Positions 1 through 64,000 of a DNA stretch of 64,000 nt are shown here, piece after piece (position 1 is the first letter of the stretch; each line of letters opens with the position of its first letter). The notes under the pieces were generated by a model. That model had not been told where the DNA came from, searched no databases, and saw nothing but the letters and a program-made list of their open reading frames with translations. Made by a program: the position numbers and the translations under genes. Origin of the DNA: a candidate division FCPU426 bacterium (lineage in GTDB: Bacteria; Oederibacteriota; Muellerivitia; Muellerivitales; Muellerivitaceae); assembly GCA_963796105.1 (NCBI GenBank), contig CAWCKJ010000008.1, forward strand, positions 1-64,000. The letters are read 5' to 3'.

Positions 1-437
1 AATAGATCTAACTTTGATTTATTTAATCTTTGGCAATACCAAAAGCGAAACCTGCTTTGCTCCCCGCTTGGCTGTCCCGCTGATCTTGCGCACAGGCTTG
101 GCTTTTTTGGCATGGGGTCCATAGCGGGATCCTTTTTCATGGTCCAAGACCCACAGAGGTTTCTCTTTTATCTGTACGGCCTGTGTCCTTAGTTACATAC
201 TGTTTCCCCCACCGTTACCCCGCCAGAAGAACCTTCGGAAATGACGTACCAACTTCACCAGGCAAAGACCTCCCGCTCGTTGAGCAAGAGGTCAAACATC
301 AATTGGAAATACCAGTCGGGCTCTAGAAACATCCATTTGGTCCCCTTAATCTTTATGGAGGATTGGCACGGAACTAAAATTTAAAACTTAAAATACAAAA
401 TTGCCCTTTAGCCCGATTTCCTGCCCGCGGGAGCCGC

Positions 438-1214
438 CTATTTCACCAGGCGCTTGAACATCGAGCGCCGCCCCACGAATACCATCACCACCAGCCAGAA
501 CAATAGAATCGGGAGGGCCTGGCCCTGGAGCGGCAGGTTCAAGGCCAGCGACCGCACGATGGCGTTGACCGAGGTGAGGGGGAAAAACCAGGCGGCCTTC
601 TGGAGGAAGCCGGGAAGGTTCTCGATGGGGTAGAAAACCCCGCAGAAGAGGAACATGGGGAAGATGAGCAGGTATTGCGGGTAGGAAAGCTCGTCTATGG
701 TGCGGGAGAAACCGGCAGCGGCCAGCCCCATGGCCGAGAAGAGAAGGGCGCTGGCGAAGCAAACGGGGATGAGGGTCAAAAGGCAAAGGGGGCGGAAATC
801 CCCTGTCGCCACGCCGATCAGGGCCACTACCTCGGCCGCGACTGTGGCTTTGCTGGCGTCCCAAAGAAGCTCCCCCCAAAGCACCTCGGAAAGGGTCACT
901 GGCGTGATGGCGATGGCCTGGAAGATCTTCTGGTAGTACATGCGCACGAAAGCCCCGTAGGAACCCTCGAAGAAGCCCTGGAACAGGACGGTCTGGGCGA
1001 TGATGCCGGAAAAAACGAAACTGCGGTAGGTGAGGTGAACCCCCTGGGTGGTGATGCTCCCGACGATGGCCCCCAGCCCGACGCCGAAGGAAAGAAGGTA
1101 GAAGATGGGCTCCAAGAAAGTGGTCAATAGGTAATAGACCAGGCTCTTGATGAATGCGGCATGGTACCTTTTCCAGACGCACCAGACACCCCAGAGGGAT
1201 TCGGGCATTTTCAT
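438..1214 (-). CDS. ABC-2 type transporter permease (NodJ-like)
   Basis: Hydrophobic ORF with 'FLEPIFYLLSFGVGLG', 'Y..FVFSGIIA', 'PMFLFCGVFYP' motifs typical of NodJ/ABC-2 permeases; start moved to MKMPES at 1214, which overlaps the ATPase stop (ATGA). Confidence 0.85.
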   Translation of the reverse strand: MKMPESLWGVWCVWKRYHAAFIKSLVYYLLTTFLEPIFYLLSFGVGLGAIVGSITTQGVHLTYRSFVFSGIIAQTVLFQGFFEGSYGAFVRMYYQKIFQAIAITPVTLSEVLWGELLWDASKATVAAEVVALIGVATGDFRPLCLLTLIPVCFASALLFSAMGLAAAGFSRTIDELSYPQYLLIFPMFLFCGVFYPIENLPGFLQKAAWFFPLTSVNAIVRSLALNLPLQGQALPILLFWLVVMVFVGRRSMFKRLVK

Positions 1215-2038
1215 AGGCCCTCCACCCCCAACCGGCTTCCGGTCAGCTTGAGGTACACATCCTCCAGGTTCGGCCTGCGTTTCCAAACCACCCCCGGCCG
1301 CACTTCCTCCTCCACTTCCTCCCTGGCGATGTGCTTGGCAATGAGTTTCTCGGGGGAGTCCGTATCCAGGATTTTTCCCTGGTGGAGGATGGACACCCGG
1401 TCGCAAAGCCTCTCGGCCTCATCCATGTAATGGGTGCAAAGCAGGATGGCCACGCCCCTGCCCCTGGCCTCGGCCAGGACTTCCCAAAGCATCCGGCGAA
1501 CATCCGGGTCCAGGCCGGTCGTGGGCTCATCCAGCACCAGGACCCTGGGGTCCGAGATCAAGGCCCGGGCCACCTGCAGACGCCGCTTCATCCCGCCGGA
1601 AAGGGCCTCCACGTTTTCCTTGGATTTCTCGGTCAGGCCAAACCTCTCCAGCAGGTCCGCGGCCCGCTTTTTTCCCTCGGATTTGGGAATATGGAAATAA
1701 CTGGCGTGAAGGACCAGCTGGTAGAAGGTGCTGAAATCGCTGTCCAGGGTTTCCTCCTGGTTGCAGACCCCCAGGACCTTTCGCGCCAGCTTGGGATGGG
1801 TGTGGACATTGTGGCCGTCCACGAGGATTTCACCGGATGTGGCGGGGTAAAAGCCGGATATGCACTGGATCGTCGAGGACTTACCGGCCCCGTTGGGGCC
1901 CAGGAGCCCGAAGCATTCCCCCGGGGCGACCTCGAAGGAAATATCCGATACTGCCGTTACCGCCTCGCCGCCGTGGCGGGAAGGGTAGCGCTTGACCAGG
2001 TGCCTCACCTGGAGGGGATGATAGGAGGTGGCTTGCAT
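1211..2038 (-). CDS. ABC transporter ATP-binding protein (NodI-like)
   Basis: Walker A GPNGAGKS, signature LSGGMKRR, Walker B VLVLDEPT, H-loop THYM; start placed at MQATSY because the longer ORF runs into the tRNA-linked repeats. Confidence 0.9.
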   Translation of the reverse strand: MQATSYHPLQVRHLVKRYPSRHGGEAVTAVSDISFEVAPGECFGLLGPNGAGKSSTIQCISGFYPATSGEILVDGHNVHTHPKLARKVLGVCNQEETLDSDFSTFYQLVLHASYFHIPKSEGKKRAADLLERFGLTEKSKENVEALSGGMKRRLQVARALISDPRVLVLDEPTTGLDPDVRRMLWEVLAEARGRGVAILLCTHYMDEAERLCDRVSILHQGKILDTDSPEKLIAKHIAREEVEEEVRPGVVWKRRPNLEDVYLKLTGSRLGVEGL

Positions 2039-2065
2039 GGGTTGAATTCCGGTTTCAGCGATTAT

Positions 2066-2465
2066 TTGGTGTGTGTCAATCTTCATATAATCATCAATGG
2101 AGATTGGCACAACATCTTCCACTTTATTTGGCGACAAACAAAGTTTGTCGCACTAATCATTGAGAGATGGTGTGCCCAGGCCGGTAAATTCGTCCGGCAC
2201 TGGTCCCACCATTGAATGGTATCTAAGTGTTTTCCCCCTCCGGGTGAAAATTGGTGTGTACCAATTTTCATATAAACATTAATTGAAATTGGCACAACGC
2301 CAACCTCTATTAATAAGGCAAACTTTGTTTGCCGGACAATTTGGAAGGTTGGTGTGTACCAATTTTTTTATAAACATTTATGGAGATTGGCACAACGCCA
2401 TCTTCTATTCAAATTAGCGGCAAATTTCATTTGCCGCAGTTTCTAAGGATAGATGGTGTGCCCAG
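2066..2465. repeat. Three degenerate ~100-bp tRNA-linked structured repeats plus a 15-bp copy of the tRNA 3' end
   Basis: Units start TTGGTGTG at ~2066, 2251 and 2349 and share TTGGTGTGT..CAAT...ATTGGCACAAC; AGATGGTGTGCCCAG occurs at 2165-2179 and 2451-2465. Confidence 0.8.
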
Positions 2466-2530
2466 CAGGACTTGAACCTGCAACCTTCTGATCCGAAGTC
2501 AGAAGCTCTATCCAATTGAGCTATGGGCAC
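2454..2530 (-). tRNA. tRNA-Arg(TCG)
   Basis: Reverse complement GTGCCCATAGCTCAATTGGATAGAGCTTCTGACTTCGGATCAGAAGGTTGCAGGTTCAAGTCCTGCTGGGCACACCA: cloverleaf, anticodon stem TCTGA/TCAGA, loop CTTCGGA, T-loop GTTCAAGTC, encoded CCA. Confidence 0.97.
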
Positions 2531-2695
2531 ATTTCCATTACCTGGAGTCAATAGAATGAAAGCTTACATGATTATTATGCTTTTTGGGATTATAAAAGAA
2601 CTTGTAAATTTCTAATTTTTTGCTCTTTACTCCAAATTTATTTCATAAGGGTGTATATTAATTTGGCTGGAAAAATCCATTAAAGGTTAGCTGAA

Positions 2696-3022
2696 ATGCG
2701 GCACATTCAAAACGATTACATGAAAGTCCAGATGCAGAACGCCCTGCTGGCCAAAGAGGCCGCGGAAGCGGCGAAAATCCGGCAGGCCGAGAGAGCCAGG
2801 GCCCAGGCGGCTGAGGAAGCTGGAAAACTTCCAGAGGAAGAAGTTGATCCCAAGATCAAAAAGATCCCGACGAAACACTATGAGGAAAAGGGCAAGAACC
2901 TGGGGCAACCCCAAGGTTTTCAAATCGAAAGTTATAGGCAGGAAGGAGAATTGGAAGTGGGGGGAGAGCCGGGGGAAGAAAAAGGGGTTTCCGGACCTGG
3001 CCACATCGATATCAAGGCCTGA
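2696..3022 (+). CDS. Small charged hypothetical protein
   Basis: GC-rich, coding-like 108-aa ORF in an AT-rich context, Glu/Lys-rich helical content, ends GHIDIKA. Confidence 0.6.
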   Translation: MRHIQNDYMKVQMQNALLAKEAAEAAKIRQAERARAQAAEEAGKLPEEEVDPKIKKIPTKHYEEKGKNLGQPQGFQIESYRQEGELEVGGEPGEEKGVSGPGHIDIKA

Positions 3023-3067
3023 CCCAATAAACCCAGAACTTTCACCACATGCCGACCCTTCTTAATA

Positions 3068-4711
3068 CCTGAATTTTGCACCGAGTTTACCGATTCCGTG
3101 GCCAGATCGGCCTGAATCGGGACCCGACAGTGGCCATTTTCATCAGAAGTGAACTTATGTGCAAAGAATTTTTTGCACCAAGCCACTTCTAGGCCGCCCT
3201 GGGTCTTTCCAATCGTTTTCGATCAAGGTATTTGAGGAAACCCAATAGGCCCGCTGTCCTATCATCATGGATTGAATACCTCACCACATCCCGATGGCCG
3301 TGATACTGGATTCGGGCGGCTACAAAGAGCATCTTCAAACGTGCGATCCGAAGGGTATGGTCCGGCATGGTGATCTGTTCCTTCTCCTGTGGCTTCTTTC
3401 CCGGTCGCTTTTCTTTTCCACAATGGCCCACCATTAGTTTCATCCACCTCCAGAGGTTGTAAGCCAGCATCACGATCTGGAAAAAAGCATGGTGGCTTTG
3501 GAAACTCTTAGAGGGAATTGCTAATAACCCCTCCCGTTGCGCCTCACCAATCAGGTTTTCCACATCCGCGCGCAGGTCGTATTCCTCAACCACCCGATGG
3601 GGTGCTCCCAGACAGTTGGTCGCGAAGATTCGGTAGACATATCCTTCCATTTCAGGAAGGCTCAATTGTTTCTCCCGCGCTTTTTCATCCAGCGTCCTCA
3701 TCGCCACAAACCGGACTGGTTGTTGCCAGCCTATGGGTTGATGGACACATTCGTTGTATTCGTGTTCTCCATGGCGGTACCAACCCTTTTTCGTGAAAGG
3801 CGGGTCATGCCGCTTGTTCCCGAAGATGAAAGAAAACCCTTCTTTTTCACAGGCTTTCACGCTTTCCCAGCCGATCATTTCACCGTCACCGCGCACCAGA
3901 ATCGTCCGGACACAGGACGGCAAGAGTCGCCGGAATTGTCTAATTTGGCGGGCCACTTCCTCAGAACTAAGGGTGGTTCCGCGTCTTTGGGTTCCGCACA
4001 AATATTCCCGGGTTTCCTGGAGAAAACACAGAATGGGCCTCAGTCCCTTCTTGCCCCGGTGCTTGGGGTTGTATCCTTTTCGGCTTCCCTCGATATTTCC
4101 GTAGACCGTTGCGGTGGTGGTATCGATGTTGATCTCCACCTTCTTGGGGGCATATTTCACCTGTCCCCAAACCTTGGCCCGTAACGCCCCACTCAGATTC
4201 AGCAACGATGCCGACTGCCCGATCCCCAGCGACCTCAGGTATCTCCAAAAAGTTGTCACTACCGGCAACAAGGGAACCCGCAGTAAACCGCACAGCATGA
4301 CCTCACCCCGCAGGTAGGCAAAATGGCCAAGTCTTTGGAACCCGATGAAAAGAAGCATTAGGATGCCGCTTACCATCCGGTAGTGGCCCAAATTCGGAAG
4401 GCGTTTAGGTGCGGCATAGTGTTTTTTGAATTCCCGCTCAAAATCAAGAAGGTCGAACATCTTCGCCAATGCCAACAATCCGCCAAAAGCTGTTAGGCGG
4501 TCTTCGCAAATACCTACGGGAGTATTGGCCGTAATCTTGGGCGCGATTCTCCCGTTTCGATTGGCTTTTTTCTGGACTTGCGGGTTTGATTTCTGAGGCG
4601 TATCTTGACGTTTCACCATCTGGGGGACCCTCTTTTAGGATGAGTTGGCTTCGCAACCCTTATCCTATAATGGTTTCCTAGATGGTTTTTTTATTAGGCG
4701 CAAAATTCAGG
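3068..4711 (-). mobile_element. IS1380-family insertion sequence
   Basis: Perfect 12-bp terminal inverted repeats CCTGAATTTTGC (3068-3079) / GCAAAATTCAGG (4700-4711), flanked by a 5-bp TAATA target duplication (3063-3067, 4712-4716). Confidence 0.92.
3189..4619 (-). CDS. IS1380-family DDE transposase
   Basis: Motifs LTAFGGL, IDTT...YG..EG...GYN, VRGDGE, Y..RADVENLIGE, LAYNL. Confidence 0.9.
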   Translation of the reverse strand: MVKRQDTPQKSNPQVQKKANRNGRIAPKITANTPVGICEDRLTAFGGLLALAKMFDLLDFEREFKKHYAAPKRLPNLGHYRMVSGILMLLFIGFQRLGHFAYLRGEVMLCGLLRVPLLPVVTTFWRYLRSLGIGQSASLLNLSGALRAKVWGQVKYAPKKVEINIDTTTATVYGNIEGSRKGYNPKHRGKKGLRPILCFLQETREYLCGTQRRGTTLSSEEVARQIRQFRRLLPSCVRTILVRGDGEMIGWESVKACEKEGFSFIFGNKRHDPPFTKKGWYRHGEHEYNECVHQPIGWQQPVRFVAMRTLDEKAREKQLSLPEMEGYVYRIFATNCLGAPHRVVEEYDLRADVENLIGEAQREGLLAIPSKSFQSHHAFFQIVMLAYNLWRWMKLMVGHCGKEKRPGKKPQEKEQITMPDHTLRIARLKMLFVAARIQYHGHRDVVRYSIHDDRTAGLLGFLKYLDRKRLERPRAA

Positions 4712-4962
4712 TAATAAAAAAGATGCTCAATATACTTACACCTTTACAAAATAATAATTAGCCACGGATGCATGGGATTCATGGGATTTAATAACTATGA
4801 ATATATAAAGTCTTAATTTTCGGCCTATCCGTGTGCATGCCGAACCTCAATTAAGCTTTCAATAAAAATTCGTTACATTTAAAGATTATGGTTTTTCCCC
4901 ACTGTAACTTTGTGGTTTCGAAGAAACCTGCGGTGAAATAGGCCGGGTTATCAATTTATCTT

Positions 4963-5613
4963 TTAATATCCGCCCATTTCATTTCCCGTTCCGTTTTGCG
5001 GTTTATCCGCCAGCACGCCGTTCTTGCCGCAGGTGTGGTACTTCCCATCGGGCAGCATGACTTGAATGAGTTTTGAATTCTTTCCGCCCCGCCACCACCA
5101 GTAACCCCGGTCAAAATAAATCCATCGTCTCATGTGATTGTCATGCCACCAAAAACGCCCCCTCTGCCAAAGAATCCAATGAAAGGTTCCACCGGTGCGC
5201 CATCCGTACCAATGTCTTTTCCCTTTATGGAAATGGCAGTAATTCCAGCCTTTGAAGGGGTGCCAATAGTATTTTCCCGATTTGCGGTCGATCTTGTTGA
5301 CTCTCGGAATTTGATGAAGGGTTTGGGTATCGGTGAGGTCTTGAAGGGCGGCGCCCAGGGGAGGGTTCTCCTGGTCGTTGGATAGGGATAACCGCGAACC
5401 GTCGTTGTATTTTTGGGGCGGAAGCGGCAAGGGAACATTGGCTTTGTCCGGCATTTGATCCCGATGGGAAAGTAGGATCGGCTTGGGAACCAGGGATGGG
5501 ACTGTGGGTTCGGGAAGGGGAGGCTCTAAAGAATAGGCCGCGTTGACAACCCCAAAAACCAATAACAGGCCCAAAGAAAACCGGCCGCCAAAGACTTTGA
5601 GTTGGAAGCGCAT
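4963..5613 (-). CDS. Secreted hypothetical protein with Pro-rich linker and Trp/aromatic-rich repeat domain
   Basis: N-terminal signal-like hydrophobic stretch; C-terminal half rich in W/Y/H/G (WYGW, FWWHD, YWWW). Confidence 0.65.
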   Translation of the reverse strand: MRFQLKVFGGRFSLGLLLVFGVVNAAYSLEPPLPEPTVPSLVPKPILLSHRDQMPDKANVPLPLPPQKYNDGSRLSLSNDQENPPLGAALQDLTDTQTLHQIPRVNKIDRKSGKYYWHPFKGWNYCHFHKGKRHWYGWRTGGTFHWILWQRGRFWWHDNHMRRWIYFDRGYWWWRGGKNSKLIQVMLPDGKYHTCGKNGVLADKPQNGTGNEMGGY

Positions 5614-5707
5614 AGGGTATAGACGTCCAGGTACATGGAATTAGTCCGATTTTTTCATTTTAAGCTGGCTTGGCCCGAAAGCCTAGAACCAAGCGTCTAA
5701 AAAGCCT

Positions 5708-7912
5708 ATGGAATCCACCATCTCTCTCCGGCAGGCCGCCTCTCTTCCCGAAAAGCACCCTTCTTTTTCCCCACCCGGTTTTCGGGAATGGGCGGGCTTC
5801 ATCCTCATTCTCCTGGCAGGCGCGGCGCTTCGCTTATGGAATATCGGCCAAAATGGAACAGGAAACTCCTATTACGCCGCGGCTGTCCGAAGCATGATGA
5901 TGAACTGGCACAATTTCTTTTTCGTGTCCTTTGATCCCGTGGGATTCGTGACGGTGGACAAGCCCCCAGTGGCCTTGTGGATCCAGACCGCCTTCGCGAA
6001 GCTGTTGGGTTACAGCGGCTTTACCCTCATCCTGCCGCAAATCCTGGAAGGACTCGGGGCGATCATTTTGGTTTACCATCTGGTGCGCCGTCGTTTCGGT
6101 TCCGGCGCGGCGCTTTTCTCGGCCCTGGTCATGGCCTTTTCCCCCGTGAGCGTGGCGGTGGACCGATACAACAACACCGACGCCTGCCTGGTCCTGGTAT
6201 TGCTCCTTTCGGCCTGGGCCCTCAGCCTCGCGGCTGAAACCGGCAGCAGGAAACTTCTCTACTTGGCCCTCATCCTGGCCGGCGTGGGATTCAACACCAA
6301 AATGATGGCGGCTTTCGTGGTGCTTCCTTCTTTTTACCTGGTTTACCTGCTGGGTTCCCCCATCTCCTGGTTCAAGCGGTTGTGGGTTCTTGCAACAGGC
6401 ACGCTCCTATTATTGGTGGTGGCCTTGTCCTGGCCCCTGGCGGTGGACATGACTCCTCCCGAACAGCGCCCCTTTGTGGGAAGCACCCAGGATAATTCCA
6501 TGATCAGCCTCTCCTTGGGCTGGAACGGATTCCAAAGACTGCTCGCCAGGGGAAGGGGAGGATTTCCCCGGAACCCCAGGGGAGGCCCGGCAGGTAGAAA
6601 TTGGAATAACCCCTCACCCAACCAGGTGGGGTCCCCCGGAAATACCACGACGGCAGCCGCTCCCGCATCCGCGGGTGTCGCTGGCGCGGCGCCGGCTTCC
6701 CAAAATCCGGGCGGCCGCAGGGGCGGGATGATGAATAACGGAACACCGGGACTCCTTAGGCTGGCCGATAAGAATATGGCGGGCCAGATCGCCTGGTTTC
6801 TTCCCCTGGCCCTGCTGGGTTTCTGGGTGGAGTTGCGACGGAACTGGATTCGATTTCCGCTTTCACCCGACCACCAGGCCCTAGTCCTATGGCTGGGCTG
6901 GATTTTCGTTTACGGGGTGGTCTTCAGTTTCATGAAAGGAGCCATGCATCCCTATTACCTGGTTCTCATGGTTCCGGCCATCGCGGCCTTGGCCGGAATC
7001 GGGGCGAAGACCATTTGGGATCAATTTCAGGAAGGCCGGAAATCCTATTTGTTCCTGGGTCTGGTTTTAACCGCGGCCTGGCAGGCTTTCATTGTGACGA
7101 GATACCCGGACTGGGAATTCCAGCTCCTGCCAATAACGCTCTCGGGAATGGGCTTGGCTCTGGCCGGACTTTATTTTTTACCATCGCTTGCCCGTCAAAA
7201 ACCCGCCCTCGGCTCCTATCTGCCTGCTGCTTTTGGGCTTGGACTTTTCACCCTGTTTTTTTGCCCAGTGTTTTGGGCCCTGACTCCGGTGATTGGCTCA
7301 GGGCAATCGGTGGAAGCCAGCCCGGATTTGTTGATCGGGGGCAACCGGGGCGGAATGTTCAGGGGATTCGGCGAGAACCTGAACAACTCCAAACTCTTGG
7401 CCTTCTTGAAGTCACATCATCAAAACGAAGACTATCTCCTGGTTTCCCAAAACAGCCAAATGGTGGCGCCTATCATCATTAAAACCGGGGAGCCGGTGGT
7501 GGCCCTCGGGGGTTTCATGGGAGGGGACCCCATCCTGACAGCCAACCAATTCGCCCAAAAGGTGAAGGATGGACAGTTCCGCTACATGCTCCTAAACACT
7601 CCCCCTGAGAATCGGGGACAGGGAGGGGTATACCCCGGAGGTAACGGACGGGATTTAGGAGGTAACGCCGGCGGTTTTGGAGGAGGTTTCGGGTTTGGCC
7701 GGATGGGCGGCGCGCAGGCAGAGATTGCCAAGTGGGTCCGGGCGAATGGGAAAATCGTGGACCCGGCGCTTTGGAAACCGGCTATTCCCCCGACCGTCCA
7801 AACCCCGGCTCAAGGCCCCAATGGCCAGCAAGGTTTCGCGGGCGGGTTCGGCGGAAGACGGGGCGGATTGGCCAATCTCCAGCTTTATGACCTTCGAGCT
7901 GATAAAGATTAA
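5708..7912 (+). CDS. ArnT/PMT_2-family (GT-C) membrane glycosyltransferase, YkcB-like, with Gly-rich inserts
   Basis: 'NSYYAAAVRSM...NFFF.SFDP.GFVTVDKPP', 'GFNTKM', 'HPYY', 'GGFMGGDP' motifs; many TM segments. Confidence 0.88.
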   Translation: MESTISLRQAASLPEKHPSFSPPGFREWAGFILILLAGAALRLWNIGQNGTGNSYYAAAVRSMMMNWHNFFFVSFDPVGFVTVDKPPVALWIQTAFAKLLGYSGFTLILPQILEGLGAIILVYHLVRRRFGSGAALFSALVMAFSPVSVAVDRYNNTDACLVLVLLLSAWALSLAAETGSRKLLYLALILAGVGFNTKMMAAFVVLPSFYLVYLLGSPISWFKRLWVLATGTLLLLVVALSWPLAVDMTPPEQRPFVGSTQDNSMISLSLGWNGFQRLLARGRGGFPRNPRGGPAGRNWNNPSPNQVGSPGNTTTAAAPASAGVAGAAPASQNPGGRRGGMMNNGTPGLLRLADKNMAGQIAWFLPLALLGFWVELRRNWIRFPLSPDHQALVLWLGWIFVYGVVFSFMKGAMHPYYLVLMVPAIAALAGIGAKTIWDQFQEGRKSYLFLGLVLTAAWQAFIVTRYPDWEFQLLPITLSGMGLALAGLYFLPSLARQKPALGSYLPAAFGLGLFTLFFCPVFWALTPVIGSGQSVEASPDLLIGGNRGGMFRGFGENLNNSKLLAFLKSHHQNEDYLLVSQNSQMVAPIIIKTGEPVVALGGFMGGDPILTANQFAQKVKDGQFRYMLLNTPPENRGQGGVYPGGNGRDLGGNAGGFGGGFGFGRMGGAQAEIAKWVRANGKIVDPALWKPAIPPTVQTPAQGPNGQQGFAGGFGGRRGGLANLQLYDLRADKD

Positions 7913-7925
7913 ATCTTCAACGGGC

Positions 7926-8936
7926 TCAGGGGTTAAGGTCTGGGGTGGAATCCTTCGAGGGTTCTTTTGAAGCCGGTTTGACAGTAGGAATGGGTGTTGA
8001 AACTGCCGAAGGTGTCGGGGAAGCGAGCGCGGTTTCATCAGCGGAGTAAACCGGCAAGGTTTCCTCGGTAGGGGTCGCTACTGGGGCGGAGGAAGCGGGC
8101 GCGGAAGGCGTTTCCCCCGGAACCGCGGCGCCGGCCTGCGTGGCCGCGACCGGTTCCCCGGAAGCGGAAGTCACGGTGGGTGTCGGGGTATGGGCCGGCT
8201 TTTTCTTGTGGGTTTTTACCGGGACGGCTGGGACCACGGGTTTTTCAGGAACGGGGGTGTTTGTTTCCTGGGGCGTCAGGGTCGGGGTGAGATCGCTGGG
8301 GGTGGACTCGGAGCCGGGGGTGGTTATTTCCGCCGGAATTGGGGTTATCATCGTCACGCTGGAATTCGGCTGGGGAGCCTGGTGGAAAAGGTATAAGGCC
8401 CCCAAGACCAGGGCGACGAGCAGGAGAAGACCGATCACGCGGATAGGGGTCCATTTGAACCCCTCTTTTTTCATGAGGGGTTTCTCCGCTGGCTTGGTTT
8501 CAGGCACGGCGTCCTTGGGCTGGGAATCCTTTTTTTCAGGGACAGGCTGTTTGGGAGGTTCGGCGCTGGAGGTTGTTTTCTTGACTTGCGCCGGTTCCGG
8601 GGGGGGAGTGTTTTTAGCAGGAGGAGTACTCTTTTCCGGGGGAGTCAGCTTTTTCTCGAGAACCTTGGCAGGTGTTTCTGGAGGTGGAACGGAGATTGGG
8701 CTTCGAAGGCTTTGAAGGGGCGAAGGTGAAGCGGGAGGTTTTTCAGCCGAGTCAGAGCTGATGAACCGGGTGATTTTGAAAGAGGGCTTGGATTCGGGAG
8801 TGGCTCCCTTTGCCGGATCGGAAACGGGCTTCGCAAGCTCATCATGGTGCTTGCGCCACATTTCAAAGCTCAATCCGCAATTAGGGCAAATGGCCGTATC
8901 GTCCGGTTGTTCCAAGTCACATTCAGGGCATTTCAT
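7926..8936 (-). CDS. Zinc-ribbon single-pass membrane protein with Pro/Thr/Lys-rich low-complexity regions
   Basis: N-terminal CPEC...CPNCG, one TM helix (VIGLLLLVALVLGALYLF), P/T-rich flanks. Confidence 0.75.
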   Translation of the reverse strand: MKCPECDLEQPDDTAICPNCGLSFEMWRKHHDELAKPVSDPAKGATPESKPSFKITRFISSDSAEKPPASPSPLQSLRSPISVPPPETPAKVLEKKLTPPEKSTPPAKNTPPPEPAQVKKTTSSAEPPKQPVPEKKDSQPKDAVPETKPAEKPLMKKEGFKWTPIRVIGLLLLVALVLGALYLFHQAPQPNSSVTMITPIPAEITTPGSESTPSDLTPTLTPQETNTPVPEKPVVPAVPVKTHKKKPAHTPTPTVTSASGEPVAATQAGAAVPGETPSAPASSAPVATPTEETLPVYSADETALASPTPSAVSTPIPTVKPASKEPSKDSTPDLNP

Positions 8937-8942
8937 AGCGAG

Positions 8943-8970
8943 ATTATAATGGAAAAATGGCGTTTGTGAA
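8943..8970 (-). promoter_or_regulatory. Candidate sigma70 promoter giving a leaderless mRNA
   Basis: Minus strand TTCACA-N16-TATAAT, then 6 nt, then the ATG at 8936; no Shine-Dalgarno. Confidence 0.5.
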
Positions 8971-9049
8971 AATTTGAGTGAAAATATTATGGATTTCAGG
9001 GCCCTTTACGGGTTTGTATCGATTCCAAGGAATTCATTGATGAAAGATT

Positions 9050-9077
9050 GAACATTTCCACCGGGAAACACGTCTAA
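9050..9077 (+). promoter_or_regulatory. Candidate ECF (sigmaE-like) promoter
   Basis: GAACAT-N16-GTCTAA upstream of the Spy/CpxP-like gene. Confidence 0.45.
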
Positions 9078-9108
9078 AAGGCGCTGGTCAATTCACTTAT
9101 ATTGGAGA

Positions 9109-9888
9109 ATGAGCATGAAATCCCCACTTCGGCCCGTAACATTTGGTTTTGCGGTTGCCGTTCTTTTAACGGCGTCCAGTTCTTACGCCGACAAGGCCTG
9201 GGACCAATACTTGGGTTTGAATCCGGCCCAAAAGTCACAGCTTAAGGCGGCCGATGAGGCCAAAAAGTCCGAGGATAATCCCGCCAAACAGGACAAGGAC
9301 TCAACTATTCAAAATTTGATGAGCCAGGTGCTGGCAAACGCCGGAGATCCGGCGGTGACACCCCTACTCAGCCAGGTCCTTGGGGACATTAAAACCATCA
9401 ATGGCGCTGAGGATACCTTTTGGTCCGCCATCAGAGGTTTCCTGACTCCTACCCAAACGGCCAAGATTTACCTGAAGCGTCATCAGCCCAAAAATCCCCC
9501 TCAAGCCCCGCCTTCAATTCCCAATCAGGGGAATGCCCAGCCGAAATACAACTGGAACGCATATTTCGGTTTCTCCAAAGATATGCAAAGCCAACTGAAG
9601 GCGGCGGATCAGGCCAAGAACACCCAAATGAAATCGCTCAAAGAAGAAAAAGAAGGGGTTCTCTCCCAAATCAACCAACTGGTTCAAACCACCGCCCCGG
9701 ATTCCGCCATTCAGCCGCCCTTGGGCACTTTGTTCGCGGATATTCAAGCGGAGCACACGGCCGAACAGACTTACTGGGAAACGACCTTGACCGGATTCTT
9801 GAACCCCACACAAGAAGCGAAGTTGTTTCTGCGCCGGCATGCCCCTAAAGGCACTTTCAACCCGCCTCCCCCGACTCAAACGCCTTAA
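9109..9888 (+). CDS. Secreted protein with two tandem Spy/CpxP (LTxxQ)-like helical domains
   Basis: Signal peptide (..SSSYA/DK); internal duplication W..Y.G.....SQLKAAD.AK ... GFL(T/N)PTQ.AK..L.RH occurs twice. Confidence 0.7.
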   Translation: MSMKSPLRPVTFGFAVAVLLTASSSYADKAWDQYLGLNPAQKSQLKAADEAKKSEDNPAKQDKDSTIQNLMSQVLANAGDPAVTPLLSQVLGDIKTINGAEDTFWSAIRGFLTPTQTAKIYLKRHQPKNPPQAPPSIPNQGNAQPKYNWNAYFGFSKDMQSQLKAADQAKNTQMKSLKEEKEGVLSQINQLVQTTAPDSAIQPPLGTLFADIQAEHTAEQTYWETTLTGFLNPTQEAKLFLRRHAPKGTFNPPPPTQTP

Positions 9889-9932
9889 TCCCTAAATCTG
9901 GTTTTGCGGCGCTAAGGGTAGTTCTTTAACTA

Positions 9933-10313
9933 TTAATAATTTCCTTTAGATGGAATCACATGCCTCACGCCGCCGCGCGGATTATCCGTGTCTTTTTTAC
10001 GGCGGGGGATCAAATGGATATGCACGTGAAAGATGGTTTGGCCCGCTGAGGCGCCCTCGTTGATGCCGATGTTGTAGCCGTCCGGCTTGAATTTGCGATC
10101 CAGCAATTGCTTGCATTGATCCACCAGCTCCCAAAGCTTCGCCTTCTCCTCGGGAGAGGCCGCGAAGTAACCAGGGACATGGCGCTTGGGAAGGATCAGC
10201 AAATGGCCCTGGGTGACCGGATACAAATCCCATTTAGCGTAAGCCAATTCGTTTTGCAAAACCATATCGGGAGTTTTGGGCGCGCAAAACGGACAGGTTG
10301 GTTTTTCGGACAT
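9933..10313 (-). CDS. HIT family hydrolase
   Basis: CPFC zinc motif, GHLLILPKRH, AGQTIFHVHIHLIPR histidine triad. Confidence 0.93.
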   Translation of the reverse strand: MSEKPTCPFCAPKTPDMVLQNELAYAKWDLYPVTQGHLLILPKRHVPGYFAASPEEKAKLWELVDQCKQLLDRKFKPDGYNIGINEGASAGQTIFHVHIHLIPRRKKDTDNPRGGVRHVIPSKGNY

Positions 10314-10400
10314 TGTTCTTGGCCTCTATATCTAATGAATCTTTATGCTATTATTCCATTTTACTTGAAGTCTTCATTAAAAATCATATGGAGGGCAATC

Positions 10401-11243
10401 ATGGCCCGGGCAGTTGTCTTAGTCTCCATTCTTTTCCTGGCAGGGCTTTATCCCGGACGGGTTTTAACCTCTACTGATACCATAAACGCACCGGAACAGA
10501 AACCGATCACAGGGACGACTGTCAAATCGCCTCAAGCGGCGGCGAACCCGGAGCAACCCAAGAAAAAACCGAAAAGTTCCGGAAATATGGTTTTAGTGCC
10601 GGCCGGTGTTTTCTGGATGGGTTCGCCCGTGAACAAGGGCTTCGACAATGAGCATCCCAGGCACAAGGTTTGGCTGAGCGCCTATTGCCTGGACCGCTAT
10701 CCTGTCACTTTCGACCAATATGACAGGTTTTGTTCCGCCACCCGCCGCCAAAAGCCTGACGATGGGGGCTTGGGCCGCGGGAAAATGCCCGTCATGAATA
10801 TCAGCTGGTATGACGCGGAGGCCTACTGCAAATGGGCAGGGAAGCGGCTGCCCTCCGAGGCGGAGTATGAAAAGGCGGTCCGGGCCGGGACGGGTTACGA
10901 CTATTTCTGGGGATCGGACGCCAACCAGGGCGGGGAATATGGCTGGTATTTGGACAATTCTTTAGGGAAGACCCATCCGGTCGGAAGCAAGAAAGCCAAT
11001 CCTTTCGGGTTCTATGACATCGTCGGGAATCTCTGGGAGTGGTGCCAGGATTGGTACGGCGACACCTATTACGCCGACAGCCCCAACAAAAATCCCCAGG
11101 GCCCTGCCAGCGGGCAATACAAGGTTCTCAGGGGCGGGTCCTGGACCGACAAGCTCAACGAAATGAGGTCCGCCGACCGCGGGAATAATATTCCGGACTT
11201 CCAATACGGCAAGCACGGATGCCGCTGCGCCAAGACGCCTTAG
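10401..11243 (+). CDS. Secreted FGE-sulfatase (formylglycine-generating enzyme fold) domain protein
   Basis: MVLVPAGVFWMGS, RLPSEAEYEKA, ANPFGFYDIVGNLWEWC, RGGSW, GCRCAK; start MARAVV after GGAGG RBS. Confidence 0.9.
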   Translation: MARAVVLVSILFLAGLYPGRVLTSTDTINAPEQKPITGTTVKSPQAAANPEQPKKKPKSSGNMVLVPAGVFWMGSPVNKGFDNEHPRHKVWLSAYCLDRYPVTFDQYDRFCSATRRQKPDDGGLGRGKMPVMNISWYDAEAYCKWAGKRLPSEAEYEKAVRAGTGYDYFWGSDANQGGEYGWYLDNSLGKTHPVGSKKANPFGFYDIVGNLWEWCQDWYGDTYYADSPNKNPQGPASGQYKVLRGGSWTDKLNEMRSADRGNNIPDFQYGKHGCRCAKTP

Positions 11244-11464
11244 AACCTCAAACTTTAAAAAACTTTACAACAGGTTCCGCTGGAACCACAAAGACACAGT
11301 AAAAAATCTAATTTGCTTAAAGATTGAAACTGTTTTATGGTAAAAAGCAAATTCACTAAATTTTCGTGATGTTTAACTATCTCCGACACCCCGCTATTGT
11401 GTGCGGTGTACTGTGCTGTGCGAAGCACAGCTGTGGTTAAACAGATCTTTTTGGTTGTTCTCGA

Positions 11465-13618
11465 TTATCTTCCCGCGGAATTCTCCAGCATCTGGGCCCT
11501 CTTGAAACATTCCTGGGCGACCTGCTTCTGGCCGGCGCTTTGATAATCCTCTCCGATCTCCCGCACGACCTTCGGGCTCACGGGGTTCATCTCCAATGCC
11601 TTGTTCAACATCTGGAGGGCCTGGGCGTTCATTTTCTGGTCCAGGTAAAGGTCGGCCATCTTCAGGTAGAAAACCGGGATATTCGGGCTCGCCTGGACGG
11701 CTTTACGGTATAGTTCCAGCGACTGGTCCGGATGGCCCTCCCACTGGATCACGGTGGCCAGGTTAACCAGGTTCTGGGGGTTGTAAGGGTCCAGGGCCAG
11801 GGCCTTCCGGAAGGCGTCCTCCCCCTCGGGAAATTTTTTCAGGAAACCATAGCTCACTCCCAGACGGCTGTAAGCCTCCGGCTCCTCAGGATCGCTCGTG
11901 ATGACCTCCCGCATGACCCTCACCGCGGCCTCGTGCATGCCCTTATGCTCGTAGATGGACCAGAGGTTCATCCGCGCGGGCCGGTAGAGGGGATCGGACG
12001 CGGCGGCGGCCTCGAATTCCTCCTGCGCCTGGTTGATGTCACCCTTGTAAAGAAGCACTGAGGCGTACCCATTATGGGTCGTGGTGAAGACGGGGGGAAT
12101 GGTCATGGCTTTCTGGAATTCCCTCAGGGCGTCGTCGATTTTTCCAGTTTCCATCAGCCAACCGCCGAGGTAGGTATGGGCGATCTGGGAGTCATCCGGA
12201 TAAACCTTTGTGACGCTTTCCCATAGGGTTTGGGAATTTTTCCAAAGGGCGATTTGCCTGACCGTCGCGAAACCGTAACCCGAGACCATCAAAAGGTAAA
12301 CCAGCCCCAAGGCCAAGTACCGGTTGGAAATCCGATAGGCGGCGTACCCGGCGACCGGAAGGAAGAGGCCCAGGCAGGGAAGATAGGTATAGCGGTCCGC
12401 CGCGGCCTGATAGCCCACCTGAATGACGCCCACGACGGGGGCTAGGGAGACCAGGTAATAAAACCAGGCCGCGCCCAAATAAGGCGCCTGATGCCTGTAA
12501 CGCCAACAGGCCCAGGAAATAAGGGCCACCAAGGCCAGGGAAAAGAGGTTCTCGAAGAGATAGAGAGACCCTGGCTGTTGGGGAAAGGGATACATGGGGA
12601 GAAGTTCCACCGGTAGCGCCATTTTCCAGATGTAAAAGATGAGGGACCGGAAGGCGTTAAGGATTTTGGAAACCTCGTTCAAGTTCACGGCCGGGGAAAT
12701 GAAATGGGCGTGCGCGAGGAAGGAAAGAACCGCTCCCGCGGCGGACAGGATGAAAAAAAGGATTTTCTCCTTGAGAACCACGGCCCTTTCCCCGGCCCAG
12801 CGCTGAAGAGGCCAATAATCCAAGACCAGTAATACGAAGGGAAGACTCACCGCCATGGGTTTGGACATCAAGGACAAAAGAAACAAACCCAGGCATGCGT
12901 ACAACTGGGAAGTTTTCCTCGCGGGAGATGCGGCGTATTCCAGGTACAGAAACATGGCCGGAAGATAAAAGAAACTATAGAGGACATCTTTTCGCTCGGT
13001 GGCCCAGGCCACCGATTCCACGTGGATGGGATGAAGCCCGAAAAGGATGGCGGTCATGAGGGCCGCGGGAATGGGGGGCACCCGGAATCGAGAGAATCCG
13101 TCAGGCCCCTTGGAGTTCCTTTCCGCCAGGACGAGGATTTTGACGCTGAGAAGAAAAACCCAAACGGTATTTATCGCGTGGAGGAGGATATTAGTCATGT
13201 GAAAAGCCGCAGGGTTTGGGCCGGACATCCTGAAGTTTAGGGCGAAAGTAAGCCAGGTCAGGGGGATCCAGTTACTGGAATGGAAAGTAGTCAGCATCCA
13301 GAGAAGAGAGCCGGAATTGAGGTGTTGGATATGGAGGTTTTCCAGGATCGTGTCCCGGTCATCCCAGTTGACGAATTCGTTATTGAGAACGGGAAGGTAA
13401 AACAACAATACGGCCAAGACGAGAAGGATGGCGTAAATCCAAAGAAACGAGGGGGGCTGTGCGGCGGTGGAAGACGGAGCCTGGTGGCGGGCTATGACGG
13501 GTATTGGATCCGCCGGAGGAACAGGGGAGAACACCCCGTTGGAGGGGACCTCGGGGATTGGTTCCGCGGGAACGGGCGGGTTTTGGGGAATGAAGTCTTT
13601 CCTTTTCTTTTTCGTCAA
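11465..13618 (-). CDS. TMTC-like GT-C glycosyltransferase with C-terminal TPR repeats
   Basis: 'FVNWDD', 'WIPLTWL', 'LHPIHVESVAWATERKDVL', 'SKPMAV', 'AADRYTY', 'W.NS.TLW', then a TPR array. Confidence 0.88.
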   Translation of the reverse strand: MTKKKRKDFIPQNPPVPAEPIPEVPSNGVFSPVPPADPIPVIARHQAPSSTAAQPPSFLWIYAILLVLAVLLFYLPVLNNEFVNWDDRDTILENLHIQHLNSGSLLWMLTTFHSSNWIPLTWLTFALNFRMSGPNPAAFHMTNILLHAINTVWVFLLSVKILVLAERNSKGPDGFSRFRVPPIPAALMTAILFGLHPIHVESVAWATERKDVLYSFFYLPAMFLYLEYAASPARKTSQLYACLGLFLLSLMSKPMAVSLPFVLLVLDYWPLQRWAGERAVVLKEKILFFILSAAGAVLSFLAHAHFISPAVNLNEVSKILNAFRSLIFYIWKMALPVELLPMYPFPQQPGSLYLFENLFSLALVALISWACWRYRHQAPYLGAAWFYYLVSLAPVVGVIQVGYQAAADRYTYLPCLGLFLPVAGYAAYRISNRYLALGLVYLLMVSGYGFATVRQIALWKNSQTLWESVTKVYPDDSQIAHTYLGGWLMETGKIDDALREFQKAMTIPPVFTTTHNGYASVLLYKGDINQAQEEFEAAAASDPLYRPARMNLWSIYEHKGMHEAAVRVMREVITSDPEEPEAYSRLGVSYGFLKKFPEGEDAFRKALALDPYNPQNLVNLATVIQWEGHPDQSLELYRKAVQASPNIPVFYLKMADLYLDQKMNAQALQMLNKALEMNPVSPKVVREIGEDYQSAGQKQVAQECFKRAQMLENSAGR

Positions 13619-13822
13619 ATGCCCCGTCCTTGACCGGAATTCTTATCATATTAATCCAACTCATCCCCAGTGATGAACCCCCAATATGGATATTTGATGA
13701 TTAATCCTTTATTTCAGCTTTATTTGAGGATGGGATCATCCGGGGGTGGTATTCTTTTTCGTAATTCTTTTGAAAGTTTCACGGGGGGATTTTATCTTAG
13801 GGATAAATTTCGAGGCCTAAAG

Positions 13823-14263
13823 ATGGTTTTCGCGCGAATAAAAAAACCAACGGCGTTTTCCTTGTTCCTGGGGCCAATGATCCTGGGTATGGCCCTATTG
13901 GCTTCCTGCGGCAAAAGCGGGGACCAGGGAAGCGGCGGTTCCGGCCCCAAACCCACCCACACGCCTTTTTTCAAGCTGACGCCGGTCACCCAGATGGTTT
14001 TTCCCAATCCCTGGGACAAGATCCAGCCCTTGAATGTCCGCCCGCCGATTTTTCCAGCGCCCACTGACGTCAAGATCCAGCTGATTGATTCCTCTTTCGA
14101 GGAGGTATTGGGTTTCGGAATAGCCAAATTGAATCCCGGATCGGAATTCACCCTGCCTGCGAATATGCCCACTAAACACGGGACCCCCTATCTTCCCGGG
14201 ACCTATTACCTGGTCATCACCACCTCATTCGGGACCTGGGTGGATCAGATCCAGGTCAAATAA
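13823..14263 (+). CDS. Lipoprotein with C-terminal T9SS-CTD/FlgD-Ig-like small beta domain
   Basis: Lipobox LLASC, Gly/Ser linker, 'VFPNP...LPGTYYLVI...IQVK' tail; start moved to MVFAR after GAGG. Confidence 0.6.
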   Translation: MVFARIKKPTAFSLFLGPMILGMALLASCGKSGDQGSGGSGPKPTHTPFFKLTPVTQMVFPNPWDKIQPLNVRPPIFPAPTDVKIQLIDSSFEEVLGFGIAKLNPGSEFTLPANMPTKHGTPYLPGTYYLVITTSFGTWVDQIQVK

Positions 14264-14308
14264 CCCTCGAGATTGAACCCCTGGTTGGATTGAAACCGAA
14301 GGGAATAT

Positions 14309-16753
14309 ATGGCAGGTCTGAAAAAGTCGAGGCCCAGGGCTCACCGCAAACCGGCGGGTTTGGGTGTTCGTGGAACCCGTAAGCCCCAATGGCCAAGCCC
14401 CCTGGTTCTTTTCTATGGAACCCTTTTCCTTTTGAGCCAATATTTTTTAAGCGGCCTTTTGCCGGACTCCTATAAAGTCCCGATCATGAGTCTTTCCTGG
14501 ATTTTGGCTTTGTTTGCCTTTTTCTTCCGAGGGAAACTCAAGACGCTTTTCATGGGGGAAGATCGAAAGAATTCTTTTTTTCCCTTGGCCTGGAAGCTCA
14601 ACCATGCGGTTCAAGAAAAGGGTCCCATTCCCATATGGGACCGGGCAGCCCTAATAGCCGCGGCGGGGTTCCTTCTTTATATTTCCGTCTTGTTGCGGCA
14701 CCCTCTCACCCATCCTCAGGAACTCATTGGAGTACAGGATATCGACTTCAACTTTCCCTTCCGGTATTTCTGGGTTCAGAGTTTAAAAAGCGGCGACCCG
14801 GCATTTTGGGAGCCCTACGCCGCTCTTGGAAACCCGTTTCCCGAAACATTGAACGTCGGCGCATTCTCCCCCTTCAATCTCATTTACCTCATTCTGCCAG
14901 TGGCCTATGGCATGACCTGGTTAAGTTTCATCCATTTTTTCATCGCGGCATTCGGAACCTACCTGTTCATCAAGGCTCTTGGCGGGGGAAGCTGGGGATC
15001 CTTTCTCGGGGGAATGAGCTTCGCATTCTCCAGCTATTTCCTCTCCCATACGGAAGCCGGGGGGATCAACATGGTCTGGGCCAGCGCTTGGTTTCCCTTA
15101 GCCCTATATTTCCTGAAGCGCTGCACGGAGAATTTTAAAATAACAAACCTGGCAGCCGCCGGGACCATCATGGGTCTGCAAGTTCTAGAAGGGCATCCCC
15201 AGATCACCTTTTATTCCTACATGATCGCGGCGTTCTTCTTTCTGGCCTATTGGATCGGGAAGAAGATCAGTTTCCGGCAATTCCTCCTGGGAGGAGCCGG
15301 TACGGTTTTGTTGTCCTTGGTTCTTTCGGCCGCCCAATGGCTGCCGTCCTTTCTATTCATCAGCCGCAGTAACCGGTGGGATTGGGGCTACTCGAAAATC
15401 ATGACGGATTTCACGAACCCACGGAACCTGACCTATTTCATCAAACCCTTTTACCTGGGGTCCCCCTTGATGGCGAGTTATTTTCCCGAGAACAATGGGG
15501 GATACCATGAGATGGCCACCTATATCGGATTGATTCCCCTGTTCCTGGCCCTGGCCGGTTTGGTTTGGGCGGGGCGAAGACCCCTCATCAGGTGGTTTTG
15601 GGTCCTGGCGGTTTTATTCACCTTGCTGGCGATGGGGGACTCGACCGTCCTTTCCCACTGGATTTACAATTTTTTTTACGCGGTTCTTCCGGGATTCGGA
15701 CGCAGCCGAAGCGTGGGGCGGATCATGCTATTAACCCTTTTTTGCCTGTCCTGCGCCGCGGGATTGTCCCTGGAGGAATTCAGCGGATCCTGGCGGCGGT
15801 GGACCGGTGGAATCTTGAAGCGGTCGAACGGCCCCAAGCGGATGCTGGCCTTGCTTTTGCCTGCCGTCCTGACCGCGGGCGCCGTGCTTGACCTTTGGCT
15901 CTACGATAAGGACTTCATTCGAGGCATGAAGCAGGATGTTTTCTTTTCGGGCGCCCCCAAATGTCCCGGGGACGTCACTTCCGAGGCGCTTCGGGACAAG
16001 GAACTGCCCCGGATACAGGGAGACAAGTACTTCGAGTGGGAAATGATACCCCGTGTTTCCCAGCCCTTGAGCCGGTTCGCGGACACGGTATTGATCCGCG
16101 AGACTGCGGATTACCTGACGGCGCTCCAGTCGAATTGGGATTCCCCCCTGTCGGACTTGATCGATCTCAAATACCTCTTCGACAAGGATTTGGCGAACCA
16201 CCCGACGAACCGTTGGAAACCCTACCGTGAGGAAACAGTCGTGAACCTCCAGGCGGCTCCCAGGGCCTTCGTGGCGGGAGGTTATGAATGGGTCCCCTCC
16301 GCCCCGGACGCGATCGGGAGAATCTCAAAAAACACATTCGACCTCAGGGAGCAGGTCCTATTGGAAAAGGAGCCGGAGGAGAAGCTGTCTTGGGAGAAGG
16401 GGCGGGCCGGGGAGGCCGAAATCACAAGGTATGGAAACGGTTCCCTGGAATTGTCCTGTAAAAACACGAGGCCTGGATTTCTTTTCCTCTCCGACTCCTA
16501 CTACCCTGGTTGGAGGGCTTGGGTGGACGGTGTAGAGAAGCCCATCCTGCGCGCCGACGGAGCGTTCCGGGCAGTGGTCCTGGACAAGGCCGGCGAACAC
16601 CGCGTGAGGATGGAATACCATCCCACCCTTGCGTATTTTTCCCTAGGATTCACCCTTATTGGGTGGGTTTTGTTAATCGGATGGGCGGCGTTTAGAGTCT
16701 CAAATAGATCAACAAACCCGCCAGGGCGGCGGCCAGGACAATCCAGGCTGTGA
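14309..16753 (+). CDS. YfhO-family membrane protein (putative GT-C glycosyltransferase)
   Basis: 'FWEPY..LG.PF', 'GHPQ', 'YIGLIP', C-terminal 'LSDSYYPGWRAWVDG...ILRADGAFRAV...GEHRVRMEY.P'. Confidence 0.85.
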   Translation: MAGLKKSRPRAHRKPAGLGVRGTRKPQWPSPLVLFYGTLFLLSQYFLSGLLPDSYKVPIMSLSWILALFAFFFRGKLKTLFMGEDRKNSFFPLAWKLNHAVQEKGPIPIWDRAALIAAAGFLLYISVLLRHPLTHPQELIGVQDIDFNFPFRYFWVQSLKSGDPAFWEPYAALGNPFPETLNVGAFSPFNLIYLILPVAYGMTWLSFIHFFIAAFGTYLFIKALGGGSWGSFLGGMSFAFSSYFLSHTEAGGINMVWASAWFPLALYFLKRCTENFKITNLAAAGTIMGLQVLEGHPQITFYSYMIAAFFFLAYWIGKKISFRQFLLGGAGTVLLSLVLSAAQWLPSFLFISRSNRWDWGYSKIMTDFTNPRNLTYFIKPFYLGSPLMASYFPENNGGYHEMATYIGLIPLFLALAGLVWAGRRPLIRWFWVLAVLFTLLAMGDSTVLSHWIYNFFYAVLPGFGRSRSVGRIMLLTLFCLSCAAGLSLEEFSGSWRRWTGGILKRSNGPKRMLALLLPAVLTAGAVLDLWLYDKDFIRGMKQDVFFSGAPKCPGDVTSEALRDKELPRIQGDKYFEWEMIPRVSQPLSRFADTVLIRETADYLTALQSNWDSPLSDLIDLKYLFDKDLANHPTNRWKPYREETVVNLQAAPRAFVAGGYEWVPSAPDAIGRISKNTFDLREQVLLEKEPEEKLSWEKGRAGEAEITRYGNGSLELSCKNTRPGFLFLSDSYYPGWRAWVDGVEKPILRADGAFRAVVLDKAGEHRVRMEYHPTLAYFSLGFTLIGWVLLIGWAAFRVSNRSTNPPGRRPGQSRL

Positions 16754-16922
16754 GGCGGATCCATCGGCGGGGGCTGGATAAGAACCTCGGGGAAGCCTGC
16801 TCCGCTTCCATTTCTTCCTGGGAAATCTCCCACTCCTCGGGCAATTTCCAACCGCAATGGGGGCAGGGGGCCCATTCGCTATCCATTTCTTTCCCGCATT
16901 TCAGGCAAACCAACTCATCCAT
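16692..16922 (-). CDS. Small zinc-ribbon membrane protein
   Basis: CLKCG...CPHCG plus C-terminal TM helix; AAGGAG RBS; 3' end overlaps the YfhO-like gene by 62 bp. Confidence 0.7.
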   Translation of the reverse strand: MDELVCLKCGKEMDSEWAPCPHCGWKLPEEWEISQEEMEAEQASPRFLSSPRRWIRLTAWIVLAAALAGLLIYLRL

Positions 16923-16977
16923 TCCGCAGCTCCTTGGCTGATGGTTGATGATAACCCGATGGGGGTACTCAAGGGAT

Positions 16978-17078
16978 AATTAAAAATGAACAATGAAGAA
17001 TGGAAAATGGATGATAAATGAGGTCGGCATTAATCGAATAAAAAGAAATTTTAAATTTTCAATTCTAAATTTTAAATT
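16978..17078. repeat. Inverted heptamer (AATNNNN)n arrays
   Basis: AATTAAA AATGAAC AATGAAG AATGGAA AATGGAT, then ATTTTAA ATTTTCA ATTCTAA ATTTTAA ATT. Confidence 0.55.
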
Positions 17079-17143
17079 AATGGAGCCCGAGATTAACTAG
17101 AATGTCCAATGAGGGATAAGAGGGCATGAAAGGAAATTAAATC

Positions 17144-18634
17144 ATGGATACAGACGGCCATAAGAAAAGCTTCCTGAAGAGCAGTTTCCTGGAGTGGATC
17201 GCGGATCAAGCCATGTCCGAATACGGCCTTAAGGCGGTATTTTCCCCCGAAGCCCTGAAACAATTGAACGAGATCCAGGGCCCGGCGAAGGACCCCCAAC
17301 ACCTTCTCAAAGACATGATCAGCCTCCTGTGGTGCTCGATTGACAACGACGATTCCAAGGACCTGGACCAGATCACAGTGGCCGAGGATTTAGGCGGGGG
17401 AAAAACCCGCGTCTGGGTGGCCATCGCGGACGTGGACGCCCTGGTTCCCCTCGGTTCGCCCTTGGACCTCCAAGCCCAGGCCAACACCACATCGGTCTAT
17501 ACCGGGGTTCATACCTTCCCGATGCTTCCGGAAAAGCTCTCCACGGATTTGACGTCCCTGTCGGAAAACCAAGAAAGACTGGCGCTGGTGGTGGAGATGG
17601 ACCTGGACCAGGACGGCCGAGTGACGGCCTCCCAGGTCTACCGGGCCCTCGTGAAAAACCAGGCCAAGCTGGCTTACCACAGCGTGGGGGATTGGCTGGA
17701 GGGAAAGGGACCCTTGCCGGAGGCGGCGGAGCGCGTGAAGGGGATGGACCAACAGCTGCGCCTCCAGGATCAAGCCGCTCAAAAATTGAGGGCCTTGCGC
17801 CACGAGCAAGGCGCGCTGGAACTTTCCACCCTCCAGCCCAGGCCCGTCACCCAGGACGGCATGGTGGTGGACATGAGGCAGGAGAAACAAAACCGCGCGG
17901 GTGAGTTGATCGAGGATTTCATGGTCGCGGCCAACGGGACCACCGCCAGGTTCCTGGACCAGAAGGGTTTTCCCACCCTCCGCAGGGTGGTGAAGGTTCC
18001 CGAAAGATGGGAGCGCATCACCGAGGTGGCGGCGGGAATGGGTGAGAAACTGCCGGCCGAGCCCGATTCCAAGGCCCTGAGCGCCTTCCTGGCCAAGCAA
18101 AAAACCAAGGATCTCCTGAGGTTTCCGGACCTTTCCCTGACCGTCGTCAAACTTTTAGGGCGGGGGGAGTACGTCATGGAGAAACCAGGGGAGGCCCCCC
18201 TGGGCCATTTCGGGCTGGCCGTCAGCGACTACAACCACTCGACCGCGCCCAACCGAAGATACCCGGACCTGGTCACACAGAGGCTGTTGAAGGCGGCGCT
18301 AGAAAAGAAGAATCCACCCTATGGCACGGCGGAATTGACCTTCCTTGCGTCCCACTGCACCCAGCAGGAGAACGCGGCGGACAAGGTAGAGCGCAGGATG
18401 AGGAAATCAGCTGCCGCCTCCTTCCTCGCCAAGCGGATCGGGGAGAAATTCGAGGCCATCGTCACTGGCGCTTCCGGAAAGGGGACTTGGGTGAGGCTGA
18501 TCCATCCCCCGGTGGAAGGCTATCTCACCCAGGGGGCGAAGGGCCTGGATGTGGGGAGCCGAGTGAATGTGAAGCTCCTCAGCGTTAATGTCGAGAAAGG
18601 CTGGATCGATTTCGCGGTTATCGCTGGAAAATGA
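17144..18634 (+). CDS. RNB-domain exoribonuclease (RNase II/R family, short form)
   Basis: SIDNDDSKDLDQ catalytic motif, LIEDFMVAAN, HFGLA...Y.HSTAPNRRYPDL, C-terminal S1 domain. Confidence 0.92.
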   Translation: MDTDGHKKSFLKSSFLEWIADQAMSEYGLKAVFSPEALKQLNEIQGPAKDPQHLLKDMISLLWCSIDNDDSKDLDQITVAEDLGGGKTRVWVAIADVDALVPLGSPLDLQAQANTTSVYTGVHTFPMLPEKLSTDLTSLSENQERLALVVEMDLDQDGRVTASQVYRALVKNQAKLAYHSVGDWLEGKGPLPEAAERVKGMDQQLRLQDQAAQKLRALRHEQGALELSTLQPRPVTQDGMVVDMRQEKQNRAGELIEDFMVAANGTTARFLDQKGFPTLRRVVKVPERWERITEVAAGMGEKLPAEPDSKALSAFLAKQKTKDLLRFPDLSLTVVKLLGRGEYVMEKPGEAPLGHFGLAVSDYNHSTAPNRRYPDLVTQRLLKAALEKKNPPYGTAELTFLASHCTQQENAADKVERRMRKSAAASFLAKRIGEKFEAIVTGASGKGTWVRLIHPPVEGYLTQGAKGLDVGSRVNVKLLSVNVEKGWIDFAVIAGK

Positions 18635-21414
18635 GCAAGCGTTCCAATGTTTTTACATTTCGGCTGTTTTTCCTTTTCGGGGCTGTTTTTTTCCTGGCCC
18701 CGGGTACCGCGCGCTCAGGTTGGGATTGGAAGACCCTCAAGACAGGCTCCTTCGTTGTTTTTTACAAGCCGGGCTATGAGCTCCAGGCTTGGAAAGCGCT
18801 CCAAGTCCTGGAACATTTCAAGCCTTCGGTTGAAAAGCTCACGGGTAACCATGTGCCCCCTTTAAGCGCGATCGTGATCCAGGATATGGGGACCTACTCC
18901 AACGGGCTGACCGATCCGGTGGACCGGGTCATCCAGCTATTCACTTACTCCTCCTCCTCATTGGAATTGCCGGCTGAGAATTGGTGGATGGACGTAGGGG
19001 TCCATGAATACACGCACATGCTTCACCTGAATCATGTCTCGGGTCTGCCAGGCTTGATCACCCGGTGGGCTGGAAATTCCGCTGACCCGAACCTGGAATT
19101 GCCCGATTGGATCGACGAAGGGTTCGCGGTTTACAGCGAGTCCCAGCCCAGCCCCTACAGCGGCAGGTTGAATGACGGATTTTTCGACGCTTATCTTTTG
19201 GCCTCCGCCAAGGACAACCGGTTTCCCTCCCTGATGAAGGCCAGTTACACCCCCCTGGAATACCCTGATGACACCGTTTATGAGGCCGGGGGAGGGTTCC
19301 ACAAGTACCTGGCCCAGACCTACGGGGAGGAAAAGTTTTCGGAGTTTTACTCGAGTTACGGGGGCAACCTACTTTCATATCTCTCGCCGATCCTGCCCTG
19401 CCTTTCACTGGACCCCTCGGCGGAAAAGGCATTTGGGGGAAAGTCAATCCCGGAACTTTGGGAGGACTGGAGGAAATCCATCGGCCCCCAGGCGGGTGAT
19501 TTCAAGGAGGAAGGGGAACAACTCACCAGGCGGGGTTGGTCCCTGGACGGTCTTCAAATTTCGGGGGGAAAGCTTTATTACAAAACCGCCTACACCATCA
19601 AAACCGGAATTTTCGATGGTTACACCTTTCATGAAATCATGGAGAGGGATTTGGATTTCGGGAAGGAACGAAAACTTGTCTCCACCTCGACCCTGGGACC
19701 TTCCTTGAGGGCGCGAGGGGGAAAACTTTATTATTCTCTCTTCGAGCTTAAGGAGGGTTTTGCCAACACGTTGAACTATGGCTATGACTTCTCCCTTCAT
19801 GAGAAGGATCCAGCGTCCGGGCAAGACCGGGTTTTAATGGAAGATTCTTACAGGGCCTTCGAAGTCCTGCCTAATGGAAGGATTTTGTATTCCAAGGACC
19901 GGCGGGAAAATTTCGGATCGAATCTTTATTCCTGGGATCCTTCGGATGGTAAAAGAAAATTTCTTTTCAGTTTGGATTTTATGGTGGATGAAATAATATC
20001 GGACGAAAAACGCGTGGTAGTGACGGCCAAGAGGGAATACGGACAATACAACCTTTATATGTTGGACTTGGAAAAGGGATTCCTCAAACCGCTGGTTCCA
20101 AGCGCCTTTCTGGAACGAAACCCCCAATTGGAGGGAAACCATCTTTATTTCAACGCGAATTTCAATAAGTGCTACGGCCTATACCGTTACGATTTTTCAA
20201 CCCGGAAGCTGTCGCGATTGACGGATTCGGGTTACGCGGCATCGCCGGCTTATGATCCGGAAAAGGACCAGCTTTATTACGCCGGACTTAATTCCTACGG
20301 CAACGATCTTTACCGAGTCCCGCCAAAGCCCAAATCCTACCGGTTAAAGACGACCCGGAGCACTCCGGAACCCGGTTTCGAACTCAACCGGGCGGACGTG
20401 AAAGAAGGGGGTTATACGGACAATCTGGGTTGGATGGCCCCCCAAGCGTTCCATTTCCCCTTGGGAGAATTCAGCTCGGGTCGTTCCTGGATCGGCCTGG
20501 GACTGGTTGGGACCGACGCCCTTTACCAATTCGCTTACACCCTTCTCCCCGCATATGATTTCCAGGATCATCACGCGAAAATCGACTTGGACCTCAGCAA
20601 CCTTTTTTTCTCCCCTTGGGTTTCAGCGGTGGAATATACCGAAATCAACAGCAGGGAATTGCTGTTCCAGACGGCCTATCCCCTGGTCTTGAAGGTCTCG
20701 CCCGGACTCGACCAGCTTGATTTGGGCCTCGATCTGGATGACGACTTCACCAAAACCGAGTGGGACCCCTTTTTAATCCAATCCTATTATTTTCCATCCA
20801 CCAGCTTGAGCCTCCTTCTGACGACTCCCTTGGAAAGGGAGTCTTGGGGTTCCTACCGTGACCGCACGGGCGCCTACGCTTATCTTACCCTCAAGCAATA
20901 CCTGCCCCACAGCGAGCTGGAAGTGGGATGGGTGGGAATCGAGGACCAACAAAACAACGATACGGTATTTCCGACATTACGGGGATACGCGAACGCCTTG
21001 GGTGGTTTGAAGGGAATGACGGCGTCGGTGGATTATGCCGTTCCGGTATTCAATATTCACGGGGGATTATGGAACCCCAGCTTTTACTTCGAGGATTTAG
21101 TCCTGGACGCCTTTTCAGATGGGGCATTCGACGAATTGAACCAGTCCCAGTGGTCCTTCGGTGCGGAAATTCACCTAGAAACAAAACTCACCTGCGCCTT
21201 TACCGGAATCCCCGCGGACTTAGGATTCAGGTATTCCCATACGCAGGAAGGTTCCGATAGTCTGGAAGGTTTTTTCAATTTCAATCTTTCCTTTCTCTTG
21301 TCGGCCTTCAAGGATATGCCCTTGGAGAGCGGAGCTTGGAGGCAAGGCCCGGGAATGCCGCCTTTGGGCCGGATGCAAAGATTCGTCCAGCACCCGGATC
21401 AGCCGACCTTTTAA
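18631..21414 (+). CDS. Secreted/outer-membrane protein: HExxH zincin-like N-domain, TolB-like beta-propeller, probable C-terminal beta-barrel
   Basis: Signal peptide, HEYTH and PDWIDEGFAVY, PD40-like repeats (LSRLT...ASPAYDP), aromatic beta-rich C-terminus; ATGA-coupled to the RNB gene. Confidence 0.7.
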   Translation: MSKRSNVFTFRLFFLFGAVFFLAPGTARSGWDWKTLKTGSFVVFYKPGYELQAWKALQVLEHFKPSVEKLTGNHVPPLSAIVIQDMGTYSNGLTDPVDRVIQLFTYSSSSLELPAENWWMDVGVHEYTHMLHLNHVSGLPGLITRWAGNSADPNLELPDWIDEGFAVYSESQPSPYSGRLNDGFFDAYLLASAKDNRFPSLMKASYTPLEYPDDTVYEAGGGFHKYLAQTYGEEKFSEFYSSYGGNLLSYLSPILPCLSLDPSAEKAFGGKSIPELWEDWRKSIGPQAGDFKEEGEQLTRRGWSLDGLQISGGKLYYKTAYTIKTGIFDGYTFHEIMERDLDFGKERKLVSTSTLGPSLRARGGKLYYSLFELKEGFANTLNYGYDFSLHEKDPASGQDRVLMEDSYRAFEVLPNGRILYSKDRRENFGSNLYSWDPSDGKRKFLFSLDFMVDEIISDEKRVVVTAKREYGQYNLYMLDLEKGFLKPLVPSAFLERNPQLEGNHLYFNANFNKCYGLYRYDFSTRKLSRLTDSGYAASPAYDPEKDQLYYAGLNSYGNDLYRVPPKPKSYRLKTTRSTPEPGFELNRADVKEGGYTDNLGWMAPQAFHFPLGEFSSGRSWIGLGLVGTDALYQFAYTLLPAYDFQDHHAKIDLDLSNLFFSPWVSAVEYTEINSRELLFQTAYPLVLKVSPGLDQLDLGLDLDDDFTKTEWDPFLIQSYYFPSTSLSLLLTTPLERESWGSYRDRTGAYAYLTLKQYLPHSELEVGWVGIEDQQNNDTVFPTLRGYANALGGLKGMTASVDYAVPVFNIHGGLWNPSFYFEDLVLDAFSDGAFDELNQSQWSFGAEIHLETKLTCAFTGIPADLGFRYSHTQEGSDSLEGFFNFNLSFLLSAFKDMPLESGAWRQGPGMPPLGRMQRFVQHPDQPTF

Positions 21415-21435
21415 GGCCCGGGAATCTTGGCCGGC

Positions 21436-22125
21436 TCAGTTTGCGGAAGGGAAAGGACCGCTGGAGAGGATGAAGGACTGGTCGGGAAGGAGTTGCCCTT
21501 CCCCCGAGAATACCATCATGCTGACCAAGCCGGTCCCGTTAGCGTAATAGTAATCCACGGTAAAGAGGGTATTGCCGTTCTGGATAACTTTTTCCTCCAC
21601 GATGACGCAATCGGAATAAATTTTATCCCCTGCTTGAGTCTGTCCGTAACTGGCGGTTGATTGATGAAGGGTCCCGTTTTTTTCCTGAATAGACCAAGCC
21701 TCGGTGGGACCCGATTTAGGGAGCTTAAAGACGAAATCCCCCTTGAAAATCCGGTCGGCGCGCGCGGTATGGTTCACTTGCGTTGTTTCCACGACATACC
21801 TGTCCCTGAATTGGCGCCCGCTATCGGTTGTCTCGAGGACCACACGGATGGAGCCGTCGGAGGTGATTTTTCGGCTCACGCACTCGACGGTCCGGGTGGA
21901 TTTCGCCGGATCTTTAGGGCTCAAATCCAAATAGGAATAAACCCACTTGGCTCCTGGCTGGGCCGGAAAATAATCCGCCGCGCTTTTTACGGCTTCTGGC
22001 ATTAAGGGAGGAGAGCTATCGGCTTCCGGAACTGGCACCCCTGTTTCTAAGGGGGGAAGGGGCTCCGCGTAAAGGAATGACGCCAAGTTTATCAAAAGTA
22101 AAATCGAGAAAAATAATTTCACCAT
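21436..22125 (-). CDS. Secreted hypothetical protein (YFP...G.KW.Y...YYA.G.GLV type)
   Basis: Signal peptide MVKLFFSILLL..FLYA; YFPAQPGAKWVY and YYYANGTGLV motifs. Confidence 0.7.
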   Translation of the reverse strand: MVKLFFSILLLINLASFLYAEPLPPLETGVPVPEADSSPPLMPEAVKSAADYFPAQPGAKWVYSYLDLSPKDPAKSTRTVECVSRKITSDGSIRVVLETTDSGRQFRDRYVVETTQVNHTARADRIFKGDFVFKLPKSGPTEAWSIQEKNGTLHQSTASYGQTQAGDKIYSDCVIVEEKVIQNGNTLFTVDYYYANGTGLVSMMVFSGEGQLLPDQSFILSSGPFPSAN

Positions 22126-22256
22126 AGAATGATCTTTCGCTTTAAAGAATGACGGGCAATTCGGCCCAAAACGCATCAAGAATATAACGCTAAAGATGGG
22201 ATAATAATTCAGATCCCTTACCGTTTTAAACATTGAAAACGGTCCAGTCGAAACGT

Positions 22257-22285
22257 CCGTTCGGTGAATTATTCCGCCTATTCGG
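22257..22285 (+). promoter_or_regulatory. Candidate LytTR-type direct-repeat binding site
   Basis: CCGTTCGG (22257) and CTATTCGG (22278) with a 21-bp period, next to a LytS/LytTR pair. Confidence 0.4.
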
Positions 22286-22329
22286 AAATCCCCACTTAAA
22301 TAAGGCCTGTCTTTCCAATAATTTACCTT

Positions 22330-22560
22330 TAGGGCATCGCTAGCTGCCTCAATTCCCGGCCAAGAGGCTGGAGATCAAGACCGCACCCTTGCCCGGGTTA
22401 TAACCCCGGGTATCGGCCGGGCTCCGGCAAAAGCCGGGGCCTTGAGGCCGAAATTCCGGATGAATCTATCTTTCTTCAGACCCCTCCCTCTTTTCCGGCG
22501 TTATCCCATTCTTAAAAGAGGTACATTAATAGGCGCCGGAATCAAACCGGTAAGAGAGGT
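22330..22560. ncRNA. Candidate structured non-coding RNA (family not recognised)
   Basis: GC-rich intergenic block with nested complementarity: GCCTCAA/TTGAGGC, CCCGGCC/GGCCGGG, CCCGGG-TTATAAC-CCCGGG, CTCCGGC-AAAA-GCCGGGG. Confidence 0.35.
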
Positions 22561-22675
22561 TGCCGTCCGCTAGTTTTTTTTATGATAATAAAGCCGTATC
22601 ATTCGCGGTAAGGCGTCTCATCTACCAGCCTCGGCTCGCTTAACTTTTTCCGGGCGTTTATTTGGAAGGAACTCA

Positions 22676-23821
22676 TTGAAACGGATCATTAAAAAGATAT
22701 TTACCCTTGATTTTGGGAATGAGTTCCTGCTGTCCTTCCTGAAACTCCTTTTTTTCTGGAATCCCCTTTGGACGCTCCTGGTGTCCTTGGTTTGGGGGGA
22801 TTGGCACCTTTCTTTATTCCTTTGGGCCTGGAGCTTATTAGAGGCCACCCTTGTGGTGCTATTCGCGATGGCTATGATGAAAATTTATCTGCTTTTCGAG
22901 GGAATTTGGGCCAGGGGGAAGCAACAATCAGGGCCCAACCATGGCGTCGGCTGGTATTTGCTTCTGCTGGCTTTTATCGTCCCACCCGGCATATTCCTGG
23001 CATCGCGTTTGATGGTGGCGGGAATCAATTATTACTTCGCGGGGGATCCTATTCCCGGCACCTTTCAATGGAAATATTACGGGAACGCCATTTTCTTGGG
23101 ATGGCTTTTTTTACTGGCCCTTTTCCTTCTGAAGAACTGGCAGGACCTTCGGGACGCGGCCCGGCAGAGCTTGTTAAGGGCGGAGGAATTGGAGAAGGAA
23201 AGACTCCAGGCCCTTTTGACCAAGCTGAAGGACCAAATGAACCCCCATTTTCTTTTTAACACACTCAATACTGTGGCGGCCTTGATCCCCGCGGATCCCT
23301 CTAAGGCTGAAAAGGTAGTTGTCAAACTTTCCGCCCTATACCAGGGTATTTTATCGGCCGCCTCAAAGACCAGCCACTCACTCCAGGAGGAACTGGAGTT
23401 CTGCCGGAATTACCTGGACATCGAACAGGTTCGTTTTGGATCCCGATTATCCGCGGAGTTCGAGGTGGGCGAGGGGTTTGAGCCGGCGAAGGTACAGGTT
23501 CCTGTCCTGCTCTTGCAGCCGATGGTGGAGAACGCCGTCAAGCACGGGCTGTCGCCCAGGGCCTCAGGAGGCCGCATTTGGATCAGGGCTGGGCTCCAGA
23601 ACGGATATCTGGCAGTGACCGTGGAGGACGACGGAGTGGGTTTCGGTCAATCGCCATATAAGGGCTCCGGCACCGCTCTGGAAAATACAAGGAAGCGTTT
23701 GGAATTGGGCTATGGCCCGGAAGGAATATTAGAGATATCATCGAGGGATGGCGGGGGTACCATCATCACTTTGAGGATGCCCTTTCATTCCCCGGAACTC
23801 ATCAATAGGGAGGCGAAATGA
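22676..23821 (+). CDS. LytS/YehU-family sensor histidine kinase
   Basis: N-terminal TMs, 'QMNPHFLFNTLN', 'LQPMVENAVKHG', 'VEDDGVG', 'GTALEN..KRL'. Confidence 0.92.
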   Translation: MKRIIKKIFTLDFGNEFLLSFLKLLFFWNPLWTLLVSLVWGDWHLSLFLWAWSLLEATLVVLFAMAMMKIYLLFEGIWARGKQQSGPNHGVGWYLLLLAFIVPPGIFLASRLMVAGINYYFAGDPIPGTFQWKYYGNAIFLGWLFLLALFLLKNWQDLRDAARQSLLRAEELEKERLQALLTKLKDQMNPHFLFNTLNTVAALIPADPSKAEKVVVKLSALYQGILSAASKTSHSLQEELEFCRNYLDIEQVRFGSRLSAEFEVGEGFEPAKVQVPVLLLQPMVENAVKHGLSPRASGGRIWIRAGLQNGYLAVTVEDDGVGFGQSPYKGSGTALENTRKRLELGYGPEGILEISSRDGGGTIITLRMPFHSPELINREAK

Positions 23822-24576
23822 TACGTGCGATCATCGTGGACGACGAGGCGCCGGCCAGGACCAGGTTTAAAAGACTTTTGGGGGACTTCAAGGACATCCA
23901 AGTGGTGGGGGAAGCCTCGAACGGATTAGAGGCACTGCAATTTGTCCAGGACCTGAAACCCGACCTGGTTTTTCTCGATATTGAGATGCCGGAACTCAAC
24001 GGATTGGAGACGGCCCAAGCCCTCGGTGAATCGGGCCCGGCAGTAGTGTTCGTGACTGCCTACAGCGAACATGCCTTGAAAGCCTTCGAGTTATCGGCCA
24101 TGGATTACCTGGTGAAGCCAGTTGTCCCGGAGAGACTGTCCGAAACATTGGAAAAAATGCGCAAGAAAATGAAGTCGCCTTCCAGCGACAACCTCAACCA
24201 GCTCGCTGGGAGTTTAAAGGACGGGCAGGTGCGCAGGCGAATGGCGGTTAAGTGCGGGAACAAATACAAGGTTTTTGATCCCTCCAAAGTCTCGGCAGTG
24301 GTCGCGAAGGACCATTACGCCCTGCTTCTGGTGGAGGGGCAGGAGCTTCTCGTGGATGACCGGTTGGACACCCTGGCCCAAAGGCTCGACCCCAACCGCT
24401 TTCTCAGGATCCATCGAAGCGCCATCATCAATCTTGATTTCCTAAAGGAACTAGAGCATGAGGGGGACCGGAAGTACCATGCGGTTCTCTCGGATAAGGC
24501 TGCCACCCGGTTGCCCGTGAGCCGGGAGCGTCTCGGAGAATCTCAAGCAGGAATTAGGGTTGGAATAAGCCCTTAA
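23818..24576 (+). CDS. LytTR-family response regulator
   Basis: Receiver (VDDE, FLDIEMP, FVTAY, DYLVKP) plus LytTR 'FLRIHRSAIIN', 'PVSR'; the last residues may be frameshifted (alternative end ERLENLKQELGLE, stop 24568). Confidence 0.93.
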   Translation: MIRAIIVDDEAPARTRFKRLLGDFKDIQVVGEASNGLEALQFVQDLKPDLVFLDIEMPELNGLETAQALGESGPAVVFVTAYSEHALKAFELSAMDYLVKPVVPERLSETLEKMRKKMKSPSSDNLNQLAGSLKDGQVRRRMAVKCGNKYKVFDPSKVSAVVAKDHYALLLVEGQELLVDDRLDTLAQRLDPNRFLRIHRSAIINLDFLKELEHEGDRKYHAVLSDKAATRLPVSRERLGESQAGIRVGISP

Positions 24577-24828
24577 ACAGTGTTTTTGGCGAAGTAAATT
24601 TCCCATAATCATGAATGTATAAAGGGATTATCCTAAAAAAATGTATATTTAATAAAATTACCAAAAAACCTTTAAATTAAGCCCTTGTCATGGAGTTAAT
24701 TCTTACATGACTTCTAAATATAATTGAAAAAAAGCGATAAAATTAACGAAATTAATCAAGCCTTGAAATCGTTTTGAGTATAATTCGGGGGTTCCTGGTT
24801 TTTTTTAACCCTATTAAATTGGGATTAA

Positions 24829-27800
24829 ATGGTTATCAAATTTTTAGCGAAAATATCAAAATTTACCGCCCTGATCGCGCTTGTATTTGCTTGCCTGTAT
24901 CCAATGAAATCCTTTTCCCAATGTACCCCTTCCTCGGCCAAAATCTGCGTCGCTAGTGACGACTGGTCCCAAGTCTATGTTGGTGGCGTTTACTTGGGCC
25001 AGGTGGCTTATTGTAACTGGGACGGTACGGGATCCTGCCCGCCTGGTTGTATCACCGTTCCCACATCCTTATTAACCGGCAGTCAAGTTTTCGTATCCGT
25101 CTATACGCAGAACACCGCCTGCAACAATATGTATTCATCCTGGGATACTGGATATCACTTGTTCCAACGGACAACATTCTGAAATTACCAGCGGTACCAG
25201 CGGTGTTAAATTGGATTATGTGAGTGCAGGAAACCCTTCCACCCCTCCCGCCACTAATTGGTATGCGACCAACTTCAGCACCAGCGGATGGGGAAGTCCG
25301 GTGAATGTCAGCACCACTTCCGGCGCTTGCTGTTGGGGCCAGGGCATTTTCAACCCTGTGACTGGTCAGATAGTACCATTTACGGCTTCCACCACCGACG
25401 GGGATTACAGCACCAGTAATTGCGGCGGCGCTCTTTTTGAAACTGTCTCCACGACGATACCCCCGCCTCAGGCGACTGTAGGGCCCGCGACACTTGCGAT
25501 AACAAAAAGCCTCGTATCGGCAAGCGAAAGCGGCGGGGACATGTTCGTGACATTTCAAATTTCCATTTGCAACACAGGAGGGCCAGTCACAAGCGGCGGA
25601 GTGACGCTGACAGATACCCAAACAGGGACAACTCCTTTCTCCTTTATCGGCTGGATCATTCCGGCGGTATCCACGACAGCCATTGATTACAACTCGAACG
25701 CCAGCTGGCCGGAACCAGCGGCAAATGGTGGGTCTCCTGCAACTTGGGGGTACTTCCCCGGTAATACTTGCGTAACCCTTCTTGCGGTCATGGAAGATTA
25801 TTACTGGGCTGGAAACCAATGCCAAACGATCACCGATCAAGCAAGCGTAGGCTATTCCGGCGGCACTAAAACTTCGGGTACTGTATCGGTGAATCGGCCA
25901 TGCTTTACCAACACGCCCACGAACACATTTACCCCAACATACACTCATACCTTTACCTATACCCCGACCCCGGCCATAACACCAACTCCCACCCATACTT
26001 ATACCTACACCTACACTTATACCTATACGTATACCTTTACGCCGACCCCGACGCATACCTACACCTATACCCCGACGGTCGCGGTTACCCCTACTTTCAC
26101 TTATACCAATACTTATACTTACACCAATAGCCCCACTCGAACTCCTACGCCTACCAATACACCCACTCCAACCCCCACGAGAAGTCCTACTCCAACTCCG
26201 ACACCAACAAATACCCCCACCCCTACCCCCACAAGAACTCCGACACCCACGCCGACGATCACGCCAACCCCAACCCCGACGCCCACGCCTTCCCCGACTC
26301 CTACCCGGACCCCGACCCCCACTCCCACCATCACCCCGACTCCCACTCCGACCAATACCCCTACCCCCACTCCGACCAGAACTCCCACGCCCACCCCGAC
26401 TTTGACCCCAACTCCTACACCTTCTCCCACGCCCACAAGGACCCCGACGAGCACACCCACCCCGACACCAACAACGTCGCCTACGCCCACCCCTACAAGG
26501 ACTCCGACGCCTACCCCCACTAACACCCCCACCCCGACACCAACGACATCCCCCACCCCTACGCCCACGAGGACTCCAACGCCTACCCCCACTAACACCC
26601 CCACCCCGACACCAACGACGTCGCCTACCCCTACACCTACCAGGACCCCGACGCCAACTCCTACGAACACGCCCACTCCGACTCCGACTCTTACTCCCAC
26701 TCCTACACCAACCCACACCCCTACACCTACTTCGACCAATACTCCAACGCCAACTCCGACAAGAACCCCCACACCCACTCCGACAAACACACCAACCATT
26801 ACTCCCACTCCGACGAATACCCCTACAGGGACCACGTCACCCACGAACACGCCGACCGTTACTCCTACCCGGACTCCGACTCCCACGCCCACGAATACAC
26901 CCACCGTGACACCCACCCCGACCCCAACCAACACTCCAACTAGGACACCTACCCCGACCCCAACCAACACTCCAACTAGGACACCTACCCCGACTCCGAC
27001 CCCGACGCCAACTACCACTCCTACACCGACCCCCACGAATACACCGACACAAACTCCTACCCACACTCCAAGCCCAACCGGGACCACATCTTTCACCAAT
27101 ACACCCACGAACACGCCCACCAAGACTCCGACTCCTACGCCCACGAATACACCCACCGTGACACCCACTCCGACCCCAACCAACACTCCAACGCATACGC
27201 CAACACCCACTCCAAGTCCGACCGGGACCACCTCACCCACTAATACACCCACGAACACGCCTACGCGCACGCCCACGCCAACATCAACCCCTACTCCAAC
27301 CGTAACTACAACCCCCACTCCGACGAACACCCCGACATTGACCCCCACACCAACTCTCAGTCCGACTGGGACCACGTCGGCTACTAATACCCCCACGAAC
27401 ACGCCTACGCGCACGCCCACGCCAACATCAACCCCTACTCCAACCGTAACTACAACCCCCACTCCGACGAACACCCCGACATTGACACCCACATCAACGC
27501 CAAGCCCAACTGGGACCACGTCGCCAACTAATACGACAACCAACACTCTTACGCGCACTCCAACTTTGACATCGACTCCCACCCCAACTGTGACAACAAC
27601 CTCCACCCGGACTAATACCCCGACCTTGACACCTACGTTGACACTGACTTCTACTCCAACTACAACTACTACATCGACATCCACGAATACCGCCACGTTA
27701 ACGCCGACCTCAACCCCGACTCCGACCCCGACCACCACTGTCACAGCCACACCAACTAATTCCGCCACCACAACGCCGACCTTGACCCCAACGCCAACGC

Positions 27801-30532
27801 CGACGATTACAGTTACGGCCACACCAACAAATACCGCAACCCTGACGCCGTCCATGACTCCTACGCCGACCCCAACCACCACTGTCACAGCCACACCAAC
27901 TAATTCCGCCACCCTAACGCCGACCTTGACCCCAACGCCAACGCCGACGATTACAGTTACGGCCACACCAACAAATACCGCAACTCTGACGCCGTCCATG
28001 ACTCCTACCCCGACTCCAACCACCACTGTCACAGCCACACCAACTAATTCCGCCACCCTAACGCCGACCTTGACCCCAACGCCAACGTCGACGATTACAG
28101 TTACGGCCACACCAACAAATACCGCAACTCTGACGCCGTCCATGACTCCTACCCCGACCCCGACTACCACTGTCACAGCCACACCAACTAATTCCGCCAC
28201 CCTAACGCCAACCTTGACCCCAACGCCTACGCCGACAATTACTGTTACGGCCACACCAACAAATACCGCAACCCTAACGCTGACCATAACTGCTACCCCG
28301 ACCCCGACTATCACAGTCACAGCCACACTAACGAATACCACCACCCTAACGCCGACATTGACTCCAACACCTACACCGACGATTACTGTTACGGCCACGT
28401 TGACAAACACTCCAACGCTGACCACGACCGCGACTTCTACGCCTACGGCTACAATTACGGTTTCGTCCACACTAACGAACACTATTACTTTGACCCCGAC
28501 TTTAACAAATACACACACAGTGACAAACTCGCCCACCCAGACCTACACTCCAACTATGACCAACACTCCGACCAATACCCCTACTGTGACTAATACACCC
28601 ACGGTGACCAACACTCTGACTCAGACCTATACTCCGACGGTAACGAACACACCCACGAATACTCCGACTGTAACGAACACCTACACTCCGACCAATACCC
28701 CTACTGTGACTAATACACCCACGGTGACCAACACTCTGACTCAGACCTATACTCCGACGGTAACGAACACACCCACGAATACTCCGACTGTAACGAACAC
28801 CTACACTCCGACCAATACCCCTACTGTGACTAATACACCCACGGTGACCAACACTCTGACTCAGACCTATACTCCGACGGTAACGAACACACCCACGAAT
28901 ACTCCGACTGTAACGAACACCTACACTCCGACCAATACCCCTACTGTGACTAATACGCCCACGGTGACCAACACTCTGACTCAGACCTATACTCCGACGG
29001 TAACGAACACACCCACGAATACTCCGACTGTAACGAACACCTACACTCCGACCAATACCTCTACTGTGACTAATACACCCACGGTGACCAACACTCTGAC
29101 TCAGACCTATACTCCGACGGTAACGAACACACCCATGAATACCCCGACTGTAACGAACACCTACACTCCGACCAATACCCCTACTGTGACTAATACGCCC
29201 ACGGTGACCAACACTCTGATTCAGACCTATACTCCGACGGTAACGAACACACCCACGAATACTCCGACTGTAACGAACACCTACACCCCGACCAATACCC
29301 CTACTGTGACTAATACGCCCACGGTGACCAACACTCTGACTCAGACCTATACTCCGACGGTAACGAACACACCCACGAATACTCCGACTGTAACGAACAC
29401 CTACACCCCGACCAATACCCCTACTGTGACTAATACGCCCACGGTGACCAACACTCTGACTCAGACCTATACTCCGACTGTAACGAATACGCCGACGAAT
29501 ACTCCCACAGTGACGAACAGTTTCACAACCACCAACACCTTTACGGCGACCAATACACCTACAGTCACGAACACCCTGACTTTGACCTTTACCCCCACAG
29601 TGACCAACACGCCGACGAATACCCCAACCGTGACGAACACTTTCACACCCACGGTTACGCCTACTCTTACAAATACCCCCACCCAAACCTTTACTACGAC
29701 ATCTACAAACACTCCTACCAGCACCCCGACGGTAACCAATAGCCAAACACCGACCAACAGCTTCACAGTGACCAACACTCCGACCCAGTCCTTTACCCCA
29801 ACGTCCAGGAATACGCCCACCAATACCTTGACAGTGACAAACACTTACACACCTACGAACACATTTACGTCCACCAACACTAAGACCCAAACCTATACCC
29901 CGACAGTGACCTACACGCCGACATATACCAAGACAGCTACCTCTACTTACTCACCCACGAACACCCCGACCACGACCCTGACCTATACGGTCACTAGGAC
30001 TCCCACAAACACCTTTACGCGCACAAACACGAGCACTCCGACCCTCACGCATACCCCAACCAAGACTGGAACACCCACTAGGACGCCTACGCCCACTTAT
30101 ACTCATACTGCGACTCCCACCCGCACTCCCACGAGGACCCCGACCCCCACCAAGACGCCCACACTTACGATAACACCCATTTACAGCCCCACCTATACAC
30201 CTACTCCGACCATTACCAATACACCCGGGGCGACCTGGACGCCGTCAACGGACATATTTACAGTGACGAAGAACGTGATCCAAGGAGGGGAGCCGGTATC
30301 CATCACGATCGGGACGAGCCAATACCCTGGGAACCTGGAGTTGAGTATTTACAATTCGGCGGGAGAACACATCAAGACGCTGGTGAACCAATATTTATCA
30401 GCGCCATACCAAGGGACGGTTTACTGGGACGGGACCAACAAATACAACGATAAGTGCGCCAGCGGGGTGTACATTTTCTATCTGGTTGAGCCTTTCGATA
30501 GGAAGATTAAAAAAATAATATTTATCCGCTGA
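24829..30532 (+). CDS. Giant secreted mucin-like Thr/Pro-rich protein with Cys-rich/DUF11-like N-domains and FlgD-Ig-type C-terminal domain (+1 frameshift near 25145)
   Basis: Signal peptide in ORF 24829-25182; removing one base near 25145 joins it in frame (..[24 protein letters not shown]..) to ORF 25211-30532; ~1450 aa of TPT/TNT repeats; tail '[14 protein letters not shown]...WDGTN....CASGVYIF'. Confidence 0.85.
27220..28320 (+). repeat. 144-bp (48-aa) coding tandem repeats
   Basis: ACCACCACTGTCACAGCCACACCAACTAATTCCGCCAC recurs every 144 bp from 27731 (about 4 copies); a second 144-bp family lies near 27257/27401. Confidence 0.85.
28560..29500 (+). repeat. About 8 near-perfect 120-bp (40-aa) coding tandem repeats
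   Basis: Unit ...ACCAATACCCCTACTGTGACTAATAC..TCAGACCTATACTCCGACGGTAACGAACAC... recurs at 28561, 28681 ... 29401 with only isolated substitutions. Confidence 0.95.
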
Positions 30533-31014
30533 AATTCTCCGTTTCCCCCCTTTCAAGACGTACCGGAAAAACAATTTGATTTGTGCGACCATGCAATTTT
30601 CAACCAGGAATCCCGGTGCAAATGGTTGGATGTTCATCGAATCAAGCGAGTTTCGAATCATTTTCGACTCAGGATTAAAGCCTATTTGATTTACGCATTT
30701 TCCACTTTCCGGGCATTTCCCGGACGATTTTTATTGGCTATTTTATAAAATAAACTCATTATTAGCTCAAGTGTTGTTCGTTGTTTATTTAGGAGATTTT
30801 ATATGTGTTGCTTAGTTTTCCTATGAGGGATTGACTCCCCTCTATCGGGCTGATTGATCGGTTTAAAATAAGTTGGGCAGGGGGTGAATTATATAATGCC
30901 ATTTTCACGAATGAATTTCTTGCTTGCATTTAACGCTAAAAACACATCTTCCTCTGTTTTAAAATTATATTTTTTGAATTTATTAAGACCAATTTTCTCA
31001 CTAGGAACAAAATA

Positions 31015-33066
31015 TTGATTCCGGGTCTAATTTTTTTGGTCGCATTTGGATTCTTATTACTGGGTGTAAACCCCTCTTTTTATGTTGATGACAGCCCTGA
31101 AACAATCACGGCCGCTACCTTGCTGGGCATTCCACATCCTCCTGGTTATCCTTTCTATACATTATTGGGACGTGTATCTTCTTTAATACCCTTATCCCAC
31201 GTCACGTTCCGAGTGAATCTTATTTCCGGATGTTTGGCGGCCGCCGTGTGCGTAGCCCTGTATTTTTTTATCAAAGATAAGGTTCAACTTCCGAAAGCCT
31301 TAGCACTCATCATATCCTCGCTTTGGCTTTGCGGTGCGACTACGTATCCCGCGGCTTTAAGCGCGAAAACGGGGATATATCATTTAACGGCATTGTTTTT
31401 AGTGACCATACTATTAGCCCTGGGCCATGGTCGGCTGTTTCTCGCTTCCTTTTTATTTGGCCTCTCCCTGAGCCATCACTGGATGAGCATGGCCGTGTTA
31501 TCGCCGGGATTTATTTATATAGTTATTAATTCAAGAAAGGAAAGAAATTGGGGATGGCATCATATCATTGATGCTATTTCAATAATTATAATCGGCCTGT
31601 CGATCAATCTTTACCTTCCGATGCGCGCTCACCTAAGGCCGATGTTAAATTGGGGCAATCCTGATTCAGCTCAAAATTTTATTTCCAATTATTTTCGGGG
31701 TCAATATTTGGGTGCCGAGGCAAGTGGGGAATTGAATACCTGGATCACCCAGCTTGGATTATGCCTTAGGGCTGGATTTTTAGAATTTTTCGGATTGATG
31801 ATTTTAGCCATATGGGGAGCGTGGAATGCATACAAGAAAGGCTTTCCCCTCTTTCGGGGAATGATTCTTGCCTGGATGACCTTCTTCCTCGTTTTGAGCT
31901 TTTACCTGAACCTCTCCCAGGAGAGGCAATACCTCATCCAGTCCTATGTCCTATGCACACATGTGTTTATTATCATTTTCAGCGCTTGGGCGATTAAGTC
32001 ATTCTTTCAGACTGGGGGCCTTGAGCGAAAACGCGGAGTAATGACCCTTATTTTGGCCATCCTCTTTATGTTGATCGTGTTGGGGATGGGGGTTTTCCGT
32101 TACGCACGGGCAAGGCAAACGGATTATTGTTATACTTACGATTATGTCCTAAATGAGTGGAAGTCCCTCCCGAAAAACTCTCTTTTTTATTGCCGTGGAG
32201 ATAGCGTAGTATTCCCATCGTGGTATTTTCAATGGGTGGAGGGAAAAAGACCGGACCTATCAGTGGTTGGGGTGGATGGGCTACCCATGGAATGGATCCG
32301 CCAAAATCTGGCATTATTCCACCCGGGTCTACAAGTGCCTTTCACAAAAAATCCCGTGGGAAATGAGGCGATTTCGGGAATGGCGAATTGGATGGCTGAG
32401 AAAAACTCGGAACTGGAGCTTTATTTCAGTTTTAATCAGCCTGATGAGGGTCTCATGCCTGGAACAAAACTGGTTCCCTATGGTCTCGCGGCCAAGGTTT
32501 TTTGGAAGGACCAGAAACCCTTTCTGAATTATTCCCGGGCTGAATACCTCTGGAATGTTTTACGATTACGGTATTTACATGATCCCGCGTTCCCCTTCGA
32601 TAAGCGGACCCGTGAGCAGCTTATCGTCAATTACGGAATAAGCCGGAACAGTCTAGGTGTTTATTATGAGGACCTCGGGGATGACGCGAAGGAAAAGCTT
32701 TCATCACACCCGAAAATGCAAGATCTATTGACTATACAGAGTGCTTATGAGAAATCTGCAGATCATTTTTCTTGGGTTCGAAATTGGGACCCGTCCGATT
32801 CGAAATATGCCTATAACCTAGGAAATTCTTTTTTTCACCTTGGACGGCTTAATGACGCTATGGAGTGTTACCGTACGGCTACAACCTTGGAGTCCGATTA
32901 TCCCGAGGCCTACTACAATTGGGCGGTTGCTGCGATGGATAACGGCGATTATCCCCTGGCGGGAAAATTGTTCCAAAAAGCCTTGGAATTAAACCCTGGA
33001 TATGCCGAGGCTAAACGCGGATTGGACTTCGTGGTCCGGAAAACAAGAATAAGCCAGGGCCAATGA
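31015..33066 (+). CDS. DUF2723 (TMEM260-like) GT-C glycosyltransferase with C-terminal TPR
   Basis: 'DDSPETITAATLLGIPHPPGYPFY', 'GLSLSHH', 'YLPMRA...LNWGNP', 'GD...FP.WY.Q.VEG.RPD'; TPRs at the end. Confidence 0.88.
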   Translation: MIPGLIFLVAFGFLLLGVNPSFYVDDSPETITAATLLGIPHPPGYPFYTLLGRVSSLIPLSHVTFRVNLISGCLAAAVCVALYFFIKDKVQLPKALALIISSLWLCGATTYPAALSAKTGIYHLTALFLVTILLALGHGRLFLASFLFGLSLSHHWMSMAVLSPGFIYIVINSRKERNWGWHHIIDAISIIIIGLSINLYLPMRAHLRPMLNWGNPDSAQNFISNYFRGQYLGAEASGELNTWITQLGLCLRAGFLEFFGLMILAIWGAWNAYKKGFPLFRGMILAWMTFFLVLSFYLNLSQERQYLIQSYVLCTHVFIIIFSAWAIKSFFQTGGLERKRGVMTLILAILFMLIVLGMGVFRYARARQTDYCYTYDYVLNEWKSLPKNSLFYCRGDSVVFPSWYFQWVEGKRPDLSVVGVDGLPMEWIRQNLALFHPGLQVPFTKNPVGNEAISGMANWMAEKNSELELYFSFNQPDEGLMPGTKLVPYGLAAKVFWKDQKPFLNYSRAEYLWNVLRLRYLHDPAFPFDKRTREQLIVNYGISRNSLGVYYEDLGDDAKEKLSSHPKMQDLLTIQSAYEKSADHFSWVRNWDPSDSKYAYNLGNSFFHLGRLNDAMECYRTATTLESDYPEAYYNWAVAAMDNGDYPLAGKLFQKALELNPGYAEAKRGLDFVVRKTRISQGQ

Positions 33067-33224
33067 TCCCTTGATAAAGGTATGTTGGCAAGTATTCAAT
33101 TAAAAAAATCAAATTCCAGGTAATCAAGCCCAGCACTTAAGTGATAGTTTATAAAAATACACCTACATGGGCTTGTTATGGAAGTTTTAAAAATAGCAGG
33201 CATCTTTGGCGAATGTGAATTTCA

Positions 33225-35420
33225 TTATCCGTTGTCGCCAACACCCCACCAACGTGTCAAACGAGGGAATGTTTTGCGCATAATGTAATACTCGTTAAAG
33301 GGGGTGTCATCCGTAAGGAAAATCCGTTTATTCGGGTTAGGCATATTGTAATAATCCCCATCCTTGAAAACCGACGCGGCATAATTCTCGATACTCATGC
33401 CGGCCGGAGCCCACTCCATCATGTCAGCCTTGGCAGTAGGTGGCATTTTCGCGAGCATTTCATTCACCGGAAGTACATTAATAGGTTCCATCGAGGCCAC
33501 AAAATAGTGGCCGAAGAGATAACCTGTAGGAGGTGGAAAAATCTTAATATAGGGAAATGTTGTACAAATGGCGCGCGCAAAAGCATCATTGGTTGCAACA
33601 TCATCACCCAAATACCAAAACTGAAGAAGGCCACCTTTTTTCAAACGGCTTTTCACCGTCTCCAAGAACTCCTTGGTATGCAGAAGGCTTGAACCCGCAG
33701 CTTGCGGGGGAGGAGGGGGATCAAGGGTGATTAAATCGTATTTATCCTCGGTTCTTTTGAGGTATCTTCGACCGTCATCCACTACAATATTGGCATTGGG
33801 CCTTTTCAGTAGCGCTTCCGCGTCATCCCAGTAATACCCAAAGGCATCCCGGACGCTAGGAACTAGTTCTACCGCCGTTGTTGAAACGTTCCAACTCAGC
33901 AGTGAGCGGAAGGTCGTGCCCATCCCAAAACAAATGACCAACGCTTTTTCAGGCTTGTGATTCATTAGGCAAAAGGGCAAGTGGGCCATAAACTTGGTAA
34001 CGGCACAGAGAGAAGTAATGCCAACCCCATTCACCAATAAACCACGATTCATTCCCGATTCATACGAGATGACGGTCGCCGCATAATCCCTGCGAGTCAC
34101 ACCCTTCTGAATCGTCTCGTAACTTTCACTGTACCCAATTGATATGATCATCAACACTATGGCCAGGGCTTGCAACCCCAGTCTTGGGAATGTTATCGAT
34201 TTTAAATAGGTTAGTCCCAGGATGATAAATGGAGCCGCCAACACCACCAGCGCCATTTTTGCCCCCAGCCAAGGTAGAAGAATGTATGAAGCCAACAAAG
34301 GCCCCAAAATACAACCAATCACATTAACCGCATATGCTTTGCCAGCGCTTTTGGGATTCCCACCTGAAAGGTCGTCCACCAGTTTGGGCGTTAAGTAACC
34401 CAAAATCGCGCAAAAAGGCAAGATCGTCAACAGCACTCCCGGTATGGATTTGTTCAATCGCGGATCGCTTAAAACAACCGGGAAAAATGAGGAAACCGCC
34501 AAAAACGCAAGAAGGATTTGATTCGTGAAGCTTTTCCCGACAGCCAAACCTTTTCTGTAAACCATCGACCCCAACCATGTGGCCAGGAGATAGGTGAAGA
34601 GGATCGCCCCAAAAGAATAAACCTGGGTTTGAAGGATGGTAGTGAATGCCCTCGTCCAAATGACCTCCATCGCCATGGACAAGAAACCCGTCAAGAATAG
34701 AATGATTACCATGAAATAAGTCTCCGGCCTCCAGAGGGGCTGGGTTTCAGGAGCGGTTTCCGGTTTCTTTGCGGCTTTGGGAATAATTTGGGGAGGAGGG
34801 GCTTGTTTCCCTAATCCCAAACCAAGGTTGGCCACGATGAAATTCAAGACAGCCCCGACGGTGAGAGTGCCCGTAAAACCGAAAAGTTCAATCAGCGCTA
34901 TAACGGTGATAAAAGTTCCTGTCAGCGCGCCTAGGACATTGGCTAAATATAAAAAGCTAAAACTGGTGGTATGGGCTTGGGAGGTTTCCTTTACGTAAGC
35001 CATCATGAATGGAAAGGTGGCTCCCATACAAATACACCAGGGAAGGATGGATACTACAATGCAGACGGCCGAGGCTAAAAGGTAACTCCAGGAATCCATC
35101 TCCCCCAGTTTTAAAAGCGAAGTAGAACTAGCGTTAAAGAGAAAGGGAACCGCAAAAGCCCCCACACCAATGAGAAACTCAATGAGTGCATAGAGATAGA
35201 TGGGGGAAAGTTGATACTTTCGGGCAATCCGGGATACTAAAATCCCGGCAAACCAAGACCCCAATGCTAGTCCCAGCATAAAAACTGAGATGACCACCGA
35301 GAGTACGGGCGTATTGACGCCAAAAGACGCGAATGCAAGCCGGACCCACACAATTTGGTACAACAATCCGCAGAATCCAGAACAGAAAAACATGAAGAAA
35401 AGCGTCTTATTTTTAAACAT
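33225..35420 (-). CDS. Fused membrane (MFS-like)/spermidine-synthase-like protein, copy 1
   Basis: 'FF.SGF.GL.YQIVW.R', repeated 'LY.AN.LG' TM halves, C-terminal SAM-binding fold (LVICFGMGTT, VELVP, DDGRRYL, YDLITLDPPPP); start at MFKNK after AAGGA. Confidence 0.87.
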   Translation of the reverse strand: MFKNKTLFFMFFCSGFCGLLYQIVWVRLAFASFGVNTPVLSVVISVFMLGLALGSWFAGILVSRIARKYQLSPIYLYALIEFLIGVGAFAVPFLFNASSTSLLKLGEMDSWSYLLASAVCIVVSILPWCICMGATFPFMMAYVKETSQAHTTSFSFLYLANVLGALTGTFITVIALIELFGFTGTLTVGAVLNFIVANLGLGLGKQAPPPQIIPKAAKKPETAPETQPLWRPETYFMVIILFLTGFLSMAMEVIWTRAFTTILQTQVYSFGAILFTYLLATWLGSMVYRKGLAVGKSFTNQILLAFLAVSSFFPVVLSDPRLNKSIPGVLLTILPFCAILGYLTPKLVDDLSGGNPKSAGKAYAVNVIGCILGPLLASYILLPWLGAKMALVVLAAPFIILGLTYLKSITFPRLGLQALAIVLMIISIGYSESYETIQKGVTRRDYAATVISYESGMNRGLLVNGVGITSLCAVTKFMAHLPFCLMNHKPEKALVICFGMGTTFRSLLSWNVSTTAVELVPSVRDAFGYYWDDAEALLKRPNANIVVDDGRRYLKRTEDKYDLITLDPPPPPQAAGSSLLHTKEFLETVKSRLKKGGLLQFWYLGDDVATNDAFARAICTTFPYIKIFPPPTGYLFGHYFVASMEPINVLPVNEMLAKMPPTAKADMMEWAPAGMSIENYAASVFKDGDYYNMPNPNKRIFLTDDTPFNEYYIMRKTFPRLTRWWGVGDNG

Positions 35421-36096
35421 GCAAAGTCCTTTCTTGCTATAGCCTATTGGCATCTCTAGGTTTTGAATTCTCGACGAAAAGTACCAAAGGGTTGCTGCCT
35501 GTTCTACGAATAAAAAATCCTTAATATATTACCCTAAATTTCCTTTCTGAATGGAAGAAATCAGAAAAATAATACATTTTTTTATGTCAAAATATCGTTA
35601 AGAAAGGATGTATAAAAGAATTAATAACAAAATATTAGTAATTGATCTCAAATTAAACATCTCAAACAAATGCTCAAGATCTGGTCATGGTTTAATGATT
35701 TCAAATATGAACTTTAGAACGGGCGGAGTGAGAAATTGAATTTTGAAAAATTAATAAAAGGCCAACATTAATATCAAGGTGCTTGCATTTTAAAAAAAGA
35801 ATGAAAACACATAAAGATTAAACAGGAAACTTTAACTTTCATTTTCTGATCAAGTTTATGCATTAACGCTAAAAGCGAATTAGTTGAATTGTAAAAGTAA
35901 GATTCAATATTGGATATAAATTAAAATTCCAATCATTCTTCTGGTTTACAACTGGGAAGAGACAAATTATGCTATCCAAAAATTAATTTTAACAAATTGA
36001 AATTCGCAACATATTTATCTAAGTATTTTGAGAGAGATCTAAATATCGGAAGGAAATGGCATAAGTTTGTATATTGATTTTAATTAAGGAGAGTTC

Positions 36097-38571
36097 ATGC
36101 GTTCCAAACGTAGAACTAAAATTATTAAGAAAAATAATGTGAGTATTAAAAAAAGGACGAACGTTCTTCCGCCGGAACCACTGAAACCGGAAGTCATAAT
36201 TCCAAAGAATGATTCGTTAAGGAAAATATTTTATAAGATTATAATTTCATTATTGCTTTTTGGGGGAATAAGGTTGATTTATTTCCCAATTTCCTTGAAT
36301 TTGACATTATCGGGAATTGGATTGTTGATTATTTCCATTTTCGCCTTATCAAAACACATGCCCGATGGACAAGGCGCACCGCTCATATCCCGATTTCTTT
36401 CCGAAAATGAAGTTGCGGGGCTTAATTCGTCGAGATTTATTACCGCCTTTTGTGTTTTATTATCAATTTTTTTCTTCATCGTGGCTAATCGAAAATTGCA
36501 AACATTAAATCCAGAACAAACAGTTTATGGCGGCTATTGGTTCATTTGGGTTGCGTTACTTTTTCTTGCGTTTCTTCCTCTGAAGTACCTGGATAGAAAA
36601 ATTCGTAATGAAGAAAGAGAAGATCCCTCCCAATGGAAAAAATGGCATGTCTTTATTCTTTTAGGCGTAGGGGCTTTTTTCCTTTTTTACCACTTGGACC
36701 GTTGGCCCAATTTAATGACCATAGATGGCGTTCAATATATGGCCGATGAAATTAATTTTTACAGCGGGCATCACATTACCCCTTTTAGAACTTATGGAAT
36801 GATCATTACGGGTTTACCCACCATGTTAACCGGTTTGTTCTTCAAGATTGCAGGGGTATCCTATTTTTCCGTTATTCTTTTTCCTGTCCTGATAACATTA
36901 ATTTGCTTACCTTTTTTGTATGGTTTTTATCGGTATTTTCTTCCAGGCGAGTTTGCTTTTTTAGGCGCTCTATTAACGGTGATGTCCCGCTGGGTCCTTT
37001 TCCAAGTGAGGAATGCTCATGTGGCAAATTTAGTTGTCGGAGTGGAAGCGGCATGCCTTTATTTTTTTATCAGTGCCATTGAAACCGGAAAGAAAAAATA
37101 TTTTATTTGGTTCGGCCTATCTTTGGCACTTTTTTTCCATCTTTATCTTGCAGCCCAATTGATGACGGTGTTTTTAATAACGTTCTTTCTTTGCGTTTCA
37201 TTATTTTCTTATAAGAATATTCTTCGAAATAAATATCAATGGTTGTTCGCTTGGAGTATTTTTGTTTTGTTTGTTTTGCCCTTATGTATATGGTATTTGC
37301 AAAATCCCAATGAAATAACCTCGCGTCCTGCAGAAGTCAATATTTTCAACCATCTGAGTTTAAAGACTGAGCATGGGATGGATTTACTTTGGAACAATTT
37401 TCGGGACGCAATGGCGATGTTTAATGTTTTTGGTACAGGCCTTCCGAATTTTAATCTACCTTGGGTTCCCATGTTAGATCCCCTTACTGGATTCTGTTTA
37501 TGGGTAGGATTAGCTTGGTGTTTATTCCAATTAAATAAATGGCCCTATTTTTTCGCAATATTAGGGTTTTCTTTTAGCTTTATAGGAGTTGTCCTTGCGA
37601 CGCCTTGGCCAGCCAGCCCTATGAGAGGGATCACAAACGTTTCATTTTGTCTTTTATTCGCAATGATTGGTGCTGATCGATTAATACGTTTTATTTGTTT
37701 AGCTTTTTATGAAATTAGAAATCAGTTGCGAATACTTTTATTGGTATGCATTGCTGGAATTGCGGCTTTCTGGAATTACGATGTTTATTTTCAAAAGACC
37801 TCTAAATCGCCAGCTATTTTAGAAGCGGGTGCACATTTGGGCCTTTTAGCAGGTCAAACTCTCGGAAAATATCCCTCGGGTTGGGACTTGTATTTCACCA
37901 CCCAAGGAGAACTGGTGGATGATTTGAGATATAAACAAGATATGACTTATAAAAAAGGAACCCTTCATAGTTTCAGGCCAATACCTCCATACATGCCGAT
38001 TCAAGATATCCCCGAAAAGGGAGCAGTTATTATGACTAGTCCCGATGGTTTGGTTTTTTCGGATTGGTTCGAATATTTCTACCCGCGCGTTAAAAGATAT
38101 TTAGTAAATGATGCCTTAGATAGGCTCGCCTATTGTGTTTGGGAAATGACCCCGGATGATATAAGGGAAAGCTTGAAATTGTCAAAATCCAATCCTCCTG
38201 GCGGAGTGCATGTCATGGCGTATTTGCCCAACGGCCGCCGATCGCCCAAGGAAAAATGGCCAACACTCTTTGATCTTCAAGAGTGGGTAAACCCCTGGAC
38301 GGATTTAGATAAATGTGTTGTTGAAGGATATTTAAAGTTAACCAATAGACCCCTATGGTTAAAAGCCCAAGGACGAGCCGTAATATATATTAATAACATT
38401 AAGATAGGTGAAATTCCAGCAGCTGGACCTTCGGATTTTTATTTCCCCAAATTGACTAAAAAGTCCCACTTGAGGGTTGAGTACACCCCAAATAATCATC
38501 AATTTTCTTTTAAAGGCCTCTTTTATAATGACGGGGATTGGAAACCAGTGCCTTCAAGCGCTTGGGAGTAA
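36097..38571 (+). CDS. PMT_2/GT39-like (GT-C) membrane glycosyltransferase with extracytoplasmic C-domain
   Basis: About 13 TMs, 'F..LD.WP....DG', 'W.L...R', 'N.P..PMLDP.TG', 'WNY.VYF'; AAGGAG RBS. Confidence 0.75.
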   Translation: MRSKRRTKIIKKNNVSIKKRTNVLPPEPLKPEVIIPKNDSLRKIFYKIIISLLLFGGIRLIYFPISLNLTLSGIGLLIISIFALSKHMPDGQGAPLISRFLSENEVAGLNSSRFITAFCVLLSIFFFIVANRKLQTLNPEQTVYGGYWFIWVALLFLAFLPLKYLDRKIRNEEREDPSQWKKWHVFILLGVGAFFLFYHLDRWPNLMTIDGVQYMADEINFYSGHHITPFRTYGMIITGLPTMLTGLFFKIAGVSYFSVILFPVLITLICLPFLYGFYRYFLPGEFAFLGALLTVMSRWVLFQVRNAHVANLVVGVEAACLYFFISAIETGKKKYFIWFGLSLALFFHLYLAAQLMTVFLITFFLCVSLFSYKNILRNKYQWLFAWSIFVLFVLPLCIWYLQNPNEITSRPAEVNIFNHLSLKTEHGMDLLWNNFRDAMAMFNVFGTGLPNFNLPWVPMLDPLTGFCLWVGLAWCLFQLNKWPYFFAILGFSFSFIGVVLATPWPASPMRGITNVSFCLLFAMIGADRLIRFICLAFYEIRNQLRILLLVCIAGIAAFWNYDVYFQKTSKSPAILEAGAHLGLLAGQTLGKYPSGWDLYFTTQGELVDDLRYKQDMTYKKGTLHSFRPIPPYMPIQDIPEKGAVIMTSPDGLVFSDWFEYFYPRVKRYLVNDALDRLAYCVWEMTPDDIRESLKLSKSNPPGGVHVMAYLPNGRRSPKEKWPTLFDLQEWVNPWTDLDKCVVEGYLKLTNRPLWLKAQGRAVIYINNIKIGEIPAAGPSDFYFPKLTKKSHLRVEYTPNNHQFSFKGLFYNDGDWKPVPSSAWE

Positions 38572-38610
38572 AGTCTGAAAAGCATTCACGAATATTATCT
38601 TGATTTATAA

Positions 38611-39664
38611 GTTAGGCTCAAGTTTCTAGTGCAACACCATTATCCTCAGAGGAGGGGGTGCTTGCACAATGGAAAAGTACCGTCGTTACAGTTTTGAAGA
38701 ACGGGAAGAATTGAGTCGTGGTCTTTCCCGGGGTGAGAGTCTGTGTCAAATAGCACGTCTATTAGGACGGCATACATCGACTTTATGCCGCGAAATCCGA
38801 CGAAATACCTGTAATCCTAATCTTTATCGAGCGGTTTTGGTGCACGGTGAAGCCCAAATCCGCAGGGCTGTCCGAAAAAGGAAGTTGAACCAGCATCCCC
38901 GTTTGAGAGAATATGTGTTCACGAAGCTTGCGCTACGGTGGTCACCAGAGCAGATCTCCCAGGCGCTTCGGCGAGAATTCCTACGGGATGAAAACATGCA
39001 TATCTCACACGAGGCTATCTACACCTATTTGTATGTGTTGCCCAGGGGAGAGCTGAAAAAAACACTGGTTGGGTATTTGAGACGGAAACGCAAAGCCCGT
39101 CGAAAAAGGACCGGACTAAAAGAGCAACGGGGCCAAATCCCTGAAATAATCAGCATTGAGGAGCGTCCCGCCGAGGTAGCAGATCGAAGTATTCCCGGTC
39201 ATTGGGAAGGCGATCTTCTAATGGGAAAAGACCATCGGTCGGCGCTTGGAACACTTGTGGAAAGAAAGATCCGGTGGGTGTATCTCGTGCCGCTCAAAGA
39301 CAAGGATGCGGAGAGTGTTCGCAAGTCCTTCAGTAAGGCCATTTTGAGGCTGCCCAAGAGCCTGCGCAAGAGCATGACGTACGATCAGGGTAAGGAGATG
39401 GCGGAGCACAAACTGTTTACGAAAAAAAAGAAAGTAAAAGTATATTTCGCCCATCCGGGTTGTCCATGGGAACGAGGCACCTGCGAGAACACGAATGGAT
39501 TGATACGACAGTTCTTTCCAAAGGGGACGGATTTCAACAAGTTTTCATTAAAAGAGATTCGGTGGGTCGAGAAGCTACTAAACGAAAGGCCGAGAAAAGT
39601 TTTGGGGTTTAGAACACCCCAAGAAGTCATTGCAGGGATGTTGCGCTAGAAGATTGAATCCGCC
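38611..39664 (+). mobile_element. IS30-family insertion sequence
   Basis: Imperfect IRs (..TCAAGTTTCTAGTGCAACA at left; TGTTGCGCTAGAAGATTGAATCCGCC at right); possible TAA target duplication (38608-38610, 39665-39667). Confidence 0.85.
38669..39649 (+). CDS. IS30-family transposase
   Basis: HTH 'IARLLGRH.STL.REIRRN', 'WSPEQI', 'ISHEAIY', 'GHWEGDL', 'TYDQGKEM', 'PWERGTCENTNGLIRQFFPKG'. Confidence 0.95.
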   Translation: MEKYRRYSFEEREELSRGLSRGESLCQIARLLGRHTSTLCREIRRNTCNPNLYRAVLVHGEAQIRRAVRKRKLNQHPRLREYVFTKLALRWSPEQISQALRREFLRDENMHISHEAIYTYLYVLPRGELKKTLVGYLRRKRKARRKRTGLKEQRGQIPEIISIEERPAEVADRSIPGHWEGDLLMGKDHRSALGTLVERKIRWVYLVPLKDKDAESVRKSFSKAILRLPKSLRKSMTYDQGKEMAEHKLFTKKKKVKVYFAHPGCPWERGTCENTNGLIRQFFPKGTDFNKFSLKEIRWVEKLLNERPRKVLGFRTPQEVIAGMLR

Positions 39665-39836
39665 TAATGAAAAACTCATCGAGGAAAAATTGGTTGAATC
39701 ATTATTCTATTTCTTTTGGTTCAAATATAGGGCTGAAGAATTTGGCGAATTAATAAGCAATTAATTTAAAAAATCTATAATTGTGTTTAAATTTAATAGG
39801 CAATTGGTGGATTATCTCCGTAAATGGTTTGCGAAG

Positions 39837-42032
39837 TTATCCGTTGTCGCCAACACCCCACCACCGAGTAAAATGGGGAAATGTGTGCCGCATAATGTAA
39901 TACTCGTTAAAGGGGGTGTCATCCGTAAGGAAAATCCGTTTATTCGGGTTAGGCATATTGTAATAATCCCCATCCTTGAAAACCGACGCGGCATAATTCT
40001 CGATACTCATGCCGGCCGGAGCCCACTCCATCATGTCAGCCTTGGCAGTAGGTGGCATTTTCGCGAGCATTTCATTCACCGGAAGTACATTAATAGGTTC
40101 CATCGAGGCCACAAAATAGTGGCCATAAGGACCAGGAGGAGGAGCTGCGAAAATCTTAATGTACGGAAAAGTCATGCAGATAGCTCGTGCAAAAGCGTCA
40201 TTGGTTGCAACATCAGAGCCCAAATACCAAAACTGGAGGATTCCGCCTTTTTTCAAACGGCTTTTCACCGTCTCCAAGAACTCCTTGGAGTGCAATAAGC
40301 TAGAACCCGCTGTTTCCGGGGGAGGAGGGGGATCAATCGTAATCAAGTCGTATTGTTCCTCGGTTCTTTTGAGGTATCTTCGACCGTCATCGATGACAAT
40401 CTTGGCATTGGGCCTTTTCAATAACGCTTCTGCGTCGTCGCAATAATATCCAAAGGCATCCCGGACGCTAGGAACTAGTTCTACCGCCGTTGTGGAAATG
40501 TTCCAACTCAGCAGTGAGCGGAAGGTCGTGCCCATCCCAAAACAAATGACCAACGCTTTTTCAGGCTTGTGATTCATTAGGCATAAAGGCAAGTGGGCCA
40601 TGTATTTGGTAACGGGGGTCAAATTGGTAATTCCAACTCCGTTTACCAACAATCCCCGGCTCATACCCGACTCATACGATATGACGGTCGCCACATAATC
40701 CCTGCGAGTCACACCCTTCTGAATCGTCTCGTAACTTTCACTGTACCCAATTGATATGATCATCAACACTATGGCCAGGGCTTGCAACCCCAGTCTTGGG
40801 AATGTTATCGATTTTAAATAGGTTAGTCCCAGGATGATAAATGGAGCCGCCAACACCACCAGCGCCATTTTTGCCCCCAGCCAAGGTAGAAGAATGTATG
40901 AAGCCAACAAAGGCCCCAAAATACAACCAATCACATTAACCGCATATGCTTTGCCAGCGCTTTTGGGATTCCCACCTGAAAGGTCGTCCACCAGTTTGGG
41001 CGTTAAGTAACCCAAAATCGCGCAAAAAGGCAAGATCGTCAACAGCACTCCCGGTATGGATTTGTTCAATCGCGGATCGCTTAAAACAACCGGGAAAAAT
41101 GAGGAAACCGCCAAAAACGCAAGAAGGATTTGATTCGTGAAGCTTTTCCCGACAGCCAAACCTTTTCTGTAAACCATCGACCCCAACCATGTGGCCAGGA
41201 GATAGGTGAAGAGGATCGCCCCAAAAGAATAAACCTGGGTTTGAAGGATGGTAGTGAATGCCCTCGTCCAAATGACCTCCATCGCCATGGACAAGAAACC
41301 CGTCAAGAATAGAATGATTACCATGAAATAAGTCTCCGGCCTCCAGAGGGGCTGGGTTTCAGGAGCGGTTTCCGGTTTCTTTGCGGCTTTGGGAATAATT
41401 TGGGGAGGAGGGGCTTGTTTCCCTAATCCCAAACCAAGGTTGGCCACGATGAAATTCAAGACAGCCCCGACGGTGAGAGTGCCCGTAAAACCGAAAAGTT
41501 CAATCAGCGCTATAACGGTGATAAAAGTTCCTGTCAGCGCGCCTAGGACATTGGCTAAATATAAAAAGCTAAAACTGGTGGTATGGGCTTGGGAGGTTTC
41601 CTTTACGTAAGCCATCATGAATGGAAAGGTGGCTCCCATACAAATACACCAGGGAAGGATGGATACTACAATGCAGACGGCCGAGGCTAAAAGGTAACTC
41701 CAGGAATCCATCTCCCCCAGTTTTAAAAGCGAAGTAGAACTAGCGTTAAAGAGAAAGGGAACCGCAAAAGCCCCCACACCAATGAGAAACTCAATGAGTG
41801 CATAGAGATAGATGGGGGAAAGTTGATACTTTCGGGCAATCCGGGATACTAAAATCCCGGCAAACCAAGACCCCAATGCTAGTCCCAGCATAAAAACTGA
41901 GATGACCACCGAGAGTACGGGCGTATTGACGCCAAAAGACGCGAATGCAAGCCGGACCCACACAATTTGGTACAACAATCCGCAGAATCCAGAACAGAAA
42001 AACATGAAGAAAAGCGTCTTATTTTTAAACAT
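39837..42032 (-). CDS. Fused membrane (MFS-like)/spermidine-synthase-like protein, copy 2
   Basis: Paralogue of 33225-35420, identical in the TM region and differing in the soluble domain. Confidence 0.87.
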   Translation of the reverse strand: MFKNKTLFFMFFCSGFCGLLYQIVWVRLAFASFGVNTPVLSVVISVFMLGLALGSWFAGILVSRIARKYQLSPIYLYALIEFLIGVGAFAVPFLFNASSTSLLKLGEMDSWSYLLASAVCIVVSILPWCICMGATFPFMMAYVKETSQAHTTSFSFLYLANVLGALTGTFITVIALIELFGFTGTLTVGAVLNFIVANLGLGLGKQAPPPQIIPKAAKKPETAPETQPLWRPETYFMVIILFLTGFLSMAMEVIWTRAFTTILQTQVYSFGAILFTYLLATWLGSMVYRKGLAVGKSFTNQILLAFLAVSSFFPVVLSDPRLNKSIPGVLLTILPFCAILGYLTPKLVDDLSGGNPKSAGKAYAVNVIGCILGPLLASYILLPWLGAKMALVVLAAPFIILGLTYLKSITFPRLGLQALAIVLMIISIGYSESYETIQKGVTRRDYVATVISYESGMSRGLLVNGVGITNLTPVTKYMAHLPLCLMNHKPEKALVICFGMGTTFRSLLSWNISTTAVELVPSVRDAFGYYCDDAEALLKRPNAKIVIDDGRRYLKRTEEQYDLITIDPPPPPETAGSSLLHSKEFLETVKSRLKKGGILQFWYLGSDVATNDAFARAICMTFPYIKIFAAPPPGPYGHYFVASMEPINVLPVNEMLAKMPPTAKADMMEWAPAGMSIENYAASVFKDGDYYNMPNPNKRIFLTDDTPFNEYYIMRHTFPHFTRWWGVGDNG

Positions 42033-42304
42033 GCAAAGTCCTTTCTTGCTATAGCCTATTGGCATCTCTAGGTTTTGAATTCTCGACGAAAAGTACCAAA
42101 GGGTTGCTGCCTGTTCTACGAATAAAAAATCCTTAATATATTACCCTAAATTTCCTTTCTGAATGGAAGAAAACCTTATAATTAGTTCTCATAATATGGT
42201 TTGGTGCATAAATTCGCATTTCCAGGTGGTGGAAATCGCCCTCAAAATAATAGCCATTTTATTCTGCCGATCAAATTATTCATTGCCGTAAAAAAGAGGT
42301 TTTA

Positions 42305-43090
42305 ATGAAAAATCATCTATTTGAATTTAATAAATCTTCAAAAGACCCGCGAAAGGAAACGTGGGATACTCAAAGAGAGACTTTGGATGATTTAGCGAAT
42401 GCTATTCATTATAACCGGTGGATTTACCATTTAATGGAACCCTACTTGGGGCGGAGAATTCTGGAGGTAGGGTGCGGAATTGGGAATATGACGTCCTATT
42501 TTTCAGATCGCGGAGATGTCTTAGCGATGGATTTTCATCAAGATTATTTAGATACAGCTCGAAGCGCATTAAAGTACAAAAAAAATGTACACTTTAAAAA
42601 AATGGATATATCAAGTAGTTTAAATCAAGTTCGATCATTCAAAGCTGATACGGTCGTTTGCGTCAATGTACTTGAACATATCCAAAATGATTTCCAGTTC
42701 CTAAAAGAATGTAATCAGTTATTACTCGATGGAGGAAGATTCCTGCTTTTTGTTCCGGCGCTTCAATTCATTTATGGTTCAATGGATAGAAGTTACGGAC
42801 ATTTTCGGAGGTATTATAAAAACAGGTTAGAAAAACTTTTTGAAAAGGCGGAATTTCATGTTTCCTTTTGCAGATATTTGAATCTCTTGGGGATTTTTGG
42901 TTGGTGGTTCAATGGACAAGTTCTTTGCAGGCCGATTGTTCCTCGGTCTCAAATGCTGGTTTATGACCAAATTGTTCGTTGGACTGGGAAGATTGAGAAT
43001 TGGCTTCCACGCCCCATTGGATTATCTTTATTCTGTGTTGGAGAAAAAAAAGGGGGAGGGCAAAGGGAACAAAAGGCTAAAATTTTTTAA
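42305..43090 (+). CDS. Class I SAM-dependent methyltransferase
   Basis: ILEVGCGIG, CVNVLEHI, FVPA...YGSMD...GHFRRY (type often found beside or fused to GT2). Confidence 0.88.
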   Translation: MKNHLFEFNKSSKDPRKETWDTQRETLDDLANAIHYNRWIYHLMEPYLGRRILEVGCGIGNMTSYFSDRGDVLAMDFHQDYLDTARSALKYKKNVHFKKMDISSSLNQVRSFKADTVVCVNVLEHIQNDFQFLKECNQLLLDGGRFLLFVPALQFIYGSMDRSYGHFRRYYKNRLEKLFEKAEFHVSFCRYLNLLGIFGWWFNGQVLCRPIVPRSQMLVYDQIVRWTGKIENWLPRPIGLSLFCVGEKKGGGQREQKAKIF

Positions 43091-43485
43091 TAACTTAAAC
43101 GGAGATGCTTTTAGATTTATTTCGGTTTTTTATAAACTAAAGCTGGTTTTTAATACGCCGAAAATAAAAATGGATTTATTATTAGCATGGTTTATCCCTC
43201 TTTATATAAGGAAACTGGATTTATTAGTGAATTAGCCTATAACTTGTTTATATACTTAAGCTCTGGGGTGATTTTGAGAGTTCTTTCCAACCGCTTCGGA
43301 AAAAATGATACCATTTGAGCCGTATTAAAGGTTTTTGAACAAGTTGAGGATGACAACTAAAAAATCAAGATTGGTTTCAAATTGAAAATCTTTAAGAAGA
43401 ACAGTTTATCAGTAAATAACAAAGCATGAATTTAACAAAAACCGTTATAATTCCTGCTAATCATTATTAAATTAAGGAGTGCTTT

Positions 43486-44274
43486 ATGCCCAAGAAAATT
43501 GTTCGTAAAAAACGGCCTACCAGGACTCCCAAAAAAACAGTTCAAAGAAAAAGGCCGGCAAGGACTGCGAAAACAACGTTCGATAGTGTTGGAGCGGGTG
43601 TTGCAACTATGCCCCAAATGACAGAACCTAAAGCAGCGATAAATATCTCGAAATTTGTCCGGCGGGGAATAGTTGTGGTCTTTTTTATTTGGTTGGCCCA
43701 GTATTATTTGGAAAAGAAGAAGTTTGATTCCCCCGTTCCAGCTCGTGATGTTGCTGCGGCTTCCGCCGTACCAACTGCAGTGCCCGCCCCAGGTTCCGAA
43801 AAAAAACATGAGGCTGTGCATAAACAAAAACCCTCTGAAATGTCGACCACTTTGGATATTGATGGCTTTAAATCCAAGTCGGGTTATGTTGGTTGGTCAA
43901 AGGATGGAAACGGTAATCCCAATGTTGATAAAAATATAGGTGGTGAACCCTTTAAGGTCGCCGATAAGGTTTTCGAACACGGAATTGGAACATGCGCACC
44001 TTCTGATATCGTGTTCTCGTTAAACGGAAAGATAAAGCATTTCACTTGTAAAGTTGGGGCGGACAATGGGGGCGGCGATATTGACGCTGTGATTTTCTCA
44101 GTTTTAGTCGACGGAAAAAAACTTTTTAAAAGTCATATCATGAATCCCACTATGAAACCTGTTTATGTCGATGTTCCAACAAAGGGAGCCAAAGAGCTTT
44201 CGCTTCAAGTGAAATATGCTCATGGACATACTGAAAAAGGTTGGGCGGATTGGCTTGAACCCAAACTTCAATAA
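43486..44274 (+). CDS. Membrane-anchored NPCBM/NEW2 domain protein
   Basis: Basic N-tail, one TM, 'DKNIGG.P..V....F.HGIGT.APS.I.F.L', 'V.F.V.VDGK', 'ADW..PKL'. Confidence 0.82.
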   Translation: MPKKIVRKKRPTRTPKKTVQRKRPARTAKTTFDSVGAGVATMPQMTEPKAAINISKFVRRGIVVVFFIWLAQYYLEKKKFDSPVPARDVAAASAVPTAVPAPGSEKKHEAVHKQKPSEMSTTLDIDGFKSKSGYVGWSKDGNGNPNVDKNIGGEPFKVADKVFEHGIGTCAPSDIVFSLNGKIKHFTCKVGADNGGGDIDAVIFSVLVDGKKLFKSHIMNPTMKPVYVDVPTKGAKELSLQVKYAHGHTEKGWADWLEPKLQ

Positions 44275-44372
44275 GTCCTTTGCGAAGGAATTATCTAAAG
44301 AATGATGCCAGTTAGTCCTTCGCTAAACCCTAAATTTTAAATATTTTTTTAAATTAACGAAGGCGGGGTTTA

Positions 44373-45500
44373 ATGCTTTTTTTTCATGCCGACTGCCGGC
44401 ATTTCACCGGAGAAAAACCCTGTTCCCCTCATAAAACCCAAGGAGTCGTTTGCAGGGAATGTCCGCGTTACGATCCGGTGCAAGAACGTATTCTGATCAT
44501 CAAACTAGACGCAGCTGGCGATGTATTAAGATCCACCTCTATTCTTCCCGCGTTTAAAAAAGACAATTCGGGATTATCAATTTGGTGGATTACAGAGAAA
44601 TCCTCTAAACCCCTTTTGGAAAACAATCCTCATATCGACGTAGTTTTGGAAATGGGGCCTGATTTAACGGGTCTTTTGTCCAAAACCGAATTTGGACGAG
44701 TCTTTAATTTTGATATGAGCCGACGGGCCTCAGCGATCCTCCAGGTTTGTCGTTCGCCAATCAAGAAGGGCTTTGGTCTTTCATTAGAAGGTGTTGTGGT
44801 CCCCCTGGAACCTTCCTCGGAAACATGGTTTGAGATGGGTATCTTTGATTCCGCGAAACGAGCCAATCGGAGAACATATCAATCTCATCTTTTTCAAATC
44901 GGTGGATTGAAATATTCAGGCGAAGAACCTCAGTTGGCCCTTTCAGATTCGGAAAAAGAGTGGGCCTTGAAATTCTTTGAAAGAAACAAATTATCCCATT
45001 TTAAAAGAATCATTGGCTTAAATATTGGTTCGGGTGGCCGCTGGCCGCTGAAACGCTGGCGCATGGATGGCTTTTGTTGGCTCGCAAAGCAAATAAAAAA
45101 AATGAACAAACGTTATGGGGTTTTACTTTATGGAGGGCCAGAGGAAAGGGAATTGATGAAGTCCATGAACCGGAAATTAAAAGGGATTTCCATTTCCACG
45201 GGCACTGAAAATTCTCTGAGACAATTCGCCTCATTGGTTAATTTGACGGATGTGTTAGTTTCCGGGGATACTTTGGCCCTTCATGTTGGAATAGCCTTAC
45301 GGAAACGTTTGGTTGCCTATTTTGGCCCCACCTCCGATTCTGAGATTGATCTCTATGGCCGGGGAATCAAAGTGCTCCCGTCCATTCCATGCGAATGTTT
45401 TTACCAGAATAAATGCAATAAAAAAGTCACTTGTATGGATCATTTGAAGGAATCTGAAATGTTATTGGGGGTTAAGAAACAGATTGAAGCTTTGGATTGA
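44373..45500 (+). CDS. GT9 (heptosyltransferase-like) glycosyltransferase with Cys-rich termini
   Basis: 'ILIIKLDAAGDVLRST', 'NPHID', 'KRW', 'SGDTLALH.G.AL', 'FGPT'. Confidence 0.88.
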   Translation: MLFFHADCRHFTGEKPCSPHKTQGVVCRECPRYDPVQERILIIKLDAAGDVLRSTSILPAFKKDNSGLSIWWITEKSSKPLLENNPHIDVVLEMGPDLTGLLSKTEFGRVFNFDMSRRASAILQVCRSPIKKGFGLSLEGVVVPLEPSSETWFEMGIFDSAKRANRRTYQSHLFQIGGLKYSGEEPQLALSDSEKEWALKFFERNKLSHFKRIIGLNIGSGGRWPLKRWRMDGFCWLAKQIKKMNKRYGVLLYGGPEERELMKSMNRKLKGISISTGTENSLRQFASLVNLTDVLVSGDTLALHVGIALRKRLVAYFGPTSDSEIDLYGRGIKVLPSIPCECFYQNKCNKKVTCMDHLKESEMLLGVKKQIEALD

Positions 45501-45591
45501 TGCGATCACTTCAAGGATGTATTCGGATTTAATTAAACGAATTAACCATATTTTTAACACAATACTCATTTTAAATTTAATTGAGAATTGA

Positions 45592-46311
45592 ATGAAAACA
45601 ATCGTCATGGTTCCCACTTACAATGAAAGGCAGAACATTGGCGAGCTTATCCGGCTTCTTCATGAGAGAGCTCAAGAAGCGGAAATACTCGTTGTTGATG
45701 ATTCTTCTCCGGATGGAACTTTTGAAGAGGTGAAAGTGTTGCAAGGAAATGACAATAAACTTCATCTGTTACTACGCGATAGGTCTGTCAAGGGCAGGGG
45801 CTGGGCTGGGAGAGATGGTTTTAGAAAAGCTTTATTTATGGGCGCGGATTTTGTAGTTGAAATGGATTCTGATTTATCCCACCAGCCTAAATTTGTGCCC
45901 GATTTATTGGAGCCGCTCCTTTCCAAGGATGCCGATGTAGTAATCGGAAGCCGTTATATTAAGGGCGGAAGGGACTTGGACCGGCCCTTTTACCGGCAAA
46001 TGACGAGTAACTTCGCCAAGCTTTATTTAAGATGGGTATTGGGTTTAAAGGTAAAGGACCCGACTTCGGGCTTCCGGGCCTTTACAAGTGAAGCCCTTCA
46101 AAAAATAAAAGTCGATACACTTAAAGCGAGAGATCCCTTTACAATTTCCGAGATTTTATTTAGATGTTTTCAGGCTAATTTGAGAATAGTTGAAGTGCCA
46201 ATTGAATTTATCGATCGCTCCAAAGGGATATCGAAGCTCCATGCATGGACCTTGATCCAGTATTTGGCAAGGGCTTTGATTTTAAGATTTAGGCCGCAAT
46301 TTCACGTATAA
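45592..46311 (+). CDS. Polyprenol-monophosphomannose synthase-like GT2 (DPM1/Ppm1 type)
   Basis: 'PTYNERQNI', 'VVDDSSPDGT', 'EMDSDLSHQP', 'IGSRY..GG', 'D.TSGFRAF', 'EVPI.F.DR..G.SK'. Confidence 0.9.
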   Translation: MKTIVMVPTYNERQNIGELIRLLHERAQEAEILVVDDSSPDGTFEEVKVLQGNDNKLHLLLRDRSVKGRGWAGRDGFRKALFMGADFVVEMDSDLSHQPKFVPDLLEPLLSKDADVVIGSRYIKGGRDLDRPFYRQMTSNFAKLYLRWVLGLKVKDPTSGFRAFTSEALQKIKVDTLKARDPFTISEILFRCFQANLRIVEVPIEFIDRSKGISKLHAWTLIQYLARALILRFRPQFHV

Positions 46312-46388
46312 TTTTATATCGTCTGGCGGGGATTCATAATCATTTTGTTTCTAACAGTCCACCACCCTTTTAAATAAGGAAAAAAATC

Positions 46389-49187
46389 ATGACTTTAGGA
46401 AAATCCAAGTTAATAAAACCAATCACTTCAGAGAAAATTCTCGGCTATTTCTGGGCAAATCAAAAAAACATTTTGATAATGCTATTTTCTTTAGTTTTTA
46501 TAACAGGACAAGTTTTAATTCTATTCAAAGGGAATTTGAGTTTGGGCGTGATTGTTTCATTTTTTTCGGTTTTGGGAGGCTTTTGTTCTTATTTTTATGG
46601 GGACAGGTGGCTATTTCCTCTATTGAAAAGCAACAAAACTAAAACGCGGTCATATATGAAACCTGACGCCGTGGCCAAAAATACTTATCTAAAAACAATT
46701 CAGCCAGGGAAAAAAATGAAAGGTATTCCTAATAAGCGGATTCTTATCCTGCGAGGGATCGAGTTGTTAGCAGCATTCATTTTAGGAGGAGTCGGCCAAT
46801 GGTTTTGGATTCAATCCGGGAATTCCTCAACCTTGGGCAAAGGCGCGATTGCTTTTTTCGTGGCGGCACTTCTTTTGATTCACGGCTTAAGTCCTTGGTT
46901 TCGCGAAGGGCTTCAAAGACTATCATTGTCGATCAAGTGGGAATTAATAATCTTGGGGATAATCCTTGCTATCGCTGTTTTCTTCAGGGTTTATCGGATT
47001 GACACAATCCCGTCCGGGTTATTTATCGACCAAGGATTTGAAGGTTATTCTGCCCTCCGCATTCTTCATGAGGGGTGGAGACCTTTTTATGTGGAAGATA
47101 TATTTCATGCCTATGCCTTGGCTTTATATATGCTTGCCGCTTGGTTTAAGGCTTTTGGGTCTTCTGAAATAACTCTTAAACTTTTTTACGCTAGTCTTGC
47201 CATTATCGCTATGCCCCTTATTTATTGGACTTTCCGACAACTTGCGGGTCCGCGAATGGCGCTCCTCACTATTTTTATTTTGGCAGTGATGCGTTGGAAT
47301 GTTAATTTCAGCCGGAATGGATTTCCTACAGTTCAATTAACCCTCTATATTTTCGGGACACTTGCTTTCCTGCTTTATGGATTGAAAAATGGAAAACGCT
47401 GGGCATTTTTGGTCGCTGCATTCTTTTTTGCCGCTGGATTTTATACTTATCAAGCTTTTAAAATATTCCCTCTTTTGCTTCTGATTTATGCTTCGTATGA
47501 ATGGTTCGTAAATAAAAAAATGGTAAAGAAATACCATAAGTTTATCCTTGGCTTTGTTGTTCTAGCTTTAATCCTTACAGCACCATTGCTTTTCCACATG
47601 GTTAAAACCGGAACATGGGGGACCCGAGAAGGGGAGTTAATGTCCCGGAACTTTAAGCAGTTTATAAATGTCCTTTTTCGAACCGCGCTCATGTTCAACC
47701 GGCAAGGGGATCCAAATCCACGCCATAATTTACAAGATTACAGGATGCTGGACGATGTCTCGGGCGTTTTGTTAGTTTTAGGTTTGGCTTATGCCGTAAT
47801 GCGTTGTAAACGGCGTAAATATTTCTACTCCTTAGCCGGTTTTTTTGTCATGAGCCTTCCTTGCATTCTTTCCATCGATCCGGCTCATGCGAATCGCATG
47901 TTTGGCATGACTCCATATATGGCTTTCTTAATTGCCACGCCATTAGGGGCACTTTGGGGAAGGGTGGCGGATTATTTAGGCATGATGAGCGAGAAAATAT
48001 TTCTAAGTTTGCTCTTGGTTCCGCTTGGCTTTATGTCTTACCAAAATTTCGATGTTTATTTCAACAAACAGGCGAATAATTTCGGTTCCTGGGCAGAATA
48101 TTCATGCGTGGAGTCGGCGATTGGCAGGGCCATTTCCCAAAGGGGCCCCTCATATGAGTATTTTATTTCCCCAAATTATTTCAACCATTTCACCATTTCA
48201 TTTTTGGGTTATTCAAGCCTTTCACAGATTCACAGTTTTGATATACCAGGTTCTTTAATTCCCCTCCAAGTTCCAACGAACCGCGGTCTCTTTTTCGCGC
48301 TTCAAGAAGGAAGAACGGGCATTCTGAATTTGCTCCAGTCCATTTATCCTCAAGGGAAAGCCATCTATTCTAAAAATATCTTGGGAAAGGATTATGTTTA
48401 CTTTTTTGAGGTGCCCCCTTCCGTTTGGGCGAAATTCAGGGGTTTGACTGCAGATATTTCGACAGATTCCGGCTCCCTTCAAGTACCTGAATTTCCCAAT
48501 GGGCTGCCAACAGGGCCGTATCATGCGTCTTTTTCAGGTAGCGTTTATTTCAGGCAAATGGGCCGCTATAGGTTTTTAAATCTTGGAGAAGGGAATGCCC
48601 GTTTATATGTAAAAGGAATTCCTGTTTTGGGCTCTATTTACTTGTGTAAGGGATACAGGCCCATTCGGATTGATTGGGATGCCCCCCCTGGAGTTTCAAA
48701 ACCTGATTTCGCTTTGAAACCCGAATCTGGAGTGAATTTACCCTTAAATAGCACCTGTTTAACGACCACCCAAATCTCGGGCGGCCTCAACGCTGAATAT
48801 TTCCCCACTACCAATTGGAAAGGGAAAACAACTTTGAGCGAATGGGAACCCACTCCCAATTTTGCCAATGGAAATGATTTTCCCTTAAGATTAGGTTCAA
48901 TTTTGTGGGCAGGCAAGCTTCGAATTGATAAAACCGGTGTTTATGAATTTTACACCCTCACGGATGGGCAAGCTCGCTTATTGATCGACAGCAATGAAAT
49001 TATTCCAATCGGCATGAGCCGAGCCGGAAAAGTTGAGTTAACCCGCGGAAAGCACCGACTTGAACTTTTTTATAATTCGCCAACCGGGTTCTCGAATTTG
49101 TCGTTAAAGTGGCGAAAACCCGGTATGAAAGATATTGAGGTTATTCCCGAGACGGAATTTGACTCCCCGGGAGTCGCTTCAAAATAA
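46389..49187 (+). CDS. PMT_2/GT39-like (GT-C) glycosyltransferase with C-terminal PA14 domains
   Basis: 'FRVYRID.IP.GLF.DQ', 'W.V.FSR', 'GDPNPRHN....MLD', then PA14-like 'GLNAEYF', 'W.G.L.I..TG.YEF...DG.ARL.ID', 'L.RGKH.L.L.Y', 'L.W..PG...EVIP'. Confidence 0.85.
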   Translation: MTLGKSKLIKPITSEKILGYFWANQKNILIMLFSLVFITGQVLILFKGNLSLGVIVSFFSVLGGFCSYFYGDRWLFPLLKSNKTKTRSYMKPDAVAKNTYLKTIQPGKKMKGIPNKRILILRGIELLAAFILGGVGQWFWIQSGNSSTLGKGAIAFFVAALLLIHGLSPWFREGLQRLSLSIKWELIILGIILAIAVFFRVYRIDTIPSGLFIDQGFEGYSALRILHEGWRPFYVEDIFHAYALALYMLAAWFKAFGSSEITLKLFYASLAIIAMPLIYWTFRQLAGPRMALLTIFILAVMRWNVNFSRNGFPTVQLTLYIFGTLAFLLYGLKNGKRWAFLVAAFFFAAGFYTYQAFKIFPLLLLIYASYEWFVNKKMVKKYHKFILGFVVLALILTAPLLFHMVKTGTWGTREGELMSRNFKQFINVLFRTALMFNRQGDPNPRHNLQDYRMLDDVSGVLLVLGLAYAVMRCKRRKYFYSLAGFFVMSLPCILSIDPAHANRMFGMTPYMAFLIATPLGALWGRVADYLGMMSEKIFLSLLLVPLGFMSYQNFDVYFNKQANNFGSWAEYSCVESAIGRAISQRGPSYEYFISPNYFNHFTISFLGYSSLSQIHSFDIPGSLIPLQVPTNRGLFFALQEGRTGILNLLQSIYPQGKAIYSKNILGKDYVYFFEVPPSVWAKFRGLTADISTDSGSLQVPEFPNGLPTGPYHASFSGSVYFRQMGRYRFLNLGEGNARLYVKGIPVLGSIYLCKGYRPIRIDWDAPPGVSKPDFALKPESGVNLPLNSTCLTTTQISGGLNAEYFPTTNWKGKTTLSEWEPTPNFANGNDFPLRLGSILWAGKLRIDKTGVYEFYTLTDGQARLLIDSNEIIPIGMSRAGKVELTRGKHRLELFYNSPTGFSNLSLKWRKPGMKDIEVIPETEFDSPGVASK

Positions 49188-49459
49188 GAGGTTTTAGACT
49201 GCGGCTATCTCTTCGCAATTCAATGACTGCATTAAGCCCATTTAGGAAGGCGTTGAAAATACAGGCACCTGGCATATCCATTAAGGATTCACAAAGCATT
49301 CGATGGGGAAACTTCTTTTTTTTTCTATAGTATGATAATCTTTCCGGTCACTAAATATTCTATTATTTCAATCCTGCCGGACTAAGAAATTTTTTAATTT
49401 TAATTCTTATATCGGGGGAAAGTTTAGCTTTTTAAACATTAATAGCGGGAGTAAATCTT

Positions 49460-51934
49460 TTGCCTCGGAAAAGGAAAAGCAAGACTACAAAAACTATAAA
49501 CGAGCTTCAAAACCCGCCAGCGGTTGCTTCGAAATCCCATCATGCATTAACCTTGTTGCTCATCCTAGGATGGATTTTAATTTCTCTGTATTTTCTGGGT
49601 CTTCAAAATTTCCATCCTGTTTTCAATGTGCCACCAAACATACCCCCAAGGCTCATGAAACTATTGGGATTCCAGTTTTTCCTCGGTGCGGGTTTTATCG
49701 CATTAATGTTTCTCAATAAACCCGAATCTAATTTAACGGGTGATATCGGAAGAAACCATTCCCGTATGTTGCTTTTAGGGATCATGGCTTTGACGGCATT
49801 TATGAGACTTTATCAAGCTGATTCCATTCCCGGCCATTACTGGGATGACTTTTTCTTGCCGATCGAAGACGGCTGTCAAATTGCCGATTATCATAAATTT
49901 TCTGTTTTCGGAACGTTTCAAGATGGCGAACCCCTTTATGGCTATGTTCTTGGTGCGGTTTTATACCTTTTTCCCAAATGGGATGGCCTACTCATCCAAC
50001 GCTTAGTCGCAACCGGGTTCGATCTTTTCGCTGTTTGGATTTTTTACTTACTCGGAAAAGAATTTGGAAAACGCCGAATCGGTATTTTAATGGCTTCCTT
50101 TGGCGCGATGAACAAACCCATGATCATGATGATTTTTAGCTATATGCGTTTCGTAACCATTCCTGCGTTTACAGCTCTCAGCCTCCTGTTTTCATTGCGC
50201 TTGTTTAAAAAACCAAACTTGTCCCATTTTATTCAATGGGGTGCCACAATCGCCGTGGGTTACTACACCTATACGGCTTACCGGCTCTTAGGACTTTTTA
50301 TTGTATTCGCGGTATTGGCTTGGGTTCTTTTTAGGAAGAAACTTACAACCATAACTATTCATGAAGGCCTTTTAGGTTCTGGATTAGCTGGGATCATTTT
50401 TTTGATTTTCATTTATCAAAATCGAACTTGCTTAAATCCACAATCCGGACTTAAAAACAGCGTGGTCTTTTTAGCGGAAAACGGGAAATTGGTTATTGTC
50501 TTATTGATGGGATGGATATTCTGGGAATACCTAATGAAAGTGCGCAAGGGCATTGGGGATAAAATCCTACTTTACTACACCATAAGTGTTCTTCTCATCA
50601 TGGCTTTGGTTTATCCTATTTTTTCAGGAGGGGAGAGAGTTTCCAGCCGTTTATATTCAATATTAAGTCTTTCCCCGGCCGATTCATCTTTTTTTCAAAT
50701 TGCTCGTATTCTTTTCAACCGCGTCCTTACTACTTTCAATACCTTATTTCATACCGGGCTGGACCGGGAAGATATCAATATATTCGGTGATCCCTATTTT
50801 GGAGTGGCGGACTTAATTTGCGTCTTTCCTGGCTTAATTTATGTTCTTTTTAAACCCTCTTGGAAAAAAACTTTTATTCTTTTAACGGCTTTTGCTGGAC
50901 TAAGTCCGCATATATTTGCTGATCCGGGGGGCAATAGGTTGGTGGGATGCATTGTTCCATTGCTTTTGATCGGAGCCCTGGGTTTTGATCAAATGTTTGA
51001 GGCGACAACCGCCTGCTCTGGGCGTCATTTGGGGTTTGGATTGGGAGTTCTGGCCTGGCTTGGCCTTTTAAGTTTCGGCTCCTATTCCACATTTGAAAAA
51101 GTATATTTTCATTTCAACACTAAAAAGCGCCATGAAGTCATCATGGCGGAGCAACTTAGGAAAGATTGCGAGAACAGCCGCGTATATGGTTATTATGAAG
51201 GCTCTGGTCCGACGAATGTTATGAACGAAAATTTCGTATCTTATTGGTTGTCCTTGGATTCAAATCCGGTTTATTTGGGCTCGGAAGAGAAAACCCCTAA
51301 TATAACTGTTTTGATCCAGAGTGATATTATTCCAAGACTTCCAGGGCTTATTGAAAAAATGAGAACTCAATTTCCGAATGGGAAGTGGGATAAGATTAGT
51401 TTTGATCCTAATAGCCCGCCTGGCAATTTCTGCATAGTCCGATTTTTTATTCCGGGCAGTCAGATATCAGCGGATAATTCTAAATTATTCTATGCCGCAA
51501 GGATTCCAAAGCCAAAATGGACAAGAAGATTTTTTATGGACCGCTACCGCATTGGCCGGGGAGTTGTCCTCGCGGAGGACCGCGTTGAAGACGTGAATGA
51601 GCCATTACCAATAGGAATACAAAAAAGATCTATTCTTTTTTCAAATCCCTCTGTGTCAATTCGTGTGGAGGGCGTTTTTCATGCAACTGAGGATGGCCAA
51701 TACAAATTTTCGACTGAAACAGATAATGCAACCGATCTTTGGCTTAACGATCATTTAATCCTTTATCTCAGGCCATGGGGTAAAACAAAATATTCAAAAA
51801 AGTTATTTCTTGCTAAGGGCGATTATGCCGTCCGTTTGATGACCCATTCCCCTGGTGCTGAGAAAATTCCTAACTTGACTGTTATTTATCCTTCTTCGGA
51901 AGAATCGAAAGATTTTTTCAAAACAGCTTCATGA
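49460..51934 (+). CDS. PMT_2/GT39-like (GT-C) glycosyltransferase with C-terminal PA14-like domain
   Basis: 'MRLYQ.D.IPG..WDD', multi-TM core, 'G.YTY..YR', C-terminal 'EG.F....DGQYKF...DN...LWLND...L.KG.Y.V.L'. Confidence 0.8.
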   Translation: MPRKRKSKTTKTINELQNPPAVASKSHHALTLLLILGWILISLYFLGLQNFHPVFNVPPNIPPRLMKLLGFQFFLGAGFIALMFLNKPESNLTGDIGRNHSRMLLLGIMALTAFMRLYQADSIPGHYWDDFFLPIEDGCQIADYHKFSVFGTFQDGEPLYGYVLGAVLYLFPKWDGLLIQRLVATGFDLFAVWIFYLLGKEFGKRRIGILMASFGAMNKPMIMMIFSYMRFVTIPAFTALSLLFSLRLFKKPNLSHFIQWGATIAVGYYTYTAYRLLGLFIVFAVLAWVLFRKKLTTITIHEGLLGSGLAGIIFLIFIYQNRTCLNPQSGLKNSVVFLAENGKLVIVLLMGWIFWEYLMKVRKGIGDKILLYYTISVLLIMALVYPIFSGGERVSSRLYSILSLSPADSSFFQIARILFNRVLTTFNTLFHTGLDREDINIFGDPYFGVADLICVFPGLIYVLFKPSWKKTFILLTAFAGLSPHIFADPGGNRLVGCIVPLLLIGALGFDQMFEATTACSGRHLGFGLGVLAWLGLLSFGSYSTFEKVYFHFNTKKRHEVIMAEQLRKDCENSRVYGYYEGSGPTNVMNENFVSYWLSLDSNPVYLGSEEKTPNITVLIQSDIIPRLPGLIEKMRTQFPNGKWDKISFDPNSPPGNFCIVRFFIPGSQISADNSKLFYAARIPKPKWTRRFFMDRYRIGRGVVLAEDRVEDVNEPLPIGIQKRSILFSNPSVSIRVEGVFHATEDGQYKFSTETDNATDLWLNDHLILYLRPWGKTKYSKKLFLAKGDYAVRLMTHSPGAEKIPNLTVIYPSSEESKDFFKTAS

Positions 51935-52008
51935 ATAAATTTAAGTTAAGAATTAGGGAAATATGGATGCGGTCCTCATAACGATCCTATTTTTAAAGGA
52001 ATGTTTTA

Positions 52009-54289
52009 TTATTTCACGGGCATGATTAAACTGAACCCGTCTTTCAACGTGTCATCTGCTGAATCCCTTGAAACCCACAGGTCGAACCAACCGGGTTCCA
52101 TCACGTATCTCCCTTTTTCGTTGTAAAAACCGAGATTTTTTCCTGGAAGGTTGAATTCCACCGTTTGGGTTTCGCCGGGATTTAAGTGGATATGCTTGAA
52201 ATCCACAAGTTTCTTGACTGGTTGGGTGATACTGGCGCCACTTGAGTTGTGGATATAGAGCTGAACGATTTCGTCCCCAGCCAATTTGCCATTGTTGGTT
52301 ATGTCGGCTTTCACGATGATCGTTTCTGAGGAAGTGAGGTTATTGGCGCTCAATTTCAACCGTGAATAATCAAACTGTGTGTAACTTAAACCGAACCCAA
52401 AGGGGTAGAGAGGGGTATTGGGGCAGTCGATGTATTTCGACTCCCATTTGTCCTTTCCAACCGCAGGTCTTCCAGTGTTTTTATGGGAATAATAAATAGG
52501 AATTTGACCGAGGTTGCGGGGAAATGTCACTGGTAGTTTGCCGGAAGGGTTGAAATCTCCGAAAAGAACGTCACTTACCGCAAGACCTTGTTGCGTTCCT
52601 AAAAACCAAGTTTCCAAAATGGCGGGGAGGTGTTCTGCCTCCCAGGGGATCGTTAAAGGACGGCCGTTCATTAATACCAACACCACTGGAATTTTTAAGG
52701 CTTGTATGGCCTTGATCATTTCCTCCTGCCGGCCTGGTAGATCCAAGGAGGTGCGGCTGGCGGCTTCCCCGCTCATGGATTGTCTCTCCCCTGCTACGAC
52801 TATCGCCACTTGGGCTTCTTTGGCGGTCCTGACCGCATTGTCAATCAAGGATTGGGGTGCATCCGTGGATTCTGGGTCGACGCCGGGCGAGTATAGGACC
52901 TTGGTTTCTGCGGAAACTTTAGCCTGAATGCCTTTCAGGATCGGAACAACTTTTTCTAAGGCATCTTCCCCACGGCAATGCCAAGACCCGAGTGGATCGA
53001 GGTTGGAAGCGGCCAGGGAGCCGATCACGGCAATTTTTTTTAGATTTTTCGGGAGGGGAAGCAGATTTTTTTCATTTTTTAATAACACGATGGATTGCCG
53101 TGCTTCTTGCAGGGCCAAGGACAAATTCTCAGCAGTCAACATGACTTCGTCCTCCTTTCCTTCGTCGGCATAGGGGTGATCGAACAAACCCAGTTCAAAC
53201 TTGACTCTTAAGATGCGTTTGACCGAATCGTTGATAAGCGAAACTGGAATTTTTTTTTCTTTGATCAGGTTGGCGAGATTCATGCCGTAGACGTTGGAAT
53301 GCATATCCATGTCAACGCCTGCCAATATACCCTTTTGGGCGGCGTCCTTATCATCGTGGGCGTAACCATGATGGACCAATTGTTTGATCGACGCCCAATC
53401 TGAGACCACGAAACCATTAAAGCCCCATTCTCCCTTGAGGATTTCCCTGATGGTATGCCGGTTTCCGGAAGCCGGGACTCCGTTTAAATCGTTAAAGGCG
53501 CTCATCAGGGTTAGGACGCCAGCTTCGACCGCGGCCTGGAAAGGAGGTAAATGGATTTCGCGAAGCGTTACTTCAGACATGTCAGTCGTGTTATATTCGC
53601 GCCCCGCTTCGGCGGCGCCATATCCCACATAATGCTTGGCGCATGCGGCGATGGAATCCAGATCGCTCAAGGATTGTCCTTGGAAACCTCGAACCCTAGC
53701 GGAGGCTAGGGCGGAACCCAAGGCCGGATCCTCGCCGGAACCCTCTGAGATTCGTCCCCAACGGGGTTCCCGGGTCACATCCACCATCGGAGCGAAAGTC
53801 CATTTCACGCCAGCCGCGGCGGCTTCCTTCGCAGCCACATGCGCGCATTTTTGAAGCAAGTTCCGGATTCCAACCGCTGTCTTCCGCCAGTGGAATTGGA
53901 AAAATGGTTTTATAACCGTGAATGACATCCAACCCGAATAGAAGGGGAATATGTAGTCTTGATCCTTCCATGGCGATCTTTTGATATTCGTTTGTATTTT
54001 TAGCTCCGAAAACGTTCAACAAAGAGCCGATCTTGCCTTGCCCCACCTGGGTTTTCATCGCCGCTTCTGTGTCTTTCCATGGGCTGAATTGAACCATTTG
54101 ACCAATTTTTTCGTCTAAATTCATTTTGGCGAGAAGAGATTTCACCTTATTCTCGATCAACGCATTTGCTAAGGGTGATTGCCTTGTAGGGCTTGGGGTA
54201 TTCGAATCACTCTTCGGTTCGCACTTGCCCGGCCCCGCTTTTATTGCCAGCACTAATATGGCCAAGCAAATTCCTGTGATTTTTTTCAT
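52009..54289 (-). CDS. bglX: GH3 beta-glucosidase (BglX-like), +1 frameshift near 53855
   Basis: N-part: signal peptide, 'MNLDEKIGQM', 'IPLLFGLDVIHG..TIFPIPLA'; C-part: 'APMVDV.REPRWGR..EG.GEDP', 'KHYVGYG', 'VSDW', Fn3-like end; one-base deletion gives PELAQKCAH. Confidence 0.88.
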
Positions 54290-54384
54290 GATTATCCTTT
54301 GGGATTGGAATGCTGTGATTCTACCTAAAGTTTAAGAATGCTTTTCAAAAATTTAAGATGACAAGCAAAGCCGGGTTTTTCGCA

Positions 54385-54427
54385 TTGACGGTGCTTTTAG
54401 GCTATGACATACTGTAAAACGTTTTGG
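54385..54427 (+). promoter_or_regulatory. Sigma70 promoter with overlapping LacI-type operator
   Basis: TTGACG-N17-CATACT with extended TG; palindrome AAAACGTTTT (54416-54425) over the predicted start site. Confidence 0.6.
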
Positions 54428-54481
54428 GCCTTTTCTAATTCTCGAAAGTGTTTTTTTCATTAAAAATGCTGGGAGGTTCGT

Positions 54482-55774
54482 ATGAAGCGTCTTCGGGTTG
54501 GTCTGGGAGTTTTAGCCTGCCTTATCCTTATCAGCGCTTGGGGACTTTCGGGTTGTGGGACTAAACTCGGCGGGGTACAAATCAAAATTTCCGCCTGGGG
54601 AACCCCGCAAGAAAACAAAATCCTCACGGACCTCATAACGGATTATGAAAAACTCCACTCCGGAGTTCATGTTGATCTTCTCTATATTCCTTTTAACGAG
54701 TATGTCACGAAACTTCTCACCCAGGTGGCGGCAGGTATCGCTCCTGACGTGATTTTTGTGGAAGTCAATAACTTCGTGAATCTTTACTTGGGTGGAGCTC
54801 TGGAGCCTCTGGACCCCTATATCCAAGCCGATCATGTGAACTTGCAAGATTATTACCCTGAGGTTGTAGACCGATTCACCGTCGAAAACCAAACTTATGT
54901 TATTCCTAGGGACACGGCTCCAATATGTGTTGTCTATTACAACAAGAAAGCTTTTGATGAGGCTGGTGTCGCTTATCCGACCGACGAATGGAATTGGGAT
55001 GATTTTGTCGCTATTGGAAAGAAGGTCGAGAAGACCGACGCCACCGGCAAGGTGACCCGATGGGGTTTCGTGGAGGACTGGCCGATGTGGGACGAGTGGG
55101 TCTTGGATGCGGGAGGAAGTTTCGCGGACAGCGTCAAGCACCCCACGAAATGGACTTTTGCGACCGATCCTGACAGCCTCAAGGGAATTCAATTCCGAAC
55201 TGATTTGATGAATAAATACAAGGTTATGCCCCAGCCCTCAAGCCTGTCGGCCATGGGCGGGATGGGAACAGATGATTTATTCATGAACGGAACTGTGGCC
55301 ATGTTTCTTTCTGGCATCTGGAAAACACCCCGTTTCCGCGATATCAAAGATTTCAAATGGGATGTGGTTATGTTCCCCAAGGGCCCCAAAGGCCGGGCCT
55401 TTATGACAGGCGGTTCGGGTTACAGCATCCTGAAAAGTTCCAAGTATAAGAAAGAAGCTTGGGATTTGATCAAGTACATATCGGGCCCGGAAGGAGCGAA
55501 GAAGCTCGCCGCTACTGGTTTAGCGCAACCCGCCATCATGAGCGTAGCTAATTCTCCAATATTCCTCGACGGCAAAGATCCTCAAAACAAGAAAATGCTC
55601 CTGGAAGCCATGAAATACGTTAAATACAATACCATGTGCAAGAACTGGTTTGAGGCTCATGACAGTTTGATTGGACCGGAGTTGGACAAGGTCTGGAGCG
55701 GCACGGAGACGGCCGCGGAGGCCATGGAGAAATTGAAATCACTGCTTGATAAAAATCCGCCCCAATTGCAGTAA
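54482..55774 (+). CDS. Carbohydrate ABC transporter substrate-binding lipoprotein
   Basis: Lipobox LSGC, 'Y.TKL.T..AAG.APDV', 'YYNK..FDEAGV.YP', 'F.NG.VAM..SG.W'. Confidence 0.92.
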   Translation: MKRLRVGLGVLACLILISAWGLSGCGTKLGGVQIKISAWGTPQENKILTDLITDYEKLHSGVHVDLLYIPFNEYVTKLLTQVAAGIAPDVIFVEVNNFVNLYLGGALEPLDPYIQADHVNLQDYYPEVVDRFTVENQTYVIPRDTAPICVVYYNKKAFDEAGVAYPTDEWNWDDFVAIGKKVEKTDATGKVTRWGFVEDWPMWDEWVLDAGGSFADSVKHPTKWTFATDPDSLKGIQFRTDLMNKYKVMPQPSSLSAMGGMGTDDLFMNGTVAMFLSGIWKTPRFRDIKDFKWDVVMFPKGPKGRAFMTGGSGYSILKSSKYKKEAWDLIKYISGPEGAKKLAATGLAQPAIMSVANSPIFLDGKDPQNKKMLLEAMKYVKYNTMCKNWFEAHDSLIGPELDKVWSGTETAAEAMEKLKSLLDKNPPQLQ

Positions 55775-55801
55775 TTATTATAATCCCGGAGGAAACTGAA
55801 A

Positions 55802-56713
55802 ATGACATCGGCTGAACGCAAGGAAGCCATCAGCGCCTTCATATTCATTTCACCTTTTCTTTTTTGGATGGTGTTCCTGATGGGTGGGCCGATTATCGCC
55901 GCCTTTTTCCTTTCGTTCTGCAAGTGGGACATTTTGACAAAAATTCAGTTCGTTGGGTTGGATAATTACAAAGAAATGTTCTTTAACGACGCTCGTTTTT
56001 GGAAGGCCCTCTATAACACGGCATATTTCACCCTTCTTTCAGTGCCGATCGGAATGGTCCTTTCCATCATCGTTGCTCTTTTGATGAACCAGAAGATTAA
56101 GGGTATTGCGGCCTATCGGACCATTTATTACCTTCCGTCCGTTATGGCCACGAGCGTTGCGATGGCGGTATTGTGGAAGTGGATTTTCAACGCCGACTCG
56201 GGCCTTTTGAATTACTCCATCACGGCATTGACTGGACTTCCGATCGCGGACTGCCCTAAGTGGCTGGCGAGCGAGGCGTGGAGCAAGCCCGCCCTGGTCA
56301 TCATGAGTTTTTGGAATGTCGGCGGCGGGATGATCATTTACCTGGCTGGACTCCAGGGAATCCCCAACACCCTTTACGAGGCCGCGGAAATTGACGGGGC
56401 CAACCAATGGCAGCAGTTCTGGACCGTGACGATCCCTGGATTGTCGCCGGTCATTTTCTTCCAGCTTATCATTACTATTGTGGGGTCTTTCCAGATCTTC
56501 AACCAAGTTTATGTCATGACCGACGGGCTGGGCGGGCCAGCTGATTCCACCTTGGTCATGGTTCTCTACATTTATCAAAAAGCCTTTAAATACTACCAAA
56601 TGGGTTACGCGTCGGCATTGGCATGGGTCTTGTTCGTCGTGATCATGCTGGCGACTTGGCTGCAGTTCAAGTATTCCAAATGGGTATACTACGAAGGCGA
56701 ACTCCGCAAATAG
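55802..56713 (+). CDS. Carbohydrate ABC transporter permease
   Basis: 'FVGLDNY', EAA loop 'LYEAAEIDGA'. Confidence 0.93.
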   Translation: MTSAERKEAISAFIFISPFLFWMVFLMGGPIIAAFFLSFCKWDILTKIQFVGLDNYKEMFFNDARFWKALYNTAYFTLLSVPIGMVLSIIVALLMNQKIKGIAAYRTIYYLPSVMATSVAMAVLWKWIFNADSGLLNYSITALTGLPIADCPKWLASEAWSKPALVIMSFWNVGGGMIIYLAGLQGIPNTLYEAAEIDGANQWQQFWTVTIPGLSPVIFFQLIITIVGSFQIFNQVYVMTDGLGGPADSTLVMVLYIYQKAFKYYQMGYASALAWVLFVVIMLATWLQFKYSKWVYYEGELRK

Positions 56714-56723
56714 GAAAGGGAAT

Positions 56724-57659
56724 ATGGGCGAAACTACCATAGCGGTTCAAAAACCTGGCAAGCATTGGGCCAGCAAAAAGAAAAACGAGCGGATCACGAA
56801 AATAGTGGTTTCGATTATCCTGGGCTTGGGAGCCGTGACCATGATCGTTCCCATTTTCTGGATGATTTCGACGTCCTTTAAGAGCCCCACTGAAGTGTTC
56901 GCTATTCCCCCCGTGTGGATTCCCAGCCCCCTCCACTTGGAAAACTATCCCAAGGCCTGGACCATTTCCGGCATGTATTCCTCCGACACATGGAGTTTTT
57001 TGGGGATCCAGATTCAAGGAGTCACCTTCACGACGTATTTGATCAACACCCTGACCATCGCGATTTTAAGCTGTGTGGGTGTGACTTTTTCCTCCTCCAT
57101 GGTGGCTTTTGCGTTCGCGCGGCTTCGTTTTCCAGGACGCAATTTTTTATTCCTGCTTTGCCTGGCGACTTTAATGGTGCCGGGACAGGTCACCATGATT
57201 CCCTCGTTTATTCTTTTTAAAAGCATCGGCTGGTATGACACCTTCTATCCTCTCGTTGTTCCCGCGTTCTTAGGCGGAGGCGCCTGGAATATATTCCTCA
57301 TGCGGCAGTTTTTTATGACGATTCCCTATGAAATGGACGATGCGGCAAAGATCGACGGATGCACAGACATCGGGGTTTGGTGGCGAATCCTGATGCCCCT
57401 TTGCAAACCCGCTTTAACCACGGTCGCGGTATTCTCTTTCGTTTATAACTGGAACGACTTCATGAACCCCCTGATCTTCCTGGATTCCAACAGCAAAAAG
57501 ACCCTGGCCTTGGGATTGACCAATTTCGTCTCATTGTATGGGCAGGATTATCACTTGCTTATGGCGGCATCGCTCATTATCTCGATCCCCATCGCCTTGA
57601 TGTTCCTGGCGGGCCAGAGATACTTCATCCAAGGAATCGCCACGACCGGATTGAAATAA
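56724..57659 (+). CDS. Carbohydrate ABC transporter permease
   Basis: 'FARLRFPGR', 'RQFF..IP.E..DAAKIDG', 'QRYFIQG..TGLK'. Confidence 0.93.
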   Translation: MGETTIAVQKPGKHWASKKKNERITKIVVSIILGLGAVTMIVPIFWMISTSFKSPTEVFAIPPVWIPSPLHLENYPKAWTISGMYSSDTWSFLGIQIQGVTFTTYLINTLTIAILSCVGVTFSSSMVAFAFARLRFPGRNFLFLLCLATLMVPGQVTMIPSFILFKSIGWYDTFYPLVVPAFLGGGAWNIFLMRQFFMTIPYEMDDAAKIDGCTDIGVWWRILMPLCKPALTTVAVFSFVYNWNDFMNPLIFLDSNSKKTLALGLTNFVSLYGQDYHLLMAASLIISIPIALMFLAGQRYFIQGIATTGLK

Positions 57660-57680
57660 ATTACCGGCAGGATATGAACC

Positions 57681-57720
57681 GAGCCCTTGTTCCAGCCTTT
57701 GGGACAGGGGCTTTTGTTTA
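57681..57720 (+). terminator. Probable intrinsic terminator after the ABC operon
   Basis: GAGCCCTTGTTCC/GGACAGGGGCTT stem followed by TTTTGTTT. Confidence 0.5.
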
Positions 57721-57812
57721 GCAGTACAAGGCGGTGCTGTAAGGTTTCCATTTTTTTAAAAAAGTCGGTAACTTTTTGAGGGCTGGATTTTAATACATGA
57801 AGGAGATTTGGA

Positions 57813-58982
57813 ATGAAGAGCAAGCTTTCCCCATTGGGCAAGGAGAGGTTTTTTTTCACTTCGGAGTCGGTTACGGAGGGACACCCGGATAAGGTCGCGG
57901 ACGCCGTATCGGATGGAATTTTAGACGCTTGCCTCGCTCAAGACCCCTACAGCCGAGTCGCCTGCGAGACACTATTGACTTGTAATTGGGTGGTCGTAGC
58001 CGGGGAAATCACTACCAAGGCCAATGTGAACTGGCCCCAGGTCATACGCGAAACGATCCGGAGGATCGGATATACCGATGCTAAGGCTGGGTTAGACGCT
58101 GACACCGCGGGCGTCTCCGTGGCCATCAACCGTCAATCCCCTGATATCGCCATGGGCGTTGATACGGGCGGAGCCGGGGACCAGGGCATGATGTTCGGTT
58201 TCGCTTGCCGGGAGACCCCCGAGTTGATGCCTTTGCCCATCATGCTGGCCCACCGTCTGGTTGAAAAACTGGCCCAGGTTCGCCGCGCCAAGAAAATCCT
58301 TTACCTCCGGCCGGACGGAAAAAGCCAGGTTTCGGTGGAGTATATCGGAGGCAAGCCGGTGCGTGTGGACGCGGTGGTTGTCTCCACACAGCACGCCCCA
58401 GTGAACCAGGGGAAGTTACGCCAGGATATCATCCGACACGTCATCCGCCCGGTCATTCCTTCAAGGATGATCGACTCGAAAACCAAGATTTTCGTGAATC
58501 CCACCGGCCGTTTTGAGATCGGCGGTCCCTTGGGCGACACGGGCTTGACAGGCCGAAAGATCATCGTGGACACCTACGGCGGTTATGGACGCCATGGCGG
58601 CGGGGCTTTCTCGGGAAAAGATCCCTCCAAGGTCGACCGTTCCGCGGCTTATGCCGCGCGCTGGGTGGCCAAAAATATCGTCGCGGCGGGCTTGGCGGAC
58701 AAGTGCGAGGTGCAGATTTCCTATGCCATCGGGGTCGCGGAGCCCACCAGCGTCCTGGTCGATACCTTTGGGACGGGTCGTTTGCCGGAAGAGCAGATTA
58801 CCCAGCTGGTCCGTCAATGCTTTGACCTGAAGCCCAGGGCCATTATCAAGGCACTCAATTTGCGCCGGCCTATTTACCAGAAGACCTCCGCGTACGGACA
58901 TTTCGGGCGCAAAGACAAGGATTTTACTTGGGAAAGGACCGACAAGGCCGCGGCTCTTCGTAAAGCGGCTAAATTACGTTAA
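57813..58982 (+). CDS. metK: S-adenosylmethionine synthetase
   Basis: [35 protein letters not shown]. Confidence 0.98.
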
Positions 58983-59071
58983 TTTTTTTATCGGGAAGAA
59001 AGCTTAAACAAGGGACTGCGTCAACGCGGTCCCTTGAAATTATAGTAATATCACAAAATAGGGGTGTCTGA

Positions 59072-60328
<1,257 letters not shown>

Positions 60329-60422
60329 TAACATTTCGGCTAAATACCTTTGCGGTCAATTGATTAGGAGTTAAGACAAGATCAAACGGGAGTTTCCGAG
60401 GTTAAGACGTTGAAATTTATTT

Positions 60423-60460
60423 AAAAGGCGTGAAATCTCCGGGTTTCACGCCTTTTTTTA
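60423..60460 (+). terminator. Intrinsic terminator
   Basis: AAAAGGCGTGAAA...TTTCACGCC-TTTTTTT. Confidence 0.8.
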
Positions 60461-60543
60461 TTTAACATGATAGATTCCTTTTTTTCCAAGTCTAAAAATT
60501 GCCGTATAATTAACCGGCTTTAAAAAATGTTTTGGAGGAAACC

Positions 60544-61551
60544 ATGGCCCGTAAAACCCTGATGCTCCTTTCCTTATTTCTCTTCTGCCTGGCGGGATGC
60601 GCCAAGACCGGCGGAAACGGGATCAAGATCGGACTCTCCCTGGATACCTTGAAAGAGGAGCGCTGGCAGCATGACCGGGATATGTTCGTGGCCAGGGCCA
60701 AGGAATTGGGGGTTGAGGTTCTGGTCCAGGCGGCCAATTCCAACGACGCCCTCCAGAACTCCCAGGCTGAGAATCTTTTAACCCAAGGGGTGAACGTCCT
60801 TGTCGTGGTGCCCCATAACGGAAAGAGCGCCGCCACCATCGTCCAGTCCGCCCACAAGGCCGGGGTGCCGGTCCTGGCCTATGACCGCCTCATCAATGAT
60901 TGTGATTTGGACCTCTACATCTCATTCGACAATGTCCGGGTCGGCGAGCTTCAGGCGGGCTACCTGACCGAGCGTAAACCCAAGGGAAAATACGTCCTCA
61001 TTGGAGGCGCTCCCACCGACAATAACGCCCTGCTTTTCAGGAAGGGTCAAATGAACATCCTGAAGCCCTTCATCGACCGAAAGGACATCCAGGTGGTGGC
61101 GGACCAATGGGCCAGCGATTGGCTTCCCGTGGAGGCCCTGAAGATCATGGAAAACGCCCTCACCCAGAACAACAACCAGGTGGACGCGGTGGTGGTCTCA
61201 AACGACGGCACGGCGGGAGGAGCGGTACAGGCCCTGGCCGAGCAGAATCTGGCGGGGAAAGTATTGGTTTCGGGCCAGGACGCCGACCTGGCGGGATGTC
61301 AGAGGATCGTGAAGGGAACCCAGAGCATGACGGTGTATAAGCCCATCAAGCAATTGGCCACCAAGGCCGCCGAGATCGCGGTGGCCATGGCTAAAAAGCA
61401 ACCCCTAACGGATAAGACCTCCCCCATCAATAACGGCCTCAAGGACGTGCCCAGTATCCTGCTTATGCCTATCCAGGTGGATAAAAGCAATCTGGATTCC
61501 ACTGTCATCGCGGACGGCTACCAGAAAAAAGAGGAAGTTTATAAGCCCTGA
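60544..61551 (+). CDS. xylF: D-xylose-type ABC transporter substrate-binding lipoprotein
   Basis: 'ERWQHDRD.F', 'AYDRLI', 'ISFDN.RVG.LQA', 'GAPTDNNA', 'SGQDAD', 'Q.MTVYKP'. Confidence 0.88.
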   Translation: MARKTLMLLSLFLFCLAGCAKTGGNGIKIGLSLDTLKEERWQHDRDMFVARAKELGVEVLVQAANSNDALQNSQAENLLTQGVNVLVVVPHNGKSAATIVQSAHKAGVPVLAYDRLINDCDLDLYISFDNVRVGELQAGYLTERKPKGKYVLIGGAPTDNNALLFRKGQMNILKPFIDRKDIQVVADQWASDWLPVEALKIMENALTQNNNQVDAVVVSNDGTAGGAVQALAEQNLAGKVLVSGQDADLAGCQRIVKGTQSMTVYKPIKQLATKAAEIAVAMAKKQPLTDKTSPINNGLKDVPSILLMPIQVDKSNLDSTVIADGYQKKEEVYKP

Positions 61552-61641
61552 TGGGGAGGGCTTTTTGCAGCCGAGCCAGCGAACAGAAATTCGCTACAAT
61601 GACGATCAACCGGACAATATTAAAAATTTAGGTGATTCAGA

Positions 61642-63153
61642 GTGCCCCTTCTTGAATTGAAAAGCATTACCAAGGATTTTCCGGGCGTCCGGGCTTTGGA
61701 TGGTGTTTCCTTCGACTTGGAACCGGGAGAGGTACACGCCCTTTGCGGGGAAAATGGGGCCGGAAAAAGCACCCTGATCAAGGTCCTCTGCGGGTACCAC
61801 CCTTACGGAAGCTATGGCGGCGAGGTTTTGCTGGAGGGCAAGCCTGTCCGTTTCAAGACGCTCAAGGATTCCGAGGAAAGGGGAATCGCTCTCATCGCCC
61901 AGGAACTGGCCCTGGTCCCGGAGCTGTCGGTGGCCGAGAATCTCACTCTGGGAAGGGAACCGGTGCGGGGTGGTTTCATCGATTGGAGAAGATCCGAGGA
62001 CGAGACCAGGAAGGCACTCGATCGGGTGGGACTCCAGGCGGGGCTCCAGACGCCCGTCCGGGAAATGGGTGTGGGCCAGCAGCAGTCGGTGGAAATCGCC
62101 AAGGCCCTTTCCAAGAACGCCCGGATCCTGGTGCTGGACGAGCCCACTGCCGCTCTTCCCGAGGAGGAAGTCCGCCGGCTTTTCGGGCTTTTGCGCTCCT
62201 TGCGTGACAAAGGCTTCTCCTGCGTTTATATCAGCCACCGGCTGGAAGAAGTGGGGCAAATCGCCGACCGTGTCACGGTTCTGCGGGACGGCAAATCCGT
62301 ATTGACCGAAATTTCCTCCCGCCTCGACCGCGACGCGATCATCGCGGCCATGGTGGGCCGGGAAGTGACAAACCTTTATCCCCGTCCCGAGACAAAGCCT
62401 GGAGAAATCCTTTTGGCGGCCGAGAATTTCAGCGTCGGGGATCCCGCCAATCCCGGCCGGTTCGTGGTGGAAGGCGTTTCTTTCGAGTTGAGGGCAGGTG
62501 AAATTCTCGGCGTGGCAGGCCTCATGGGAGCGGGCCGGACGGCTTTCCTAAGCTCCCTCTTCGGCGCGGCCCGGGGCAAGACCAGCGGAACCATCAAGGC
62601 CGGCGGGGTATCCTTGGCCCCTTTTAACTCCCCCGGGGAGGCGATTCAAGCCGGCCTGGCCCTCGTCAGCGAGGACCGCAAGAGATACGGCCTGGTTTTG
62701 GAATCCACCGTGGGCGAGAATCTGGTCCTTGCTTCCATGAGAAAACTGACCCGTCACGGCTTCCTGGACTCTCCTGCCTTGGAAAGCGAGTCGGAAGGCC
62801 AAGCCAGGTCCCTGCGCATCAAGGCCCCGTCCTTATCCGTCTGGGTGAACAAACTCTCGGGCGGAAACCAGCAGAAGGTGGTTTTGGGAAAATGGCTCAT
62901 GACGAACCCAAAAGTATTACTGCTGGATGAGCCGACCAGGGGAATTGACGTGGGAGCCAAGGCTGAGGTTTACGAGTTGATGGGACAGCTCGCGGCCAAG
63001 GGGATGGGAATCATCCTGGTCTCCTCCGACTTGCCGGAGCTTTTGGGTTTGAGCCATCGGGTGATGGTGCTCAGCCGAGGTAAGGTGACGGCGAATTTCG
63101 CCGGAACCGAGGCCCTGCCGGACAAGGTCATGGCGGCGGCGGTGGCGAATTGA
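61642..63153 (+). CDS. xylG: Monosaccharide (xylose-type) ABC transporter ATP-binding protein
   Basis: Two-NBD ATPase: GENGAGKSTL, EDRK..GL, LSGGNQQKV, DEPTRGIDVGAK. Confidence 0.88.
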   Translation: MPLLELKSITKDFPGVRALDGVSFDLEPGEVHALCGENGAGKSTLIKVLCGYHPYGSYGGEVLLEGKPVRFKTLKDSEERGIALIAQELALVPELSVAENLTLGREPVRGGFIDWRRSEDETRKALDRVGLQAGLQTPVREMGVGQQQSVEIAKALSKNARILVLDEPTAALPEEEVRRLFGLLRSLRDKGFSCVYISHRLEEVGQIADRVTVLRDGKSVLTEISSRLDRDAIIAAMVGREVTNLYPRPETKPGEILLAAENFSVGDPANPGRFVVEGVSFELRAGEILGVAGLMGAGRTAFLSSLFGAARGKTSGTIKAGGVSLAPFNSPGEAIQAGLALVSEDRKRYGLVLESTVGENLVLASMRKLTRHGFLDSPALESESEGQARSLRIKAPSLSVWVNKLSGGNQQKVVLGKWLMTNPKVLLLDEPTRGIDVGAKAEVYELMGQLAAKGMGIILVSSDLPELLGLSHRVMVLSRGKVTANFAGTEALPDKVMAAAVAN

Positions 63154-64000
63154 CCGCGAACAATTTAAAAACAAGTCCGGCGATCATCGAGGCGTCATCC
63201 TGGCTCGTGTTCCTCCTTCTTGGGGTTTTGGGAATCTGGCATTTTCACAACACGGAATTTCTGACACGATTCAATCTGGTTCCGGGGGGCCGAGGTGACA
63301 ACAGGCTGGTCATGGCGCTTTTGGAGTACATGAACCAATCCTTCCACGGAGTGGGGGATTTTCTTTCGCCCGCCTTTTATTACCCGGCGCTGGGAACCAG
63401 GGGTTACTCGGAAGCTTTCCTCGCCCACGGGGTTTTTTACATTTGGCTCAGGAGCCTTCATCTGGACATCTTCACCTGTTTCCAGATTTGCGTCCTAGTC
63501 TTCAATTTTTTAAATTATCTCCTTTTCTTCGGTTTGCTCCGTTCGGCATTGGGTTTTTCAACCACCGCATCCGCATTCGGGGCATTCCTGGCTTCCTTCA
63601 ACGCCCCCAAATTCAATCAGATCGGCGAATCCCAGATGCAGTTTCTTTGGGGATTGATCCTGGCTTTTTGGGCGCTTGGGATGGTAGTTCGGAAAAGTCA
63701 AACCCTTAGCCAAAAGCGTGTTTTCCTTCTTCTTTCGGGGGCGGGACTCGCTTTAACCCTCCAGATATTGACCTGCTTTTACCTGGCCTGGTTTTTCTGT
63801 TTTTGGATGGGTTTGTTTATCTTGTTGGGCTTGCTCATTCGACCCAGCCGGGCATTCCTAATATCCCTAATCCGAAAATTTCAAAAGGCCATCTTAGGCG
63901 CAGGTTTGGTTTTTGGGATCAGCCTCATCCCTTTCGTTTGGATTTATTTGCCGGTATTGATGGAGATGGAGGGGAAGAATTATAACGAGGTCCAAATGTA
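63150..64000 (+). CDS. Partial multi-TM membrane protein, probably GT-C-like (runs off window)
   Basis: Frame from TTG at 63150 (overlaps the xylG stop): MTANNLKTSPAIIEASSWLVFLLLGVLGIWHF...VPGGRGDNRLVMALLEY...FLSPAFYYPALGTRGYSEAFL; absent from the ORF track, consistent with no stop before the window end. Confidence 0.6.
   Translation, partial: MTANNLKTSPAIIEASSWLVFLLLGVLGIWHFHNTEFLTRFNLVPGGRGDNRLVMALLEYMNQSFHGVGDFLSPAFYYPALGTRGYSEAFLAHGVFYIWLRSLHLDIFTCFQICVLVFNFLNYLLFFGLLRSALGFSTTASAFGAFLASFNAPKFNQIGESQMQFLWGLILAFWALGMVVRKSQTLSQKRVFLLLSGAGLALTLQILTCFYLAWFFCFWMGLFILLGLLIRPSRAFLISLIRKFQKAILGAGLVFGISLIPFVWIYLPVLMEMEGKNYNEVQM

Follow-up and report, generated by a model that had tools for sequence, protein, structure and literature searches.

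Three-component glycan modification systems (GtrABV, ArnT, GT136) usually comprise one to few GT-Cs per genome, and we know of no TPR- or TMEM260-type members among them. For protein acceptors, several precedents have been described. In Caldicellulosiruptor bescii the glycosylation of enzymes with Thr/Pro linkers requires a GT39-class gene (PMC6151902), and in streptococci YfhO-family enzymes act with a GT2 to glycosylate Ser/Thr-rich disordered regions (PMC12041528). The human TMEM260 and TMTC enzymes target β-strands of folded Ig-like domains (PMC11292533); the D52A mutant of TMEM260 is inactive, distant bacterial homologues of this enzyme are already mentioned in PMC10214176, and the hallmarks of TMTCs are a loop-1 DD, an HPxH motif, an Arg before TM10 and an SHKSYRP motif (PMC7801869). 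In Bacteroidota, type IX secretion combines type A tails with cargo glycosylation (PMC11611037). Our searches of the openly accessible literature found no description of a system such as the one considered below.

Results

About 46 kb of the window, by which we mean the whole 64,000-nucleotide stretch analysed here, had been given a preliminary description as a candidate surface O-glycosylation system with seven GT-C genes (named by their start positions; Table 1). All seven were found as multi-pass membrane ORFs at these starts, and their density exceeds that of randomly placed genes, which would give 1.2 rather than 7 in 64 kb (Poisson p 2.6e-4, or about 0.02 after allowing for 77 tiles) and is not unique, since with the genome tiled at 64 kb another tile holds 8 GT-Cs and three tiles hold 5. 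The genes lie in a low-GC block (0.42; lower in 19 of 940 windows). As a separate observation, 36097 is flanked on both sides by duplicated MFS/spermidine-synthase genes. The genome contains 94 GT-C-like ORFs (4.1% of the genome) and 49 large Thr/Pro stalks, of which 7 and 1, respectively, are in the window, and 4 of the 7 GT-Cs have no counterpart in the syntenic region of a same-genus genome (G001), findings with which the idea of a single dedicated locus does not agree. Close relatives differ in which GT-C genes they carry, genes being swapped in and out, and the window represents a single dense, turnover-prone patch within a genome- and lineage-wide GT-C set.

Table 1. Features of the window with their coordinates, strand and particulars.
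Feature	Coordinates	Strand	Particulars
YkcB-like GT-C, PMT_2 + YkcB_C	5708..7912	+	1 of 3 in genome; missing from G001 syntenic region
TMTC-like GT-C + TPR	11465..13618	-	WDD, HPxHVE, DRY motifs; no DUF1736 match; 1 of 14
Small protein with the same secretion-tail domain as the stalk protein at its C-end, no Thr/Pro stalk	13670..14263	+	
YfhO-like GT-C	14309..16753	+	1 of 13-14; missing from G001 syntenic region
Stalk-protein gene, 5' part	24829..25182	+	hydrophobic signal-like N-terminus and start of Cys-rich head domain
Stalk-protein gene, 3' part	25211..30532	+	head domain, Thr/Pro stalk, C-terminal tail
Thr/Pro stalk inside stalk-protein gene	about 25907-30250	+	
FlgD-Ig / type IX secretion-like C-terminal tail of stalk protein	30245-30529	+	
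TMEM260 (DUF2723, GT117-like) homologue + TPR	31015..33066	+	Asp26 aligned to human Asp52; 1 of 11
PMT_2-superfamily GT-C	36097..38571	+	distant member of 46389 class
SAM-dependent methyltransferase	42305..43090	+	retained in G001 syntenic region
NPCBM carbohydrate-binding-domain protein	43486..44274	+	
GT9 (heptosyltransferase family) gene	44373..45500	+	
Soluble GT2, predicted polyprenyl-phosphate sugar synthase	45592..46311	+	
PMT_2 + PA14 GT-C	46389..49187	+	class in 36 of 41 phylum genomes
GT-C + PA14, WDD motif	49460..51934	+	1 of 6 in cluster; missing from G001 syntenic region

In Pfam, 5708 matches PMT_2 (6.6e-32) and YkcB_C, 36097 matches PMT_2, and 46389 matches PMT_2 together with PA14, with PF13231 over cut-off for three window ORFs including 5708; PA14 is the sole match of 49460, which groups with PMT_2-positive paralogues by clustering. 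The 46389 core resembles AglB (Z 29.2), STT3 (27.8), ArnT (26.1) and Pmt4 (24.0), fold matches that do not discriminate between protein, lipid and glycan acceptors. In a check of PMT_2/GT-C superfamily membership the loop-1 Asp was invariant in 10/10 sequences, the motif being DQ in 46389, DD in 49460 and DG in 36097, none of them the DE of true PMTs. Moreover, PMT_4TMC (PF16192) was found in none of five genomes including the host, with a positive Corynebacterium control, and the best NCBIfam Pmt equivalog score was 17.3 bits (5708) against a cut-off of 800, so that the likeness to PMTs proposed earlier exists at the level of the PMT_2 superfamily only. The YfhO assignment of 14309 (PF09586, 31.4 bits vs 28.5) covers only model positions 756-832 of 835.

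The proposed TMEM260 homologue is well borne out by 31015, which at its N-terminus matches PF11028 above cut-off (61.2 bits vs 24.2, E 1.4e-16), has TPR matches in Pfam, and aligns with the human TMEM260 structure (9rql) over residues 14-459 (E 6.1e-20), thereby covering the membrane domain. Its Asp26 is aligned to the human catalytic Asp52 and is invariant in all 11 paralogues of the genome. The TMTC claim stands in part. Like human TMTCs, 11465 has a loop-1 DD (D86-D87, in 14/14 paralogues), an HPxH motif (H196-P197-x-H199), an Arg before TM10 (R409, 14/14), a TPR tail and a GT-C fold (core Z 19.1-16.3 to AglB, STT3, ArnT and Pmt4), but SHKSYRP was not found (the loop reads NWIPLTW) and PF08409 (DUF1736) was matched by 0/14 paralogues of the class at E up to 1. 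A genome scan with PF08409 gave no match and its control was equally blank; none was among the matches listed for 40 long TMTC-like proteins (929-2650 long, domains as listed). Only TPR matches were returned for 11465 in Pfam, and TPR matches alone when its membrane domain was searched against PDB sequences, while the fold lists contained no TMTC or TMEM260 entry among the matches listed. In the Atlas a eukaryotic DUF1736 cluster appeared at rank 23 (0.91), which is a lead only. By analogy, we consider it more likely that the TMEM260- and TMTC-like enzymes modify folded β-sandwich domains, as in humans, than stalks.

A DPM1/Ppm1-like donor synthase had also been proposed, and a soluble GT2 is indeed present (45592, 239 aa, PF00535 6.8e-24), although its matches to lipid-phosphate sugar synthases in NCBIfam (best AglJ, 83.5 vs cut-off 325, then PgfS and PpgS) are all under cut-off. 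Its orthologue is single-copy in 28 of 31 family genomes, and the host has 9 DPM-like GT2s in total, the other 8 being more distant paralogues.

The Thr/Pro stretch of about 1450 aa in the preliminary description is real (1,448 aa, 49% Thr, 21% Pro, with a Thr-to-Thr spacing of 2 in 630/710) and stops 483 bp before 31015, directly upstream of the DUF2723 gene as described; however, as sequenced, the 1,773-aa stalk ORF lacks a signal peptide, and the hydrophobic N-terminus with the first ~106 residues is encoded by ORF 24829-25182, in a reading frame shifted by one base. The frameshift (+1 near 25147) was called against two intact paralogues in which the signal peptide is in frame, and may be a sequencing error or mark a pseudogene; G001 has an uninterrupted stalk gene (2,173 aa), whose best match is a different one. 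N-glycosylation of the stalk was considered and rejected, with just 4 sequons in 1,448 aa. Genome-wide, 164 Thr/Pro-rich ORFs make up 10.7% of the genome and contain about 69,000 stalk residues, the longest stalks reach about 1,650 aa, and the cargo heads include GH9, GH8, subtilase, propeller and Ig-like domains. Six of 94 GT-Cs have a stalk of at least 500 aa no more than 1 kb away, where random placement would give 1.3, and 6 of 9 such proximity tests are weak (p 0.03-0.13).

About 121 type IX secretion-like C-terminal tails occur in the genome, with TIGR04183 matched by 17 of 21 genome tails; the tail of the window stalk itself matches PorU/PorZ C-termini and FlgD only, weakly. There are 19 PorV-family matches (16 over cut-off), and 10 of 18 PorV loci are directly downstream of a tail ORF. 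With TIGR04189 as the SprA profile, a 2,017-aa ORF gave four colinear matches (best E 6.6e-34, below cut-off) and has similar ORFs in G002 and G036; the scan with PF14349 (SprA_N) was blank, as was its control. From these resemblances, export of the stalk proteins via a divergent type IX secretion system is likely. LpxC and LpxD are present, marking a lipid-A-making bacterium.

Across the family large GT-C repertoires accompany Thr/Pro proteins, in keeping with the co-occurrence expected if the two are connected, and the GT-C and stalk expansion is lineage-wide. Among 41 genomes of the phylum, the 46389 class occurs in 32/32 with at least 20 Thr/Pro pattern matches and in 0/5 with none, with a profile derived exclusively from stalk-bearing genomes; it is also in 4 genomes with fewer than 20 matches, one of which (G026) is not above its control. 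Two further GT-C clusters, 13 and 15, divide along the same stalk/stalk-free line in the five genomes that were classified. The stalk-free genomes, five in all, come from two families that may share a single origin, so the match between the 46389 class and stalks may amount to only 1-2 evolutionary events (the RpoB tree being a quick tree, with G006 and G033 excluded for a split or partial gene). Copy number of the class does not follow stalks per Mb (rho 0.20, p 0.22), nor do TMEM260 (-0.11) or TMTC (0.25) genes, neither significant; PMT_2 and YfhO each give 0.35 at a nominal p of 0.02-0.03 among non-independent kin, and the PMT_2 correlation vanishes within family f1 and at family level. Across the 41 genomes, the distribution of stalks is not mirrored by TMEM260-, TMTC- or YfhO-like genes: TMEM260-like genes are in 5/5 stalk-free genomes and TMTC-like genes are missing in 12/32 stalk-rich ones. 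The TMEM260 and TMTC homologues, both abundant in stalk-free relatives, are thus not supported as mucin enzymes, and we rejected YfhO as a universal stalk enzyme, as it was not found in G030 and G036. None of 80 TMTC-like loci, in many phyla, has a stalk ORF, and 43 of 50 genomes of other phyla with a TMTC-like gene lack a Thr/Pro match. Named distant relatives of the 46389 class are from Chloroflexota, and one relative of the class carries the name Candidatus Firestonebacteria; no stalk gene was found near its relatives at 8 metagenome loci, and a Verrucomicrobia genome has 242 Thr/Pro matches without the class.

Stalk and TMEM260 genes adjoin in the window and in G001, and 31015 orthologues in four other genomes have no stalk neighbour (one contig stops at the gene). 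Outside the window, at G000:C11:15956-20499, lies a YfhO-TMEM260 gene pair; in 7 of 8 genomes, from 6 genera, a stalk gene is located no more than about 2 kb from this pair, compared with 6 of 21 other TMEM260 loci.

Discussion

From the distribution of the genes and by analogy with described systems, we lean with moderate conviction towards the view that a subset of the GT-Cs O-glycosylates secreted Thr/Pro stalk proteins in the periplasm. GT2 45592 or one of its paralogues would, judging by family, load a sugar onto undecaprenyl phosphate, which would then be flipped outward, and the GT-Cs would transfer the sugar to periplasmic acceptors, probably via the first-loop Asp. Distribution and precedent make the 46389 class the best stalk candidate, with the YfhO-TMEM260 pair as a further candidate in family f1, and for the YkcB-like and GT9-linked members a role in decorating LPS or another glycan is more likely. 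Stalk glycosylation would give stiffness and protease protection, so that heads might stand away from the cell.

A broader, eukaryote-like network is possible though doubtful, in which the PA14 GT-C class would coat stalks, the TMEM260- and TMTC-like enzymes would glycosylate Ig-like domains of the same cargo, and divergent type IX secretion would export the product to form a glycocalyx. The PA14-bearing 46389-type class would in such a network be a new GT-C class, also found in Chloroflexota.

We rank decoration of LPS or other glycans as the main rival, and regard it as unlikely. On this view most GT-Cs act in three-component systems (GtrABV/ArnT-like) that modify LPS or other surface polysaccharides and have diversified against phage or predators, with stalks either bare or glycosylated by unrelated enzymes. 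Consistent with this, the GT2 orthologue is preceded by a GT9 gene in 23 of 28 genomes and associated with 46389 in only 7 of 28; the 31015 orthologues in G002, G018 and G019 have methyltransferases alongside and no stalk gene (in G019 also GDP-mannose-dehydratase-like and GT2 genes); polysaccharide-modifying GT-Cs also bear carbohydrate-binding domains (PMC11127046); and the stalk-free family f5 has 22-47 PMT_2 matches. The turnover between close relatives, the low-GC block and the rank of ArnT among the fold matches point the same way. However, this rival leaves unexplained the TPR-bearing TMEM260 homologues with their catalytic Asp, the YfhO-TMEM260 pair amid cargo genes, and the protease-exposed Thr/Pro-rich residues that would be left bare.

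It is less probable still that 1-2 initiating enzymes start the stalk O-glycans and that PA14/TPR GT-Cs extend them by stepwise periplasmic addition of single lipid-linked sugars, in the manner of mycobacterial arabinan enzymes. Relatives of 46389 do lie in tandem with GT-Cs of several other classes (five GT-Cs at L291, six at L294), and in G025, with 241 stalk matches and only 7 PMT_2, 2 TMEM260 and 3 YfhO matches, few enzymes may suffice for initiation; but nine DPM-like GT2s limit donor variety, and stalk-free genomes also have large GT-C sets. That the 46-kb block is a dedicated system in which the giant mucin encoded nearby receives O-mannose from PMT, TMTC and TMEM260 homologues is very improbable and, as a locus, largely refuted, since, real as the TMEM260 and TMTC-like homologies and the stalk-TMEM260 adjacency here and in G001 are, they are outweighed by the window's small share of GT-Cs and stalks, the missing GT-Cs and differing stalk gene in G001, the other 31015 loci, the missing PMT_4TMC, the TMEM260-like genes of stalk-free genomes, the TMTC-like genes of other phyla and the frameshift in the local stalk gene.

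The favoured reading, O-glycosylation of stalks by a subset of GT-Cs, corrects the tempting link between TMEM260/TMTC and mucins, and it names candidates that might be used to glycosylate synthetic mucin-like repeats in a bacterial host, namely the 46389 class with GT2 45592, and the YfhO-TMEM260 pair. The human TMEM260 gene causes SHDRA syndrome, and the genome provides 11 natural bacterial paralogues with the catalytic Asp. Should the eukaryote-like network prove true, the origin of the human enzymes could be studied tractably in the bacterial TMEM260/TMTC paralogues, and about 15% of a genome would be devoted to a bacterial glycocalyx with stalks as long as 1,600 residues. There is a precedent for each step, and the scale and combination are apparently undescribed, including a type IX-like route outside Bacteroidota that is tied to such numbers of GT-C and Thr/Pro ORFs.

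Compared by its published description, C. bescii Cbes_1864 with its CelA-type linkers (PMC6151902) resembles the present system in that a membrane transferase of the lipid-donor type bears a sugar-binding-like domain and the secreted enzymes have linkers of alternating Thr and Pro, GH9 being among the cargo here too; unlike that one enzyme with short linkers, there are here 94 GT-C-like ORFs, far longer stalks, an outer membrane and a type IX-like route. With streptococcal GtrB/PgtC2 and PgfS/PgfM1 (PMC12041528) the system shares a predicted GT2 donor synthase and a YfhO-like GT-C predicted to act outside the cytoplasm, and with GtrABV, ArnT and GT136 systems (PMC11127046) a GT2 plus GT-C logic, carbohydrate-binding domains and strain-variable blocks. 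The 31015 protein is like human TMEM260 (GT117; PDB 9rql; PMC10214176) in its aligned residues 14-459 (E 6e-20), its Asp and its C-terminal TPR, except that one bacterium has 11 paralogues; 11465 is like human TMTC1-4 (GT105; PMC7801869) in first-loop DD, HPxH, Arg, fold and TPR tail, but, lacking DUF1736 and SHKSYRP matches, belongs to a separate family that is widespread in bacteria. Finally, TIGR04183-type tails, PorV-family and SprA-like barrels and more than 100 cargo recall type IX secretion in Bacteroidota (PMC11611037), whereas here, in a different phylum, SprA is under cut-off, many PorV copies are each paired with a cargo gene, and giant Thr/Pro stalks adjoin the tail.

Results

The window is a sample of a genome-wide feature, namely a very large GT-C repertoire alongside a very large set of cargo proteins with a Thr/Pro-rich stretch (stalk) and a C-terminal type IX secretion-like domain (tail). 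The preliminary description had listed seven membrane ORFs, a GT2 gene and a repeat protein, all of which are present, and had read them as a candidate surface O-glycosylation system within about 46 kb, a reading that held only in part. The source genome G000 (4.98 Mb, 96.8% complete) has 50 matches to PMT_2, 11 to TMEM260 and 10 to YfhO, and iterated searches recovered 94 GT-C-like ORFs, totalling 204,528 nt and including 14 TMTC-like ORFs and a few fragments. Beside these are 164 Thr/Pro-rich ORFs (533,970 nt, 49 with at least 500 such residues) and 123 tail matches, two of which were excluded as low-complexity artefacts. With its seven GT-C genes the window ranks second of 77 tiles, and four of the seven (5708, 14309, 36097 and 49460, named by start) are absent from the elsewhere syntenic region of the same-genus genome G001, which has an additional 46389-type gene in their stead. 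Synteny with G001 is lost shortly past an FGE-domain gene.

The repeat protein had been taken as secreted, with about 1450 residues of Thr/Pro. Its 1,448-residue stalk is real (Thr 49%, Pro 21%, Thr mainly at alternate positions) and is followed by a 95-residue tail, but the gene is broken as sequenced: comparison with two intact paralogues reveals one surplus base near 25147, and the hydrophobic N-terminus is encoded in a separate ORF. At the same place G001 has an intact stalk gene (2,173 aa), whose best match in G000 is a different paralogue. Broken stalk genes or assembly errors also occur outside the window.

Features of the window and of other contigs (C) of the source genome
Feature	Location	Observation
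tRNA-Arg, then DDE transposase	window 2454-4619	left border of variable region
927-aa signal-bearing protein	window 18631-21414	79% identity in G001; overlaps RNase II gene; no Pfam match, just a weak TolB-propeller match
LytS/LytTR two-component pair	window 22676-24576	immediately 5' of stalk gene, then AT-rich intergenic region; retained in G001
ORF with stalk protein N-terminus	window 24829-25182	
Low-GC region	window 31000-52000	GC 0.42; lower in just 19/940 genome windows
Duplicate fused MFS/spermidine-synthase gene	window 33225-35560 and 39837-42172	95.8% identity across 2,336 bp, the 97 differences confined to the 3' third; encloses GT-C 36097; pair missing at G001 locus
IS30-like transposase	window 38669-39649	single copy, enclosed by the same duplicates
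Stalk ORFs without tail or out of frame	C4:631966-635934; C6:522-3344; C4:623501-625372	
Tail-bearing gene, then PorV-family gene	C2:37885-45042; C2:36932-37747	
SprA-like ORF	C3:212289-218342	near lpxD/lpxC (few kb); G002 and G036 have similar ORFs
Gly-rich giants	C4:380901-394883; C2:414809-422281; C9:95904-101006; C4:373712-378490	1,592-4,660 aa; barrel-like C-termini, autotransporter-like by eye
Likely multi-GT-C fusion	C3:70018-76548	2,176-aa membrane protein matching PMT_2 and DUF2298, ~39 predicted helices; relatives in G025, G036
YfhO-TMEM260 pair	C11:1-35216	amid six giant stalk genes

The stalk proteins resemble type IX secretion cargo. TIGR04183 was matched by 17 of 21 tails sampled; of 97 proteins with both a stalk and a tail, 64 have no more than 130 residues between the end of the stalk and the C-terminus. 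A domain scan of 18 proteins (17 cargo plus the SprA-like ORF) gave heads that included GH9, GH8, subtilase, IgGFc-binding, NHL-propeller and Ig-like types. PorV-family matches number 19, and 10 of their 18 loci (two adjacent matches being merged into one) lie directly after a tail-bearing gene, which suggests cargo-specific barrels. A 2,017-aa ORF gave four colinear SprA matches, all under the cut-off, in a search where two Bacteroidota genomes scored far over it; LpxC and LpxD are both encoded.

Of the enzyme assignments made earlier, that of 31015 as a TMEM260 (DUF2723) homologue is borne out by alignment to 9rql (residues 14-459, E 6e-20), in which its Asp26 pairs with TMEM260 Asp52, a residue reported as required for activity (PMC10214176). 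The proposed TMTC homologue, 11465, carries a loop-1 DD, an HPxH and a TM10 Arg, features reported for TMTCs (PMC7801869), and has a predicted GT-C fold (pLDDT 80.6); its Atlas neighbours include a eukaryotic DUF1736 cluster. But DUF1736 was matched by none of the 14 paralogues in the genome, which makes 11465 TMTC-like rather than a true TMTC. Prokaryotic homologues of TMEM260 and TMTC were already noted in PMC10214176 and PMC7801869, respectively. No true PMT was found, PMT_4TMC being absent from all five genomes examined and present in the control genome. Among the others, 5708 resembles YkcB, reported in B. subtilis as a putative cell-surface glycosyltransferase; the YfhO match of 14309 is confined to the end of YfhO; and 36097, 46389 and 49460 are PMT_2-superfamily GT-Cs, two of the three with PA14.

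Discussion

Co-occurrence of GT-C genes and stalks, proposed as a check of the glycosylation reading, was only partly found among 41 genomes of the phylum, in which matches per genome range over 3-63 for PMT_2, 0-16 for TMEM260, 0-17 for TMTC-like, 0-13 for YfhO, 10 to at least 125 for tails and 0-4,498 for the Thr/Pro pattern. TMEM260-, TMTC- and YfhO-like genes do not track stalks: the five genomes of families f4 and f5 have zero Thr/Pro pattern matches, yet 3-16 TMEM260 and 1-8 YfhO; G030 and G036 have 218 and 316 Thr/Pro matches with one weak TMEM260, zero TMTC-like and zero YfhO matches; and 12 of 32 stalk-rich genomes lack TMTC-like genes. Outside the phylum the pattern is absent from 43 of 50 TMTC-bearing genomes, picked from those behind 80 TMTC-like loci, and none of the 80 loci has a stalk ORF. 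These loci often hold clustered TMTC-like genes (at least two matches in 21/80), with a DPM-like GT2 nearby in 18/80. This agrees with the human enzymes: mucin-like regions are reported to be served by POMT alone, the substrates of TMTC and TMEM260 being beta-strands of cadherin and IPT domains (PMC11292533).

The class of 46389 was singled out when the PMT_2 matches of five genomes (two stalk-rich, three stalk-free; 56 matches in all) were classified. With a 10-sequence profile derived from stalk-bearing genomes (E 1e-40 or better) it is found in 36 of the 41 genomes and is missing exactly from f4 and f5, which on a quick RpoB tree may be a single clade; GT-C clusters 13 and 15 show the same split in the five classified genomes. 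Its copy number does not scale with stalks, four positive genomes have fewer than 20 Thr/Pro matches, and the verrucomicrobial genome G073 (locus L038), a second lineage with such stalks, has 242 pattern matches but lacks the class. With 5,005 representatives at 1e-30 the class is large, and the five of 20 distant members that carry an organism name are all Chloroflexota, a phylum probably rich in Thr/Pro proteins.

A better candidate than the window for cargo glycosylation is the YfhO-TMEM260 pair on C11, which is retained in eight genomes of six genera. Seven of these have a stalk gene no more than about 2 kb from the pair (the eighth contig ends), versus 6 of 21 other TMEM260 loci, the genomes being related and not independent. 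In three genomes a TMTC-like gene also lies within about 2 kb of the pair.

We lean slightly towards protein O-glycosylation by a subset of the GT-Cs as the best reading. The main rival, which we consider rather unlikely, is that most of the GT-Cs decorate LPS or other glycans. Orthologues of the window GT2 (45592) occur, once per genome, in 28 of the 31 family genomes. They lie downstream of a GT9 gene in 23 of the 28 and upstream of a gene of the 46389 type in 7 (from 1.5-kb flanks, some incomplete), and 31015 orthologues in G002, G018 and G019 lie amid methyltransferase and propeller genes, in G019 also nucleotide-sugar genes; both fit three-component glycan modification as described in PMC11127046. 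Since the 46389 fold is as close to ArnT as to the protein-acting OST and PMT, structure does not decide the acceptor. The preliminary description was largely right in what it observed and partly right in interpretation; the real feature is genome-wide.

A published description of the combined GT-C and stalk expansion was not found in the open-access literature searched, and the available text of the Goldbacteria paper (PMC7031533) yielded neither FlgD nor linker. Elements of glycosylation of this kind are known: reports describe glycosylation that requires a GT39-class gene in a bacterium making enzymes with Thr/Pro linkers (PMC6151902), Ser/Thr tracts glycosylated by GT2 plus YfhO (PMC12041528) and type IX cargo glycosylated in the periplasm (PMC11611037).
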